Virus record (IMG/VR): IMGVR_UViG_3300022555_000003
Span: 96,001-160,000 of that record
DNA from: a virus
Taxonomy: Duplodnaviria > Caudoviricetes
Length of the DNA stretch: 64,000 bases
Reading direction: 5' to 3' (one strand)
The notes beneath the pieces were generated by a model that had not been told where the DNA came from, made no database searches, and worked only from the letters and a program-made list of their open reading frames with translations. Positions within the stretch are counted from its first letter, which is position 1. Every line of letters begins with the position of its first letter. This document shows, piece after piece, positions 1-64,000 of this stretch. The translations under genes and the position numbers were made by a program.

Positions 1-20
1 ATGATAATTTTATATGGAAA

Positions 21-1130
21 TTGATCGGACCATTAGCTCCAGTAGGAATAAATGGCGTTGAAATTATTGCTGAAGTAATAACTGATATCTTTGCTGTTGA
101 TCACGTTGTGTTAAGCTTTTATATTAATACCAGTAGATTAGCAATGTTTAGTCCAGATGAAGTATTTACTCCAGCAGCACCAGGACAATCTGGTTATGCA
201 ACTATTAGTAGTGGATTAAATTTTAATACTAATTTTGGTAATATAACCATAAGTGGATTAGCAAGTCTTGGTGTTCTAGGTACAGTAACAGCAGGCAATT
301 TATCTACAAGTGGAACATTACTTGTTACAGGTAACGCAACAGTTGGTAATATTTCTTCTGGCGCTGGTTCATTTAGTGGTGCAATAACTGGCTCAACTAC
401 AATTAATATTACTGGAAATGCAACTGTTGGAAATTTAACATCTAATGCTAAAATAACTTCTTCAACCCTAATTGTTACAGGAAATGCAACTGTTGGTAAT
501 ATTTCAACTGGAATTGGTCTCTTTTCTGGAGCAATAACTGGGTCAACAACAATTAATATTAGTGGAGTTGCAACTGTTGGAAGTTTAGTTTCAGGTGCAG
601 CAGCATTTGGTGGTGCAATAACTGGCGCAACAACACTTGGAATTACAGGAAACGCAACTGTTGGAAATTTAACTGCTTCATCAATAGTTGGATCAATAAT
701 AACAGCAACCCAACCACAAATAACAACAGTTGGAACGTTAAATGGATTAAATGTAACGGGCGGAATAGTTGCAAGTCAATCAATTAGATCAACAACATTA
801 GTAACAAATACAGCAGGTGGCACAGTATCATTAAGTGCAACCACAACAAATCATCAATTAAATATTACTGGTGCTGTTTCTTTATTGACAATCACAGATT
901 TAACTAATCCTGGTCAAACTATGAGAATTATGTTAATTGGTACAGAGAATGGTGTAACATTTGATTCTTCAAATAATATATATTGGCCAAATAATGCAGT
1001 TCCAAATTTTACTAACGGAAGTAGAGGAATAACAATTGTGACATTAACTAAACCATCGTCTTCAGGATATCCTATAACTGGTGCACGTACTTCTAATGAT
1101 ATTCTTCTAGCAACTTATGTGAGCTATTAA
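21..1130 (+). CDS. Tail fibre/virion structural protein, Gly/Thr-rich repeats; probably 5'-truncated by the window edge
   Basis: Repeated ITGNATVGN/SGAITGSTTINI units; the frame is open back to position 3, so the true start is probably upstream. Confidence 0.6.
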   Translation: MIGPLAPVGINGVEIIAEVITDIFAVDHVVLSFYINTSRLAMFSPDEVFTPAAPGQSGYATISSGLNFNTNFGNITISGLASLGVLGTVTAGNLSTSGTLLVTGNATVGNISSGAGSFSGAITGSTTINITGNATVGNLTSNAKITSSTLIVTGNATVGNISTGIGLFSGAITGSTTINISGVATVGSLVSGAAAFGGAITGATTLGITGNATVGNLTASSIVGSIITATQPQITTVGTLNGLNVTGGIVASQSIRSTTLVTNTAGGTVSLSATTTNHQLNITGAVSLLTITDLTNPGQTMRIMLIGTENGVTFDSSNNIYWPNNAVPNFTNGSRGITIVTLTKPSSSGYPITGARTSNDILLATYVSY

Positions 1131-1132
1131 TT

Positions 1133-4100
1133 ATGCCAAATCAAGGTGATACTATTGAAATTCAATGTTGCAGTGGAGATTCACTGATATTAATATATGC
1201 TTATGGTCCTTTTAACGATTTTTTACAAGAGGGATCATACTCTGGAGTTACCGCTCCATACAGGAGTGGATATTACGGGTATGGTTGGATTATAGCTAGC
1301 GGGTCTTGTCCTGAAGGTGACACTGGAGAAAATTGTAATGCTGGTCCAACTGCACCAACAATAAGTATTTTTCCTAGTCAATTATATTTTGACGCATATC
1401 GAACAGGTATAATCCATGTTATACAATCTCCAACAAATTATGATTGGACTGGTACAGTTTCAGGCGGTGCTCCTTGGCTACATATTGCACAAAAATATCA
1501 TGATCCAAATCCAAATAATGTCAATGCAGATTATGTATATTTAAGTGTAGATATTAATACAACGCAATCTATTAGAACTGCAACAATTTCTGTTGGAGAT
1601 AATATATGTACAATTACACAAGCTGCCGCTCCTCCTCCACCAGCCCTTTCAGTAACATTAAATATAAATTCAGATCTAGCTGGTGCTGAAGTTTCGTTGT
1701 CTGGTGATGTTTTAGTAACTCCAGACACAGGTTTAGCTAGTTGGGATGTACAAGTTGTTTGCGATAATACTAGTTGGGTATCTTATACTATTGTAGGAAA
1801 TACATTTACTTGGCACGTACAACCTAATACAGATACTTCTTCTAGAAACGTATCATTTTATATCGGAAATAATGCTCAATATGCAAATGGAGGAACTAAA
1901 ACATTTGTCTTAGAACAAGCAGGTTTGATAACTGACCCTAATATCGGTGATACTTTAACAATACCATGTTGCGATCTTGTTAACGATTTAATTGTAACTT
2001 GGGCTTATGATACAACTCCTAAATTAAAAATTGGAGATAATCCAGTAATACATCATAATCCAATTTATAGTTACAACGGTTTATCTACAGGTTGGTCAAT
2101 TACTACGCCTTGTCCTGTTATAGGTGATATTGGTAATTGCGATCAAAACAATCCAAATTACAATACTGTAACCGCATTAAATGCGACAAGTTTGTCATTT
2201 GAAGCAGCAGGAAGAAACAATTTTCCAATACTTGTTAGCACATTTCCTCAGACTTACTCAGACTGGAAAATAGTTTATACTGAAACTTGGCTAAGATTTA
2301 GTAATAAAGAAGTTGTAGTAAATGGATATCAAATATTTCTTACTGTTGATGCTAATACTACATACTATCCTAGATCAGCTATGGTTCAAATTGGTGAACA
2401 AACATTAACAATATCTCAAGTTGGACAAATTAAACCTCCTACACCTAATGTAACTGTGAGTCCTCAAATAGGTAATATTCCAGCATATGGTGGAACCATA
2501 AGTTTAAGTATTACTCCAACTGTAGTTGGTCATTCGTGGTATATAGACGTAATAGATAAAGATTGGTTCTCTGTAAGTCCAAAGAATGGCCTTGGAAATA
2601 CAACTGAAACAGTTACTATAACTGTTCTCCCAAGTGATGGAAATCCAAGAAGAGGAGAAATATTAATCAACACTCCCTTTGTTGATGAATATGGTAGAAA
2701 CGTTTACAACCAAGTTGATTTCAAAGTATATCAGGAAGAAGGCGCTGCATCTCCAACTACAATGCCTCACAATGATGGTGATATATTAACTATTCCTTGT
2801 TGTCAAGCTGGTTACAATATGACTTTTGTATGGAGACAAGGTCCTTGGCAAATGTTACCAGGCGGGCAACTTATAAATACAAATGGTTATTTACAAATAA
2901 ATGATCCTGTATATCAAGTAACAGATGCATTGTTAGCAGGTTCATATCCTACAGTGGGACCATTTGATGGTCCTTGGTTAACAAACAACAGCCCTGGTGC
3001 AATAAATTTTCATCAAACTACTCAAACAGTTCCTAGTACTTCTTCAACAGTTGGTGAACGTGTGCAAGTATGGCAAATGGTAAGTGGCGTCCTTACATTA
3101 GTTACAACTACATTAGCTGTCCCTCCAGTAGCACCTGAAGGTGGATCAGATCCTATGGGATCTTGTTGGGGATGGTTTTTACAAAATGAATGCCCAGTTG
3201 GTTCTGATAAAGGATTAGACTGTGGTGGAATCCCAACCACAGATTTCAATTTTATGCCAGTTACATTTATCAATGATAGAACTGGCCCACCAACTTATGC
3301 TGAATCTGGAGGAGTATTATACACTTTAGTTGGAACAAAAACTCTTGTAAAATCGTTAACAGCATATGTATTAAATGGTAATTCACAACTAGTACCTAGA
3401 CCAGCTACACAAATTGATTTGGGTAGCTCGGCACCAACATTTTTCTCACATGTACTTGTTAAACCAAAATTTGTTACTAAACAAAACGTGTTATATATTG
3501 AATGGACAATAATTAATAAAACATATATTCCATACATAGAATGGTATAATATGCCAGCACCAATAACTGTTCATATTCCTTATAATACTGATACTCTTAT
3601 TGATTTATCGAGCCAAGTACTTGATACAGGTAATCCAGATTCGTCAAGCGATACATATTTTTCAGTATATAATGGCGGAACATTTTTACAACATGGACAT
3701 TTTATATCTTGGAATGGATTAGGTGGGGTATATAGACCAGACAATGGTTATACAGGATTAGATAATTTCTGGTATTATTGGAAAGTAAATGCTGACAAGG
3801 TTGGGGCCGTAAATATTATCATTGATCCCCCAACAGTGACAGATTTACAAGCAGCTACTTATACAGCAACTATTCCTTATCCAGATCTTTCTGTTTCAAT
3901 TGATTTATTAACTTTAGTTAGTGCGTCAGTTCAAGGACAGCGAGTATCGAATCGAACTGGTAGTTTTAGTATAGCTGATATTAATAATATTTCATCAGCA
4001 ACAGCAACTTTAGTTGGTTCGGTTTTAACATATACTCTTACAGGTCCAAGAAATAGTTATACAACAGCGTTGAGTGATGTTGTTAGATATACTTTCGTAG

Positions 4101-6706
4101 ATACTAGTAATGCATTAACTCCCGCGTCTAATAATATAACTATTTTAGTTGCACCATATATTCCACCACCACCAACTCCAACTATTAATTCTTTTACAGC
4201 AACACCACAGAATGTTTGTACTGGTGCAACCACTACTTTATCTTGGTCAACTGTTGATGCTACTCAATGTAGTATAGATGGTCTAGCGGCGATTGCAACT
4301 CAAGGTTCTATTTCAACAGTTGGTCCAATTTCAGTTCCAACAACTTATACATTACATGCTTATAATCAATATGGATCTACTACAGCAACAGTTGTAGTAA
4401 CACCAAATATATCAAACCCGGTTGCCACAGACTTAACAGTTACAACAAATTTTTGGGATGGTATATCTTCTCCTAGACCAATAGCACATATTTTTCCAAT
4501 CTATACTGGAAGTGTTACTGGAGCTTCAATTGTAACTCCTCCAACAAAAGGTTATTTAGTTGGTACTTTAAATATAGATTCACCAATTGCATATTATGTT
4601 AATAGTTATGCAACTGGAACTGATACATTTACATATAAAGTTTCTGGTCCGTGTGGAGATAGCGCACCAGCTAATATTACTGTAACGATTACTCCAGGAA
4701 CAGTTCCAATTATAAGTGCAGGCAATATAACATGTAATTATGGTACTATTGGATCAGTAGGTGGAACAGTTTCAGCAGCGATTGCAAGTTCAGTATATAT
4801 AAGTTCTTTCCCAACTCATGGTGCTGTTACCTTTGATAATACTGGTTTACCATCAAACACATTTATTGTAAATTATACACCATATTTTGGTTTTATTGGG
4901 AATGATACATTTTCTATAGTTGCAGCAGGAATAGCAGGTGAAAGTAATATAGTAATTATTCCAGTAACTGTAATAGCACCTCCTTGCTCAGTACCTATTA
5001 GTACAAGTACTTCAACTCCATATAATACACCAGTACCTATTGTGTTCACCTACACAGGTTATGCAAGTGGAGTTGAAATTGTAAGTGGACCAGCAGCATT
5101 TCAAGGAGTATTAACTGGACCAGTAGTAGGCAATTTATACTTATGGAACTTTACTCCAGCTGCAAGTGGTTATTCAGGTGTAGTTGGTATTTCTTTTAGA
5201 ACATATAATGCAGATCATTCAATGCTATGCAGTTCAGTTGGAACTGTATCAGTTACAGTTGGTGCAGCACCTGTTATTAGTAGACCAACTCATGTATTAT
5301 TTGATTCAGCTGCTGGTCAAGGATCTGCAGTTACATATCAAACTGAATCTTGGACAATGACAGGTAATTATGGAAGTTACGTTGGTGATTACACAGTAAA
5401 AGTAGAATGTTTAAATGATAGTTATACCGGTGGAAATATTGATGCGTTAACTGCGGCACACGTAATTGGTATTAGACGAACTAGAGGAATAGTAGTTTCT
5501 AATTCTTCAGGTAATACGCTAACAGATGTACAAGATGGTGATATTATTGAAGTAAGAGTTATAACTGCAACACAAATAGCAAATATAAATAGAACACTTA
5601 ATTTTAAAGTTTCGGTTTCAGGACGAACAGATACCTATATTGGAATGGATCCTTTATATCTAGGATACAGTGATTTTTCAAATTTCAATATTATTACAAA
5701 TTCAGGTGACATTGTACCAGATGCATTTGACTTCTTTGATCAATCCAATTTAGAAATTAGCACAGCATTAAACACAAATACAGTAACAATTACTGGTGTT
5801 GATGTTAACTTATATGTACCAATTAGAGTTACACCAAGTGCAAATATTATTGTAAATGATGTACAGTTTGGTGATAGTACAACTGTTCAAAAATTTGATG
5901 TAGTAAAGATTAGAGCACTAACAAGTGGTTCTTATAATACAGATATAGTGTATACTGTATTGATGGGAACAACTACTCCTGGTGGAAACGCGTCAGCGGT
6001 TGTTGATACTTTTACTTATTCAACAAGACCACCACATGGAACTTGTATTAAAGATATGGATTTTGGTATAAAAACAGGTTTGGAATTAAATACAAACACT
6101 TTAACAAATTCAGTTACTTGGATTAGTCCAGATTTGCCTAGTCTAGGTTTTAGTGTAAATAATGGCGCAAGTATTTGGATAAATGGTTCAAATCTAGGTG
6201 TTAGTAGTGCAACAGTAAACAGTGGTGCAACTATAGCATTTGAAGGATTAACTTCTCCAGTATATAATACACCAGTTAAATATACAGTTTCAGTAAGTCC
6301 TAATAATTTAACTTGTGGTGTTAATCCAGTTACTGGTAATAGTAGAACTGGTGAGTTTGTTTTTGTTACAAGACCAAAAAGAACAACTGTAACATTAGGT
6401 GTATTCACAGATATTATTAATCAGCAACTTTCAACAACAGTTACAAGTAACACAATTACTATTGATGGAAATATTGATGGAACAACTGCTATCACTTTAA
6501 CAGGTGGTGGACAACTTAGTATAAACGGAAATTTGAGCGGAACTAGTAATGTAGTAAATAATAATGATGAAGTTGCAATTGTAGCAACTACAAATATTGA
6601 TTATTATACAACCAATACATATTCGGTACATTGTGGTGCAATAACATCGAACTGGAATGTACGAACTAAGAGCAACGACGATTTATTATTACTTTCAGTG
6701 GACTAA
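1133..6706 (+). CDS. Large virion/tail-associated protein with BACON-like and Ig-like (Big_9/cadherin-like) repeats
   Basis: 1857 aa; three BACON-like units (W..W....V..N.T...R...I.I); FTY/GTDTFTY Ig-like repeats; three GD.I.IxCC Cys-rich units. Confidence 0.65.
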   Translation: MPNQGDTIEIQCCSGDSLILIYAYGPFNDFLQEGSYSGVTAPYRSGYYGYGWIIASGSCPEGDTGENCNAGPTAPTISIFPSQLYFDAYRTGIIHVIQSPTNYDWTGTVSGGAPWLHIAQKYHDPNPNNVNADYVYLSVDINTTQSIRTATISVGDNICTITQAAAPPPPALSVTLNINSDLAGAEVSLSGDVLVTPDTGLASWDVQVVCDNTSWVSYTIVGNTFTWHVQPNTDTSSRNVSFYIGNNAQYANGGTKTFVLEQAGLITDPNIGDTLTIPCCDLVNDLIVTWAYDTTPKLKIGDNPVIHHNPIYSYNGLSTGWSITTPCPVIGDIGNCDQNNPNYNTVTALNATSLSFEAAGRNNFPILVSTFPQTYSDWKIVYTETWLRFSNKEVVVNGYQIFLTVDANTTYYPRSAMVQIGEQTLTISQVGQIKPPTPNVTVSPQIGNIPAYGGTISLSITPTVVGHSWYIDVIDKDWFSVSPKNGLGNTTETVTITVLPSDGNPRRGEILINTPFVDEYGRNVYNQVDFKVYQEEGAASPTTMPHNDGDILTIPCCQAGYNMTFVWRQGPWQMLPGGQLINTNGYLQINDPVYQVTDALLAGSYPTVGPFDGPWLTNNSPGAINFHQTTQTVPSTSSTVGERVQVWQMVSGVLTLVTTTLAVPPVAPEGGSDPMGSCWGWFLQNECPVGSDKGLDCGGIPTTDFNFMPVTFINDRTGPPTYAESGGVLYTLVGTKTLVKSLTAYVLNGNSQLVPRPATQIDLGSSAPTFFSHVLVKPKFVTKQNVLYIEWTIINKTYIPYIEWYNMPAPITVHIPYNTDTLIDLSSQVLDTGNPDSSSDTYFSVYNGGTFLQHGHFISWNGLGGVYRPDNGYTGLDNFWYYWKVNADKVGAVNIIIDPPTVTDLQAATYTATIPYPDLSVSIDLLTLVSASVQGQRVSNRTGSFSIADINNISSATATLVGSVLTYTLTGPRNSYTTALSDVVRYTFVDTSNALTPASNNITILVAPYIPPPPTPTINSFTATPQNVCTGATTTLSWSTVDATQCSIDGLAAIATQGSISTVGPISVPTTYTLHAYNQYGSTTATVVVTPNISNPVATDLTVTTNFWDGISSPRPIAHIFPIYTGSVTGASIVTPPTKGYLVGTLNIDSPIAYYVNSYATGTDTFTYKVSGPCGDSAPANITVTITPGTVPIISAGNITCNYGTIGSVGGTVSAAIASSVYISSFPTHGAVTFDNTGLPSNTFIVNYTPYFGFIGNDTFSIVAAGIAGESNIVIIPVTVIAPPCSVPISTSTSTPYNTPVPIVFTYTGYASGVEIVSGPAAFQGVLTGPVVGNLYLWNFTPAASGYSGVVGISFRTYNADHSMLCSSVGTVSVTVGAAPVISRPTHVLFDSAAGQGSAVTYQTESWTMTGNYGSYVGDYTVKVECLNDSYTGGNIDALTAAHVIGIRRTRGIVVSNSSGNTLTDVQDGDIIEVRVITATQIANINRTLNFKVSVSGRTDTYIGMDPLYLGYSDFSNFNIITNSGDIVPDAFDFFDQSNLEISTALNTNTVTITGVDVNLYVPIRVTPSANIIVNDVQFGDSTTVQKFDVVKIRALTSGSYNTDIVYTVLMGTTTPGGNASAVVDTFTYSTRPPHGTCIKDMDFGIKTGLELNTNTLTNSVTWISPDLPSLGFSVNNGASIWINGSNLGVSSATVNSGATIAFEGLTSPVYNTPVKYTVSVSPNNLTCGVNPVTGNSRTGEFVFVTRPKRTTVTLGVFTDIINQQLSTTVTSNTITIDGNIDGTTAITLTGGGQLSINGNLSGTSNVVNNNDEVAIVATTNIDYYTTNTYSVHCGAITSNWNVRTKSNDDLLLLSVD

Positions 6707-6796
6707 ATGGAAACTTTGCTTTTATTAACATTAGTTGCAATTTTTTGTTGGCATTATCTTACAAATCCGATACGTTTTGAATTTAAGGAGTTATGA

Positions 6797-8185
6797 ATGT
6801 TAGACTATTCTGCTTTGCTAATTGCATTATTGATTAGTACAGTAAGTGCCTATTATAGTATTAGTGGATTAATGGCCATATTTTCGACCGCTCAAATACC
6901 TATTATTATTATGGGTGGTGCGTTAGAATTAGGTAAAGTTATTACCACAATGTGGGTTAGAAAAAATTGGAGTATTCTTGGTTATGCTAGTAAAAGTTAT
7001 CTTGTAGCATGTATCATAATATTAATGCTTGTCACAAGTTTAGGTACTTTTGGATTTTTGTCAAAGAGCCATTTGGATCAAGGTGTACCATCAGCTGATG
7101 CACAAGATCAAGTTTCTTTATTTGATGAAAAAATTAAAAATGAAAGAGAAACAATAACATTAAATCGTAACTTGATGGCACAAATGGATAATGCAGTAAC
7201 AGAAATATTAGGTAGAAGCAAAGATCAAAATGGAGCAGAACGCGCAACAGTAATTAGACGAACTCAAAGTAATGATAGAACGAGATTACAAAAAGAAAAT
7301 GATTTATCTCAGCAGAAGATTCAACAGTTGCAAGCTGATAGAGCTCCAATTGCATCTAAGGTAAGAAAAATTGAAGCTGAAGTTGGTCCTATAAAATATG
7401 TAGCTGCAATGATTTATGGTGATAATCCGAGCATTGATTTGTTAGAGCGAGCAGTTAGGTGGATTATCATTATTATTATAATTGTATTTGATCCACTTGC
7501 ATTAACTTTATTATTAGCTGTGAGCAAAAAAATTGAGCTTTCAAAAATTCAAAAAGAAGATACTGTCCAAACAGAAGTAATCAAAGAAGTTCTGGTAGAA
7601 GTAATCAAAGAAGTGGAAGTAATTAAAGAAGTAGCAGGTCCAGAACGAATTGTAGAAGTAATCAAAGAAGTGGAAGTAATTAAAGAAGTAGTAGGTCCAG
7701 AACGAATTGTAGAAGTAATTAAAGAAGTGGAAGTGGTAGGTCCAGAACGAATTGTAGAAGTAATTAAAGAAGTGGAAGTGGTAGGTCCAGAACGAATTGT
7801 AGAAGTAATCAAAGAAGTGGAAGTGGTAGGTCCAGAACGAATTGTAGAAGTAATCAAAGAAGTTTCAGCAGAAGTAAGTCAAGAAGAAAATCCGTTGTTA
7901 GTTAAATTGCGTGAATTAGCAGGTCATGTAGATTTGTTAGATACTGAAAGTTCTTACAATTCTAAATTTGGAACTGCATTTCCTAGAAATCCTAGACGTG
8001 GAGATACATTTTTAAGAGTAGACACAGACCCAAATACATTATATAGATTCAATGGTCAATCTTGGTTTTCAGTTGCTGATTTGAATGCTACTAGATTATT
8101 ACAATTGATTTTGTCGGGTGATTTAACATTAGAAGATTTAACCCCAGTTCAAGTTCAAATGGTTAAAAGTATCATGAAAAAATAA
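6797..8185 (+). CDS. Membrane-anchored coiled-coil phage protein with VIKEVEVVGPERIVE repeats
   Basis: N-terminal hydrophobic helices, coiled coil, further TM helix, internal tandem repeat. Confidence 0.55.
   Translation: MLDYSALLIALLISTVSAYYSISGLMAIFSTAQIPIIIMGGALELGKVITTMWVRKNWSILGYASKSYLVACIIILMLVTSLGTFGFLSKSHLDQGVPSADAQDQVSLFDEKIKNERETITLNRNLMAQMDNAVTEILGRSKDQNGAERATVIRRTQSNDRTRLQKENDLSQQKIQQLQADRAPIASKVRKIEAEVGPIKYVAAMIYGDNPSIDLLERAVRWIIIIIIIVFDPLALTLLLAVSKKIELSKIQKEDTVQTEVIKEVLVEVIKEVEVIKEVAGPERIVEVIKEVEVIKEVVGPERIVEVIKEVEVVGPERIVEVIKEVEVVGPERIVEVIKEVEVVGPERIVEVIKEVSAEVSQEENPLLVKLRELAGHVDLLDTESSYNSKFGTAFPRNPRRGDTFLRVDTDPNTLYRFNGQSWFSVADLNATRLLQLILSGDLTLEDLTPVQVQMVKSIMKK
7574..7863 (+). 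repeat. Coding tandem repeat (about 45-63 nt units)
   Basis: gaagtaatcaaagaagtggaagt...ggtccagaacgaattgta repeated 5-6 times. Confidence 0.9.
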
Positions 8186-8225
8186 AATATTGTGCGAAGA
8201 TAGTAGCTAAAGGTAAATATATGTA

Positions 8226-9467
8226 ATGCGGAAAGAAACAACAATGCCTAATAAATGCAGCTTTTGCAATAAAACTCGCGAAGAAGCTACCAAGTTGATC
8301 ATTAGCGGTGCTACCGCAGCAATTTGCGATGAGTGCGTTGAATTGTGCTCAAATTTATTAATAAATCAGCAAAATGTAAATATTAAAAAAGACAAAAAAC
8401 TTGCAAAACACACTAACCCAATTAGAATAAAACAGTATCTGGACCAATTTGTTATTGGTCAAGAAGATGCTAAGATTGCAATTAGTGTTGGGGTTGCAAA
8501 TCATTATAAGAGATTATTTTATACAAGTGCAATTGCAATTGAGAAAAGTAATATATTATTACATGGACCAACAGGAACAGGGAAAACGCTATTAGCCAAA
8601 ACAATTGCAGATTTCTTAGATGTTCCTTTTATTATTGCTAATGCAACTGGACTTACCGAAGCTGGATATGTTGGCGATGATGTTGAAAGTATTCTAAGTA
8701 GATTATTATTAGCAGCAGATGGTGATATCGAAAAAGCACAACACGGCATTATCTTTTTAGATGAAATTGATAAAATTGGTAAAAAAAACGACGGATCAAC
8801 TGCTAACAGAGACATAACTGGAGAAGGTGTACAACAAGCATTATTGAAAATAATTGAGGGCGCTGTTATTTCAGTACCAACAGATGGCGGCAAAAAACAT
8901 GCTGGTTCATCTGTTGTCGATATTGACACAACAGGAATATTATTTATTGCTAGTGGTTCATTTGTTGGTTTATCAGATGTTATAACAAGACGCAATAAAG
9001 AAAACTCAATTGGTTTTGGATCTACAAAAGTAAATAAAGTCCAGTCTTCAACAGCATCAGTAGACGATTTAATTAAGTTTGGTATGATTCCAGAATTTAT
9101 GGGTAGGTTCCCAGTTATTGTTTATACTAATGTGTTAACAACACCCGAATTGATAAAAGTATTAACTAGTACTAAAAATAACTTAATTAGTCAATATAAA
9201 TTTTATTTTACAATTGATGGAATTGAAATTTGCTTTACACAAGAAGCATTAGAAAGTATTGCTGGAAAAGCAAGCATATTGAAAACAGGCGCAAGGGCAC
9301 TAAAAAATATTTTAGAAAATAGTTTGATGCCACATTTATTTGCATTACCAAAATATAAAGAACAAAAAGTAGTGGAAATTACATTTACCGCAGGTGTTTT
9401 CAACACAAATGCATCACCAGAATTTTCATATAAATCAAAAGCTAAACAAGTTTTAACAGCAGGTTAA
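8226..9467 (+). CDS. clpX: ClpX AAA+ unfoldase
   Basis: C4 zinc finger (CSFC..CDEC), Walker A GPTGTGKT, TEAGYVGDDVE, Walker B IIFLDEIDK, IGF loop, PEFMGRFP. Confidence 0.95.
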   Translation: MRKETTMPNKCSFCNKTREEATKLIISGATAAICDECVELCSNLLINQQNVNIKKDKKLAKHTNPIRIKQYLDQFVIGQEDAKIAISVGVANHYKRLFYTSAIAIEKSNILLHGPTGTGKTLLAKTIADFLDVPFIIANATGLTEAGYVGDDVESILSRLLLAADGDIEKAQHGIIFLDEIDKIGKKNDGSTANRDITGEGVQQALLKIIEGAVISVPTDGGKKHAGSSVVDIDTTGILFIASGSFVGLSDVITRRNKENSIGFGSTKVNKVQSSTASVDDLIKFGMIPEFMGRFPVIVYTNVLTTPELIKVLTSTKNNLISQYKFYFTIDGIEICFTQEALESIAGKASILKTGARALKNILENSLMPHLFALPKYKEQKVVEITFTAGVFNTNASPEFSYKSKAKQVLTAG

Positions 9468-9494
9468 TTTTCAAAGGTAAGGTACTAAATCAAA

Positions 9495-9743
9495 ATGAAA
9501 GAAAGAGATGGAATTGTTGTTGATGTTCTAAATGGAGATCTAGAGCGTGCATTAAAGAAGCTCAAGAAAAAAGTCAATAACGAAGGGATTATGCAGATCC
9601 TTAAAGATAAAGAAGGTTTTATTAAACCAAGCGAAATGAAACGACGTGATAGAGCAAGATCTATTAGCAAGGCTAAGAAACAAGCCAGACTAGATAATTC
9701 AGATTTTTACACTCAAGAATATACAGAAAAAACAAAAAATTAA
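9495..9743 (+). CDS. rpsU: Ribosomal protein bS21
   Basis: V..GDLERALKKLKKKV..EGI......KEGFIKPSEMKRR pattern. Confidence 0.85.
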   Translation: MKERDGIVVDVLNGDLERALKKLKKKVNNEGIMQILKDKEGFIKPSEMKRRDRARSISKAKKQARLDNSDFYTQEYTEKTKN

Positions 9744-9850
9744 TTTTACCAAAAAGTTAAAATTTTATATTAAATTGTGTTATAATAAATACAGTAAGGT
9801 GCTCATTATGAGGCCTTACAATTAAATACTTGCTTAAGGAGAAGTTATTT

Positions 9851-10285
9851 ATGAAAAATACATTTACATATACTACGTTTCCAAATTTTGGAAAATATTT
9901 TATTGGGTTTGATCGAATATTTGATTCAGCTAACCAATGGACAAATATTCCACAGACTGGATATCCTCCATATAACGTAATCCAAACTACAGATGACAAA
10001 TTTCAAATTGAATTATCTGTGGCTGGATTCAATGAAGATGAATTGACCATTTCTCTTGATAACAGAATTTTAATTATTTCTGGAAATCAAGAGCAAAAAG
10101 ATGAAAATATTCAATATGTACATCGTGGGTTAAGTCATCGAAAATTCCAACGTGAATTTCAACTTGAAGAACATATTGAAGTAAAATCAGCAGCAGTAAA
10201 AAATGGAATTTTGAGAGTTGATTTAGAGAGGATTATTCCTGAAGAATTAAAGCCTCGTAGTATTGCAATTACATTTACAAAGTAG
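9851..10285 (+). CDS. Small heat-shock protein (Hsp20/IbpA family)
   Basis: YPPYNV, IELSVAGF, YVHRGLSHRKFQREFQL, NGILRVDLERIIPEELKPRSI; ATG at 9851 after AAGGAG preferred to TTG 9830. Confidence 0.93.
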   Translation: MKNTFTYTTFPNFGKYFIGFDRIFDSANQWTNIPQTGYPPYNVIQTTDDKFQIELSVAGFNEDELTISLDNRILIISGNQEQKDENIQYVHRGLSHRKFQREFQLEEHIEVKSAAVKNGILRVDLERIIPEELKPRSIAITFTK

Positions 10286-10331
10286 TATAATTAGTTAAGG
10301 GGATAACTTCCCCCTTTAACAACAATAAAAT

Positions 10332-10637
10332 ATGACTGATACAATTGAAAAAACCAAAATTATTAATAATACAGATCTTTCAGAACCATCACAATATAAA
10401 GTTATTTATATCAATGATGAAATAACCACTTTCGAGTTTGTTATTTCATCATTAATGGAAATCTTTAACTATAACGAAGAAACAAGTTATTCTATTGCTA
10501 AAAAAGTTCATGATGATGGTAGTGGAGTTGTTGCAGTCATGCCATATGAACTTGCTGAACAGAAAGTTCTAGAAGCAACCATTTTAGCAAGAGTATATGG
10601 ATTTCCATTGGTTGTCAAAATAGAAGCTGAAAATTAA
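10332..10637 (+). CDS. clpS: ClpS N-degron adaptor
   Basis: YKVIYINDEITTFEFV, VHDDGSGVV, E.AE.K, GFPLVVKIE. Confidence 0.9.
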   Translation: MTDTIEKTKIINNTDLSEPSQYKVIYINDEITTFEFVISSLMEIFNYNEETSYSIAKKVHDDGSGVVAVMPYELAEQKVLEATILARVYGFPLVVKIEAEN

Positions 10638-10682
10638 TCCTTTGTTATACTACCTGGTAAATAGTTATAAAGGAAATAAATA

Positions 10683-11792
10683 ATGTTTAAAAAAATTTTT
10701 AATTATTTCAGGCCTGTTCCTGAATCTATTCCATATATAAATGTCTTATTGGTATATAAGAATATGTCACCAGTAAGAGATTCTTGTTCACATGTTGGAT
10801 TAGGTGTGACTGCAATGAATCTTTGTAAAAATCTACTAAATTCTGGTATTCAAGTAGAAGTAAAGTCTGTATTCGACGGCTACGAATTAAGAGATAAATT
10901 TTTACCTAATTCAGAATATACTCATGTAGTTATGTTAGCACCTTGGGTAGATACACCTTTCTTACAAGGGTTATTAAGAAAATTTCCTTTAATTTCTTTT
11001 TCAGTTGTATATCATAGTAATGTAGGATTTCTTCAAGCAGATAGATATGCTGTAAAGTTAATTAGAGAACAAATAGAATTAGAATTATCTAATCATAATT
11101 TCCATGTTGCATGTAATTCTTTAAGATTAACCAATGCAATCATTGATACCTTCAGAAGACCTGCGGTATGCTTACCTAATATGTATTTTTTAGAAAAAGA
11201 ACCAACATATCCACGAGTAATTCAATATGGTGACACACTGAAAATTGGTGTATTTGGTGCTATGCGGCCACAAAAGAATATGCTATCTGCAGTTTGGGCA
11301 GGTATTCAAATGTCAACAATGCTGAATGCTGAATGTGAAATTTCTATTAATGCAGGTAGAGTAGAAGGTGGCGAATCTGTTCTGGGTGCAATAAATGAAT
11401 TAGTGAAAGATGTAGATAAAGTAACTTTGAAAAATATTGGGTGGGTAACATGGCCTAGATTTCGAGAGATTGTAAAACATCAACACTTATTAATTTCTCC
11501 TTCATATACAGAAAGTTTTTGTAATGTTACTGCTGATGGTATTGCGGAAGGAGTTCCAAGTGTTGTTACTCAAGCAATGCCATGGGCACCAAAAGAATGG
11601 AAAGCAGATCCAGATAGTGTAGAAAGTATTGTTAGAGTTGGTTTTGATGTTATGTTGAACAATAAGATACGTCGAAAAGGATATCAAAAATTAGTAGATC
11701 ACAATATATTTGCTATTAAACAATGGAAAGAATATTTGATTAATACTGGAGTACACAAAAATAAAGATCATGATGGAAGAGACAAATATTAA
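10683..11792 (+). CDS. GT-B (GT4-like) glycosyltransferase
   Basis: GAMRPQKN and ISPSYTESFCNVTADGIAEGVPSV nucleotide-sugar binding motifs. Confidence 0.75.
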   Translation: MFKKIFNYFRPVPESIPYINVLLVYKNMSPVRDSCSHVGLGVTAMNLCKNLLNSGIQVEVKSVFDGYELRDKFLPNSEYTHVVMLAPWVDTPFLQGLLRKFPLISFSVVYHSNVGFLQADRYAVKLIREQIELELSNHNFHVACNSLRLTNAIIDTFRRPAVCLPNMYFLEKEPTYPRVIQYGDTLKIGVFGAMRPQKNMLSAVWAGIQMSTMLNAECEISINAGRVEGGESVLGAINELVKDVDKVTLKNIGWVTWPRFREIVKHQHLLISPSYTESFCNVTADGIAEGVPSVVTQAMPWAPKEWKADPDSVESIVRVGFDVMLNNKIRRKGYQKLVDHNIFAIKQWKEYLINTGVHKNKDHDGRDKY

Positions 11793-12138
11793 AAAAGAAA
11801 AAACTTTTATTGCTACAATTTATGTTGGGCTCCAAAAAGGATACGCTGGTTCTTGGTGCTCAAAAGATACCGCGGTGCGAATAATTCAAGCTTATGTAAA
11901 TGAAGTTGGTTTATGTGTTACCGTTAAGGATACCACGTTTATATACAGTCTTGGTGGAGAAGATGGTTTAGAAATCGGACTAACTAATTATCCAAGATTT
12001 CCGTCATCTCCAGAAAAAATTGTAAATCTTTCCTTAGAGTTGGCAGATTTGCTAATGAAAGAATTGTGCCAAAATCGAGTAACAGTTGTTACAACAGATA
12101 CAACTTATATGTTAACTAATCATATTCAATACGATTAA
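11770..12138 (+). CDS. Hypothetical phage protein
   Basis: 122 aa ORF overlapping the end of the previous gene. Confidence 0.5.
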   Translation: MMEETNIKKEKTFIATIYVGLQKGYAGSWCSKDTAVRIIQAYVNEVGLCVTVKDTTFIYSLGGEDGLEIGLTNYPRFPSSPEKIVNLSLELADLLMKELCQNRVTVVTTDTTYMLTNHIQYD

Positions 12139-12141
12139 TAG

Positions 12142-12170
12142 TTGACATAATAGAACAAGTTTAGTATAAT
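12142..12170 (+). promoter_or_regulatory. Early sigma70-type promoter
   Basis: TTGACA-17 nt-TATAAT followed by TAAATAGTA. Confidence 0.75.
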
Positions 12171-12200
12171 TAAATAGTAAGTAAAAGAGGAAATAATAAT

Positions 12201-12461
12201 ATGCTTGATGTAAAGAACTACAATGTTACAACAGAATCAGATGTAGAAGTTACTGAACTATGGGCTGGTGAGACCTTTTTAGGAATGCTAGAAAATGTAG
12301 ACGGCGAGGAAGTTGAAGGGCTGTTTCTAGTATTAGGAGATACTGTAGTATGTCTCGAATCTGTAGAGTCTGAATTTCCTTCCCGTGCTGATATGGAAGG
12401 CGTCCGGATTGTAAATTACAAGGACTGTAAGGCAGTAGTTACAGTTAGCAACATTAGCTAA
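12201..12461 (+). CDS. Acidic hypothetical protein
   Basis: ORF behind promoter, AGAGG SD. Confidence 0.55.
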   Translation: MLDVKNYNVTTESDVEVTELWAGETFLGMLENVDGEEVEGLFLVLGDTVVCLESVESEFPSRADMEGVRIVNYKDCKAVVTVSNIS

Positions 12462-12487
12462 TTATATTATAATTAGTTTATTAGATG

Positions 12488-12520
12488 GGTAATACATTGC
12501 TCCACGACAATGTATTACCT
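12488..12520 (+). terminator. Intrinsic terminator-like hairpin
   Basis: GGTAATACATTG-loop-CAATGTATTACC followed by T-rich tract. Confidence 0.6.
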
Positions 12521-12542
12521 ATTTTGATTTAAGGAGTATACA

Positions 12543-12755
12543 ATGAACATTTATACTATTCCTGGCGCAAAAGTTATTTTCTCATATCCTACAAATGGTT
12601 ATGATGGAGACAATCTTATAGGAAGACAATATTTAACAGTTGGGTACGAATATACTGTTCAAAGAGTGAGCATCGGAAGATCATCTTCTAGAGTATATTT
12701 GAAAGAAGTTCCTGACATTGGGTTTAATACATGTATGTTTGAGGATATTATATGA
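12543..12755 (+). CDS. Hypothetical protein
   Basis: AAGGAG SD; ATGA overlap with the next gene. Confidence 0.55.
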   Translation: MNIYTIPGAKVIFSYPTNGYDGDNLIGRQYLTVGYEYTVQRVSIGRSSSRVYLKEVPDIGFNTCMFEDII

Positions 12756-13240
12756 ACGAAAAGTTTACATTTTTTTGGAGCGGACCATTTTCACAGTGGT
12801 ATCATTCTCCGTTTGAGAGTGGCGGAGTTACATTTCAAAATGCAGAAATGTATATGATGTATTATAAAGCAATACGCTTTAATGATAAAGAAACTGCTGA
12901 ACAAATATTAGTAGCTCCTACGCCAAAAGAAGTTAAAGCATTAGGTCGTAAAGTTGCAAATTTTGATAAGTCTGCATGGGATGACATTGCGCCACTCATT
13001 GTATATGAAGGGAACAAACTTAAATTCCAAACACATTCAGATATTAGAAAACTTTTACTTGATACAATAGGAACAACTTTAGTAGAAGCATCTCCATTTG
13101 ATACAATCTGGGGAATTGGTTTAAGTGAAGACAACCCAAATGCATTGCAACGTGAAACGTGGAGAGGTACAAATTGGTTAGGTGAAATTCTTACTCTTGT
13201 AAGAGAAGATCTAATGGAAAATTATGATAACTCAAAATGA
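12752..13240 (+). CDS. NADAR (YbiA-family) protein
   Basis: FFWSGPFSQWY, AEMYMMYYKA..F.D, LVEASPFDTIWGIG, WRGTNWLGEIL. Confidence 0.92.
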   Translation: MNEKFTFFWSGPFSQWYHSPFESGGVTFQNAEMYMMYYKAIRFNDKETAEQILVAPTPKEVKALGRKVANFDKSAWDDIAPLIVYEGNKLKFQTHSDIRKLLLDTIGTTLVEASPFDTIWGIGLSEDNPNALQRETWRGTNWLGEILTLVREDLMENYDNSK

Positions 13241-13525
13241 AACTATTTTTGCTGGTATACTGCTCGTGATTTGTCTAGGTAGAATTATTTGGGTGCATTG
13301 GCATAATTATAAAGTTAGAAAAAACAAACAAATCGAAAAGTATTTGCTATAATTGTGAATATTATAAATTTCATTTACATAAAGCTGATCAATGTGAACA
13401 TCCAAAACACATAATTAAAGAGAAAGAAACTACAAATTATATTATAGGAGACGTAATTCCTGAGTGGTACAGATCACAAAATTGTTCTTTATTCAATAGA
13501 GATGGAAAGTGTCCAGTTTTCAAAT

Positions 13526-14308
13526 CTACACAATTACTTTCAGCGGCTGATATTTCAAACCAGTAGAATTTTTAACATTGCCACGTGGATTGCTAACAAA
13601 TTCACAATCATTTATAGTAGTTTTCATTGGCTTGTGATGGCCATATACCCAAGTACTAATTTTATGATTTTTATCTTCTGATTCGATATACTTTTGTGAA
13701 TTGCTACTAAGCTTAGAACAATCAGCATCAAATATCAAATTTTTATCTGGTACTGTATGGCTAATCATTACAATATTTGTAATATCTGGAGAGTTCTGCA
13801 TTTTTTTAACAGAATGTTGTAAATATTCCAAATCGTTATTATGAATAGTATATAGTTTCATATCATCCATCCAACTACCAGAATCTAATGTTCCGTTGTT
13901 ATTACTATTTTCTGGTCCCCACCAAAGATTTGCTGCCAAAAAGCTTGTTGAATTAATGATTAAAATATGTTCAAATAAATAACTCATATTTTCAATTTTT
14001 GATAGTTTATTTCCAAGATAATCTCTATTACTTTGAATATTATCAAAATTGTTTTGGTGTTCTAAATCTCCATCAATATATAAAACATGTTTATACACTG
14101 AAGAAATCTGCTTTAGTTCATATACTGTTCGATCCAGATCTGAACTAACGTCACCAGCTACTACTGCAATCAAACTGGTTGGGAATGCTTTCCAATTAAT
14201 ACTGGTTGGCCATTCTTCAACATATAAGTCGGAAATCAAATCAAACGATAATAGGGGATGTTGGCTACGCATTTTAATAGAACTCCTTTGTTCTTTTGAT
14301 ATTGACAT
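13526..14308 (-). CDS. Calcineurin-like metallophosphoesterase, divergent
   Basis: ISDLY, VVAGDV, YIDGDLEH, SHTVP, WVYGHH, NPRG. Confidence 0.65.
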   Translation of the reverse strand: MSISKEQRSSIKMRSQHPLLSFDLISDLYVEEWPTSINWKAFPTSLIAVVAGDVSSDLDRTVYELKQISSVYKHVLYIDGDLEHQNNFDNIQSNRDYLGNKLSKIENMSYLFEHILIINSTSFLAANLWWGPENSNNNGTLDSGSWMDDMKLYTIHNNDLEYLQHSVKKMQNSPDITNIVMISHTVPDKNLIFDADCSKLSSNSQKYIESEDKNHKISTWVYGHHKPMKTTINDCEFVSNPRGNVKNSTGLKYQPLKVIV

Positions 14309-14478
14309 TTATCATATAATCTGTTATACTAAAGATATGGATGTCAAACTTGCTGGCTGCTATTGGGAAGTTGGCTACGCATTTTAATAGAACTCCTTTG
14401 TTCTTTTGATATTGATATTTATCATATAATCTGTTATACTAAAGATATGGATGTCAAACTTGCTGGCTGCTATTGGGA
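14260..14478. repeat. 110-bp tandem duplication containing a promoter and a gene start
   Basis: 14260-14369 matches 14370-14478 except TTGACA>TTGATA. Confidence 0.9.
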
Positions 14479-14671
14479 TGTTGAATACAAACGGGACGGA
14501 GTCATGTTGAGTTTAGATTCAACGTTGCTGTTTCACCCAGCATATCAAACAGCATATCAAAATATAAGAGAATTTATACTATTAACTGAAATTGGCAAGC
14601 AGGTAAGTTTTAGACAAATTTGGTTATATAAAGCTGAATATTTAGAATTACTAATTTTGAGCAAGAGTTAA
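14447..14671 (+). CDS. Hypothetical protein
   Basis: ATG 6 nt after TATACT; the first duplicate copy gives only MDVKLAGCYWEVGYAF*. Confidence 0.5.
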   Translation: MDVKLAGCYWDVEYKRDGVMLSLDSTLLFHPAYQTAYQNIREFILLTEIGKQVSFRQIWLYKAEYLELLILSKS

Positions 14672-14697
14672 CATTGGGACAGAAATTTATTTTTGAC

Positions 14698-14853
14698 ATG
14701 ACATCAGGTATAATCCTAGATTGGAATTGGTGGATTATGAGTGGTCCAGAAATTGACACATGGATTGTTAAAAATTATATTATTCGAACTGGTTCAGTAT
14801 TATACTTTCCAAACGAAGAAGTAAAAGTGTTGTTTGTACTTAAATGGTTATGA
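14698..14853 (+). CDS. Small Trp-rich family member
   Basis: Not in ORF track; MTSGIILDWNWW...NEEVKVLFVLKWL. Confidence 0.5.
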   Translation: MTSGIILDWNWWIMSGPEIDTWIVKNYIIRTGSVLYFPNEEVKVLFVLKWL

Positions 14854-15179
14854 ATTTAGAAAATAGAATTATATATAGCAATTATAATAATATAACGGAA
14901 ATATTATACCAAAAATTTGTATATTTAATAGTATCAAGAGGAGTTCCTGCAGTCTCGTTTGATTACTATGTTAAACATAGTTATTCTCTTATAAATTTGT
15001 TAATTAATTTAAAACTTCCATTTGTATTGATTACTAATTACAAATCTTCAGATATACTAGATAAAATTTATTGGTGTGAAGACGTATTTGATGATGCTTT
15101 TATTTGGACTCAAGATCAAATATTTTTTGAAAAAGAAGAACAAGTTACTTTATTCCATCTAAGATGGGGTGGCAAATGA
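14844..15179 (+). CDS. Small Trp-rich family member (extended N-terminus)
   Basis: C-terminus FEKEEQVTLFHLRWGGK. Confidence 0.6.
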   Translation: MVMNLENRIIYSNYNNITEILYQKFVYLIVSRGVPAVSFDYYVKHSYSLINLLINLKLPFVLITNYKSSDILDKIYWCEDVFDDAFIWTQDQIFFEKEEQVTLFHLRWGGK

Positions 15180-15361
15180 GTATTGCATTTGATATCCATT
15201 GTAAGTATAACGGTACTAAGTTAGCACAAATAATTGATTGGCTAGAAACTAATGTGGGAGCTCAACATTATCAATGGATATGGGGTTGCAAAGAAGGAAC
15301 CGTTTTTATATTAGACGAAAAAGTAGCGTTGGCGTTTGCATTGGTGTGGGGTGTGAAATAA
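15176..15361 (+). CDS. Small Trp-rich family member
   Basis: IDWLETNVG...WIW...DEKVALAFALVWG; ATG 15176 overlaps the upstream stop. Confidence 0.65.
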   Translation: MSIAFDIHCKYNGTKLAQIIDWLETNVGAQHYQWIWGCKEGTVFILDEKVALAFALVWGVK

Positions 15362-15549
15362 TTGTTGGATACAGTAATCAATATAGAAGTGAAGTCATTG
15401 ATTGGTTGCATGAAAACGTCGGGAGTTATGGAAAAGGATGGTATTGGCCAGCGTATAGTCCAGTTAATACTATAATAACAGGTCCTGTAGTTAACATCGT
15501 TCAAGAAAGTCATGCAATAGCATTTTTATTAACTTGGGGAGGAAAATGA
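15346..15549 (+). CDS. Small Trp-rich family member
   Basis: IDWLHENVGSYGKGWYW...AIAFLLTWGGK; GTG start inferred. Confidence 0.6.
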   Translation: MGCEIIVGYSNQYRSEVIDWLHENVGSYGKGWYWPAYSPVNTIITGPVVNIVQESHAIAFLLTWGGK

Positions 15550-15734
15550 CCATCAATAATATCAGAGATGATAAAGACTATCCACCTGTCAACTCACCCG
15601 AGATAACAACCTGGTTGTATGATAATATAGGTCGGTATGGTGATGGGTGGCGATGGGATCACACAGTAATCAATAGCCCTATTCAAATTGATGACGAGAA
15701 AAATATTACAGCATTTTTATTGAGATGGGGATAA
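15546..15734 (+). CDS. Small Trp-rich family member
   Basis: WLYDNIGRYGDGWRW...IDDEKNITAFLLRWG. Confidence 0.65.
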   Translation: MTINNIRDDKDYPPVNSPEITTWLYDNIGRYGDGWRWDHTVINSPIQIDDEKNITAFLLRWG

Positions 15735-15737
15735 AAT

Positions 15738-15917
15738 ATGCTAGTTAAATATAATGTAATGCAAAATCAAACCCAAATTATTAACTGGTTAATTGAGAAT
15801 GTAGGGAAGTATAATTGTGGTTGGTCGTGGGTTCAACCAATATCTACAGATTATTTTATTCAAATTGACAATGAAAAAGATGCGATAGCATTTTTATTAA
15901 GATGGAGTGAAGAATGA
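15738..15917 (+). CDS. Small Trp-rich family member
   Basis: Not in ORF track (59 aa); WLIENVGKYNCGWSW...IDNEKDAIAFLLRWSEE. Confidence 0.65.
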   Translation: MLVKYNVMQNQTQIINWLIENVGKYNCGWSWVQPISTDYFIQIDNEKDAIAFLLRWSEE

Positions 15918-16089
15918 TATTATTGAATACAGCACACATCACAAATTAAACGATATAATCAAATGGTTACATAAAAATATAGGTTCATACGATCTTGGAT
16001 GGCGTTGGGATAACAGTACTCCTGATAATAATAATGTTTGCATAGATGATGAGAAGAATGCTGTAATATTTGCGTTACTTTGGAAATAA
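15907..16089 (+). CDS. Small Trp-rich family member
   Basis: WLHKNIGSYDLGWRW...IDDEKNAVIFALLWK. Confidence 0.65.
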   Translation: MKNDIIEYSTHHKLNDIIKWLHKNIGSYDLGWRWDNSTPDNNNVCIDDEKNAVIFALLWK

Positions 16090-16090
16090 G

Positions 16091-16276
16091 ATGAGAGTTG
16101 AATTTAAAGACAAGACAGATTTATACAACCTAATCGATTGGTTATATGAAAATATAGGTCCTTTAGAATCTAAGGAGTGGAGATGGGAATTAAAACCTAC
16201 ACCATTCAATAATTTTATCTACATCAAAAATAAAAAACATGTCACAGCATTCTTACTGAGATGGGGTGGAAAGTGA
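16091..16276 (+). CDS. Small Trp-rich family member
   Basis: IDWLYENIG...WRW...KKHVTAFLLRWGGK. Confidence 0.65.
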   Translation: MRVEFKDKTDLYNLIDWLYENIGPLESKEWRWELKPTPFNNFIYIKNKKHVTAFLLRWGGK

Positions 16277-16440
16277 TAATTGATTACAGAAAGTATCCAA
16301 GTGAACAAGACATCAAAATAGTTGTTTGGTTAAATGAAAATATAGGTTCTCATGGCCATGGTTGGTATTGGACATATAATCATTCTCTTTATATAGACGA
16401 TGAAAGTAATGGAATAGCATTTTTATTAAATTGGGCATAA
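16273..16440 (+). CDS. Small Trp-rich family member
   Basis: Not in ORF track (55 aa, GTG); WLNENIGSHGHGWYW...IDDESNGIAFLLNWA. Confidence 0.6.
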   Translation: MIIDYRKYPSEQDIKIVVWLNENIGSHGHGWYWTYNHSLYIDDESNGIAFLLNWA

Positions 16441-16446
16441 TATATT

Positions 16447-16484
16447 TTGACAAGCTTATAACTACCTGCTATACTTAAAGAGTA
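16447..16484 (+). promoter_or_regulatory. Early promoter (consensus cassette)
   Basis: TTGACA-17-TATACT TAAAGAGTA with TGC extension. Confidence 0.8.
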
Positions 16485-16558
16485 ATAATTATTGTAACAA
16501 GATAATTTATTAACGATAAGATCTATCCACAAAGGATAGAAAAGGAAATTGAAACACA

Positions 16559-16798
16559 ATGCCATTTACGCAAATTCGTAGTACACAGAATGATTTTTTA
16601 GTTAATTATCTACGGGGTACTAATGTAGAACTAAGTTCCGCTCAGGCGAGCAGCCTGTACGGTATTCGGAACTTACGGGCTCGTATTAGTGAGCTTCGTG
16701 GTATGGGCCTTCGCGTTCGTACTCGTATTAACACAACCAATCATACTTCATATGCAGTTTCTGCACGTGATATTTTTGGGAGCAGAGCTCAGCTCTAA
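16559..16798 (+). CDS. Winged helix-turn-helix-like small protein
   Basis: LSSAQA..LYGIRNLRARISELR..GL.V pattern. Confidence 0.55.
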   Translation: MPFTQIRSTQNDFLVNYLRGTNVELSSAQASSLYGIRNLRARISELRGMGLRVRTRINTTNHTSYAVSARDIFGSRAQL

Positions 16799-16809
16799 TT
16801 TAGAACAAA

Positions 16810-16840
16810 TGGCGGTAGGTTAGAAAGGCTTACCGCCATT
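16810..16840 (+). terminator. Terminator-like hairpin
   Basis: GGCGGTAGG...CTTACCGCC followed by ATTT. Confidence 0.55.
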
Positions 16841-16844
16841 TGAA

Positions 16845-17183
16845 TTGGTGAATATTATGATACATTTTGATACAGCATTTGGAAAAGTTGGTATTTCTTT
16901 TCAACACAATTTACCAACAGTTAAAGTGGTAACTCAAAACAATCGACTAGCAAGTACTAAAATTAAAGTATTTCCAGGAAATACTAATTGTTTGCTAACC
17001 ATTGAGCAAGATGGATGTACAAATGAATTTGCTGGTAGTTCAACCCTTCATCCTGAGGACCAGTATAATAACGAAATTGGACGTAGACTTTCTTTAGAAC
17101 GTGCAATTCATGAAGCAAAGTTTGCATTTCAACTACGTGATCAGAATGTAAGAGAAATTTGGTCAAAGTATTACGCTCGATAA
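16845..17183 (+). CDS. Hypothetical protein
   Basis: HPEDQYNNEIGRRLSLERA, a motif typical of small phage proteins. Confidence 0.5.
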   Translation: MVNIMIHFDTAFGKVGISFQHNLPTVKVVTQNNRLASTKIKVFPGNTNCLLTIEQDGCTNEFAGSSTLHPEDQYNNEIGRRLSLERAIHEAKFAFQLRDQNVREIWSKYYAR

Positions 17184-17195
17184 ATTGAGGAGATT

Positions 17196-17507
17196 ATGGT
17201 AACTGTTCATACTATTAAGTTAACTCGCGCTGAAGGAACTGTTATCAAATGTCAGTATCCAGTCTATGAAAAAACATTTGAAGATGCAACTAAAGTATTA
17301 GTAGACTGGAGTAAAACAGCTCCGTTGTCACAATTTGGACATCATAAAGTTGATTTTGTTATATATTTTTCAGATGGGTATGATTATGTTGGAACGTATC
17401 CATTAACGCAAGATGGTTTTCATTCCTTAAAAGAATATTGCAAATCAAATATTGGTTGGGCGAGATTCAATCAATCAAACGAAATTTTAGATACTTATTT
17501 TAATTAA
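17196..17507 (+). CDS. Hypothetical protein
   Basis: GAGGAG SD. Confidence 0.5.
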   Translation: MVTVHTIKLTRAEGTVIKCQYPVYEKTFEDATKVLVDWSKTAPLSQFGHHKVDFVIYFSDGYDYVGTYPLTQDGFHSLKEYCKSNIGWARFNQSNEILDTYFN

Positions 17508-17702
17508 TATGCCTACAAAAATTGAATTATCAAGATTACAATTAGCTGATGATGCCCATAAATTAGAAGTTAAGGCATTGAAAGATACGATTGAACGTCA
17601 AAAGAAAACAATTGTTTTTCTTACGAGAGTTGCGTGCATGGCAACAAGAAAAATGCGAGAAGCTGCTGATGGTTTAGAATTCGATATTGAACGAGGAACA
17701 GA

Positions 17703-18119
17703 ATGAAATTATTAATATTATTTATTATTCTAATTTCTGTTGGATATAGCCAACAGATAGTAACTTTAACAACCCCAAAAGGACAATTAGTTGTACAACT
17801 AGATGATTCACTTTTTATAGATACTAGTGTTACACCTCCAAAGTTAAAGGTAAGACCTGTAACAAAGGATGTTCTTCGAGTATACAACATGAAATCAACT
17901 CAAAATTATTTTGATTTAGTTGATCCATCTGGTGGTGTTGTTGATACTTCAACTGTTGAATTTATGAGAAATGGATTAACACTTACAAATTCCATAGATT
18001 ATACTATCAAAGGAACAGTATTAACATGTATAGTTTCTTCATGTACTGTAGTTGCTTCAGATGTTATTCGTATCAAATTTAAAGCAAGTATTAAATATCC
18101 ATTATCAAAAAGTCTATAA
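17703..18119 (+). CDS. Signal-peptide-bearing protein
   Basis: MKLLILFIILISVGYSQ signal; RNGLTLTNSIDYTIKG beta-rich motif. Confidence 0.55.
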   Translation: MKLLILFIILISVGYSQQIVTLTTPKGQLVVQLDDSLFIDTSVTPPKLKVRPVTKDVLRVYNMKSTQNYFDLVDPSGGVVDTSTVEFMRNGLTLTNSIDYTIKGTVLTCIVSSCTVVASDVIRIKFKASIKYPLSKSL

Positions 18120-18126
18120 TTATAAA

Positions 18127-19110
18127 ATGAATAAACTATTATTAGTATTACTATTGAGTTTTCCATTATGGTCTCAGACATTAGTTAAACAAGAACAACT
18201 TCAATCACAGACTCATCTATCAAATGAAGGAGATTGGTGTCCAGTTTCTATTTTTACCCGAACTTCAGATACTATAATTACTTTCACTAAGGATGCTCCA
18301 ACTACAAGATCTTGTTTCTTACATTTCTCACTTACTTCAACTATTCTATGGACTAAATCAGATACAATTATGATTTTGGATAATTCGACTCCGTTAAATG
18401 ATCTTGTATTTTTTTACTGGTTAGGTCCTGATCTTCATATATCTTCGAGAACTCCTTTTTTCTCTTGTACGATTTGTAAAATTGATGCTCCACGTGTTTT
18501 AGATGTATTTCCAGCAAATGCTTTAATAGCTGGTATGTACAATGTTATTAACGGAAGATGGGATTTATCTGGCCATCCAATTTTTAATCAACATCAAATA
18601 ATTGGGTCTCCAATGGCAATTACTTATATTCCAAATCAAGGTTATACTTTTACTTTTGATATTACTAATCCTAAAGTAGTAGCAGCAACAGAGGCAATCA
18701 ATAATCTAGCTCCTACTGTTAATAAGTCTCTAACTATGATCCAAAATGCTACAACTACTGGAATTAATGAAGTTCAAACTCATGTAAAAAAAGCTGGAGC
18801 AATGCCTTCAGATGTTAATATTCAAAAAGCACAAACTCAATTATTAGAAATACAAACAAAAATAGCAGATTTAAATAATCAAATTAAAATAATAAATCCA
18901 CAAAGTATATATCGTCGTGACCAATATGATTCACAACAGATGAATTTAATACAATCATATATGATAAATTTAGGTATGAAACGCAAAGTCGAAATACCTA
19001 AAACATCAACTTCTACTTGTATTTTAGGTGATTGGTCAATCTCAAATACCTTTCTTTATCTTTGTACTGAAAATTGGAGAAGAATACCTCTTGATAATTC
19101 TACATGGTAA
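18127..19110 (+). CDS. Signal-peptide-bearing protein with coiled coil
   Basis: MNKLLLVLLLSFPLWSQ signal; ATG 18127 preferred to the track start 18052. Confidence 0.55.
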   Translation: MNKLLLVLLLSFPLWSQTLVKQEQLQSQTHLSNEGDWCPVSIFTRTSDTIITFTKDAPTTRSCFLHFSLTSTILWTKSDTIMILDNSTPLNDLVFFYWLGPDLHISSRTPFFSCTICKIDAPRVLDVFPANALIAGMYNVINGRWDLSGHPIFNQHQIIGSPMAITYIPNQGYTFTFDITNPKVVAATEAINNLAPTVNKSLTMIQNATTTGINEVQTHVKKAGAMPSDVNIQKAQTQLLEIQTKIADLNNQIKIINPQSIYRRDQYDSQQMNLIQSYMINLGMKRKVEIPKTSTSTCILGDWSISNTFLYLCTENWRRIPLDNSTW

Positions 19111-19469
19111 TGAAGATTAAAACAAAACACGGTGATGTACTTTTTGAATTTGCTGGTGATACATTAGTTGGCGCTCAATTAGAATATGCATATTTAAATT
19201 ACGCATATTTGCGTGATAAGAACTTACAAGATGCCAACTTTAAAAATGCATATTTATATGGGGTTGATTTTCGAGATGCAAATTTGAGTGGAGCGGATAT
19301 GCGTGGCGCATATTTATGTAAAGCAGATCTGCGTGGCGCCAAACTAGATGGCGTATTAATAAATGATATGACACAAATTAGTTCAGCGACCAAACTTGAT
19401 CCCGAACATCTTACATATCTGTTGCTCAAAGGGATTAAATTTTCGAAATATTCTAAATATGATTATTAG
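19110..19469 (+). CDS. Pentapeptide-repeat protein 1
   Basis: A(D/N)LxG repeats; N-cap MKIKTKHG, C-cap [19 protein letters not shown]. Confidence 0.9.
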
Positions 19470-19935
19470 AACATTAAAGAATGTAGTACGGCATACATTA
19501 CCATCTGATACATTTGTTGGTGCAGAGTTAAGTTATCTAAATTTAAATGACGCAGATTTACAAGGTGCAGATTTAAGCAAAGCATACATGTATTATACAA
19601 GGCTAGGTAGTGCAGATTTAAGTTATTCAATTTTATATAGAACAAATTTATATTGTGCTACTTTAATTGGTGCAAATTTATATTGTGCTGATCTACATGA
19701 AGTCAATTTACGTGGAGCAGATCTAAGTGATGTGGATTTACGTGGAGCAAATTTAGAATGTGCCAATTTATGTGGCGTCAATTTGACTGGTGCAGATTTA
19801 CGTGGAGCTAATTTTACAGGTGTAGAAATAAATCGCAACACAACATTTCATGAAACTACTAGATTCGATCCTGAGCTAATCACATATTTGATCCTAAAAG
19901 GATTAACATATTTCCCTTTTGCTGTCAACTGTTAA
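19459..19935 (+). CDS. Pentapeptide-repeat protein 2
   Basis: ADL repeats; [16 protein letters not shown]; ATG 19459 gives an 11-nt overlap. Confidence 0.9.
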
Positions 19936-19979
19936 TTTATAATAATTTTAGTTGACATATAGCTGGTCGAACTGCTATA

Positions 19980-20267
19980 ATGGAAAACAAATTAACAGTT
20001 TCAACAGTACGGGAAGCATTACAATATTATATTGGTGTGTCAAGACTAAAAACTGGTGAAATTATAATCCGCAAAGGATTTTATTATCACCACGGATATG
20101 ACTGCCGTCAACTAGCTGATTTTGTTACCGAGAAGCTGCAAGCTGCTGGAATTAAAGCAGTTATTGTTGATAGGGGAGAGAAATGGAAGCCTTTTAGGGG
20201 CGGTTCAACACTTGCCAACAGTAGCCATTGGTTTGTTATAGTTAAAGCGCTGGTTGACATTTCCTAA
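19980..20267 (+). CDS. Hypothetical protein
   Basis: ORF whose ATG overlaps the -10 box of a consensus promoter. Confidence 0.5.
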   Translation: MENKLTVSTVREALQYYIGVSRLKTGEIIIRKGFYYHHGYDCRQLADFVTEKLQAAGIKAVIVDRGEKWKPFRGGSTLANSSHWFVIVKALVDIS

Positions 20268-20290
20268 CCAAACTGCTATACTTAAAGAGT
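20254..20290 (+). promoter_or_regulatory. Early promoter (consensus cassette)
   Basis: TTGACA-17-TATACT TAAAGAGTA. Confidence 0.8.
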
Positions 20291-20297
20291 AAACATT

Positions 20298-20522
20298 ATG
20301 ACATTGCGAAAAACAGTAGAAATTAAAAAAGTTGTTGACAAAGCAAACGAGATGTTGAAAAATTCAACATGTTCTCCAGCTGAACGAAACATGCTTTCTT
20401 CGTTTATTGGTTCATTGCTCCATGACATTGACATGTATCAAGGATTTACATATTTGGACATGCCATATAAACCAGGTGTCACAGATGAATCGCGTAGGCA
20501 TTATTTTCTTAGATGCTATTAA
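20298..20522 (+). CDS. Hypothetical protein
   Basis: ORF directly behind promoter. Confidence 0.55.
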   Translation: MTLRKTVEIKKVVDKANEMLKNSTCSPAERNMLSSFIGSLLHDIDMYQGFTYLDMPYKPGVTDESRRHYFLRCY

Positions 20523-20985
20523 GTATTATTTTCAAAGCGCACAAAAAGTTATTGGGAAGGGTGATCTCCAACTCAGTAATAAATGTTCAGGGGTTCGACT
20601 CCCTTGTCAGCGTTACAGCTGAACGGGTCCATGTAGAATTAGTGGCCACTGAGTCTCATACATTGAATTTTGGTGCGCTTTGAAAATATTATGAAAATTT
20701 TTACGGATGAAATCGACAGCAGAGCAGAATTGTTTGTTAATGACAATTTTAGCAATCCAACAGACAACGTCAGATTGATTGTCAAAACAGCTATGCTCAT
20801 TGGGGCGTCTATCACAGTAGAATACAATAGCAACTGTTCAAATATTAGTTCAAAAATCTCAGAAATTAGTATTGACGGCAGAAAAAGATGCTATTATGTA
20901 TTAGGTGTTTATTGTCCGTATGATGTAGTTAATGAAGCAATATGTGATTCATGTATTGCTTGTGGACGACTTGGAGATTAAAAAT

Positions 20986-22002
20986 ATGAGCGACATAACA
21001 CGAAAATTAGCGACAGTTAGAAAAATTTCAAATATTACTGCAATCCCAGACGCAGACAACATTGTCTGCGCTCAGGTTGATGGATGGAAGGTTGTTGTCC
21101 TAAAGGATCAATTTAGGATTGGCGAGTATGCAGTGTACTTTGAAATTGATTCTTGGATTCCAAAAGACATTGCTCCGTTCCTAACTAAGCCTGGACAACC
21201 TGCCAAAGAATATGAAGGCGTTGTTGGTAATCGGCTTAAGACTATTCGATTGAGAAATCAATTATCTCAAGGACTGTTGATGCCGTTATCTGTTCTACCT
21301 TCAGACGTTAATTATGAACTTGGTTCAGATGTCACAGACTTGTTAGGCATTCTCAAATATGAAGCTCCTGTACCGAACGAAATCGCAGCTCAAGTAAAAG
21401 GTCACTTTCCAAATTTCATTGGCAAAACTGATCAAGAACGTTGCCAAAATTTAACGAACGAAATTGAACAATGGTCATCGGATCCAACAATGACATGGGA
21501 AGTAACAGAAAAGATCGATGGAAAATCTATCACATTTTTTCAAAGAAATGGTGAGGTTAGTTACTGTGGACGGAACTACGAGTTCAAAGATGTAACAACT
21601 CATTCTATTTCTAATGTTAATATTGAAACAATGTTTGCTGATAAAAGTCTGAACATTGCAATTCAAGGCGAAAAAGTTGGACCAGGAATTCAGAACAACA
21701 AGTACAAACTAAACAAGCACTTCTTTTATGTGTTTGATATTTTTGATATCGACAATCAAACGTATTTCACACCAGCAGATCGGCAGAAATATGTTATGGA
21801 CCATAATCTGTTGCATGTTCCAATCTTAAATAAAACTGCTAATTTGAAATCAGTTGATGAACTGTTAGCAGACGCAGACGGCAAATCAATTGTTTGCTCA
21901 ACACTGGACCGTGAAGGAATGGTATTTAAGGCTAACAATGGACGAGGTAATTTTAAGGCAATCTCAAATAAATTTCTTTTGAAATATTCTGACAGAGATT
22001 AA
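20986..22002 (+). CDS. ATP-dependent RNA ligase (DRB0094-like family)
   Basis: RKLATVRKI N-domain, KTDQERCQN, motif I EKIDGKS, QGE, FDIF, REGMVFK, FKAISNKFLLK. Confidence 0.88.
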   Translation: MSDITRKLATVRKISNITAIPDADNIVCAQVDGWKVVVLKDQFRIGEYAVYFEIDSWIPKDIAPFLTKPGQPAKEYEGVVGNRLKTIRLRNQLSQGLLMPLSVLPSDVNYELGSDVTDLLGILKYEAPVPNEIAAQVKGHFPNFIGKTDQERCQNLTNEIEQWSSDPTMTWEVTEKIDGKSITFFQRNGEVSYCGRNYEFKDVTTHSISNVNIETMFADKSLNIAIQGEKVGPGIQNNKYKLNKHFFYVFDIFDIDNQTYFTPADRQKYVMDHNLLHVPILNKTANLKSVDELLADADGKSIVCSTLDREGMVFKANNGRGNFKAISNKFLLKYSDRD

Positions 22003-22003
22003 A

Positions 22004-22210
22004 ATGCAAGGTGAAATAATTCCTATTTCAGTAGAAAAACATTTAAACACTTTTTTAGAGCTCGTTGAGTTTGAAACTTGGATGACTAATCACATTGGTC
22101 GTAAACATTATTCATGGGAGAGGATGTATTTTGACTTAATAATTAATGTATGTTATTTCAAAGTTCGTAGTAAGAAAAAACGACTGTGGGTTTTACTTAG
22201 ATGGGGTTAA
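22004..22210 (+). CDS. Small Trp-rich family member (second cluster)
   Basis: WMTNHIGRKHYSW...KKKRLWVLLRWG. Confidence 0.6.
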   Translation: MQGEIIPISVEKHLNTFLELVEFETWMTNHIGRKHYSWERMYFDLIINVCYFKVRSKKKRLWVLLRWG

Positions 22211-22211
22211 T

Positions 22212-22418
22212 ATGTCCAGGAATATTATCAAAATTAAAATGCTAGATAATACACGATGGTTTGATCAAATGGTTATTATCGATGATTGGATGTCAGAAAA
22301 TATTGGACGGAGAGGATATACCTGGAGGAGAATTGGTAGGGATTTTGTTAACCATGAAATGTCTTATTCAATTCGAAGTAAGAAAAAAGCTACTTGGGTA
22401 TCACTAAAGTGGGGCTAA
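22212..22418 (+). CDS. Small Trp-rich family member (second cluster)
   Basis: WMSENIGRRGYTW...KKKATWVSLKWG. Confidence 0.6.
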   Translation: MSRNIIKIKMLDNTRWFDQMVIIDDWMSENIGRRGYTWRRIGRDFVNHEMSYSIRSKKKATWVSLKWG

Positions 22419-22677
22419 ATGTCAGTACATATTCCTAATAGACCAAATTTGACATTTGCAGAACATTGTAAACATTTTGACATCACATATAGATTTCTAA
22501 AATATAAAGGAAATACATATCTTATTGTGACAAGTCAAGCAGGTTATATTGACATGTTTTACTATCACAACTACATCATACGTCCATATTTTCCAAATGC
22601 AAAAATTACAAAACATAATAGGTTTCAAACGTCTTTCAAGCTTGGATCAATTTTTGATATTATGAGTCAACTTTAAT

Positions 22678-23109
22678 ATGGAAATAAGATCTAGACTTGG
22701 TAAGGTATTATATAAATCAAATTCCATAACATTAGATTATTCAGACTTAAATAATTTAGATTTGCGTGAAGCACAGTTAAGCTATTGTAATTTACGTCTT
22801 ATAAATTTCAGCGGAGCAAACTTGAGTGGTGCTGATTTGTTTGATTCATATTTACATTTATCTAATTTAACTAATGCAGATTTAAGTTATGCAAATTTAT
22901 TTGCAACAGAAGTAATTGAGGTTGATTTTTGTGGAGCAGATTTAAGTTATGCTAATTTGGAGTCTGCAATATTATGTGATTCAGATTTACGTGGAGCAAA
23001 ATTAGACGGTGTCAAAGTAAACGACAGAACTAGAATTAATTCATCTACTAAACTTGATCCAGAACAACTCACATACTTAATACTCGTGGGACTCAAATAT
23101 GGAGATTAG
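22678..23109 (+). CDS. Pentapeptide-repeat protein 3
   Basis: MEIRSRLG ... [26 protein letters not shown]. Confidence 0.9.
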   Translation: MEIRSRLGKVLYKSNSITLDYSDLNNLDLREAQLSYCNLRLINFSGANLSGADLFDSYLHLSNLTNADLSYANLFATEVIEVDFCGADLSYANLESAILCDSDLRGAKLDGVKVNDRTRINSSTKLDPEQLTYLILVGLKYGD

Positions 23110-23620
23110 ATCTAAATTAGGAAACGTATTGTGTAATGTTGATAGCTCTATATTAGCTGGAGCGGATTTAAGTCATCACACATTACAAAATGCAGATTTA
23201 CGTGGAGCAAAATTAGACGGTGCAGATCTATCAAACGCTGATTTAAGAAGTGCAACTCTTCGCGAAGCTGATTTTAGTAATGCAGATTTACACCATGCAA
23301 ATCTTCATTATGCAAATTTACACGATTCAAATTTTAGTAATGCCAATTTAAATTTTGCTAATTTACATTCCACAGATATATATGGTGCAAATTTTAGAGG
23401 TGCTGATTTATCCAGAGCTAGATTGGATAATTCAGACATGATGTATTCAGATTTTCGTTTTGCAAATTTAACTGGTACAAATTTGAGAGGAGCAGATCTA
23501 AGAGGAGCAAATTTAGACGATATAAAAATTAATCAAGAAACAGTAATTAATTCAGCTACTAAACTTGATCCAGAAAAGCTAACATATTTTATTTTGTCAG
23601 GTGTCCATTATGGTAATTAA
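23099..23620 (+). CDS. Pentapeptide-repeat protein 4
   Basis: MEIRSKLG ... [24 protein letters not shown]. Confidence 0.9.
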   Translation: MEIRSKLGNVLCNVDSSILAGADLSHHTLQNADLRGAKLDGADLSNADLRSATLREADFSNADLHHANLHYANLHDSNFSNANLNFANLHSTDIYGANFRGADLSRARLDNSDMMYSDFRFANLTGTNLRGADLRGANLDDIKINQETVINSATKLDPEKLTYFILSGVHYGN

Positions 23621-24146
23621 ATCATTAACTGGCGAAAACATATACAGCACTCACTTCACTACATTAGTTAATGCAGATTTAAGTCTATTAAATTTAGATT
23701 GGGCAGATTTTCATAACAGAGATTTAAGTGAAGCAGATTTACATGGATCTGATTTACGAAGTTCAAATTTGAGTGGAGCACGTTTTCGTGGTGCCAATTT
23801 ATGCGATACAGATTTGTATAATGCAGATTTGAGTTGTGCAGATCTAAGCGGAGCAAATTTAACTGGTGCAGCTTTACATTATGCAGAGTTGCGCTATGCA
23901 AATTTGTATAATGCAGATTTGAGTTGTGCAGATCTAAGCGGAGCAATTTTATCTGAAGCAATACTATGTAATGCTAATTTATCAAATGTAGATTTATGTA
24001 GTGTGGATTTGAGGTTTGCGAATTTAAAGGGTGCAATCTTAGAGGGAATAAAAATAGATGAATTTACCTGAATTGATTCAACTACGCATATTGAGCCTGA
24101 ACAGTTAACATACCTGTTTCTCAAAGGGCTTAAATATAGAGGCTAA
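23610..24146 (+). pseudogene. Pentapeptide-repeat protein 5 with an in-frame TGA at 24069-24071
   Basis: The family C-cap IDSTTHIEPEQLTYLFLKGLKYRG* continues in frame after the TGA. Confidence 0.75.
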
Positions 24147-24258
24147 GTCGTTTGTTTTCAGTGCTTAACTCGACACAAAACGTCGTATAACGCAGTTTTT
24201 AACTGGAGTTGGGGCTCTTGTACCAGATATGCCCTAAGAATTGCTTAAACGACGTTTT
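24144..24258 (+). repeat. 115-bp palindromic element, copy 1 (followed by early promoter 24266-24304)
   Basis: TAAGTCGTTTGTTTTCAG, then an 82-bp hairpin AAAACGTCG...CGACGTTTT starting 33 nt after the first T. Confidence 0.9.
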
Positions 24259-24304
24259 ATTTTGGTTGACATTTAACCAACCAAAATGCTATACTTAAAG
24301 AGTA

Positions 24305-24772
24305 ATGAAAACCTACACAGAAGCTGAAATTAGACACAAACTAGCAACTGATGAGCGTTGGGTACGAAGGGCACTCATTAGATTGTACGAACGCCAAACA
24401 CAATCTGAGCAGAGCGCAGAGTCCACTCAAAATCACAACTGCAAGGGCTTTGCTCCGTGCGACGCTAAATGGTTTTCTCGTTTGGCAGTGTTCGTAACAA
24501 AGTACCCCAAAAAGCAGTTGACTCCAAAACAGTTGGCGTTGGTTTGGCGTCCATTTAAGAACCAGCCCGCCATAACAAAGTATGCTGGTCAGCTTATGAA
24601 GGTGATGGCAGAAGACGCAGCGGTAAAGCCAACAGTAGCCCAAATGAATTCAGCTTGCATTAGGTGTGGTGAAGAGCAGCCCATGTGTAAGTGCGAACGG
24701 AAAGCAATGGATGTTGAACACGAACGGTTGATGGAAGAAAAGGCGTTCATGTCCGAAATGATGTATTCATAA
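24305..24772 (+). CDS. Conserved-looking hypothetical early protein
   Basis: ATG directly after TATACTTAAAGAGTA; raised GC. Confidence 0.6.
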   Translation: MKTYTEAEIRHKLATDERWVRRALIRLYERQTQSEQSAESTQNHNCKGFAPCDAKWFSRLAVFVTKYPKKQLTPKQLALVWRPFKNQPAITKYAGQLMKVMAEDAAVKPTVAQMNSACIRCGEEQPMCKCERKAMDVEHERLMEEKAFMSEMMYS

Positions 24773-25162
24773 TTTATGGTCCAACCAATCACAAAAGTTT
24801 CTTTAAATAAAGTTATTTCTGGAGTTATCAAAGATTCGATAAGAACGCATGGTGACATCACGCCACAAACAATGTCATCGTTCTCAAAAAGGTTAACTGG
24901 AGAGATGACTGCTGTATTACGTAGAGCTGGTTTCGAGGTTAATTGATGTACGTTAAAACACAATTCGAAAAAGATTCTCTGATTGTTCGATACGAGCACG
25001 AACTTGTTTGGTTGAAAAATAAAATTGAGGAATTGAAATTGAAGCTAGATAAAAAACCATCAACTTCAAAACAAATTAAAGACTTGCAACGTCAAATTCG
25101 CCAAACTGAAGTTTTCATTGCATTCATTTGAAAATATAAAAAAGATATGTTATAATAGTATT

Positions 25163-25527
25163 ATGAAATGTTTATTGTTAATGTTGTTTTCTGTAGGAGC
25201 ATTGGCGCAATCGTTTGATATCTCAGACAAGAAGTTATTTTATTATTCGGTTGCAGCTCATGGTACTGGAACATATATCTAGATGCTTGGTCATCTTGGA
25301 ATCAAAATGAGGCCAATCAAACACTCCAAGGTGCAAACGGTAAATTTGATGCAAAAGGTGTTGCTATCAAAAGTGCATTCTTTGCTGGAACAACTGTTGT
25401 TGAGCTATTAATTCTGAAAAAGTATCATCCAAAATGGTTGGTAAAGACTTTTACTGTTGCCAACTTTGCTTTAGGTGGAGAATATACTGCAATAGCTATT
25501 AGTAACAAGTACAGACAAAACAATTAA
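25163..25527 (+). pseudogene. Frameshifted secreted/membrane protein
   Basis: Signal MKCLLLMLFSVGALAQ; TAG after codon 39; removing one AT from ATATAT (about 25272-25277) restores a 120-aa ORF ending TAA 25527. Confidence 0.65.
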
Positions 25528-25529
25528 TA

Positions 25530-25919
25530 ATGCAAATCAAATCCAAATCTGGTAAAATACTACATACATTTGATGATAAGACAGATCTGTATGGAGCAAA
25601 TTTAGATCGATTACATTTGCACAATGCAGATTTACGTGGAGCAGATTTGACTTGGGCAACTTTATGTCACACAAATCTGAATGACGCCGATTTAAGCCAT
25701 TCAAATTTGTGGTGGGCAGATTTGAGTTTTACATTGATGAGTGGTACAAATCTACATGGAGCAAATTTAGATTGTGTAAACATGTATTGTGCGGATCTAC
25801 GTGGAGCAAATTTAGAAAATATAGTACTAAACGAAAATACTAATATTGGTCCATCAACTAAACTTGATCCTGAGCAGCTTACATATTTGATGTTAAGAGG
25901 AATTAGATATGGAGATTAA
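25530..25919 (+). CDS. Pentapeptide-repeat protein 6
   Basis: MQIKSKSG ... [21 protein letters not shown]. Confidence 0.9.
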   Translation: MQIKSKSGKILHTFDDKTDLYGANLDRLHLHNADLRGADLTWATLCHTNLNDADLSHSNLWWADLSFTLMSGTNLHGANLDCVNMYCADLRGANLENIVLNENTNIGPSTKLDPEQLTYLMLRGIRYGD

Positions 25920-26355
25920 AACAAAATTTGGTGCAGTAATATTTATAACATTTAATGATACATTGGTTGGTGAAAATTTATGGGGAGCCGACTTTAGTCA
26001 TGCAGATTTCAATGGTATGAATTTAAGTTATGTAAATTTGTGTGAATCAAATTTATATTCTGTAAATTTCTGTCAAGCAGATTTAAGTGGAGCAGACTTA
26101 CTTGGAGCAAACTTATGTAAATCTGATTTACGTGGAGCTAATTTATTTGGAGCAGATTTATTTTGTACAAATCTAATAGGTGCTAATTTAAGTGGAGCAA
26201 ATTTATGTAATGTTGATTTACGTGGAGTCGATTTACGTGGAGCAAAGTTAGATAATGTTATAATAGATCGATTTACAAGAATTAGCAGTACAACTAAAAT
26301 AAGTAAAAAACAACTTACTTATCTATTATTAATTGGTCTCAAATATGCAAATTAA
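25909..26355 (+). CDS. Pentapeptide-repeat protein 7
   Basis: MEIKTKFG ... TRISSTTKISKKQLTYLLLIGLKYAN. Confidence 0.9.
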   Translation: MEIKTKFGAVIFITFNDTLVGENLWGADFSHADFNGMNLSYVNLCESNLYSVNFCQADLSGADLLGANLCKSDLRGANLFGADLFCTNLIGANLSGANLCNVDLRGVDLRGAKLDNVIIDRFTRISSTTKISKKQLTYLLLIGLKYAN

Positions 26356-26695
26356 CACAACAATAAGATCATTAACTGGTGAATTATTGCATGTTGGTCC
26401 CGAACTAATTCTATCCAATTTGGATTTAAGTTATGCTAATTTATATGGTAGACGTTTGAGTTTTACATTGATGAGTGGTACAAATCTACTTGGGGCAGAT
26501 TTATTTGGAGCAAACTTACGTGGTGCAGATTTAAGTGGTGCAGATTTAAGTGGTGCTGATATGCGGCAAGCAGATCTACGTGGAGCAAAGTTAGATAATG
26601 TGAAAATAGATGACGATACAAGAATTAGCAGTACAACTAAAATAAGTAAAAAACAACTTACATATTTACTTTTGTTGGGCCTTAATTATGGGTAG
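26345..26695 (+). CDS. Pentapeptide-repeat protein 8
   Basis: MQIN..IRSLTG ... TRISSTTKISKKQLTYLLLLGLNYG. Confidence 0.9.
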   Translation: MQINTTIRSLTGELLHVGPELILSNLDLSYANLYGRRLSFTLMSGTNLLGADLFGANLRGADLSGADLSGADMRQADLRGAKLDNVKIDDDTRISSTTKISKKQLTYLLLLGLNYG

Positions 26696-26726
26696 CATAA
26701 ATAAAATTGTAGATAGGAAATTAATT

Positions 26727-26798
26727 GCGAGGTTCGTCTAATCAGGACGCCACCCATTCCCGGTGGAAATGGAAGTTGAACGCTTTCACTTCGCTCCA
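26727..26798 (+). tRNA. Atypical tRNA-Glu(TTC)-like gene
   Basis: GCGAGGT/ACTTCGC acceptor, T73, CCA; CCACC-CATTCCC-GGTGG anticodon arm; D-loop without GG, T-loop TTGAACG. Confidence 0.65.
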
Positions 26799-26805
26799 AA
26801 CAAAC

Positions 26806-26994
26806 ATGCCTTTATATGAATATCGATGTTCGAAATGTAATAAATTATTAGAATTGTTTAGACCAATGGATAATCACCCAGCGTGCTGTCCAACTTGCTA
26901 TGAACCTAAGGGACTAGTTTTATTACCAAGCAGAAGTTCTTTTAAATTGAAAGGTACCGGTTGGTATCAGACTGATTACGCTGGAAAGAAATGA
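26806..26994 (+). CDS. FmdB-family zinc ribbon protein
   Basis: MPLYEYRCSKC...CPTC...SSFKLKGTGWYQTDY. Confidence 0.85.
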   Translation: MPLYEYRCSKCNKLLELFRPMDNHPACCPTCYEPKGLVLLPSRSSFKLKGTGWYQTDYAGKK

Positions 26995-27380
26995 GTTTGT
27001 GCTCAATAATTGGCGATTCAATAGCAGTGGGAATAGCTCAGTTTAGACCTGATTGTGTTTCTTTTGCTAAACAAGGTGTAGCATTATATTCAATAAATAA
27101 TCAATTATTTCACGTGAGTAAAAATACAAATACACTTATTATAAGCACAGGAAGTAATGATTCATACCTAACTGTAACAGATGTAGTTAATTTTAGATCA
27201 CAAATTACAGCTAAAGAAGTTATTTGGATTTTACCAATGAAAAAAGCCAATAAGAAGATTATAAAACAAGTATCAAATCAATTTAAAGATTCATTTATAG
27301 ATTTTTCAACAGTAGTAAGTACAGACCGGATTCATCCAACATTTAAAGGATATAAGCGGATAGCTGAGCTAACAAAATGA
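26991..27380 (+). CDS. SGNH/GDSL-hydrolase-like protein
   Basis: IIGDSIAVG, STGSND, DRIHPTFKGY. Confidence 0.7.
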   Translation: MSLCSIIGDSIAVGIAQFRPDCVSFAKQGVALYSINNQLFHVSKNTNTLIISTGSNDSYLTVTDVVNFRSQITAKEVIWILPMKKANKKIIKQVSNQFKDSFIDFSTVVSTDRIHPTFKGYKRIAELTK

Positions 27381-27676
27381 GAGTATTAACAGCAAGAGAA
27401 TTATTAAGCAAGAAACTTGTGTTTGGAGATCCCAAACAAATTGAAGCATTAACTGTATTAAGAGTATTAAATCATCTTAACGAATTAAAGCAAAAATATC
27501 CAAATATTGATTATACTTGTGATGAATGTGATGGTTCGGGTTATTTCTATGATAATGACACAGATGATTGTGATGTCTGTGACGGTAAAGGTCATGTTGA
27601 ATTATTTAATTTGGAATATGTAGATCAATATCAAATTGAAGATCAAATTCAATTTATAATGGAACATTGTAAGTAA
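27377..27676 (+). CDS. Protein with a DnaJ-type CxxCxGxG zinc finger
   Basis: CDECDGSG...CDVCDGKG. Confidence 0.6.
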   Translation: MRVLTARELLSKKLVFGDPKQIEALTVLRVLNHLNELKQKYPNIDYTCDECDGSGYFYDNDTDDCDVCDGKGHVELFNLEYVDQYQIEDQIQFIMEHCK

Positions 27677-27690
27677 ATTAAGTCCTAAAG

Positions 27691-27702
27691 ATAAATACTT
27701 AT
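27691..27702 (+). promoter_or_regulatory. T4-type late promoter
   Basis: ATAAATA-CTTAT-ATG. Confidence 0.7.
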
Positions 27703-29181
27703 ATGATATTACGAGAACTCTATGAGCAATTATCTGAAGGAATCAACGACCCTCATAATTTTAAAGCACTTATTACAATAGGGGCCCCTGGTTCAGGAAA
27801 ATCTAGTGTTGTTAAAATATTAACAGCTGGTAGTGGTTTAACTAAGGTTGATCCAGATCAATTTTATGAAATGTTTAAATCACGACACGGATATAAAGAA
27901 TTTGAAACCCCTCCTGACATTGAAAAAGATCCAGACTGGGAAAAAGCCAAGTTATCACAGCGCTCCAGACGAGCAAATCTATTAGAAGCCCATCGTGGTA
28001 TAATTCTAGATACAACTGGAAGATATGTAGAAGCTGTAATTAGAGATATATCTAGATTACGTAGCGAAGGGTATGATGTCGCTATGTTATATGTTGATGT
28101 GTCAACAAAAACTGCTATAGATAGACAACAATTAAGAAGCCGAAAAGTAAATCCTGACATTGTTGAACAATTTCACAATGAAGTAAAAGCTAATATATCA
28201 GAATATAAATCAATATTAGGTGATAATTTTGTAATATATAATAATGATTTAGGTAATATTGATACTAGCGACCCAAATAGATTTAAATCTAATATACCAA
28301 ATACAACTCCTAGAAAATGGATTACTAAATGGCTTAACACACCAGTTAATAATGAAAAAGCGAATAAATGGAGAGCAACACAGAAACCAGCTGCTGGAAG
28401 ACGTGATAATCCATTACATGAAACCATTACTGTGCCGTCTGATCCATCTAGTGATGCAAATATACAAGAACTAGCAGATATAATCAAAAAAAAATGTAGT
28501 AAATATCTAGAGTCTGTTCAACCAGGTCAATTTCTATGGCATGGAACTAGTAGTAAAACAAAAGATATGGTGTATGCATCGAAAAGTCGTGCTGTTAGAA
28601 TACCAGTTGACAGTGATAAATTTATAACATCTTTGTTTGATAAAGCATTAAATGAACATGGGTTTATTGCTACCAGAAGTAATAGTATATTTGTAATTGG
28701 CGACAAAAACGCCGCTGAAGAGTATGGAACATTATATGCTATTTTTCCAATAAACGGTTTTAATTTTACCTGGTCTATGTCACACAATGATGTAATATTA
28801 AGTAAAAATACTGGATTAAGATATAAATTATTTAATCCCGAAAAATTACAACAAATCTTGAAGAATAAACTCGCTCACTGTTCTTCAATTGATATAGCAA
28901 ATAAAGATAACATCAATCAGTTTTTAAAAGGTAATATTAAAAAATTGTACGGAATAACCTTCACTCCTAAAGAAATTCAAACAATGTTTGATAGTGATGT
29001 AGCAATGAAGAATTTCAATTTTTCAAAAGAAAACTTATCAAAAGCAATTAATAGCGAAAATGAAATATATTTAAGTGGAAAATATATTGCTATACGTGGT
29101 GGACTAGTTTTATCTAGGGTATGCTCTATATTATTCCCAATGGTAAAACCTCCACATATAAAGAAAAGGCGTCATTCATGA
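27703..29181 (+). CDS. Zeta-toxin-like P-loop kinase fused to an ADP-ribosyltransferase-like domain
   Basis: GAPGSGKS, VDPD, ILDTTG; C-domain LWHG, RSNSIF, A..YG, IFP, ENEI. Confidence 0.6.
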   Translation: MILRELYEQLSEGINDPHNFKALITIGAPGSGKSSVVKILTAGSGLTKVDPDQFYEMFKSRHGYKEFETPPDIEKDPDWEKAKLSQRSRRANLLEAHRGIILDTTGRYVEAVIRDISRLRSEGYDVAMLYVDVSTKTAIDRQQLRSRKVNPDIVEQFHNEVKANISEYKSILGDNFVIYNNDLGNIDTSDPNRFKSNIPNTTPRKWITKWLNTPVNNEKANKWRATQKPAAGRRDNPLHETITVPSDPSSDANIQELADIIKKKCSKYLESVQPGQFLWHGTSSKTKDMVYASKSRAVRIPVDSDKFITSLFDKALNEHGFIATRSNSIFVIGDKNAAEEYGTLYAIFPINGFNFTWSMSHNDVILSKNTGLRYKLFNPEKLQQILKNKLAHCSSIDIANKDNINQFLKGNIKKLYGITFTPKEIQTMFDSDVAMKNFNFSKENLSKAINSENEIYLSGKYIAIRGGLVLSRVCSILFPMVKPPHIKKRRHS

Positions 29182-30092
29182 GAATTTTTGAAGTATCAGA
29201 AAAAACTCAATTAATAGATTCTGATGTTTTTAGAAAAGCTCTAAATTTATTAAAAGAACATAATATTGGGTCTAGGGCATTCAATTTTGCTATATCTCCA
29301 TTGGTCGACGAATTAATATTTGATTGTCATCAATTTTATAATACATTAATAACGCAGAGTAGCAAGTTCTTAAACGAAATGAAAAATTCTGGAACTTTAC
29401 CATTTAGAGGAAGTGAAAGTGCTTCTGTCGAAAACGGTATTGGTATTTTTCAATCAGCATCCATTGAGAATCGTCGTCCAATGTCAAGTGTATCTACTTT
29501 ACAAACTCAACTAAGTGCAGCAATGTCGTCAGCTGGGATTAAAGCTACAAGAAGTAATAGTATATTCACAACAGGAAGATATGAACACGCTAATTCATAT
29601 GGTATAGTTAGTGTTATATTTCCAAAAAATACAGCCAATTTTAGTTGGTCTGATTCAGAAGATTACAAAGATATTATATTAAATTTACGTGATGAGGGTG
29701 TAACTAATACATTTAAAGATTCTGAAATATATAAGAAAGCACTATCATTAGTAAAAACTTATCCAGAAAAATACGATTTAAATAGATTACTTAGTAAAAA
29801 ATGTGGAGAAGCTTCTATTTCATATTATGATTTTAAATTCAAGCATAAAGACATTGCTAGTATGTCTGGTTTTTATAAGCATCAATTTGAAGAATTTATA
29901 CATCTAGATACTATTAGACTTCTTAAAGAAATGAATATTAAGACTTCAAACTTTTCAGCAGCATTAGATGCAGCTGGAGAAATTTTAATTAATGGAGAAT
30001 ATATCAGTATACGAACAGATTCATATATTATATTAAATTATATTTTTCCTGATCTACCTCGACTTCCGTCTCCACCATTTGATCAATATTAA
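29178..30092 (+). CDS. ADP-ribosyltransferase-like paralog 2
   Basis: MRIFEV start (ATGA overlap); PFRG, RSNSIFTT, ANSYG, IFP, GEILINGEYI. Confidence 0.55.
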   Translation: MRIFEVSEKTQLIDSDVFRKALNLLKEHNIGSRAFNFAISPLVDELIFDCHQFYNTLITQSSKFLNEMKNSGTLPFRGSESASVENGIGIFQSASIENRRPMSSVSTLQTQLSAAMSSAGIKATRSNSIFTTGRYEHANSYGIVSVIFPKNTANFSWSDSEDYKDIILNLRDEGVTNTFKDSEIYKKALSLVKTYPEKYDLNRLLSKKCGEASISYYDFKFKHKDIASMSGFYKHQFEEFIHLDTIRLLKEMNIKTSNFSAALDAAGEILINGEYISIRTDSYIILNYIFPDLPRLPSPPFDQY

Positions 30093-30100
30093 GGATAATT

Positions 30101-30991
30101 ATGATACTAAACGAATTACTAGCGCCTGGTGAAAAGAAACCATTAACATTCAGAAGTGATAGGCGTGCGCTTGACAAGTCTAGTAGTGATAAAATAATGC
30201 AAATTTACGATCCGATAATTCAACACATTTTTACTGATTGTAGCAGATTCTTAGAAGAGATAAAAGGTACAAAATGTTTATGCTATCATGGTTCCAATGA
30301 TGTTAGGAAAAATAATTCTCCAATTTTTATGGGAAAATCAATGAATGATCGACGGGCTAGAAATTCATCTACATTATCAACAATGATATTTAATAATGCA
30401 CTATCTAAGATTGGTATTAAAGCAAACAGAAGTAACAGTTTATTTGTGGTGTCTGACTATACCGCAGCAAAAGGATATGGAAATAAAGTTTATGTAATAT
30501 TTCCAAAAAATACTTCTGATTATTGTTGGACTAAGTATCTAGACTTGATTTTACCTGGTGTTTCATATCTGCCAGTTGATAATAAAATAGATTATTCAGA
30601 TGAATACAAACTACTTATTAAAATGGCATCTGCACTGCCTGAAAGTATTGAAAAAGAAAATCTATTAGAAAAAATTAAAGAGTTACCAGAAAAAAATCTA
30701 GAAGAAATATTAGAAACTTTAAAGTATGATATCAAATGGGAAGAGACTGGGGCAGACCTATTAGAAAAATCGGGCATGGATGAATTATTAAATGAAGAGA
30801 ACCCAAAATTAATAAAGTATTTTCCAATGGATACTGCTTCTTTTGTTGAGAAGTATCAACCAAAAAATACAGATTTACAAACAGCATTAATAAGAGCTGT
30901 AGAAATATATATACATGGTGAATACATAGCAATTGAAGTATCTATGTACGAGAATTTACGAAAATATTATCCGGAGTTACCAACAGAATGA
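30101..30991 (+). CDS. ADP-ribosyltransferase-like paralog 3
   Basis: CYHG, RSNSLF, AKGYG, VIFP, VEIYIHGEYI. Confidence 0.55.
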   Translation: MILNELLAPGEKKPLTFRSDRRALDKSSSDKIMQIYDPIIQHIFTDCSRFLEEIKGTKCLCYHGSNDVRKNNSPIFMGKSMNDRRARNSSTLSTMIFNNALSKIGIKANRSNSLFVVSDYTAAKGYGNKVYVIFPKNTSDYCWTKYLDLILPGVSYLPVDNKIDYSDEYKLLIKMASALPESIEKENLLEKIKELPEKNLEEILETLKYDIKWEETGADLLEKSGMDELLNEENPKLIKYFPMDTASFVEKYQPKNTDLQTALIRAVEIYIHGEYIAIEVSMYENLRKYYPELPTE

Positions 30992-31845
30992 GACTACTAG
31001 AATTTTCAAATACAACAATCATACCGAAATCAAGTCAATATTCTGATTTAAAAAATATTACTGTTGAGATATTAACTCCACTTGTTAATCAGATCAATGA
31101 TAACTGTGGTGATTGTCTAGAAGCGATGCATGTGTCACAATGTACAGCATGGCGAGGCTTTAGGAATCAATTTGACTTAGCTTTTTCTGCAGAGTCAGTT
31201 GAAAATAGAAGAGTTAAAGATAGTGATCCAATTCTAACTGCTAAAGTTGATAGTATATTACAAAAAAATGGAATAGAAGCTCGTAGGAGTAACAGCATAT
31301 TTGTTACAAGTAAACAAGGATTAGCATCTGTTTATGGAAGAGTCTATGCTATATTCCCATATGATTATGCAGAATTTAGTTGGTCATCCAATGAAAAGTT
31401 TGACGATGTAGTACTTAATCCACGTGATTCCGGTATGTCAAGATGGTTAATAAATCAGTTAAAAAATTATGAAGTATTTAGAAATATATTTAATAATGTA
31501 CATAATAATCCTGATAATGAATATAGTAAAAAAGACAGAACATATATATTAAATATACTAAAACAAATAAGTGAAGAAGATTACGCCACAGCAGAAGTTA
31601 GTTTGCGGTCATTATCGTTAGCATTTAGCGATTTAGCTGATGAACTTGGTTATGATGATGATACTTTTATTCAATATTTTTCAATAGATGAAAAAGCAAT
31701 GATGAATGATTTACGAATTAAAACTACTGACTTTGCAAGTGCTCTATCTAATGAAGGTGAAATTTTAATAAATGGGGAATATATTGCAGTAAGTGAAAAA
31801 TTATACTTACGAATACAAGAACTTTTTCCAGGGATTTTTAGATAA
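30988..31845 (+). CDS. ADP-ribosyltransferase-like paralog 4
   Basis: AWRG, RSNSIFVTS, ASVYG, IFP, EGEILINGEYI. Confidence 0.55.
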   Translation: MRLLEFSNTTIIPKSSQYSDLKNITVEILTPLVNQINDNCGDCLEAMHVSQCTAWRGFRNQFDLAFSAESVENRRVKDSDPILTAKVDSILQKNGIEARRSNSIFVTSKQGLASVYGRVYAIFPYDYAEFSWSSNEKFDDVVLNPRDSGMSRWLINQLKNYEVFRNIFNNVHNNPDNEYSKKDRTYILNILKQISEEDYATAEVSLRSLSLAFSDLADELGYDDDTFIQYFSIDEKAMMNDLRIKTTDFASALSNEGEILINGEYIAVSEKLYLRIQELFPGIFR

Positions 31846-32075
31846 TGAAACTACTAGAATTTTCTATGTATGTTATTAATAATGACATAGAATCTATATC
31901 AAAATTTGACACCATTGTAAGAGGTATGATTGATGTTAATTTTACTGATAAAGAAATATGGCATGAACAACATACCAGTCATTGGAAATCATTGAAAGAC
32001 CAAGTAAAGAAAGCATTCATAACTTTGTATCCTGAATTTAAATCATATACATGGAGACATGTAGGTCCTGGTTAA
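31845..32075 (+). CDS. Small protein with MKLLEF N-terminus
   Basis: Shares the N-terminal motif of its neighbours. Confidence 0.5.
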   Translation: MKLLEFSMYVINNDIESISKFDTIVRGMIDVNFTDKEIWHEQHTSHWKSLKDQVKKAFITLYPEFKSYTWRHVGPG

Positions 32076-32321
32076 TATAAAATAATATGGAAAAATTAAC
32101 GTTATTTGATCTAATCTCCAATGAAGTAATTTGGGATTCAAGTTACTGTTACTATTGTGAAAACGAAATTGAATTACCTGGCGATGATAACAATGAACTA
32201 TTAATTAGAGTTTATCGTGGAGGTCATGATCACTTAATCTTTGTGGTATTCCACAAGTCGTGTTATGATAACTTCTTAAAAGTTTGTGGACCGTTATTTA
32301 CTTAATGGGATAAATAGTTAT

Positions 32322-33026
32322 ATGCGAATAAAAGAGCTATTAATGGAAGGTGGTAATGTATTTGATGGCACAACTCCATTTAACCACAACGTAATTCCAG
32401 ATATTTTGAAGATTATTAATGGAGCCTTAAAGGAAACTGGAATCAAAGTTATTCCCGTTGGGTCTGGTGCAACTCCAACTCCAGGAAAAATTAGTAACGA
32501 TCTAGACGCAATGGTAGACGAAGCTGATGTACTTGCTTATTTTAAAGCTGCTGATGCTAAAACTGGAAGGCAAGCATTAGGTAAATTCTTAAAAGCTAAA
32601 AATTTAGACGTTACACTCAATGGTGTAAATGTCCACGTTAAAGTCCCAGTTGGTGATGAATTTCATCAAGTTGATTTAATGGTAGTTCCAAACGCAAGCA
32701 AGATAGCAAAATTTCACACACATAAACTTCCAGCTAATAGTCCATTCAAAGGTGTTAACAAACAATTGATGTTGGCTATCTTAGCTAAAGAACATAACAT
32801 GATGTGGTCGGCCTGGCAAGGACTTTTTTCAAGGAATGCTGAAGGTAAGAAAGACAAATTTTTAGGTAATGATATTGATCAAATTGCGAAGTTATTATTT
32901 GGAAAAAATGCAACTGGTGCTAATTTAGATTCAGTTGAAAGTATTTTGAAGTCATTACCAAAAGATAAAGCAGACAGCTTATTAGCAAAATGTAGATTAG
33001 ATCCAAATTGGAAAGAAATCAAATGA
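32322..33026 (+). CDS. Pol-beta-superfamily nucleotidyltransferase-like late protein
   Basis: MRIKELLME start after ATAAATA-N5; VGSG...NDLDAMVD...HQVDLMV. Confidence 0.6.
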   Translation: MRIKELLMEGGNVFDGTTPFNHNVIPDILKIINGALKETGIKVIPVGSGATPTPGKISNDLDAMVDEADVLAYFKAADAKTGRQALGKFLKAKNLDVTLNGVNVHVKVPVGDEFHQVDLMVVPNASKIAKFHTHKLPANSPFKGVNKQLMLAILAKEHNMMWSAWQGLFSRNAEGKKDKFLGNDIDQIAKLLFGKNATGANLDSVESILKSLPKDKADSLLAKCRLDPNWKEIK

Positions 33027-33382
33027 AGCTAACTGAAATTAATCCGCCAGGAAAGATGTTAGAAAATTTCTTGAGCTTTGCTAAAGATAAGCTTAAACTA
33101 ACTAAGCTACCAAAAATACAATTTAAAGAAAAAGCAAAAGATGTTAACAGCTTTGGTTACTATGATGTTGGAACTGATTCAATTGTTATAGCAATCGAAA
33201 AACGCCACCCAATGGATATATTTAGAACACTTGCTCATGAATTAGTTCATCATACGCAACGTATGAATAATGAAATTAATAATAAGAGTGGGCAAACTGG
33301 TAGTCCACAAGAAAATGATGCAAATTCACTAGCTGGAGTGTTAATGCGTGAATTTTCTAAAAAGTATCCTGAATATATTTAA
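33023..33382 (+). CDS. HExxH zinc metallopeptidase-like late protein
   Basis: MKLTEI start; RTLAHELVHHTQ...ENDAN. Confidence 0.65.
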   Translation: MKLTEINPPGKMLENFLSFAKDKLKLTKLPKIQFKEKAKDVNSFGYYDVGTDSIVIAIEKRHPMDIFRTLAHELVHHTQRMNNEINNKSGQTGSPQENDANSLAGVLMREFSKKYPEYI

Positions 33383-34491
33383 CGTTTAGCTCTAGTTTTA
33401 ACTGGTTCTGGATTTTGTTGTTTACGTGCTGTCTTTGTGACACTTAGATCTTTTGGCTTACTTGGTGCGCCTGGTTCAGTAGCAATAGCTTTGCCAGCTT
33501 TTGCAGTTCCAACAATATCAATCTTAGGAGAAACGCTACCTTCTGGCCCCCACAATTGAATACTTTCAACTTTTACATTATTGATATTTTGTGTGTAATC
33601 ACTAAAACATAATGATGTTTGTGTAGTTGTTCTAATACATAACATCAGCTCAAAATTTGAATATGTTTTATAATTTTCAAATATAGCTACAGCCCAAGCT
33701 TTACGTAATTCAGGTTCAGAACCACTCATTATTTGTTTTCGTAATGTATCTGTTATGCTTGTATCTTTTACAAATTTAAAAGTTGATTTAACTATAACAT
33801 CTGCTACTTCAGCTTTTTGTTTTGATTTTGGTCCATAAGTATCGCGAACAGTTATCCATCGTGGACCAGTTAAACTTGCTTTTGATTCTTCAAGTTCAGC
33901 AAATAATTCAGGATAATTTTTTTCTAATGATCTAGATATGCTTGTCATATCAAGTTTAGCTTTTCTAGGATCACCCCATCTCCCACCAGACGTAATTGAA
34001 TCTTTTAGTTCAACATGTTTAGAATTGATAACTAAATCGCCACCACCCGATTTACTACCAATGCTTGTAATATTTGGACTAAGAACAGATAGTGCTAATT
34101 CACCAGGACCAATTCCTTGAGCAGTTATTACATTCAATTCATTAAATATTTTTAATGCAAACGGATCAGTAATTATATCACTTAAATTTTGAATTTTATT
34201 GAGAGTAAGTAATTTACTGATGTTGATGAACCCTTTTGAGTAATTATCAACAAATCTAGTCTTATCTTCTAAAGTTCCTTCAGTTTGTACTATTACCTTA
34301 CTTAGATGATTAAAAATCTTACTAGCATCAGGATCTGCTTTTAATATAGTAGACAACCTAGTAAGTAATGTTCCAGATTGCAAAGTAGAAGACACTTTTT
34401 TCAAAAGTGAAATATCTGTTTCTTTCTCTACACTTTGTTTGATATCTTTTTTTAGATCTGCTAAGTTTTCGTCAACTTCGAATATTCTCAT
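33379..34491 (-). CDS. Late protein, possible PD-(D/E)xK nuclease-like fold
   Basis: MRIFEV after ATAAATA-N5; GPGE...GGGDLVINSKHVELK. Confidence 0.45.
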   Translation of the reverse strand: MRIFEVDENLADLKKDIKQSVEKETDISLLKKVSSTLQSGTLLTRLSTILKADPDASKIFNHLSKVIVQTEGTLEDKTRFVDNYSKGFINISKLLTLNKIQNLSDIITDPFALKIFNELNVITAQGIGPGELALSVLSPNITSIGSKSGGGDLVINSKHVELKDSITSGGRWGDPRKAKLDMTSISRSLEKNYPELFAELEESKASLTGPRWITVRDTYGPKSKQKAEVADVIVKSTFKFVKDTSITDTLRKQIMSGSEPELRKAWAVAIFENYKTYSNFELMLCIRTTTQTSLCFSDYTQNINNVKVESIQLWGPEGSVSPKIDIVGTAKAGKAIATEPGAPSKPKDLSVTKTARKQQNPEPVKTRAKR

Positions 34492-34509
34492 ACAAGTATT
34501 TATCCAAAT

Positions 34510-35151
34510 TTACTTCTTCTTGCTATCTGTGTTATATGGATAATACGAAGAAATATTGTCAGCAATGCCAATTTTAACAGCTTCTTTAGCTTCTAAGAAT
34601 ACATCTGATGGTGGCAATAAGTGAGTTCTAATATCTTCTTCTGCTTTTAAGTTAGTACAATGTTTGATATGATTGATTAAACGTCTTTCAGTTCTTACCA
34701 TCTCTTCATTCATTGCAATTAGTTCGTGTGTTTTGCCAGATGTTCCCCAGCTAAATTGATGGCTAAGGATACTAGTATTTGGAGTTATTGTTCTGTGGCC
34801 TTTAACTCCAGCAATAAATGCAAATAATCCACAACTTGATATCGATCCAATCCCAACTGTATGAACCGGAATACTACTTCCTTTCATGACATCAATAAGA
34901 GCAAAACAAGCAGATAGGTCGCCACCTGTACTCATAATTACTAATGTTATATACTTTGGTGTTTTACCAAAGGTCTGTAAATTTTTTGATAAGATAAACT
35001 TTATCACTTTTGATACTGAATAAAAAGAAAATTCTTCTGAAAAAACATATATACCACTTTGATTTAAAATTGCGTCTGAATCTAAGTCTAATGAAATTTG
35101 ATTTTCAAAATATTCATCTTCTATGTTTGCTTCTACTCTGTTAGGCATCAT
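34510..35151 (-). CDS. clpP: ClpP-like protease
   Basis: IMSTGGDL, GSISSCG (catalytic Ser), ILSHQ (His), D.FLEAKEAVKIGIAD. Confidence 0.85.
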   Translation of the reverse strand: MMPNRVEANIEDEYFENQISLDLDSDAILNQSGIYVFSEEFSFYSVSKVIKFILSKNLQTFGKTPKYITLVIMSTGGDLSACFALIDVMKGSSIPVHTVGIGSISSCGLFAFIAGVKGHRTITPNTSILSHQFSWGTSGKTHELIAMNEEMVRTERRLINHIKHCTNLKAEEDIRTHLLPPSDVFLEAKEAVKIGIADNISSYYPYNTDSKKK

Positions 35152-35153
35152 AA

Positions 35154-35546
35154 TTATTTAGCGGGAGAACACGTCAGACATAAAGTTATTACTCTTCCAA
35201 AATGGCGTTTCATTCCAGTACCGCCGCACATCTCGCAAGTTATTGCACTTTTATTTTCATATTCATAAATAGTATCAAAGAATTTCTTTTCGTGATTTGA
35301 TAATAAATTAAATGTTTTTTCTTCAGGTGATAAATTATTTATTTGATACTCTGTATAGAAACACAAGCTTCCAAACTTTTCTTTACATTGCTGTACGTTA
35401 CCGTTCCAACCTAACTCAAATAGCTTATTGCATAATTCTTTTACCAAAGGTTTCCACCCTTTACCAAATTGACAATGTGCAATAAATTCATCTACTGAAA
35501 GTTCTGTTACATCTTCATAAAAACCGTATATTATTTTGCGTTCCAT
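35154..35546 (-). CDS. Hypothetical phage protein with C-terminal zinc finger
   Basis: QCKEKFGSLCFY; CEMCG...CLTC. Confidence 0.55.
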   Translation of the reverse strand: MERKIIYGFYEDVTELSVDEFIAHCQFGKGWKPLVKELCNKLFELGWNGNVQQCKEKFGSLCFYTEYQINNLSPEEKTFNLLSNHEKKFFDTIYEYENKSAITCEMCGGTGMKRHFGRVITLCLTCSPAK

Positions 35547-35696
35547 TTAATTTTTTCGGACAAGTGATAGTAAATTTTCCCCTGTATGAATTCCATGTGA
35601 TGTCAAAAACCAAACTATAGCTGCTGTGACTAACATTGATAAAAGTATAACTACTGTTAAATCATTTATTAGCCAAAATAAATTTTCAGATTTCAT
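35547..35696 (-). CDS. 49-aa membrane micro-protein
   Basis: Not in track; ATAAATA-N5-ATG; MKSENLFWLINDLTVVILLSMLVTAAIVW. Confidence 0.5.
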   Translation of the reverse strand: MKSENLFWLINDLTVVILLSMLVTAAIVWFLTSHGIHTGENLLSLVRKN

Positions 35697-35765
35697 AATA
35701 TTATTTATCATTTAATACTGAAAATATTTACACCACTTTGGTTTTATAAATACATTCTTTGAAAA

Positions 35766-35846
35766 TTATAACACTATTGCGACTAATAGTAATAATGATA
35801 AAAGTATAATCATAGACAAATCACTAATAAGCCAAAACAATTTCAT
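35766..35846 (-). CDS. 26-aa membrane micro-protein, paralog of the previous one
   Basis: Not in track; ATAAATA-N5-ATG; MKLFWLISDLSMIILLSLLLLVAIVL. Confidence 0.45.
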   Translation of the reverse strand: MKLFWLISDLSMIILLSLLLLVAIVL

Positions 35847-35857
35847 AATCTTATTTA

Positions 35858-36826
35858 TCAAATTTCTGTATATTCGACTTGTGGTAACGTACCAGAGAGA
35901 ATTGCATTACCACAAGTGATGCGTCCTAGATCTTCTTCTGCAGATGCGATAAATGTTAGCACTTCATATCCTGCTGATTTCAGAGCCTCTTCATGATGTA
36001 AGTACGGACGAAAGTCCGTATAGTCTCCATCAGTTTGGATATTGTTGTCCAATGCTGTTGTCGTCTTATGCATAGGAGTCAACTTGACTATGTAATAGTC
36101 TGGATCAAAGTATTTCAAAAGGACACTCGGATCAATCTCATATCCAGCCACAGCAAAATTTAATGTAATTTTTCTTCCAACAGGATTAGGTAGTCGATCC
36201 ATGATACGTGCAATGCCAGCTAACTCATGTGAGTTACCAGAAAACATTTGATCACGTTCGTAATCACTAGTGGAGTTAATAGACAACTGTAACCCTGCAT
36301 TCCCGCCATACATATCATTCTTAATGTGCATCCACTCTTTAAGAAAACCATGAAGTCTATTATTCTTCCACGGCATCATAGTTGACACAACTGGATGAAC
36401 ATTGAATTCAGGATTGAGCGAGTAATTGAATTGCTGAGCAGCTAGAATAACAGCCGGATTCCAAGTTGGCTCACCCATACGAGCAAAATGGATATTAAGA
36501 CGATCTGTCTGCTTGATTCCTGGATGAAGATCTTCTAGTGCTACAAATACTTGATTTACTAAATCATTAAATGTCGCATTCTTTCCGGGTCCAACTTTAG
36601 GTACATCACAAAATGTACAACCCATAGAACAACCATATTGAGTTGAAACAGTGACCACCCATTTTTTAGTTAGTGGTAAAATCTCACAATGTTTAACTGG
36701 CTTGTGTTGATTAAGATTTATATCTTGACCATAATCTCCCAACGAAAGGAACTCTAATTGTCCGAGATCTCCTTTAACTATGCAAATATCTCCAGTGGGT
36801 ACAGTTAATCGTCTTAAAATTTCCAT
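35858..36826 (-). CDS. RlmN/Cfr-like radical SAM protein
   Basis: STQYGCSMGCTFC, FARMGEP, LQLSINS, C-terminal ITCG. Confidence 0.8.
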   Translation of the reverse strand: MEILRRLTVPTGDICIVKGDLGQLEFLSLGDYGQDINLNQHKPVKHCEILPLTKKWVVTVSTQYGCSMGCTFCDVPKVGPGKNATFNDLVNQVFVALEDLHPGIKQTDRLNIHFARMGEPTWNPAVILAAQQFNYSLNPEFNVHPVVSTMMPWKNNRLHGFLKEWMHIKNDMYGGNAGLQLSINSTSDYERDQMFSGNSHELAGIARIMDRLPNPVGRKITLNFAVAGYEIDPSVLLKYFDPDYYIVKLTPMHKTTTALDNNIQTDGDYTDFRPYLHHEEALKSAGYEVLTFIASAEEDLGRITCGNAILSGTLPQVEYTEI

Positions 36827-37176
36827 AATAATTAATGCTTCAAAAACATAGATGTATATTCAGTCTTAGAAAGTAGCAAGCAACGTTCTGCAATAGCGGA
36901 TATATTATCTTGTATTGTTGGATCTACATTATCCCAACTTTCATGCACCCAAGGATAATTCCCTAGATGAAATTTAATACAACGTTCTCGCGGGGTTAAC
37001 GAATCCCATAATTCAACAACAGTTGTTGCCTTAGTCGATTTCATTTCTTTCCTTTTGTAACTGTAACTTCTCTTTAATAAATTTTCGATTAAGCAGAATT
37101 TCATGTGCCATTACTTTTATTTCTGCTTCAGTTGCGAAGCCATTGAATCCAATGGCTTGCAAAGTAAAATTTGTGA

Positions 37177-38109
37177 TCATTTGCATTTGCAGGCCTCAAA
37201 GGAATCAAACACTGTTACATTCTTGCAGTTTTCTTTTGCCATAAATTTCATGTCAGCAGATGATCGAATTGAATCAGTAGTAAAAATTTGATTAAAATAC
37301 TTAAAAATAATCTCCATACCCTTAGAGAAAATTCCATGCGTTACATATAACCCCATGTATAAATTCCTCTGTCGCTTCCTAATAATATCTGCGATACCAA
37401 TAAAAGTACCGCCGCCATCACAAATATCATCAATGATCAAAACATTATCGTATAAGAATTCATTTGCTTCTGGAACATTGAAACCTTCAAACAATCCAGT
37501 TTCAGGATTTCTCTTCTTTGTTGCAAACAAGACCTGTACTGGCCACTGTCCACTATTGTAACCAATAGTCTCAGGAACTTCATATCGGCCCGCTGCGCCC
37601 TTGTCAGGAAACAATACAGTCAAACCTTTATTACCATAACCATTGTCCCAAGCCATTGAAACAAAATGTTTCATTGCACGTTTGATTAGTGGTTCTGCAG
37701 AAACATTAATAATGTTATCTTGGAAGATCAATGATGGATTATGAACATCAAGTGTAATAATATTATGGAAACCTGTTTCGCGCAACATACTGCAAACTAC
37801 ATCCAGTCCGCATGTATCGCCTTTTTTGAATCTCCTGTCAGCTCTGCTATAAGGCAAATAAGGAATATATAGTTTGTAATCTGTGTTGAATTCAATAACA
37901 GAATAAATTGCAGAATCTAAATGTAGTAATGTTACTAGTTCATCTGCTGTTCTTGCTTTTGATAACACATCAACTTGATCTGAACTTTCTAGTTCCTTAA
38001 CTCCAGCGTCTGTGAAACGAACTTGCATTTCGCCAGCTGGATAATAAAACTTTTCAAACCACCCACCAGGCACACAATCTGTTGTAATCGACATTGCCTT
38101 GTTATACAT
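37177..38109 (-). CDS. Ribose-phosphate pyrophosphokinase-like protein (Adps candidate)
   Basis: YPAGEM, PYLPYSRADR, LDVH, FPDKGAAGRY, IIDDICDGGGTF, LYVTHGIFSKG. Confidence 0.88.
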   Translation of the reverse strand: MYNKAMSITTDCVPGGWFEKFYYPAGEMQVRFTDAGVKELESSDQVDVLSKARTADELVTLLHLDSAIYSVIEFNTDYKLYIPYLPYSRADRRFKKGDTCGLDVVCSMLRETGFHNIITLDVHNPSLIFQDNIINVSAEPLIKRAMKHFVSMAWDNGYGNKGLTVLFPDKGAAGRYEVPETIGYNSGQWPVQVLFATKKRNPETGLFEGFNVPEANEFLYDNVLIIDDICDGGGTFIGIADIIRKRQRNLYMGLYVTHGIFSKGMEIIFKYFNQIFTTDSIRSSADMKFMAKENCKNVTVFDSFEACKCK

Positions 38110-38110
38110 A

Positions 38111-39646
38111 TTAAAGTCCTTTCCTTACGCGATCCCGAATAACATCAAATGTTGGATCAATTTTTAAATTGCTGTCAATGAACACTTGCTCATACGCACA
38201 ATTTCGAAATTCTTCTTCAGTAACATTCTGGAGAAGCTCATAAGTTGGATTGTCGTCTGTAGACAGTGTAGTTCTGTATACAGCAAGAAGTCCACGATGT
38301 GAAAACTTTCCGCCGGAGTCAGTAACGGGCTTCTTAAAGATTGGAATAATCTTGCCGTCTTTTTCAATTGCGGTCGCCTTCATCGCATTACCAAATGTAT
38401 CACGTGTTACATATTCATATGTATATGATCCAACGCCTAATACTTGATTATATGGAGACAATCCTTGTTTAACAATACCACCTAAAATATTGTCTGCGCG
38501 TTCTTCTGTAATTGCATCACCATAAATCAAACCGCCCTTGTTGATTAATGGAAGTCTTCCAGTTGGATTAGGCACTGTTCCTAGAGCCCTTCGTAAACAT
38601 TCCATGGCACCTAAATAAGCAGGATGTTCAAAAGATTTATATTGATGATTCATTCCTTTGTAATCATCATTGCCTAGAATAATTTTTTCAGGATCTCCTG
38701 AGTCAGGACGGATAACAAGCTTACCGTCACGTGCAATAATTCGTTCTTTCAACTTGCAAATAATATCTGTCAGTACACTCCAGAGATCCCATGTATCAGA
38801 CACAACTGATAAAATTCCTTTTGGATATACTTTGAACAATAAACGTTCAAATGTTTCTAGTTCTCCTTCTTCGCCGCCTGCACACATAACAGAGTGTTCA
38901 GTTGCATTAACAGATCCACCACAATTAAGATTTGCACGATAATATTTTACTGCAGAAAGGATTGCAGGAAGTGTATCTGTACCTGAGAATGAAAGCAAAT
39001 GGCCCATCCCAGATAAACATGCATCTTCTACACCAGACATTCCACGAAAGCTAAAATCGTGACATTGCCAATCTACAAAACCAAAATCTAATTCTCCTGC
39101 TGCCCTGGCATGCTTCATACAAATCTCTCTGTATCGGCGTGCCTTTGTTGCAGACGTTGATGGCTTCCAAAGAATTGATGACATCAAAGATTCAATATAG
39201 TTTGTGACCCATGCAAAATCTTTGTGAGTGTTAACTACAATAATAGGAGGAATATTTAGTGGAACTTGGAATCCTTCTGGTAGAGACCAAATTTCAACTG
39301 GAAGATATTGCAATTGATGTAGTGCCCTGATATGGGAAGATTCTGTGAGACCAATTGTAGCACCCATTACCATTTCGTATTCAGCAATAACTTCTTCTTC
39401 AGGACGAGAAAAGAAATGTTTGTTGAATGCTTCAATCAAATACTTTTTTGCAAAGTACGTGAAACCAAAATTAACTACTTTTGTTACACCTGGAATTCGT
39501 GTAGAACGCGGAGTCCAGTTGCTAAACACTCTTGTAATACCATCTGGGTATTGAAAGATGTGACCTGCCTTATAAAAATCAATTAAAAACATCGGATTTT
39601 CGATGTCAAGTGTAAGTAGTAATTTTTCTAAATCTGTCGTAATCAT
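38111..39646 (-). CDS. Nicotinamide phosphoribosyltransferase-like protein (Namat candidate)
   Basis: DFYK..H..QYP, HDFSFRG, FSGTDT, ATEHSVM, SVVSDTWD, VIRPDSGDP, IYGDAIT, RDTFG.AMKAT. Confidence 0.92.
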   Translation of the reverse strand: MITTDLEKLLLTLDIENPMFLIDFYKAGHIFQYPDGITRVFSNWTPRSTRIPGVTKVVNFGFTYFAKKYLIEAFNKHFFSRPEEEVIAEYEMVMGATIGLTESSHIRALHQLQYLPVEIWSLPEGFQVPLNIPPIIVVNTHKDFAWVTNYIESLMSSILWKPSTSATKARRYREICMKHARAAGELDFGFVDWQCHDFSFRGMSGVEDACLSGMGHLLSFSGTDTLPAILSAVKYYRANLNCGGSVNATEHSVMCAGGEEGELETFERLLFKVYPKGILSVVSDTWDLWSVLTDIICKLKERIIARDGKLVIRPDSGDPEKIILGNDDYKGMNHQYKSFEHPAYLGAMECLRRALGTVPNPTGRLPLINKGGLIYGDAITEERADNILGGIVKQGLSPYNQVLGVGSYTYEYVTRDTFGNAMKATAIEKDGKIIPIFKKPVTDSGGKFSHRGLLAVYRTTLSTDDNPTYELLQNVTEEEFRNCAYEQVFIDSNLKIDPTFDVIRDRVRKGL

Positions 39647-40275
39647 TTTTTCCTTAAATTATGTGACTAACAGTTACATATATTCGATAATACACGAACC
39701 CAAATACAAACAAAGTAATGCAAATAGCTATGATATAATCCATTATTTGTTGTGTCTTGATAAAATTTTACATAATATCAATGCTGAAATTATTTATTAG
39801 TATACCAAAAATATTTCCCATATTTTCCGTTACTCAATCGCTAAAATAGTGATTCCATACTATGGCGGCAACAAGAACAAAAATTACACCCATTAAAAAC
39901 ATCTCGCGTGGACTGAAATCAAACATACTTCTCCTTAGCTAATAATACTAATAATCCTATTAATCGAAAGTAATACCATTCCTACTGTAAACAAGTCGCT
40001 CATTTTAGCATCTTTTACAGGAAGCGACCAAATCTGGGATTCATAAATTGTAGAAACTCCAAACAAAAAAGTATCACAACTAATAGGACAAATCCGTATG
40101 CTATATATTTAGAATTCATCACTTAACCTTTTTGTATTCCTCATTAACAATATTCATAACAATCTTGTATACTTTATACAACACTGGAATCATGATTATA
40201 ATTGAAATTGTTGCGCCAATTGCAGCACCAAAGATCATATTTCTCAGTAGATTTTCCATAATTTATTATCCTTAG

Positions 40276-40300
40276 GGGCTGTTAAATTAACAGCCCCTTG
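40276..40300 (-). terminator. Terminator-like hairpin
   Basis: GGGGCTGTTAA-AT-TAACAGCCCC inverted repeat downstream of 40312. Confidence 0.6.
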
Positions 40301-40311
40301 GAACAAATTTA

Positions 40312-40932
40312 CTATACAGTTGGTTCAACTACAGCTGGAGCCTCAGCAACTGCCTGCTTCTTGCTGCGAGCAGCCATCGCCACATTCTTGTTGTCAAGTG
40401 CCACGCCGTTAATACCAAGCTCAGGATGATTGGTAAAATACGCAACAATCTCTGCCTTGGTCATCGGATTCGGAAGCTCAACAAGGTTAATGTCAGTGTG
40501 CTTGTCCTTCTCTAGAATCTTCACACGAGATACAAGATCGTTTGCGAACCGCATCTTCATTTCGCCCTTGCGCACACTGGATCCAGCAACAGTAAACGTC
40601 CGTTCATCTGTGTCTGTAACAACCTTCGGTGCCTTTACCTTCGGAACCTTTACAGCCTTGACCTTAACTTCCTTAACTGCCTTTACCTTCGGAACCTTTA
40701 CAGCCTTGACCTTAACTTCCTTAACTGCCTTTACCTTCGGAACCTTTACATCTGTAACAGTCTCCGGAACGCCAGCAGCCTTAACCTTCGCCTTAAGCTC
40801 AGCAAGCTTTTGGCTAACAATGTTTGCCTTACTCGGTGCCTTTACAACGGGCGTCTGTGCTACAACTTCAGGCATCGGATCTGCAATTGCAGCGAAAGCC
40901 ATCGTCATTTTCTTCAAGTTCATCTTCGACAT
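40312..40932 (-). CDS. Lys/Ala/Val-rich histone-like early protein
   Basis: KVPKVKAVKEVKVKAV repeats; early promoter upstream; raised GC. Confidence 0.55.
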   Translation of the reverse strand: MSKMNLKKMTMAFAAIADPMPEVVAQTPVVKAPSKANIVSQKLAELKAKVKAAGVPETVTDVKVPKVKAVKEVKVKAVKVPKVKAVKEVKVKAVKVPKVKAPKVVTDTDERTFTVAGSSVRKGEMKMRFANDLVSRVKILEKDKHTDINLVELPNPMTKAEIVAYFTNHPELGINGVALDNKNVAMAARSKKQAVAEAPAVVEPTV

Positions 40933-41201
40933 AGTGTATTTTTATTTTCCTTTTTGTGTATTCTACTACTCTTTAAGTATAGCAAATCTAATTCAATTTG
41001 TCTACCAATTCCATAAATTTATTTCTGTTGTGTCAACTCGTGTTCCTGTAATTTCCATCACTTCAACATTATTGCAATCAACTTTGTTCTTCCATGCCCA
41101 ATCACCAATTGCTGACAAGCACGAAAAAAGCTTAATTTGCTGTTCTCCTTGCTGTGGATCGTACATTACTAGATATCGTTTAATCATTGTATTGTTTACT
41201 C

Positions 41202-41463
41202 TTTAATTATAGCAGTTTGAATGAGCTGATGTCAACCAATATCTTCTTTGTTTTCACCAAATTTGTACATTCCATATTCTGATAATTGATCCCAAGTGGT
41301 AATATCACCGTTTTCGATCAAACATATAAGGCAATCGAATTCGCGTTGGGAACTTCGGGTCTTTTCAAAATATTCAATTCGATATTGATAACAAAAATCA
41401 ACAAGCTCGTCTTCAGTTGGATTCATATTTTAATTATAGCAGTTTGAATGAGCTGATGTCAAC
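41202..41463 (-). repeat. Two identical 35-bp early promoters flanking ORF 41232-41426
   Basis: tttaattatagcagtttgaatgagctgatgtcaac at 41202-41236 and 41429-41463. Confidence 0.85.
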
Positions 41464-41726
41464 ATTATATCTTCTTTGTTTTCACAGAGTTCACACATGA
41501 TAAATCCTGCATTTCAACATATCCATCTACTTTTATTGACGGATTTGTAATGCATGTCAACCACACATGATTGGCATCATCTGAATGGGTATGATCAATA
41601 ACAAAGAGGTGTCCTTTGTACGCATCATAATATGGAGCAAATGCGGGACCAAATACATGTGATTTAAATTTATATTTCATTACTCTTTAAGTATAGCAGT
41701 TTGAGCAACAAAATGTCAACCAAAAC

Positions 41727-41841
41727 AAAACGTCGTTTAAGCAATTTTTAGAGCAGATCTAGTGCTATGACCCCAACTCGCCCCTAATAATGCGTTGTAC
41801 GACGTTTTACTTAGATTTACGTGTTGAAAACAAAAGACTTA
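41727..41841 (-). repeat. 115-bp palindromic element, copy 2 (promoter at 41681-41720)
   Basis: Same arms and the same 33+82 geometry. Confidence 0.9.
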
Positions 41842-41850
41842 TGCCAGCAA

Positions 41851-42213
41851 TTAATACTCTTCAACAGTTATCTTCCCAGTTTTCAAATCGTCTTCGATCA
41901 TTTTGTCAACCCGCAGTTTGATTTCGTCAACCGTTTCTGGAATCTTTTTATTCATCAATTTTGCGCACTCTAATTTATGCCAGGCTTTGAATTCTTTTGT
42001 TTCAGCTAGGTGTTTCAATGCATCCTGTCGATTTTTTGTATTGCTACGATGTTCTCGACCTTCTCCAACTGCACCAGATTTAGAATGGATTAATCTCACT
42101 CCACTGTTTGAGGTGTCCTTGCCTCCGCCGCCACAACCACCAACTGAAAATGTTTGCATTTCCAAATCCTTCATGGTGATTGAAAATAATAATCGTTTTG
42201 TTTTAGTACTCAT
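41851..42213 (-). CDS. Peptide-chain-release-factor-like (RF-1 domain 3) protein with GGG instead of GGQ
   Basis: FSVGGCGGGGKDTSNSGVRLIH..SG......R...N+..AL aligns with the RF motif [22 protein letters not shown]. Confidence 0.8.
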   Translation of the reverse strand: MSTKTKRLLFSITMKDLEMQTFSVGGCGGGGKDTSNSGVRLIHSKSGAVGEGREHRSNTKNRQDALKHLAETKEFKAWHKLECAKLMNKKIPETVDEIKLRVDKMIEDDLKTGKITVEEY

Positions 42214-42622
42214 AAAATTTAAGTCCTCTTAATGCCAAATATACTAATTGTCCTTGATCTAACTTGGTCGATTCGTCAACTATTGTCCATTCATTTATTA
42301 CAACGTCTTCGAGATTTGAATCTGTGAAATCAGCTCCACGCAAATCGGCGCCACACAAATTAGCACCAGTTAAATTTGCATTTCGTATATATGAATAACT
42401 TAAATCCGAATAACTTAAATTTGAGTTATTAAAACTTGTTCCATGTAAATCTGAAGTAGATAAATCTGATTCACTTAAATTTGTATATCCAAAATCTGAT
42501 CCATACATATTTAAATTAGATAACTTTGCACGAGGCAAAATCAAATTACGCAAGTCTTCTTCAACTAGATTATTGCCTCGAGTTGTATGTAATAATGTAC
42601 CACTTTTTGATTTAATCTTCAT
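42203..42622 (-). CDS. Pentapeptide-repeat protein 9
   Basis: MKIKSKSG ... STKLDQGQLVYLALRGLKFYEY. Confidence 0.9.
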   Translation of the reverse strand: MKIKSKSGTLLHTTRGNNLVEEDLRNLILPRAKLSNLNMYGSDFGYTNLSESDLSTSDLHGTSFNNSNLSYSDLSYSYIRNANLTGANLCGADLRGADFTDSNLEDVVINEWTIVDESTKLDQGQLVYLALRGLKFYEY

Positions 42623-42839
42623 ACAAATCTTTAAGATATTTTAAAACCCATATCAAAAATTGTTCTTCTGTTAAGATAAAATACCATTCAATTTCAACAA
42701 AATCTGTATATGGAAAACACTCAACATCAAATGTTTTCTTAATCCATTTTTTAGCATCATTGAAATATTTTTTTAATAGTAGGCCGAAGTAATATTGCTG
42801 TATTTTTATCAGTTGATGTGATAATATAATTACCATCAA
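42612..42839 (-). CDS. Hypothetical protein, distant Trp-rich family-like
   Basis: AKKWIKK...EEQFLIWVLKY; ends YED* overlapping the MKI start. Confidence 0.5.
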   Translation of the reverse strand: MMVIILSHQLIKIQQYYFGLLLKKYFNDAKKWIKKTFDVECFPYTDFVEIEWYFILTEEQFLIWVLKYLKDLYED

Positions 42840-43053
42840 TTAATTTACCATATATCCAAATTTTGGTAATTTTTACATCTGTTGGATTATGTGGAAGCAT
42901 TTTTTAAAAGATCAACAGGAACATCACAAATCCACGATTTTCCACTACTCAAACTATAAAATGAAACTGGTTTATTCTTTAAACAATAATCGCAAGTAAA
43001 CTTGCCTACTTCGCATTTGCATTCAATACTTGGTGACATTTCATTCTCCTAAT

Positions 43054-43449
43054 CTACAATCTAGCAAGCCCTTCTTCTGAACTGTATATAACTTTCTTAA
43101 TGCCAAATTCCAATATAGCACGTTGACATCCACTACATGGCTTCGCCATTCCCCAACCAGTATCTTTTACTCTGCAAACATAGAGAGACGATTTTTTGAG
43201 TTGTGACAAACTCAGATGCCTCATAGCATTTTTTATTGCAGAAATTTCTGCATGTAGATGAATTTTATGTTCGTCAGCTGCATACTTTTTTTGGAATGGC
43301 GAAGTTTTATAGGAAGGAACGCCATATGAAACTATTCGATTTTTATATACAATAATTGCAGCCAGTCTATAATTTGCAACTTTTTCAGACGCTATAGCGA
43401 CTTCTGTCAAATTATTAAACATACGTTTCATTCGCGTATCTGTATCCAT
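43054..43449 (-). CDS. Cytidine/deoxycytidylate deaminase-family protein
   Basis: HLHAE and KPCSGC zinc motifs. Confidence 0.85.
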   Translation of the reverse strand: MDTDTRMKRMFNNLTEVAIASEKVANYRLAAIIVYKNRIVSYGVPSYKTSPFQKKYAADEHKIHLHAEISAIKNAMRHLSLSQLKKSSLYVCRVKDTGWGMAKPCSGCQRAILEFGIKKVIYSSEEGLARL

Positions 43450-44346
43450 AACTAATTATAGCAGAAATTAAATTTGGTTGTCAATATTGATTTTAGTCGG
43501 ACACTTGCAACGTTTGGTTTGGTCTACTCCAACTGAAATTTTAACTTGGTCAACTACAAATTTTCCAATTTCTAATTTGATATTTTTAGCAATTTCTTCT
43601 TTAATCAAATCTTCAAAAGTTGTTCTGGTATATCGTTTCGCATTCCACGCTTCTTGTACCTTGCTTGCAACATAATGTTCAAACGAAAAACCTTTTAGAT
43701 ATTCATCAAACTTTTCTTTAACTACTTCCTTAAAAATAGATGTAATGTAATCTTTATCAATATGAAGATCATTAAACATTACGTTTCTTACTGCTTTGTG
43801 AATTTCTTTTCTTGAACTTTCTTCTTTGTTCATAATTAACTTTACCGTTGCTGTAATAACCTTACCATCAAAATATGTTCTAATTCTCTACCAAATTCTT
43901 CTTGCTGGGTCACAAATAGTTTATTGTTATATCTATCAGTTTTTGTATCGTATTCAGTTAACTCAATAACTATACCACCAGAAGCAATATACACATCAAA
44001 TGTGAATCCATCTGATCGAATCATTTCTCGTGATTTATTTGGATTCGAATTTGAATCTATATAACAATCGTCGCCATCAGATAATACCCATCTACAAAAT
44101 CTATGTAATAATTTTTTTATAATAATGAACTAGCTATACTAAAAATATCATATCAAAAACAATTAGCAACCCGCAATAAACAATTAGCAACAAATTCAGT
44201 GATATTATTCTAGTGTGACAATAAGAACAACTAAACACCATTTACATATCACCTAGTTTTTCTGTCTAATGACAGAGCCATGAGTATTGGATGATAATCA
44301 ATCTTTAGTATAGTCTAGTTTTGTGACAAACTACATCACAAAATCG

Positions 44347-44943
44347 TTAAACGATTCCTTCTCCTTCTAGAGTTTCCCAATCTGTACTTAAAATATCAAT
44401 CTCTAAATTTGTATTCAAAAACAATAATGCATCAGACAGCTTATTGATACTTCGCTTTAGTGAAATAACACTTTGTTTTAGTATTACCTTAAATGTTGGA
44501 GTCATTAAGGATAATGTTAAATTTTCTGTACCATAATCTACATACGTAGCAGATTTTCTCTTATCTACATTTGCAAGATATATACTTGACCATTCTAAAT
44601 CTTCTGGTGTAGTATTTTCAGATGCTAATAGCTTGGTAAAAATTAATAATTGTGCTTTAGCAGCATTGATGTCTGACAATACTTGATTTATAGAACAAGT
44701 ATTTGAATTCATCTTAACTGAATTGGCCATTCCAATATCTTGCCTGATGCTATGTAAGATTCTAGTAAGACTAATTATTCGCTCTACACTTGCTTCAAAT
44801 TTGCCAATTTCTGTGTTCTTAATAGCAACTGGATCCGCAACCTGGTTTGACACAATACGCTTTTCTGAATCAATATTGATTCTTGAAATTTCAGTTTGAA
44901 TATCGCCTGCAATTTTTGCAGCACGACGTAAATTAATCTTCAT
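44347..44943 (-). CDS. Hypothetical helical protein
   Basis: 198 aa, GAGGA SD. Confidence 0.5.
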   Translation of the reverse strand: MKINLRRAAKIAGDIQTEISRINIDSEKRIVSNQVADPVAIKNTEIGKFEASVERIISLTRILHSIRQDIGMANSVKMNSNTCSINQVLSDINAAKAQLLIFTKLLASENTTPEDLEWSSIYLANVDKRKSATYVDYGTENLTLSLMTPTFKVILKQSVISLKRSINKLSDALLFLNTNLEIDILSTDWETLEGEGIV

Positions 44944-45029
44944 ATTTTTATCCTCTTATCTTTTAGCAGCAAATGACAACGTAGAAATAAATAGCAAACA
45001 AAACGCAAATCCCGAAAAAAATGTTAACA

Positions 45030-45584
45030 TTAAATTTCCCCTAGTCCTGGACAGTCAATCATTACATCACTTAACAGTTGTGGTGTATAATTCATTACTT
45101 CAACTGAGCAATTTCTATACCACTTATTATCTTTACCAATCCAACCTTGTTCTCTATCATGAACATGTCCATATAAGCACATATCATATTTAACATTTGG
45201 CGCACCACATGAATATGCACTTCGATAAATTGGATTGTGAATCAATAAAATATTCAAATGCTCAATTTGCAAAACCAAATATTTTTGAACACTTGCAAAA
45301 TTAAATGTTCTACTAGTTACTGGCTTGTCATGATTTCCTTTAATTAAATGAATAATCCCATTCAACCTTCCATTTATGTTTGACACATCACCAAATCCAA
45401 AATCACCAATTACATAAACAGTATCATCATTTGATACAACAGAATTCCAATTTGCAATCAATATTTCCTTCATATGATCTGCATCAACGAAAGGTCGATT
45501 GCAATACTTAATTATATTGCTATGATTAAAATGTAGATCAGAAATAACAAAAATCATACAGCAATCCAAGAAGTAGCAATACAA
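45030..45584 (-). CDS. Calcineurin-like phosphoesterase
   Basis: ISDLHFNH, VIGDF, KGNHD, LYGHVH, NCSVE. Confidence 0.88.
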   Translation of the reverse strand: MYCYFLDCCMIFVISDLHFNHSNIIKYCNRPFVDADHMKEILIANWNSVVSNDDTVYVIGDFGFGDVSNINGRLNGIIHLIKGNHDKPVTSRTFNFASVQKYLVLQIEHLNILLIHNPIYRSAYSCGAPNVKYDMCLYGHVHDREQGWIGKDNKWYRNCSVEVMNYTPQLLSDVMIDCPGLGEI

Positions 45585-45892
45585 TTAAATAAAACAACCC
45601 GTTTAAATTTAAAACCCATTGGCCTCCGAATCAACGTTTTACTAGTTATAGCCCACTTTGGTAAAATTTTACATTCATTTGAAAAATAATAATCAATAGA
45701 TTTTTCAAGATACTCGTTTGCAGTTTCATTAGAGTCAGTAATCTTTTCTAATGTTTTAAAATTATATCCTGGAAGAACAGTCAATATCGAAGTTAATCCA
45801 TCTAGTGTTTCGAAATGAATATCAGTAACCCAATCGTCAACTTCAATGTATTCTAATCGTATAATATAATTCATCATAATTTAAAATCTTAG

Positions 45893-45946
45893 TCCCAGCT
45901 TCTGGACTCGAACCAGCTTCAAGGCAATAATCTGTTGCGACCGGGA
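45893..45946 (-). ncRNA. Truncated tRNA-like element lacking a D-arm
   Basis: TCCCGGT/GCTGGGA acceptor-like stem, CTGG-TTCGAGT-CCAG T-arm, small GCAA-CAGATTA-TTGC hairpin. Confidence 0.4.
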
Positions 45947-46406
45947 AATACTACTTTTCACCAATATATCTTAACGTAAATGCATGTCCATCTTTAACAA
46001 TTTTCCATTTACCAGTTATTTCGCCTTTGTTAATAACAACCAAATTAGACATATTAAAAAATTCTCTGTATAACATAAAATATGCCGATCCAGTTTCTTT
46101 ATTTTTTAGAATAAACCCTTCGATGCCATAACTATAATTAATGCGATTTGAAATAATCAGTGTAGCAGTAATTTCATAAGTTTTATGGAAGTCATAAAAT
46201 TCTGGATAGTCTTTAGAACTTCCAAGAGATTTACTTGCTGGAACTGACCCGCCACTTCTAAAGAGTTTATTGACGTAATAATTTAATTTACTCTTTGGGT
46301 CCATTAAATCAAACAAGAAATCATTTTTAAGTACAGGTATTAAATCTTTTGCCATAATTACTATTTAAGTATAACAGGTTTCCTATCTAGTTGTCAAATA
46401 CTGTTG

Positions 46407-46480
46407 GGAGCATAATTGGGTTCGAACCAATGACCTTCGGTTTCACAGGCCGACGTTCTTCCAACTGAACTATATGCTCC
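46407..46480 (-). tRNA. tRNA-His(GTG)
   Basis: Cloverleaf with encoded G-1 and C73. Confidence 0.9.
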
Positions 46481-46696
46481 GTAATAAAATTTCTTCATTC
46501 AAAATATTGTGAGAATGAAGATTAAAAGCAGCATCACTAGCATCTTCTCCACTTTCGAAATATTTTTCAATATCAGAATTATATCTAGTCATCAACTCAT
46601 TTCGAAGTTGTGGAGGAAGTTTCCAATAATCTTCAAGCAAATTATCAATTTCTTCCCAATATCGAACTCTATTAGCAATACTCATTTAATATATAG

Positions 46697-46770
46697 TAGG
46701 CCTAAATGGATTTGAACCATTGATCCCTGCCTTATCAAGACAGTGCTTTAACCAACTAAGCTATAGACCT
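46697..46770 (-). tRNA. tRNA-Ile(GAT)
   Basis: CTGTC-TTGATAA-GGCAG anticodon arm. Confidence 0.9.
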
Positions 46771-46781
46771 AAAATTTTTTG

Positions 46782-46856
46782 CCTTCGGGGATGGATTCGA
46801 ACCACCGACGCCAGCTGTTTCAAAGCTGCGCTCTACCAAACTGAGCTACCTCGAAG
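46782..46856 (-). tRNA. tRNA-Phe(GAA)
   Basis: CAGCT-TTGAAAC-AGCTG. Confidence 0.88.
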
Positions 46857-46867
46857 AAAACTTATAG

Positions 46868-46941
46868 TCCTGGGAGATTGATTTGAACAATCGACTTCTA
46901 TCTTATGAGGATAGCACTCTACCAAGCTGAGCTATCCCAGG
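46868..46941 (-). tRNA. tRNA-Met/Ile2(CAT)
   Basis: CTATC-CTCATAA-GATAG; Met versus lysidine-Ile cannot be resolved by eye. Confidence 0.88.
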
Positions 46942-46949
46942 AAAAATTG

Positions 46950-47039
46950 TGGTGATAGGTTAGAGATTCGAACTCTAAAGGGCCCTAAGGACCGCTAGTT
47001 TTACAGACTAGTGCGACCAACCGTATTCGCGTACCTATC
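46950..47039 (-). tRNA. tRNA-Tyr(GTA)
   Basis: CTAGT-CTGTAAA-ACTAG, long variable arm, CCA encoded. Confidence 0.92.
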
Positions 47040-47044
47040 AAAAC

Positions 47045-47120
47045 TGGAGCCGGAGAAAGGACTTGAACCTTCAATATCCGCATTACAGGTGCGGCGCTTC
47101 GCCAATTAAGCTACCCCGGC
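47045..47120 (-). tRNA. tRNA-Thr(TGT)
   Basis: CCGCA-CCTGTAA-TGCGG (C33), CCA encoded. Confidence 0.88.
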
Positions 47121-47243
47121 AAAAACTTTATATTAATCTTTTAACATATAATTATATTTCAACTACATACAATATAAAAATTATACGAATTTCTCATAAA
47201 GAATATCTTTCAAAAGAAAAATTACCGATTATAATATCTAATC

Positions 47244-47331
47244 TGGAGCGGCATACGTGAATTGAACACGTTTTTAATCTTTTCAGAAGCTGGGGTGGAA
47301 ACCCAGTGATCACCCAATGACCCAATGCCGC
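47244..47331 (-). tRNA. tRNA-Gly(TCC) with an 18-nt variable region
   Basis: GCGGCAT/ATGCCGC, T73, CCA; CTGGG-TTTCCAC-CCCAG. Confidence 0.8.
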
Positions 47332-47339
47332 TCAAATTT

Positions 47340-47413
47340 TGGCGGGACCGGAGAGAATCAAACTCTCGACTTATGGGAGACAACCAAATGGTTTATCACT
47401 AACCTACGGTCCC
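47340..47413 (-). tRNA. tRNA-Asp(GTC)
   Basis: GGGACCG/CGGTCCC, G73, CCA; loop TTGTCTC. Confidence 0.82.
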
Positions 47414-47424
47414 AAACTTATTAC

Positions 47425-47700
47425 TTATTTATTAAATCCGTTTAACTGCTTATACTTTTCTAACAATATCAATACATCTTCTTTAGTTTGATTAGCACAT
47501 GCTAAATCAACTAAATGTTGAATAATTTTTACAGCACCTATATGACTTAAATCATATTCTTGAACTGCATCAACATATTCCCAATCTGAAGAACCTGCAG
47601 CATCTAGCTGGCTATGTTTAACTCTAACTTTAGCTGAAACTGTCATAACTTCTAAGTCAGAATTTCCCATTACATCACATACTCTTTTAATAATCTGCAT
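47425..47700 (-). CDS. Hypothetical protein within the tRNA cluster
   Basis: ATG 47700 avoids overlap with tRNA-Trp. Confidence 0.5.
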   Translation of the reverse strand: MQIIKRVCDVMGNSDLEVMTVSAKVRVKHSQLDAAGSSDWEYVDAVQEYDLSHIGAVKIIQHLVDLACANQTKEDVLILLEKYKQLNGFNK

Positions 47701-47706
47701 ATACTT

Positions 47707-47794
47707 TGGCACCCCCTGTCAGATTCGAACTGACTTGATTTTTACATCACTGGGTTTGGAGTCCAGCGCGGCACACCATCTCCGCCGAAAGGGC
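47707..47794 (-). tRNA. tRNA-Trp(CCA) with long variable arm
   Basis: CTGGA-CTCCAAA-CCCAG; variable hairpin TGAT-GTAAAA-ATCA; G73, CCA. Confidence 0.8.
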
Positions 47795-47809
47795 GATAAT
47801 AAACTTTAG

Positions 47810-47882
47810 CTCTCGGAGCAGGACTCGAACCTGAAACATCCTGGTTAACAGCCAGGCGCTCTACCAATTGAGCTATCCGAGA
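47810..47882 (-). tRNA. tRNA-Asn(GTT)
   Basis: CCTGG-CTGTTAA-CCAGG. Confidence 0.92.
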
Positions 47883-47896
47883 ATAGCAAACTTTAA

Positions 47897-48035
47897 TGTT
47901 GTCCCAGCAAGTCGATATATTTCTATACCACAACAACCCGGCCTTCGCGAAGTTGACGGCTTTTCAGCATCTGATCTCAAAGCCGAAGCTCTGACGTTTT
48001 TCCAGGTTCTTCACTCTGGTCCACGCGGATCAACA
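47897..48035 (-). ncRNA. Candidate structured ncRNA between tRNA-Pro and tRNA-Asn
   Basis: Closing stem TGTTGATCC/GGGACAACA; UUCG and GAAA tetraloop hairpins; GC-rich. Confidence 0.45.
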
Positions 48036-48045
48036 AAATTTTTAG

Positions 48046-48119
48046 TCGGAGAAGCAGGATTCGGACCTGCGATATTCTGTTCCCAAAACAGACGGATTAC
48101 CAGACTTTCCCATTCTCCG
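48046..48119 (-). tRNA. tRNA-Pro(TGG)
   Basis: TCTGT-TTTGGGA-ACAGA; CGGAGAA/TTCTCCG. Confidence 0.9.
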
Positions 48120-48147
48120 ATAACATTATTATTTATCTTTTCTATTT

Positions 48148-48184
48148 CTCTTTAATTATAGCAGTTTTTTCATTTCCTGTCAAA
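48148..48184 (-). promoter_or_regulatory. Early promoter heading the tRNA cluster
   Basis: TTGACA-17-TATAAT TAAAGAGA on minus. Confidence 0.75.
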
Positions 48185-48332
48185 TATTTCTTCCTCAATT
48201 AAAATCATTTCATATTTTCTCTTTATCACAGTTAGTGGAGGACGTTCAATCAATGTCAGACCGTCGCAATTACATTCAAATGAACACAGGCCTGATTCAC
48301 CAATAACAGAATTACATTTTATACAATAATAA

Positions 48333-48890
48333 TTAGTTACGAACAAATTTTTGTACTCCTAAAGTTCTCAAAACCTTCTGTACTGCAATTAATTGCCTAA
48401 AACAGTCGTCCATTGCATCATGCGTTACTTTTGGCTGCTTTACTGATACCAAATCGATAATAGTTCGCGAATCTCTAACCTGCCAATATGGCCAAGGTCG
48501 AGGCATATTATATTGTGCATAAGCATGTTCGAGCATTGAGATATCAAAAGTTGTTCCTTGTGCCCAAATTCGATCAGCTTTATTCCAAATAAATTTATGC
48601 AGTTGACTCAACGCTTCTTGCAACGAAACACGTACCAAACCTTCACCAAAAATACTATCTTGGACTGCTTGATCTTGTTGGCTCCACCATTTAATAGTAT
48701 CTGGATTAATAGTCCTTGTTGGTTGAGATTCAATATCAATTAATAGATGTAGTTGGGTAAGATCATATAGCTTTACACTCGAATTTTCATAATCCTGAAA
48801 TGGATCAAAACATACCGCTGCCATTGATACGATAGTTGCATTAACACTCGTATCTAATGTTTCTAAATCTATCATTATTGAATTGCTCAT
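48333..48890 (-). CDS. DEDDh 3'-5' exonuclease (Rv2179c/exonuclease VIII-like)
   Basis: IMIDLETL, WAQGTTFDI, RDSRT, HDAMDDC. Confidence 0.85.
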   Translation of the reverse strand: MSNSIMIDLETLDTSVNATIVSMAAVCFDPFQDYENSSVKLYDLTQLHLLIDIESQPTRTINPDTIKWWSQQDQAVQDSIFGEGLVRVSLQEALSQLHKFIWNKADRIWAQGTTFDISMLEHAYAQYNMPRPWPYWQVRDSRTIIDLVSVKQPKVTHDAMDDCFRQLIAVQKVLRTLGVQKFVRN

Positions 48891-48950
48891 GTATTAAGTA
48901 TAGCAGTTCATTATAGAATTGTCAAACTTAAATTGATAAATACTTGTACT

Positions 48951-49205
48951 ATGGCAGCCAACGGAATTTCAACATTATCAACGAAAGAACTTAAACAGAT
49001 TGCGAAACTGAATCTAGCACAAACCAAACGACAAGCTGGTGGTAATACTTCTCAACCATTTTATCGACCACTTAATACGTACGATATTAATTTATTACCT
49101 ACGCACTATATTGGAGATACAGTTGTAAATAATGTCCACGCAGGTGATCCAACTCCAGGGAGGCCCTGGACTAATAATTTATCACTACAGAATATGATAA
49201 ATTAA
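48951..49205 (+). CDS. Small late (probably virion) protein
   Basis: ATAAATA at 48936; MAANGISTL...YDINLLPTHY...PGRPW. Confidence 0.55.
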   Translation: MAANGISTLSTKELKQIAKLNLAQTKRQAGGNTSQPFYRPLNTYDINLLPTHYIGDTVVNNVHAGDPTPGRPWTNNLSLQNMIN

Positions 49206-49236
49206 ATAATGTTTATCAAAAGGAAAAAAGGAAAAT

Positions 49237-49999
49237 ATGAAACTAATTTTATTTCTAGCGCTGGCAGGCCTGGCTCACGGACAGACGCTCAACAGTGGAT
49301 CATCGGTTCTGAATGATGCTGTGAACTCGAAAGCGCCGATTGCGAACCCGACGTTTACGGGCAACGTAACGATTGGGGCTACAGTACCCAGTAACGCACC
49401 TCCGGCAAGCCTCTCTGTAAGCGGGAACGTGTATGCCGGGACACTCCCAGTCGCAACCTTCCGCAGCGGCTGGGGCGCGCCAACGGGCAACACCGACGCG
49501 CAACTCTACCTGGATCAAGCCAGCGGAACGATTTATTTCCAGTCCAGCGGGTTGTGGGCTCCGATGTCTACTGCGACACCCGTTTACGGCTGGTATGTGG
49601 ACCCTCACTGGCGCACCCGCCTGGGCTGCTAACAGACTTTACAAGGGTTCAATCTCCCGCGCTTCCGCTGGCATTTGGGACTGCTGGTACACGGGATCGA
49701 CGCCAGCAATAACTACCGGATTGGCTATACGACGATCACTGGGCTATAGGTAACGTAAATACGCGAAAGCGTTACGAGGAATTATGAAACTTCTAATCTT
49801 CTTCTTGATCGCATCGACGGCATGGGCGCAGACCATTGCCTCAACGTCAATCGGAACCTCATGCACGTTGGCGCAGGAGGCCACAGCAAATCCGACGCAG
49901 CAGACCGTCCAGTGGACCATCCCGGCGACGTAGACGGCATTGCCGTCTACGATCTCCATAAATCCAAGAGTATCCGCGATCTCCTCCACACGCACTTAA
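49237..49999 (+). mobile_element. GC-rich acquired island with two decayed signal-peptide genes
   Basis: About 55-60% GC in sampled lines versus about 30% flanks; ORFs 49237-49632 and 49784-49933; no transposase seen. Confidence 0.6.
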
Positions 50000-50558
50000 A
50001 TATTTTCCGATGTTCTTCTGTCATTATCTGTCCTTGTCGGTTATGGCGTAATACAAACCAAGCGTGGAGATAAATAAACTAGAAACCATAGTGAATAGCG
50101 GAGCGTAAGACACGCTCCTCCATATCGGATCTGCCCACAAGTCGGAATGTAAAACATCAATAATCATCGCAGAGTCCAACAAGATAATCACGGACCAGAA
50201 AACTACCAAAATTTTACCCTTTGTCATGCTCCACCTTCACATTCATTCATAAAGGTTGGCAACGCCTTAACTAATTTTGATCTGTGTTCTACATTTTCCA
50301 TTTAGATTCCCCACCCTCTTTTATTGATTGATCCTTCACCAGATGATGTTCGTTCACCTTCGCGAACACGTCTTAGTGTTTCAATTAATAGATGTATTGT
50401 GCATTCTTGGCATAAATCAGCGTTGTCAATTTCATAATTATTATGGTGTTCTATTTTGATTTTTAATCTATCCCAATATGTACCAAATGACTCTTGTTCA
50501 AATGTTATTGCTAACGAACGACAATTCGTTAGCAATATTTTACCACAATAATCACAAT

Positions 50559-51197
50559 TTATTTCTGTGTTTGTGTGCCTAGACATGTATACTTCCTAAT
50601 TGACAGAGAAATTAAACCAACACCAATTAAAAATAATGTGTTTGGTTCAGGAATAGCTGTACTATAAGACAATTTTCCAAACTCAGCAGCAGGAGAAGTA
50701 CTTGCAACTACTAATTGATTTACTGAACCTTTGGTAATATTAAATCTTACATATGATACCACACTTTGATCTCCTGTACCTGGTGGGACTAATTGAGCTC
50801 CAGTGTATTGAGCAACCAATGCAGCACCATCCCAAAGTTGAAATACATTATATGCATCGGGCGATCCTAGTAAAAATTCAATATATGTTGCTGGTGTTGT
50901 GAAAGTAATTGAAATTAAATCTGGAACTCCACATCCTCCAACCCCAATATATGTATGTGCGTAACCAGCTAATGCAGCATTACAGTTCACTTGACTTCCA
51001 GAAAAGAATGGGGCATTACCAGCAGACCAATTTCCAATTACCACATTATTAATTGTATAGGGAGATGGAGTATTATGATCTAATCCATCGAATGAAATAG
51101 TAGTTGCTCCTGGTTGACTAGTAGAATTGTTGGTAAAAGAAACTGTGGTTGCGCTAGCCAAAACTAGCGAAAATAAACTAAGCAAAAGTATTTTCAT
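50559..51197 (-). CDS. PEP-CTERM sorting-domain protein
   Basis: Signal MKILLLSLFSLVLASA; C-terminus IPEPNTLFLIGVGLISLSIRK; ATG 51197 after GGAG. Confidence 0.85.
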   Translation of the reverse strand: MKILLLSLFSLVLASATTVSFTNNSTSQPGATTISFDGLDHNTPSPYTINNVVIGNWSAGNAPFFSGSQVNCNAALAGYAHTYIGVGGCGVPDLISITFTTPATYIEFLLGSPDAYNVFQLWDGAALVAQYTGAQLVPPGTGDQSVVSYVRFNITKGSVNQLVVASTSPAAEFGKLSYSTAIPEPNTLFLIGVGLISLSIRKYTCLGTQTQK

Positions 51198-51493
51198 TAT
51201 TATCTCCAAATATTACATCGATATTTATCAAACCCAGACAAGTTTAAATGGTGTTGATTTCGAACTCTTTACGAATAGTATCAATAAGATTATCAATAGC
51301 CATTCGTCCACGATGATCTCCTACTTCATCACAAGCATCCCACGAGATTTCAGCTAAATTCAAAACTCGTTCTATTGATGTTAATTCAACTTGTTGTAGT
51401 AGATCAAGTACATTAGATGCTTTTATGCCATCTGGTTTCAATCCAATAATAATATCAACCACATCGGGCATATACTTATTTCTATCCATAATT

Positions 51494-51883
51494 TTATGCA
51501 AGTTTGAGTGGTTCAATCCAAGCTGCTAGATCGCCTTCTAGAGTTGCTGGCCATTCTTCTTCTTTAATTAGACAATAAATATTATCTGGAAGAATAATTC
51601 CAACAGCAGTCAATGCACCATTTAGTGACATTTCGTCTTCTCTAAATGCAGCCCAACAATAATTATTATTAACATCTGTTTTGCAGAATGTTTCAAACTG
51701 AGCTAGTTGAGCACTATTCCCTCCATTCAAGATGATAATAGTTTTGTCATCAGTTGCCCATTGCTTGAAATGCTTATGTTTCTTCATCGCCATCTCAGAA
51801 ATAACATGAGCAGACTGAAGACCACATTGAAGTTGAGACAAATAATAATTTGTCAAAATGTAAGCTCTGTAATTTTTATTCAT
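51494..51883 (-). CDS. Peptidyl-tRNA hydrolase type 2 (PTH2)-like protein
   Basis: LSQLQCGLQSAHV, KTIIILNGG, AAFRED, LTAVGI. Confidence 0.7.
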   Translation of the reverse strand: MNKNYRAYILTNYYLSQLQCGLQSAHVISEMAMKKHKHFKQWATDDKTIIILNGGNSAQLAQFETFCKTDVNNNYCWAAFREDEMSLNGALTAVGIILPDNIYCLIKEEEWPATLEGDLAAWIEPLKLA

Positions 51884-51893
51884 ATAAATTTAG

Positions 51894-51967
51894 TACCCAA
51901 AATAGGACTTGAACCTACAACATCTTGCTTGTAAAGCAAGCGCTCTAACCAATTGAGCTATTCGGGT
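51894..51967 (-). tRNA. tRNA-Val(TAC)
   Basis: CTTGC-TTTACAA-GCAAG. Confidence 0.92.
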
Positions 51968-51974
51968 AATTTAG

Positions 51975-52055
51975 TAGCCCCGGGAGAAGTTGAATCTCAT
52001 ACCGTCCGCCCAACTTTAAGGATCAGTTTAGAAGACTGATGTCGGGTTCGGGGCC
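51975..52055 (-). tRNA. Non-canonical tRNA-Arg(TCT)-like gene without a D-arm
   Basis: GGCCCCG/CGGGGCT acceptor; TCAGT-CTTCTAA-ACTGA; 9-nt connector in place of the D-arm; 24-nt variable region. Confidence 0.6.
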
Positions 52056-52215
52056 ATAATTTCTAAAACGATTTAACTGTGATTCTTTGCCATTTCTTAA
52101 AACTATTCCTAAAGAATGTAATATTTTTGCAAAATTAACAGGACTTGGATGATTATATTTTTTTGCTAATTCACTAAGTGAAAACCCATCATTATCACCT
52201 TGTTTTTAAATTTAG

Positions 52216-52288
52216 TTGGCCCAGACGGAATTGAACCGTCAACATCTTCATTAAAAGTGAAGCACTCTGCCAATTGAGTTATGGGCCA
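52216..52288 (-). tRNA. tRNA-Lys(TTT)
   Basis: CTTCA-CTTTTAA-TGAAG. Confidence 0.92.
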
Positions 52289-52297
52289 ATATACTAA

Positions 52298-52372
52298 TGG
52301 TAGGGAGTATTGGATTCGAACCAATAATGTCGGAGCCAAAGTCCAAAGGTTTGCCAATTAGCCTAACTCCCT
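52298..52372 (-). tRNA. tRNA-Gln(TTG)
   Basis: TTGGA-CTTTGGC-TCCGA; CCA encoded. Confidence 0.88.
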
Positions 52373-52411
52373 ATTTATTATTCTATACTATTTAAGTATA
52401 GCAGTATTTAT

Positions 52412-52801
52412 CTAATAAGTCAATCTTAAAATTTCTTTATCTTTCTTTTCTGCATACCGTATTGTTGCCCACGTTCCACTTCTAATTTCTTCTATGTTTG
52501 TTCTTGGTGCAGCAATTAATACATCAGTGCAATCAACAATGACATGATTTCGCTTTATATAATCAAGTGGTTTTAAAATTTTATCATTTTGGTCAAAATA
52601 TCCACGCTTTGACATTATAATTGGTGGATGACAAACTACATAATACCCAAGTTCTTTTGCAATTAATGCTGCTTGGATATCTGAACCAATACAATCACCA
52701 TGATGAAATTCACCATCTTTGAAAAAAGTCAAAATATTAAATATCTCTTCAATTTGAAGATCTGACATTCCTTTTTGTGTTCCAGTGAACCCAATTTTCA
52801 T
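52412..52801 (-). CDS. SLOG/DprA-like Rossmann-fold protein
   Basis: KIGFTGTQ, HHGDCIGSD, RNHVIVD, RSGTWATIRYA. Confidence 0.7.
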   Translation of the reverse strand: MKIGFTGTQKGMSDLQIEEIFNILTFFKDGEFHHGDCIGSDIQAALIAKELGYYVVCHPPIIMSKRGYFDQNDKILKPLDYIKRNHVIVDCTDVLIAAPRTNIEEIRSGTWATIRYAEKKDKEILRLTY

Positions 52802-53005
52802 TAATTTATGACCACTTTGCTACTTGAATTGTGTTTAACGTGATTAGATCTTTGAAATCTTTGAATGCTTTTGTAATTCGCTTATCATAAAAATATAAAG
52901 TGTCTCCATTTTCAAAGAAAAATTGAGCATCTTTTTTACCAACGCGCTCAATTTTGAACAACTTAATATTCAACTTTTTATATTCTTTAGCAGTCATTTA
53001 AAAAA

Positions 53006-53779
53006 TCAACCACCCACTGATTCTAAAATTATTTGATCTGTAATGATACTTTGACAAAGATCATTTATGGTATCAAAATCTGGATATTCTGGTAGCATCT
53101 TGAGATTAGCTGCTTTTTGAGCATTATCTAATTCATTATCTACTAATAATATCCAATCACTTAGAGAAAGTCCGCCATTTCGAATATAAAGCAATTCATC
53201 AGCATCATTTCTAAAAATATTCATCTTTCCACTTAGGAAGAATTCAGTTGCCATCCTTAAAATTCGAATAGTATGCATGGCATATTTCACATCATACCCA
53301 TATTTTTCAACTAATAGCTTTCGTTTTGTACCTAGTTTTCCAGTAATGCAATTAACAACAGCATTTCTTTGACTTTGTGAATATCCAATAAGTGTGTTGT
53401 ATGCTTGTTGACTTTCAAATGCTTGTCGATTTTTGATTAAACTTTTTCCTTCGGGAGTAATAATAGTATATTCATGATCTCTCAAATATAGCAAAGGAAT
53501 AACATTTGGATTAAACTTAATACACAATTTCAAAAATTTTCGTAGTTCAAAAATAGTTGATTCTGCATTGATAGTTTCCTTTTTGTCTAGGACAAAAGTA
53601 TCTTCACCAGCAACAAGTCCAGTATAATACGAATTGGGTTTTAGAATAATACCCAAGAAGTCTACATCAGAATCTTCTGTGGCTGCTCCGTAAGATTGTG
53701 AACCAACTTGTCCAACAAGGATATACTTTCCCGACTCCTTAGGAAGGTTAAAATTTACATTATATTCTTCTGTGGTCAT
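53006..53779 (-). CDS. Pol-beta-superfamily nucleotidyltransferase (T4 NrdC.11-like)
   Basis: VGSQSYG...SDVDFLG, ELRKF, NPN, YDVKYAMHTIR. Confidence 0.8.
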   Translation of the reverse strand: MTTEEYNVNFNLPKESGKYILVGQVGSQSYGAATEDSDVDFLGIILKPNSYYTGLVAGEDTFVLDKKETINAESTIFELRKFLKLCIKFNPNVIPLLYLRDHEYTIITPEGKSLIKNRQAFESQQAYNTLIGYSQSQRNAVVNCITGKLGTKRKLLVEKYGYDVKYAMHTIRILRMATEFFLSGKMNIFRNDADELLYIRNGGLSLSDWILLVDNELDNAQKAANLKMLPEYPDFDTINDLCQSIITDQIILESVGG

Positions 53780-54628
53780 AATTTTTCTACTTTAACTACT
53801 ATAGTTTCAGGCTGCCCACCACAGTATAGTTCAATTTTTATTTTGACCATCACATACTCCAATATGTTTCTGAGGACGGATCACAACATAGAGGTGTATT
53901 GCTTTTAATGGTTACATTTTTTCCAGACATCAAATTTTTTACAATCTTGTTTTTTACAATTTTTGAATCATAATATTCAGCTAAAGCCACAGCATACGGG
54001 GCAATTGCATATTCTGTTTCTCCATTGACAACGTGTTCGCAGTATTCACAATCAACAAAGCCATGTTGGACACGATGAATCCTTTCGTAACCAACTCTGC
54101 GATTAGCAACTCTCATTGACTTTCGAGCAGAACCTTGTGAATTATGTGTTGATACGTGCATAGTAGATTTTATGTGGTACACAACAAAAGACATATTATT
54201 TCCTCAATCCTTCAAGCATCGCAGTCAACGTTGCATGTTCTTCGTCACTCAACCATCTTGCGCTATAATCGTTCTGCTCAAGATATAGTGTAACGACCTT
54301 TGAAAAGTCGGACCATTTACTTCTTACTTCGTTCATTTCATTTCGTTCCTGGAGTCGCTCTCGTAATGTTTCGGGTTTATACAAGTATGTTGCACTGTAT
54401 GGGGACTTTCGTTCGGTACCATGCTTATCGTATGAGGTTCCATTTTCTAACATAATATGCCCAAACTTGTTGATCTTAACAATGTTGCTAAAACCATAGT
54501 TCATGAGCGTACTGTTATAATACCTTGCAAACCCAACTTCATCTCCAACTTTGAGTGCTCCAATATCAAACATTCTTTTCTCCTACTCTTTAAGTATAGC
54601 AATTTAGGTAAATGATGTCAACCAAAAT

Positions 54629-54743
54629 AAAACGTCGTTTAAGCAATTCTTAGGGCACACTTGGTACAATTACCCTAACTCTGGCTTTAAAATGCGTTAT
54701 ACGGCGTTTTGTGCCAATTTAGGTGTTGAAAACAAATGACTTA
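54629..54743 (-). repeat. 115-bp palindromic element, copy 3 (promoter at 54585-54622)
   Basis: Same arms and geometry; first TAA is the stop of 54741-55178. Confidence 0.9.
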
Positions 54744-55178
54744 ATTTCCATATCTAATACCTTTCATAATTAAATATGTTAGCTGTTCTGGATCTAAATT
54801 AGTAGTTGAATTAAATCTTGTATATCGATCTATTTTCACATTATCTAACTTTGCACCACGTAAATCTGCTCCACTTAAATCTGCACCACACAACTCAGCC
54901 ATATTTAAATCTGCGCCACACAACTCAGCCATATTTAAATCTGCGCCACACAAATCAGCCATATTTAAATTTGCACCACTTAAATCTGCGCCACACAAAT
55001 CAGCCATATTTAAATTTGCGCCACTTAAATCTGCGCCAATTAATATTGACCTAAATAAATTTGCTCCACTTAAATCAGAATCGTATAAATCTGCTCCACT
55101 TAAATCAGAATCACGAAGATCTGCGTGACGAAGGTCAGCTCCCCATAATTTTTCACCAACTCTAGTTTTAATTTCCAT
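54741..55178 (-). CDS. Pentapeptide-repeat protein 10
   Basis: MEIKTRVG ... [26 protein letters not shown]. Confidence 0.9.
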
Positions 55179-55494
55179 ATTTAACCCCTTTGAGTATCAG
55201 GTAGGTAAGCTGTTCTGGATCTAAATTAGTAGTTGAATTAATTCTTGTATATCGATCTACTGTCACATTTTCTAAATTTGCTCCACTTAAATCAGAATCG
55301 TATAAATCTGCTCCACTTAAATCAGAATCACGCAAATCTGCTCCACTTAATATTGACCTAAATAAATTTACTCCACGTAAATTTACTCCACGTAGATCTG
55401 CATCTCTTAAATTAGCCCAAGATAAATCTGATCCATCTAATGTGAAACGTCCTGATGTTAATAATATTTTGCCTAATTTAGATTTAATTTGCAT
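55168..55494 (-). CDS. Pentapeptide-repeat protein 11
   Basis: MQIKSKLG ... [26 protein letters not shown]. Confidence 0.9.
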
Positions 55495-55503
55495 GAAGAT
55501 AAA

Positions 55504-56205
55504 TTACTTGATAACTTTAATTCTGGTAAGCTTGGTCACATTGTCATCACAATGTTGTTTGATTTGAGCAGACAAAAATTTCTTTGTGCCAGTTCCCAAA
55601 TCCTCTTTAAAGAAGAAAAAGAAAATATCGTTGCCCATCTTAGCATTGATAATCCACGTCTGCCATTTCATGCTAAAAGTAGATTTCAAAATCTCAAACT
55701 CACCCATAATCTTTGAGCCAACAGTTCCAACATGAGCGCTGTTTTTTACAAGTTCGTCAATGTTTTCTTTATTAAGGTCGCGGGCGTAACAACTAGGCAG
55801 TGATGAAACTACCGCCAAATCATATGTGTCTACATCAGTAAACATTTCTTTAGATGCGACGCGCAACGTAGTGGACAAGAAATCATTTAACTGTCCGCCA
55901 ACCAACTTAAACAACAGGCCCTGATAATGAGTGCGAATTGCTTTGCCTTGTTCGATATGCTCAGGAGTCATTGTCTTGTTCATAAGAATATTGCGCACTT
56001 CTTCTTTGTTTGGACGATTTACAATTTTGTAATTACCATCTATCGGGTGGCCATACGTTGGTTCCTTAATGTAACCCTTGTTTAGCTCTTGGGCAGCAAC
56101 AGCCGCACCAAATACTTCATCGGGTGTAAATTCTTTTGATGGAGTTCGCTTGGGGTAAGATCCTTTTCCGTACGGTTTACGATATCTTGTGGAATTATAA
56201 TACAT
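55504..56205 (-). CDS. Early hypothetical protein, possible C-terminal OB-fold
   Basis: Behind promoter with AGGAG SD; HVGTVG.K..GEFEI...K.H....TKLTR. Confidence 0.5.
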   Translation of the reverse strand: MYYNSTRYRKPYGKGSYPKRTPSKEFTPDEVFGAAVAAQELNKGYIKEPTYGHPIDGNYKIVNRPNKEEVRNILMNKTMTPEHIEQGKAIRTHYQGLLFKLVGGQLNDFLSTTLRVASKEMFTDVDTYDLAVVSSLPSCYARDLNKENIDELVKNSAHVGTVGSKIMGEFEILKSTFSMKWQTWIINAKMGNDIFFFFFKEDLGTGTKKFLSAQIKQHCDDNVTKLTRIKVIK

Positions 56206-56269
56206 AATGTCTCCTGTTTCTGCTACTCTTTAAGTATAGCAGTTTGATTAAAGAAATGTCAACCAAAAT

Positions 56270-56384
56270 AAAACGTCGTTTAAGCAATTGTTAAGGGCTA
56301 CTTGGGGCTAATGTACCAAATATGCTCTAAAAATTGCTTAAACGACGTTTTGGGAGGAAATGACTGTTGAAAATAAAGGACTTA
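56270..56384 (-). repeat. 115-bp palindromic element, copy 4 (perfect 20-bp arms, inverted core; promoter at 56225-56262)
   Basis: AAAACGTCGTTTAAGCAATT-42 nt-AATTGCTTAAACGACGTTTT; first TAA is the stop of 56382-57074. Confidence 0.92.
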
Positions 56385-57074
56385 CTTTATTAATCTGGGT
56401 CGACCACGCGGTTTCTTGACTTCAACATTAACGCCAGCTTCTAGTTCTAGCCGTTTAGCTTCAGCAAGCAACACGTTTGCTTCGTTTTTCATCCTTGCGG
56501 CTTGTTCCAACAGGTTTTGAGAAATATTACTTTCAGTTAAAACTTCTGCCACTGTTTCAATTTGATGCTTTGGCTTTTTGGAATTTATTAAATTGGCTTG
56601 AACAGTTTGTTTGTCAATTTCCGACATACGTTTAACTGCACCTTCACCAGCTTCCATTTCTTTAAGAATTTTATTTAGCTCGTCTAACCTAACATTGTTT
56701 TTCATATCAGGTGTGACAATAATTTGACCAGTCTGAACTTTTTTGATCAAACCTTCTTTGTGGAGTGTTGTTAAAATATTTCGACCATCTGGTAACAAAT
56801 TACGAAATAATGCTTCAGCAAATTCTTTTGCTTGTTGTCCAACATCTGATTCTAATACCTTCATAACAGCATCGTGGTATGTTCTTGGTAATAAATCACT
56901 ATAACAGACCAGACACATATGCTCTTCATCTGGTACTGTTTTATACATAATAACTATTTTTTTATCGCCGTGTCGTCCGATATGTTTTGTCATATTATCC
57001 TTTTGGTTGTGGTTCAGTTTGAGGTGGCATTGAAGATGTAATGAAGCTAGATAATTTATCATACAATTTTCCAA
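56382..57074 (-). CDS. Hypothetical protein with C-terminal AT-hook-like KKPRGRPR
   Basis: Likely start MTKHIGRHGDKK; coiled C-terminus. Confidence 0.55.
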   Translation of the reverse strand: MENCMINYLASLHLQCHLKLNHNQKDNMTKHIGRHGDKKIVIMYKTVPDEEHMCLVCYSDLLPRTYHDAVMKVLESDVGQQAKEFAEALFRNLLPDGRNILTTLHKEGLIKKVQTGQIIVTPDMKNNVRLDELNKILKEMEAGEGAVKRMSEIDKQTVQANLINSKKPKHQIETVAEVLTESNISQNLLEQAARMKNEANVLLAEAKRLELEAGVNVEVKKPRGRPRLIK

Positions 57075-57183
57075 CTACGGTAAGTTCTTCAGCCCTAAAT
57101 GCTCCACGTACTGAACAAGTAGATATAATCTCTTGAAGCATTTGTAGATCATTTAATGTGATAGGAGTTTCAATGTTTTCCAT
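56995..57183 (-). CDS. Small late protein
   Basis: ATAAATA-N5-ATG; RGAFRAEEL..VGKLYDKL. Confidence 0.55.
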   Translation of the reverse strand: MENIETPITLNDLQMLQEIISTCSVRGAFRAEELTVVGKLYDKLSSFITSSMPPQTEPQPKG

Positions 57184-57702
57184 AATAATATTTATGGCGT
57201 ATTAATTTCGCCTAAAATTTTCGAAAACACCAAAGACAAAAATGTTATGTCGCTATCCATTTCAAATCCCAAAAAAACTTTATCTTTTTTAAACTCATAA
57301 AAAAATCTACCACAGGTATTTGATAATATTTTATTAATCAATAACATTTCAAACGGAAAATTACCATCAAAGAAAATATCTGAATGCGAACTTATATTGA
57401 ATTGTACAGTAGTAAAATGGTTTGGTAATCGATTTACAATTCGAGAATGTGTTATTTCTTCTTGGATTGCCATTTTTTCAAAATCAAATATGAAGCTCCA
57501 CCACAATTGCAAACTTTCTCTGTTAGTTCAACATGAGTCTCTGCAATAAATTCAATCATATCGCTAACACAATCAGGATCACCATCTAAAAATGTCCAGA
57601 TTTTATCTGCAACTGGATCGGGCAATGTCCTTAAAAATTCATATAGTTCAATTGGCATATTATTTATTTCCTGTATATCAGACCACTCTTCATATAATTC
57701 AG

Positions 57703-57776
57703 AGCCACGAGTCGGATTTGAACCGACGAATACGAGTTTTGCAGACTCGCGCCTTACCAGACTTGGCCATCGTGGC
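57703..57776 (-). tRNA. tRNA-Cys(GCA)
   Basis: CGAGT-CTGCAAA-ACTCG; T73. Confidence 0.92.
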
Positions 57777-58442
57777 TTATTACTACTTTAACTTATTATC
57801 AATAATTATGTTATCAGCTATTTGTCGAACACTTTCATTATATCCATTTCCACCACAGTATTTTGCTAGAAAATCATATTCACCTGTGATGCCTGCCCAC
57901 ACTTCTGTGGTTTCAAGAGCATCCATTCTATCTTTATCTGTAAGTAGAAATGTATAAAACAATATCACGCAAATCTTCAACGGTTATTATATTTAATCCG
58001 ATCGTACCAACCTACTATACAGTCTGGATTATTCCCTTTTGGTTTCTGATCTAAATATAATTTAAGTTTATCGGTTGCGTTCTGCCCTGACATAATTATA
58101 TCGGGTATTAATGCCATAGTATTCACCCATTCAATTTGACAGCATCACTACCTGAAGAAAATAATCGACATCCCAAACAGTTAATCGCGTTTTGTCATAA
58201 CATTTAGCATAGTGTATAGGAGCGACAATATCACATGCTTCATGAAATGTGGCGGCTTCAGCTGAACCTAAATATTCTGCTTGGGCACTACATCCGTTTG
58301 TAACGAATCCTTCCATCCAAACTTCCCATACTTTCATACTAGATTCCAATAAGCCAATTTTTAACAATATACCATGCTATTGCTAATCCAATAAAAACTC
58401 CAAGTAATATTAACAAAAACTTATCATATATTTCCTCTCAAA

Positions 58443-58475
58443 TTAGTTGAGCACCCTAATTGAGTGCTCAACTAA
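58443..58475 (-). terminator. Terminator-like hairpin
   Basis: TTAGTTGAGCAC-loop-GTGCTCAACTAA downstream of the VWA gene. Confidence 0.65.
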
Positions 58476-58482
58476 TTATTAT

Positions 58483-59799
58483 TTATTTTGAATCGTACTC
58501 TACAGTAATTCCATGTGGAGCAACAAACCCAGGATTGCTATGGACAACGAAAACTGTTTCACAATATTCTTCTGGTCCAAAGCCATCAAAGGAATAACCA
58601 TCTGTCATCATAATGAAACGCTTAGGCTCAACACCATTTGCAATCATCCAATCCCAATTGCATTGAAAACTAGTGCCGCCACCGCCTTGTGGTTGATAAT
58701 CACCAATGTCATCTAAATTGTCACTAGTGAATACTTGTGGATTATAAACCTGGGTATCAAAGCACCAAATGTGGAGTTTATATGATGTGAACTGAGTCAT
58801 AATGCCTTTGACTTCACCCAAAAAATCCCTAATCATTGATTCAGAAATTGATCCGCTTAAATCAAGCGCAACAGCCACATCAACTTCTTGTTCAACTGTC
58901 ATACCAGGAAGAATAGCATCAACGTCCCAACCTTTTCTTGAAAGGACCATAAAGCTATAATCGCTCAATATTGTTGAATTCAAACTCTGTTGCAAAATTT
59001 CGCGCCAGTTCATTTTCGGTTCAGTGAGATCTTTAATCAAACGCTGAACACCAAGCGGAACATCACCTGCCTTGCATTGCTTGGCAGCATTCAACACTGC
59101 GTCGCGAATTTCATTTTTGATTTCTTTTAGTTCTTCTTTCGACAAGTAAGGCCGACCACTGCCGTCCTTTTTTCCATCACCTTTGTCATTGCCATCAGCA
59201 TCGCTGTCGCCTGAACCTTCATCTTCGCCCTTCATGTGTTCGTCTAAAAGCTGTCCAAACAAATCTGAAATGTCAATCTTTTGTGCATTTTTATAAAGAT
59301 CGTCGTACACTTCTTCTGCGCACATACCAACATACTTTTTGTCCAGCAAGCACGGAACCGAAGTGACCAACTCACCAATTTTGTTGTCAACCAAATCTTG
59401 ATTCACAACATAATCAGCAGCCACGTTGAATAACCGATGGTCGCGAAAATCAACACGTCCCATATGATCGTAGATGCAATGTAGGATTTCATGACCAAAA
59501 AGGAATTCAACTTCAGCTTGCCGAAGCTTCATGATAAATTCGTGATTGTAATAAAAATTTCGCCCGTCCGTTGCTGCGGTACTGCACCACGCATCAGCGG
59601 GTACCATCTTCAACCTGCATACTACGTTTCCAAAAAATGGCTTGTTGAACAACAACGAAACCCTTGACGAAATAAGCCTGTCTTTAACTTGACTTGCAAT
59701 GTTAGCTGGAATGGGCTTATCTGTAAGCTTTGCTTCTTGGTAAGCCTTGCCAGCTTTAGTTGTTTTTCCTACTGCGGTCGTTTTATTTGTTGTGCTCAT
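58483..59799 (-). CDS. Metallopeptidase (HExxH) + VWA domain protein (DUF2201-like)
   Basis: TAATDG, HEILH, acidic linker, MIDAS DLSGS, GGGGTSF, MTDGY. Confidence 0.88.
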   Translation of the reverse strand: MSTTNKTTAVGKTTKAGKAYQEAKLTDKPIPANIASQVKDRLISSRVSLLFNKPFFGNVVCRLKMVPADAWCSTAATDGRNFYYNHEFIMKLRQAEVEFLFGHEILHCIYDHMGRVDFRDHRLFNVAADYVVNQDLVDNKIGELVTSVPCLLDKKYVGMCAEEVYDDLYKNAQKIDISDLFGQLLDEHMKGEDEGSGDSDADGNDKGDGKKDGSGRPYLSKEELKEIKNEIRDAVLNAAKQCKAGDVPLGVQRLIKDLTEPKMNWREILQQSLNSTILSDYSFMVLSRKGWDVDAILPGMTVEQEVDVAVALDLSGSISESMIRDFLGEVKGIMTQFTSYKLHIWCFDTQVYNPQVFTSDNLDDIGDYQPQGGGGTSFQCNWDWMIANGVEPKRFIMMTDGYSFDGFGPEEYCETVFVVHSNPGFVAPHGITVEYDSK

Positions 59800-59855
59800 T
59801 ATGTTCCCTTACTTAACTAGTATAGCAAACCCACCCCACAAACGTCAACCTGTTC

Positions 59856-59970
59856 TAAACTCTTTGTTTTCAACAGCAAATTTGCTGTAAAACGCCGTAT
59901 AATGCATTCTTTGCCCGTACCTGGGGCTAATGTACTACTTGGGCCCAAAGAATTGCTTAAACGACGTCTG
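59856..59970 (+). repeat. 115-bp palindromic element, copy 5 (opposite orientation to the adjacent promoter 59811-59848)
   Basis: TAAACTCTTTGTTTTCAACA, then the 82-bp hairpin at 59889-59970. Confidence 0.85.
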
Positions 59971-59987
59971 TTGTGTCTAAAATCAAA

Positions 59988-60018
59988 AATGGACAGCTAA
60001 ATTAATAGCTGTCCATTT
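59988..60018 (-). terminator. Terminator-like hairpin
   Basis: AATGGACAGCTA-loop-TAGCTGTCCATT. Confidence 0.6.
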
Positions 60019-60057
60019 TAGGTAGCAGGGCCCGCACAACCAGGCCCCACAGGAGAC

Positions 60058-61176
60058 CTACTTATTGCTCACTGCCGCCAAAATATACTTGCCATACCGT
60101 GTATGGAACTCGGTGTACGACTTCATTTTCGAATACTTGAAAGGCAAGCTGTAATTCACAAGTGCCAACCGCGCACCCATAATCACCAACTCAGTATCAA
60201 AGTTATTCATCAGGAAGCTCAGGAAATTTTCGGACATTTCGTTGAACACCTTCTCAGCAACTTTATTTGTGACCGACGTCTTGAGTTCGTAGCAGAGCGA
60301 AATGATCAGCGAATACTTAGCTGAAATTTCTTTAGTTGCAAGCGTGGTCACCTTACCAGACAAAATATCTGTTGGGTTAGGAAGATCTTTTGCAAACTTG
60401 CGGTGCGCCATGAACTTTGACGAAATGCCTTCACCAACTGTACCAGTGACCAAATCGCGGAGCTCGTCATCCTGGATGTCGTTGTCGCCAATGAGCTCGC
60501 TAACGAAGCACCATGAGCGGGGGGTTGCAAATGCGTGACCTGAAGACTTAGGATCAAAATCAAACAAGTCATTCTTTGCGAATGTCAAGTATCCAATAAC
60601 ATCAGTGTTGATGTCGTTGTTTACAGCCCATGCAAACCACGCATCAAAATCATGCCGTACTTCCAAGTGTACAAACCTGTTTGCAAGCGGAGTGGGCATA
60701 CGATAAGTAACACCACGGTCACTTTCACGATTGCCAGCCGCAACAATCAACACGTTGTCAGGCAAAATATACTTGTTGACGCGTCGGCTCAGAACCAGCT
60801 GATATGCTGCCGCTTGAACAGCTGGTGCAGCTGATGTCAGCTCATCTAAAAACAAAACAACATACTTGTATTGCGCCGCAAACTCTGCGGTAGGAAGATC
60901 TACTGGCGGAGCCCAATCCATTTGGCCGGTTTCCTTATTGTAAAACGGAATACCAATGATGTCTGTTGGTTGGCGCGTACCAAGCCGGAAGTCAAGCATA
61001 ACGCTATCGCCCAATGCTTCAGTAATCTGTGCAATTGAATCAGACTTGCCAATTCCTGGTGCTCCCCAAAGGAAAATTGGTCGTTTCTTGCGCAGGCAGC
61101 GTAGAACTCGTGTCTTCGCTTCTGCAATCGTTACCGTCAAGTGCTCAGTCTGTTGTGTTGAATTTTTTACAGCCAT
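60058..61176 (-). CDS. MoxR-like AAA+ ATPase
   Basis: WGAPGIGKS, LFLDEL, AAGNR, PLANRFVH, TPRSW. Confidence 0.9.
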   Translation of the reverse strand: MAVKNSTQQTEHLTVTIAEAKTRVLRCLRKKRPIFLWGAPGIGKSDSIAQITEALGDSVMLDFRLGTRQPTDIIGIPFYNKETGQMDWAPPVDLPTAEFAAQYKYVVLFLDELTSAAPAVQAAAYQLVLSRRVNKYILPDNVLIVAAGNRESDRGVTYRMPTPLANRFVHLEVRHDFDAWFAWAVNNDINTDVIGYLTFAKNDLFDFDPKSSGHAFATPRSWCFVSELIGDNDIQDDELRDLVTGTVGEGISSKFMAHRKFAKDLPNPTDILSGKVTTLATKEISAKYSLIISLCYELKTSVTNKVAEKVFNEMSENFLSFLMNNFDTELVIMGARLALVNYSLPFKYSKMKSYTEFHTRYGKYILAAVSNK

Positions 61177-61205
61177 TTGTGTTTTTAATCTCCTGTTTAT
61201 TTTGC

Positions 61206-61316
61206 TACTCTTTAAGTATAGCAGTTAAGCGGTTAAGTGTCAACCAGTTCGTTTTTTCTTCTGTTGCGCTTTCTACTACTCTTTAAGTATAGCAGTTTGA
61301 GCAACAAAATGTCAAC
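61206..61316 (-). promoter_or_regulatory. Two tandem early promoter cassettes
   Basis: GTTGAC..TGCTATACTTAAAGAGTAG twice; 61277-61316 is identical to 41681-41720. Confidence 0.8.
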
Positions 61317-63082
61317 AAACTAGTAAAATAAAAATCTGTTTGTTTTCAACAACTTGCAAATTATCTAAAATTTTAAATAATTTTATCAAAAATGCTTGAC
61401 ATTTTAGATTTTCAACGATTCTGGAAAACGCATTTTCATTCCTTCTCCAGGAAGTGTACGACCATCATAATCCAAATCAATAACTATTGCCCCACACTTG
61501 GTGCACCATCGCGTAACATAATCTCCATTACGAGTGTGGTCAAAGCTGATTTCTTCTAAACATTCATCATCACAAAATTCAGTGTGGGTCATAATTATTT
61601 CACCCAAATCCAAGATGCTACATACCATAATAATATTAGAAAAAAATCCATCAATTCTGAGATCATGACATGATGAGAATTTAAAATATGAATAGTAGTA
61701 AAATACCCCATAAGCGAAAGTAATGTAACGCCAATACATCGTTTAAAACTAATCATCAATTAAATCCTCTCCTTTCAAATTATGTAGGAATATTTTCCTA
61801 GAGCATCTACCTGTTTCTCGGATTGATTTCCAATCTCTGTCGAAGAAATACAAATCCTTCATTTTCCTGTCTGCAATTTTATTTTTAACAAGAATAGTTA
61901 ACGCAAGTTCTTCTTTTTTGGTTAACGGCTTGTGGTTAAACAATGCAAGAGAATAGTCAAATGATCTGATTTCATAATTTCTTGCTACGCCATTGTACTC
62001 AAACCAACATTGTTTGTTGAGTCGATAATAACCGTCTCGATTAAATATTGGTGTTCTAATCTCTGGAGCACATTCGTGTCCATCATACTTCATCCAATTT
62101 TCTAATGGCAATACTTTAATGTTCATAAAAATAAATAAGAACTAATAACCCAACTGCAACTATACTAATACCAATAATCAATTCAAAAAGATGTTTTTTA
62201 TTGATATTAAAAAATGTTAGTATATTCTTCTTCAAAGTTTCACTATTCATGGTAATTTTATTGCGCCCAATGCAATATCAATACGAAACGAAGTAATATC
62301 TCCTTCATACTTTGGTAAAACTACTTCATCTTCGCGATATACTGTACAAAAAGATGAAGATACCTTGTCTGACGAACACAATCTGATAAACGCTCTAACC
62401 CGATATATTTTTTCATTTGTAAAAACAAGATACCCATTTTCTCCAGGATTAGTAGGAACAGATCTAAGGAGGGCTTCTTCTTCATCTTCTAACTTTATAA
62501 TTTCATCAGTTAGATTACGCTGGAGTTCTACAATTTTATTCTTGCGTGATTTGTACTCGTCAAGTGTCATTTTATGCTAGAGTTACTTCCTCATTGAAAT
62601 CGTCAACAATTCCATTGAACCACAGCCGATTATTTTCAAGCATGGATTCCGAAAAACGAGAATCGTCAGAATCAAGCTTATTAAGCAGGTTCAAATATTC
62701 GTCAGTATCAAATTCTTCAACTTTAAGTCGTTCAACAGTCATTGTATTATTCCTTATTTGCTACTCTTTAAGTATAGCAGTTTGGTTGGTAAGAAGTCAA
62801 CCAATTGTTATTGGAACCAAACACTTATATGAGCCTTCTTCACCTACAGGCCGGCCGAGCGCAACATATGCCCAAGATGCTGCGAGTTGAGCGTGCATTG
62901 CAGCATATCTGCTCACGTCTTGCCAGGGGGTCTGTTTTTCCGAGCGTCTTCAATTCCATAATTGCAGTTTCGCCATATGCTTCTGCATATTTAGCAGCAA
63001 ACGGAATATCTTTAATATTGCAAACTTTTTTTGGTTTCTTCACTCTTTAAGTATAGCAGTTTGATTGCTAGGTGTCAACCAA

Positions 63083-63370
63083 CTATTTAATTTTGGATAA
63101 TGTTCCCATAATGAACCAATTTCCTTGGGAGTTTAGACACACAATTTTCTGCTCATTTTCAATTTTGATAATCTTGCAAGAATCAACAATTGGTTGATTA
63201 TCCACAATAATTACAGGTTGAGGTGATCTAACTATCTCAACACCATAATATGGCCAGTAATAAATGTTTACTCTGGGAGTGGGATAATATCTTGAATGCC
63301 AACCATTGTGCCTAGGACTAGCAAATGCAAATGTAGCACTAACTAATAGTAATAAAATTGCTTTTTTCAT
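63083..63370 (-). CDS. Signal-peptide-bearing small protein
   Basis: MKKAILLLLVSATFAFA; AGGAG SD. Confidence 0.55.
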   Translation of the reverse strand: MKKAILLLLVSATFAFASPRHNGWHSRYYPTPRVNIYYWPYYGVEIVRSPQPVIIVDNQPIVDSCKIIKIENEQKIVCLNSQGNWFIMGTLSKIK

Positions 63371-63592
63371 GTATATTCTCCTTGAAAATTATTTATCATC
63401 TTGAATATGTTTATGAGGTAATCGATATCCACTGCAATAGTTGCACCATGCAGCTCCAACAATTTGATATTTTGCAAACATCACAGTCGCTTGAGCATAA
63501 TCCATCCAAGAAAGCATCCATAAAAAATCATTTTCAGTAATCGTAATCATGTTTAAGTATAGCAGATTGATTAAACGAATGTCAAATATAAT

Positions 63593-63976
63593 TTACATAT
63601 GTCCTAAGCCAGCGTTTTTATAGGCATTTAAGAAGATTTTTTTAGTATTATTGAATTCAATTGGTTTCAATTCTTTTGGAACAGTTTCCCCTGCAATTCT
63701 CCATGCATCGCGTTCAGTATGATTATGTAATCCTACTCTGTACGTTGCAATGTAATGACCAAACTCATGCAATAAAACAGATGCAACTTCACTTGCTTGA
63801 GAATCAGTATTGGTACAATAAATTACAATATTATTACCATCACACCAACCATTTGATAGTGGGTCTTTTCGATTTGGCTTCCTAATTATTTTAACTGAAA
63901 TTTTCAAGCCACGAATAAATTTAATAATTTCTTGCAATTTTTGTTGTTCAGACATATACATATTTATCAACACCAT
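63593..63976 (-). CDS. HExxH metallopeptidase-like (ImmA/IrrE-like) protein
   Basis: NGWC, VLLHEFGH, ERDAW. Confidence 0.65.
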   Translation of the reverse strand: MVLINMYMSEQQKLQEIIKFIRGLKISVKIIRKPNRKDPLSNGWCDGNNIVIYCTNTDSQASEVASVLLHEFGHYIATYRVGLHNHTERDAWRIAGETVPKELKPIEFNNTKKIFLNAYKNAGLGHM

Positions 63977-64000
63977 CTCAATACAAACGCTAACTTATCT

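Follow-up and report, generated by a model that had tools for sequence, protein, structure and literature searches.

A 115-base palindromic element, dispersed through the genome of an uncultured freshwater T4-like jumbo phage, is probably the upstream half of a lineage-specific regulatory cassette of the PeSL (promoter-early stem-loop) type, the whole cassette being about 165–170 bp in length. Comparison with a related phage, here called phage B, indicates that the unit that gets copied is the element together with its early promoter, and that the 5′ box and the hairpin arms of the element are constrained. Of the mechanisms proposed for gene shuffling in the plastic regions of T4-type phages, PeSL cassettes are the main one. 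By analogy, the present element appears to behave like these known mobile cassettes, with a hairpin that is unusually long and constrained. The phage and its one close relative offer a clean natural example: what is copied, where its edges lie, and three gains or losses at the level of the cassette can be read directly from the two phages. To our knowledge, the PeSLs described so far comprise only short stem-loop forms, in cultured phages.

Architecture and distribution of the element

The window, a 64,000-nucleotide stretch of the phage record, contains five copies (Table 1), all of which align where the original prediction had placed them. A search of the full genome and of the relative with a covariance model extends this count to exactly 10 copies in the 242-kb genome (a record estimated to be 74% complete) and to seven in phage B, the only close relative. 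Each unit of 115 bases consists of a conserved 19-nt 5′ box (TAAGTCnTTTGTTTTCAA) set at a fixed 33-nt offset ahead of an imperfect hairpin of 81–82 nt. The arms of the hairpin are 20 nt long and A/T-rich, with ~60 bp between them, and its base is made up of an A-tract, a GC-rich base and a U-tract, where CGUCGU, after the A-tract, pairs with ACGACG, which is followed by U4AU4; in other words, the base and U-tract have the form of an intrinsic terminator. An A.A mismatch and a bulged C are retained in most copies, the apex is semi-conserved and the extrahelical bases are conserved.

Table 1. Copies of the element, associated early promoters and neighbouring features (positions are those of the window)
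Feature	Position	Strand	Remarks
Pentapeptide-repeat gene	23601..24146	+	ends in copy 1 TAA; in-frame TGA at 24069-24071
Copy 1	24144..24258	+	genome 120144; 5′ box, 33-nt offset, 82-nt hairpin
Copy 1 early promoter	24266..24295	+	TTGACA ... TGCTATACT
Copy 2 early promoter	41690..41719	-	
Copy 2	41727..41841	-	genome 137841
Copy 3 early promoter	54593..54621	-	
Copy 3	54629..54743	-	genome 150743; TAA is the stop of pentapeptide gene 54741-55178
Copy 4 early promoter	56233..56262	-	
Copy 4	56270..56384	-	genome 152384; arms a perfect 20-nt palindrome
Copy 5 early promoter	59819..59848	-	7 nt from box end; reads away into DUF2201 gene
Copy 5	59856..59970	+	genome 155856; antisense to local genes
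Canonical short bidirectional terminator	59986..60019	-	between AAA gene and copy 5

The exact geometry that had been claimed, a 33-nt offset and an 82-nt hairpin, is true of all five window copies but relaxes outside the window, where one genome copy is shorter by 1 nt, the phage B hairpins measure 81–82 nt and one phage B spacer is 12 nt shorter. Likewise, the right arm described as invariant is so within the window but varies in three of the 10 genome copies (one mismatch, ATACGCTT... and ACACCCTTAAACGGCG), and the TAAGTC-type motif assigned to every copy is found in copies 1 to 4, the fifth having TAAACTC in its place. The inverted box (TGAAAACAAAG) is present in two genome copies. The 17-mer AATTGCTTAAACGACGT occurs six times in the window against 0.27 expected, a number reached in none of 100 shuffles, the sixth occurrence lying in copy 4, where the arms are a perfect palindrome and the left one therefore matches too.

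The ten dispersed genome copies share 60–97% mutual identity, and phage B was the only match among viral contigs in exact and gapped pattern scans. Further afield, model searches gave no copies in distant relatives (80 loci; 1.24 Mb) or in two loci from relatives at about 60% protein identity, a pattern scan of 185,579 prokaryote species genomes gave none, the 22 pattern-scan matches in metagenome contigs were all due to chance, and the element region had no megablast match in cultured phages. At the protein level the best relatives, with about 43% identity, are jumbo phages of the PA5oct and Atu_ph07 type. Around genome 152 kb and 231 kb, protein-pattern searches added no contigs to phage B. 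At gathering score, the only Rfam matches were tRNAs, and the E-value mode returned generic long-hairpin (miRNA precursor) noise. Matches to TAAGTCA.TTATTTTCAT at genome 192–195 kb are unrelated, being antisense to N-terminal leader codons of late genes. The strict spacing had been taken as the sign of a protein-bound site, a reading that loses ground with the relaxed geometry and arm outside the window and with the lack of copies outside this lineage in the searches above.

At least four unrelated gene kinds end exactly on the element TAA. Three window copies had been held to provide the stop codon of the upstream gene in this way, which stands for copy 3 and for copy 4 (a 230-aa gene, 56382-57074); at copy 1 the TAA (24144-24146) ends a homologous frame that already contains an in-frame TGA. 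Copy 2 begins 10 nt past the stop of an RF-1-domain gene (41851-42213), while its phage B orthologue is preceded by two pentapeptide genes, not by the RF-1-domain gene. The orthologue of copy 3 is G001:385 in phage B, and copy 5, flanked by a MoxR-type AAA gene on one side and a DUF2201 gene on the other, keeps its position and orientation there.

Promoter docking and the copied unit

The consensus early promoter (TTGACA, 17–18 nt, TGnTATACT) is a near-consensus sigma-70 promoter with an extended -10. It starts 7 nt past the hairpin in 15 of 17 copies (9/10 in the genome, 6/7 in phage B), among them the four of five window copies for which a promoter at about this distance had been predicted. 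The remaining two are one orthologous pair, with a promoter at the box end instead; in the window, copy 5 has none downstream and one on its opposite side. After copy 1, the ATG of the next gene (24305) lies just 9 nt past the promoter -10. Of about 30 near-identical early promoters in the genome, only some nine, about a third, bear the hairpin, which is therefore a separable module; conversely, no occurrence of the element lies away from an early promoter. At some of the hairpin-less promoters, a TGAAAACAAAG box precedes the -35 by 21–33 nt, and it does so in two different reading frames. A candidate MotA box in the right arm (TTGCTTAA) is off in its spacing: the only TAnnnT lies 9–10 bp away, against the 11–13 bp between the MotA box TGCTTtA and the -10 in T4 middle promoters.

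From these features we infer both terminator and promoter activity, with the following proposed working. The upstream early gene would have its stop codon in the box or ahead of it; the long imperfect hairpin, with its terminator-like base, would then end and cap the upstream transcript and shield the next promoter from read-through; its U/T-tract would serve also as the A/T-rich upstream region of the sigma-70 extended -10 early promoter, which would restart transcription 7 nt past the hairpin. Some features sit uneasily with such a PeSL-type cassette. Three of the 10 genome copies stand where termination is not needed: the copies at genome 92353 and 231083 lie between back-to-back promoters, and copy 5, which is antisense, has a canonical terminator ahead of it and is nevertheless conserved in phage B. 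Moreover, the conserved 5′ box is given no role beyond that of a stop codon. In favour of a terminator role, on the other hand, canonical short terminators are scarce in the early region.

Two pairs of copies are much closer to each other than are orthologues: genome copies 92353 (outside the window) and 120144 (copy 1) are 97% identical and phage B copies B385 and B17251 are 96% identical, against 63–76% among orthologues. In both pairs TAAGTC forms the sharp start of the identity, which runs on into the promoter or leader before it stops; this points to recent copying of a unit made up of the element plus its early promoter. The gene gains and losses that separate the two phages also sit at copies, in three events. 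In the first, two phage B copies enclose five extra genes, which have no homologue in this genome, where a single copy 4 is found here. In the second, a pentapeptide gene lies between a 699-aa TerD-domain gene and the element in this phage and is absent from phage B; both versions stop at the element TAA, such that the indel is gene-sized and runs from stop codon to stop codon. In the third, phage B has a copy after a 233-aa gene, with none at that place in this genome. The analogy to PeSLs drawn in the original prediction gains from both observations, namely a copied unit that takes in the promoter and copies located where genes were gained or lost between the two phages.

Since the copies are 60–97% identical, they would be usable by the phage's own homologous recombination, which may convert one copy to another and may insert, delete or swap the genes between them. 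All sequencing runs in which the phage occurs are of DNA, with unitig-like contigs, and it occurs in no RNA run. A PeSL cassette would be expected to form mini-circles by exchange between neighbouring copies. In a comparison of contigs from four freshwater runs for rearranged forms, the contigs break at the repeats and the joints have only 24–35 nt on one side; these joints are graph ambiguities and do not count as evidence of rearrangement.

Gene shuffling could also come about if the element were itself mobile but non-autonomous, in the manner of a MITE, or a site of structure-specific recombination, in the manner of integron attC. The folded hairpin would then be the substrate of an enzyme that moves the element, which would capture promoterless ORFs that come to end at its TAA. 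The sharp 5′ edge at TAAGTC in unrelated contexts, the four or more unrelated gene kinds ending exactly on the TAA, the stop-to-stop indel and the conserved extrahelical bases would all suit such an element. We nevertheless consider it highly improbable. The original prediction had proposed a search for a recombinase or HUH nuclease elsewhere in the genome, and none is apparent in the 242-kb record (estimated 74% complete): Phage_integrase (PF00589; controls match in 14/14 genomes), Y1_Tnp (PF01797; controls match) and Resolvase (PF00239) are all without a match there. No target-site duplication or shared flanking repeat was found at the copies, and the sole empty site, compared with copy B18110, shows replacement, not clean excision, its 3′ side being cut by a contig end. 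Further, every occurrence of the element is next to an early promoter, no copy was found in prokaryote genomes, metagenome contigs or distant relatives in the pattern scans and model search above, and the copied tract takes in the promoter, as homology-driven conversion predicts. The original preference, over a terminator, for a protein-bound site (of recombination, origin or packaging) or for a non-autonomous mobile element was borne out by no test run. Nor was it refuted: box and arms are kept between orthologues while the rest is saturated, and at three of the 10 genome copies termination cannot be the function.

Constraint on the box and arms

In orthologous copies, the box is 73–89% and the arms 70–100% identical, against 0–66% for spacer and core (0–58% for spacer and core flanks) and about 75–80% for the surrounding homologous, mostly coding, DNA. 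The same pattern of kept box and arms against a saturated core recurs in four independent orthologous pairs. The box and arms, therefore, being kept while spacer and core drift, are under constraint, and the hairpin length is held at 81–82 nt even though the core sequence is saturated. It is in this regard very unlikely that the copies are functionless, that is, remnants, now in decay, of what once flanked the 3′ side of a single gene (probably a pentapeptide-repeat paralogue) and was passively spread, with the promoter, by segmental duplication. Such an origin would account for the three copies that follow paralogous pentapeptide genes with a common C-terminus, for a 76-aa ORF upstream of another copy that ends in a fragment of the pentapeptide C-terminus, and for the lack of covariation. 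It does not sit well with the four orthologous pairs, with the largely held length, with the folding of the cores, which is on average somewhat better than after shuffling (mean z -1.37), or with the 13 or more pentapeptide loci, most of which are without the element.

The evidence for pairing itself is mixed. In the stem, 88% of cells are paired. Covariation is no greater than in shuffles, several hairpins fold no better than shuffled sequence, and a C.A mismatch is persistent in 5 of the 16 copies counted, all of which count against a PeSL-type cassette. Compensatory changes in the inner helix were seen, by eye, in one orthologous pair. In two copies (g152384 and B14601), one arm has come to match the exact complement of its partner, the direction of the change being opposite in the two copies, and pairing thus seems to matter more than the sequence of either arm. 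A sense-strand test that set G.U (43 cells) against A.C (21 cells) was discarded, being biased by the choice of structure and by shared ancestry.

Constraint of this kind could also reflect a recognition site, made up of box and arms, for a host or phage factor acting on DNA or RNA, a possibility that we rate as unlikely. As DNA, it would be an upstream regulatory site serving an early promoter at either end; as RNA, it would direct 3′-end processing or regulated termination, for example as a long, interrupted helix that RNase III cuts, like the T7 R sites, or as a factor-controlled attenuator. Such a site would explain why orthologues keep box and arms while the flanking spacer and core decay, why an early promoter stands at one or both ends of every copy at fixed distances of 7–9 nt, why the TGAAAACAAAG box is also upstream of some hairpin-less promoters, and why the A.A mismatch, the bulged C and the 81–82 nt length persist despite a saturated core. 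Yet no candidate factor was found, arms about 60 bp apart are unlike the usual dimer operator, and the complement-rewritten arms favour pairing over arm sequence. The match to IHF is weak, in keeping with the earlier view that the motif is only partly IHF-like, and neither MotA nor AsiA (PF09114, PF09010) has a match in the record, although no control genome matched either.

A quite unlikely extension is that box, 33-nt offset and hairpin, with its retained A.A mismatch and bulged C, together form a docking site for a phage or host factor, which would either couple 3′-end formation to the adjacent promoter(s) or bring about integron-like ORF capture. In the former case, the end of one early unit would be linked to the firing of the promoter(s) in either orientation; in the latter, the factor would act on the folded strand, and promoterless ORFs would be captured, ending on the element TAA, as in an integron-like cassette system that lacks a known integrase. 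What is evident is that constraint on hairpin parts and upstream box is unexplained by a simple terminator–promoter model, and the element, at 115–170 bp, is a small, clonable object for asking whether cassettes of this kind have a role beyond ending and restarting transcription.

Comparison with known systems

Long interrupted hairpins with fixed internal mismatches are conserved at the 3′ ends of early cistrons in T7 also, as R sites, which are RNase III processing hairpins between early genes, with no U-tracts or new promoters after them; here, in contrast, a U-tract and a new promoter follow the hairpin, and RNase III cleavage is hypothetical. The Correia (CREE) and ERIC repeats are bacterial miniature palindromes with terminal inverted repeats, Correia having a TA target duplication. 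Like the present element, they are dispersed imperfect palindromes of about 100–130 bp at gene ends, and can contain promoter elements and, when co-transcribed, form a long hairpin. In the present element, however, the inverted repeat does not include the box, there is no sign of a duplication, a transposase is not known and copies occur only in two related phages. Integron attC sites, which need the IntI tyrosine recombinase, resemble the element in that they, too, form imperfect hairpins whose geometry is conserved and which have extrahelical bases, and in that they lie 3′ in gene cassettes, often overlapping the stop codon; they differ in that no tyrosine recombinase match is found here and the cassettes bring their own promoter.

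PeSLs have been described in the T4-type phages RB49/phi1, T4/PST and KVP40/nt-1 (Arbiol et al. 2010, PMC2839356; Comeau et al. 2014, PMC4122927), where the stem-loops are short (Gn-loop-Cn, A3-4G3-loop-C3T3-4) and lie anywhere around the promoter (PMC2839356, PMC4122927). Shared with them are the composite of upstream stop codon, stem-loop and near-consensus sigma-70 early promoter, the many copies dispersed among small early genes, the indels between close relatives bounded by copies, and the proposed dual role of terminator or insulator and recombination substrate. Against this, the hairpin of 81–82 nt, far longer than any described PeSL stem-loop, has conserved 20-nt arms and fixed mismatches in place of a short G/C-rich stem-loop, and always lies upstream of the -35. 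It has a conserved 19-nt box ahead of it at a fixed offset, only about a third of the early promoters of this phage bear it, and in some copies it is the box end that faces a promoter. The classic short form, with a G5/C5 hairpin immediately before TTGACA, is present in a more distant relative.

Anatomy and number of the element copies

All five copies of the element claimed for the window are recovered, at the positions given for them, by an alignment of ca 115 nt, and each follows the geometry of the original prediction, with 33 nt from the first T of the box to the hairpin and a hairpin of 82 nt which starts AAAACG(T/C)CG and ends ACGACGTTTT, or ACGACGTCTG in copy 5. The 17-mer of the right arm occurs six times in the window, where 0.27 occurrences would be expected; as the arms of copy 4 form a perfect palindrome, its left arm provides the sixth. 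The predicted box, TAAGTCnTTT(G/A)TTTTCA, is found in four of these copies, copy 5 having TAAACTC... instead, and the predicted early promoter (TTGACA, 17–18 nt, TGCTATACT) does indeed lie 7 nt past the hairpin in four. A common fold outline can be drawn for all copies, consisting of a 10-bp base, an A.A mismatch, 3 bp, a bulged C, a variable helix, an internal loop and an apical UUGG/CCAG hairpin.

A covariance model trained on 12 copies, together with mismatch searches, gives exactly ten copies in the full genome (see table). In this wider set the invariance and strict geometry that hold within the window are relaxed, such that right arm, length and box all vary. The right arm has one mismatch in copy 92353, and it reads ACACCCTTAAACGGCG in copy 50765 and ATACGCTT... 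in copy 231083, itself 1 nt shorter; in copies 50765 and 51380 the box is inverted (TGAAAACAAAG) and stands 14–15 nt ahead of the hairpin, which in copy 51380 is directly adjoined by the promoter.

Positions of the element copies and associated features (window, bases 96,001–160,000 of the 242,080-bp IMG/VR record)
Feature	Genome position	Window position	Strand	Remark
Element copy	43074			
Element copy	50765			
Element copy	51380			
Element copy	92353			
Element copy 1	120144	24144-24258	+	
Element copy 2	137841	41727-41841	-	
Element copy 3	150743	54629-54743	-	
Element copy 4	152384	56270-56384	-	
Element copy 5	155856	59856-59970	+	
Element copy	231083			
Gene of 699-aa protein	40550-42649			outside window
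Pentapeptide-repeat paralogue		18678-19617		
Pentapeptide-repeat paralogue		19739-20137		
Pentapeptide-repeat gene		23601-24146	+	upstream of copy 1; in-frame TGA 24069-24071
Pentapeptide-repeat paralogue		25581-26656		
Pentapeptide-repeat paralogue		42203-42622	-	
Pentapeptide-repeat paralogue		54741-55494	-	
−10 and nearby ATG		24290-24307	+	copy 1
−10 and nearby ATG		41678-41695	-	copy 2
GTGAAAACAAAGAAGATAT		41235-41262	-	
GTGAAAACAAAGAAGATAT		41462-41489	-	
RF-1-domain gene		41851-42213	-	120 aa; directly upstream of copy 2
tRNA genes (14)		46406-57776	-	early promoters interleaved
MoxR-type AAA/DUF2201 gene pair		58483-61176	-	

Conservation of the element and its distribution among phages

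The genome record, the completeness of which is estimated at 74%, has no close cultured relative. Megablast gives no match, and the top protein matches are with PA5oct, Atu_ph07 and similar jumbo phages, at ca 43% identity. The G+C content of the window is ca 34%, and 14 tRNA genes are clustered within it. An identical genotype, with 0 differences over long contigs covering window positions 41200–61100, occurs in freshwater and lake metagenomes from four separate studies (2016–2020), in which contigs aligned to the window end at the element repeats.

The only close relative found is a phage, here called phage B, represented by three contigs of about 18–20 kb from JGI sample 3300045993, with ca 70–80% nucleotide identity to the present genome over aligned, mostly coding stretches. 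It has seven copies of the element, five of which are orthologous to copies 43074, 137841, 150743, 152384 and 155856, the last lying antisense in both phages; phage B being fragmentary, the orthologous comparison covers five of the ten sites. Beyond this pair, the element is absent from two loci of relatives at ca 60% protein identity and from 80 loci (1.24 Mb) of more distant relatives, and pattern scans found no element in 241 million metagenome records (22 matches, all by chance) or in 185,579 prokaryote species represented by one genome each. The promoter type predates the element. In a relative at ca 60% identity, TTGACA..TGCTATACT is present ahead of the DUF2201 gene, and a classic short G5/C5 hairpin stands right before another TTGACA.

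Over four orthologous pairs, identity is 73–89% in the box, 70–95% in the left arm and 80–100% in the right arm, as against 55–66% in the apex, 33–66% in the core flanks and 0–57% in the spacer. Adjoining homologous, mostly coding DNA is ca 70–80% identical; box and arms are therefore under selection, and the remainder is near saturation. Hairpin length is kept at 81–82 nt, bar two single-base deletions, and one spacer is shorter by 12 nt. That the copies reflect pure decay of duplicated flanks does not fit this repeated pattern of constraint and is considered improbable.

With regard to folding, covariation does not exceed that of shuffles, though 88% of cells are paired by formal pair counts, and an uncompensated C.A mismatch is present in 5 of the 16 copies counted. 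On average (mean z −1.37), though not in every copy, the cores form better folds than do shuffled ones. Copy 152384 has a left arm exactly complementary to its right arm; two phage B copies, B14601 and B3252, have a right arm that is (near-)complementary to the canonical left one. Correction of one arm against the other has thus sometimes taken place, and in both directions, which argues for pairing over the sequence of any one arm. The near invariance of the right arm in the present genome may in part be due to its position, at ca −64 to −45 of the promoter.

Copying unit and gene gain or loss at the copies

Two within-genome pairs, 92353/120144 here and B385/B17251 in phage B, are 97% and 96% identical, respectively, as compared with 63–76% for orthologous pairs. 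Identity begins exactly at TAAGTC in both, and ends at the −35 in the former and a few bases beyond the −10 in the latter, such that the converted or duplicated unit is the element together with its promoter, ca 130–170 nt. Moreover, copy 92353 combines a left flank paralogous to that of copy 231083 with an element matching that of copy 120144, a combination which points to gene conversion over short tracts.

The two phages differ in gene content at three places, each of them at a copy. Where the present genome has the single copy 152384, phage B has five genes without homologue here between two copies (contig L045, 14891 and 17251). In the present genome a pentapeptide gene lies between the 699-aa protein gene, for which a TerD domain is the only Pfam match, and copy 43074; phage B is without such a gene there, and its 699-aa gene stops on the element's own TAA. 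Thirdly, a copy directly follows the stop of the phage B orthologue of a 233-aa gene, at which the present genome has TAA, 9 nt and the next ATG, with no copy. Gene order is different as well upstream of copy 137841, where the RF-1-domain gene has changed places with the pentapeptide genes relative to phage B. The five-gene block of phage B (L045 15076–17222) has visibly G+C-richer spacers and is flanked by two element–promoter cassettes; it has the look of a foreign cassette acquired recently.

The 242-kb record (ca 74% complete) has no match to the Phage_integrase, Resolvase or Y1 transposase domains, and no target duplication is visible at the copies. With neither an enzyme nor a clean insertion, a transposon-like or attC-like mechanism is very unlikely. 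The behaviour of the copies is that described for PeSLs, the promoter-early stem-loop cassettes of T4-type phages (PMC2839356, PMC4122927), and the analogy originally proposed is upheld in that element and promoter are copied together, genes are gained and lost at copies, and a site-specific enzyme domain is lacking. The best-supported reading, and one that is probably correct, is that the element is a lineage-specific terminator–promoter cassette of PeSL type with an unusually long hairpin. Such a cassette would terminate one early unit and then restart the next, and dispersed homology among cassettes would drive conversion and cassette shuffling.

Early promoters and neighbouring genes

Genome-wide there are ca 30 early promoters with a conserved consensus of ca 60 nt (GGTTGACATTT..CAAACTGCTATACTTAAAGAGTA), only ca nine of which have the hairpin; hairpin and promoter are thus separable modules. 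From the mapped contexts, an early promoter adjoins every copy, be it at one end or at both. Two copies, 92353 and 231083, are each placed between early promoters set back to back, the second being 8–9 nt from the box and reading away. Copy 5 runs antisense to the genes on either side of it, one of the MoxR-type AAA and the other of the DUF2201 kind, and stands behind a canonical short terminator, with the DUF2201 promoter 7 nt from the end of the box. At least three copies cannot act as a terminator for an upstream gene. The TGAAAACAAAG box recurs 21–33 nt upstream of the −35 at some hairpin-less promoters, in different reading frames.

The PeSL-type reading does not account for the conservation of the box and its constant offset, for the three copies, out of ten in this genome, with nothing to terminate, or for the TGAAAACAAAG box at hairpin-less promoters. 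These same features leave some room for a role of the element in factor binding or processing, which is possible, if rather unlikely. GTGAAAACAAAGAAGATAT, which corresponds to the box core of the element in reverse complement, lies directly upstream of two hairpin-less early promoters; since it falls in different reading frames of the upstream genes, it is conserved as DNA.

The box TAA, predicted in three window copies to end the upstream gene as its stop codon, does so at 150743 and 152384, and also at 43074, but at 120144 it is the stop of the homologous frame only. The genes upstream of copies 43074, 120144 and 150743 encode paralogous pentapeptide-repeat proteins with a common C-terminus, in which many of the paralogues end; at least 13 pentapeptide loci, several in tandem, lie among the early genes, most without the element. 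Upstream of copy 1 an in-frame TGA replaces an Arg of the paralogues, and the 25 codons past it are intact and homologous as far as the element's TAA, which suggests either a recent nonsense mutation or read-through.

At copies 1 and 2 the downstream ATG is only 9 nt past the −10 (TATACTTAAAGAGTAATG), such that early mRNAs from these copies would be leaderless or nearly so, unlike other early units, which have a AACAGGAGAT ribosome site. The RF-1-domain protein, a GGQ-type peptidyl-tRNA hydrolase (ArfB-like), shares 85% identity with its phage B counterpart, the gene of which has another position relative to the pentapeptide genes. The MoxR-type AAA ATPase and the DUF2201 metallopeptidase/VWA gene form a pair that is common across jumbo phages, the DUF2201 protein matching 773 phage records.
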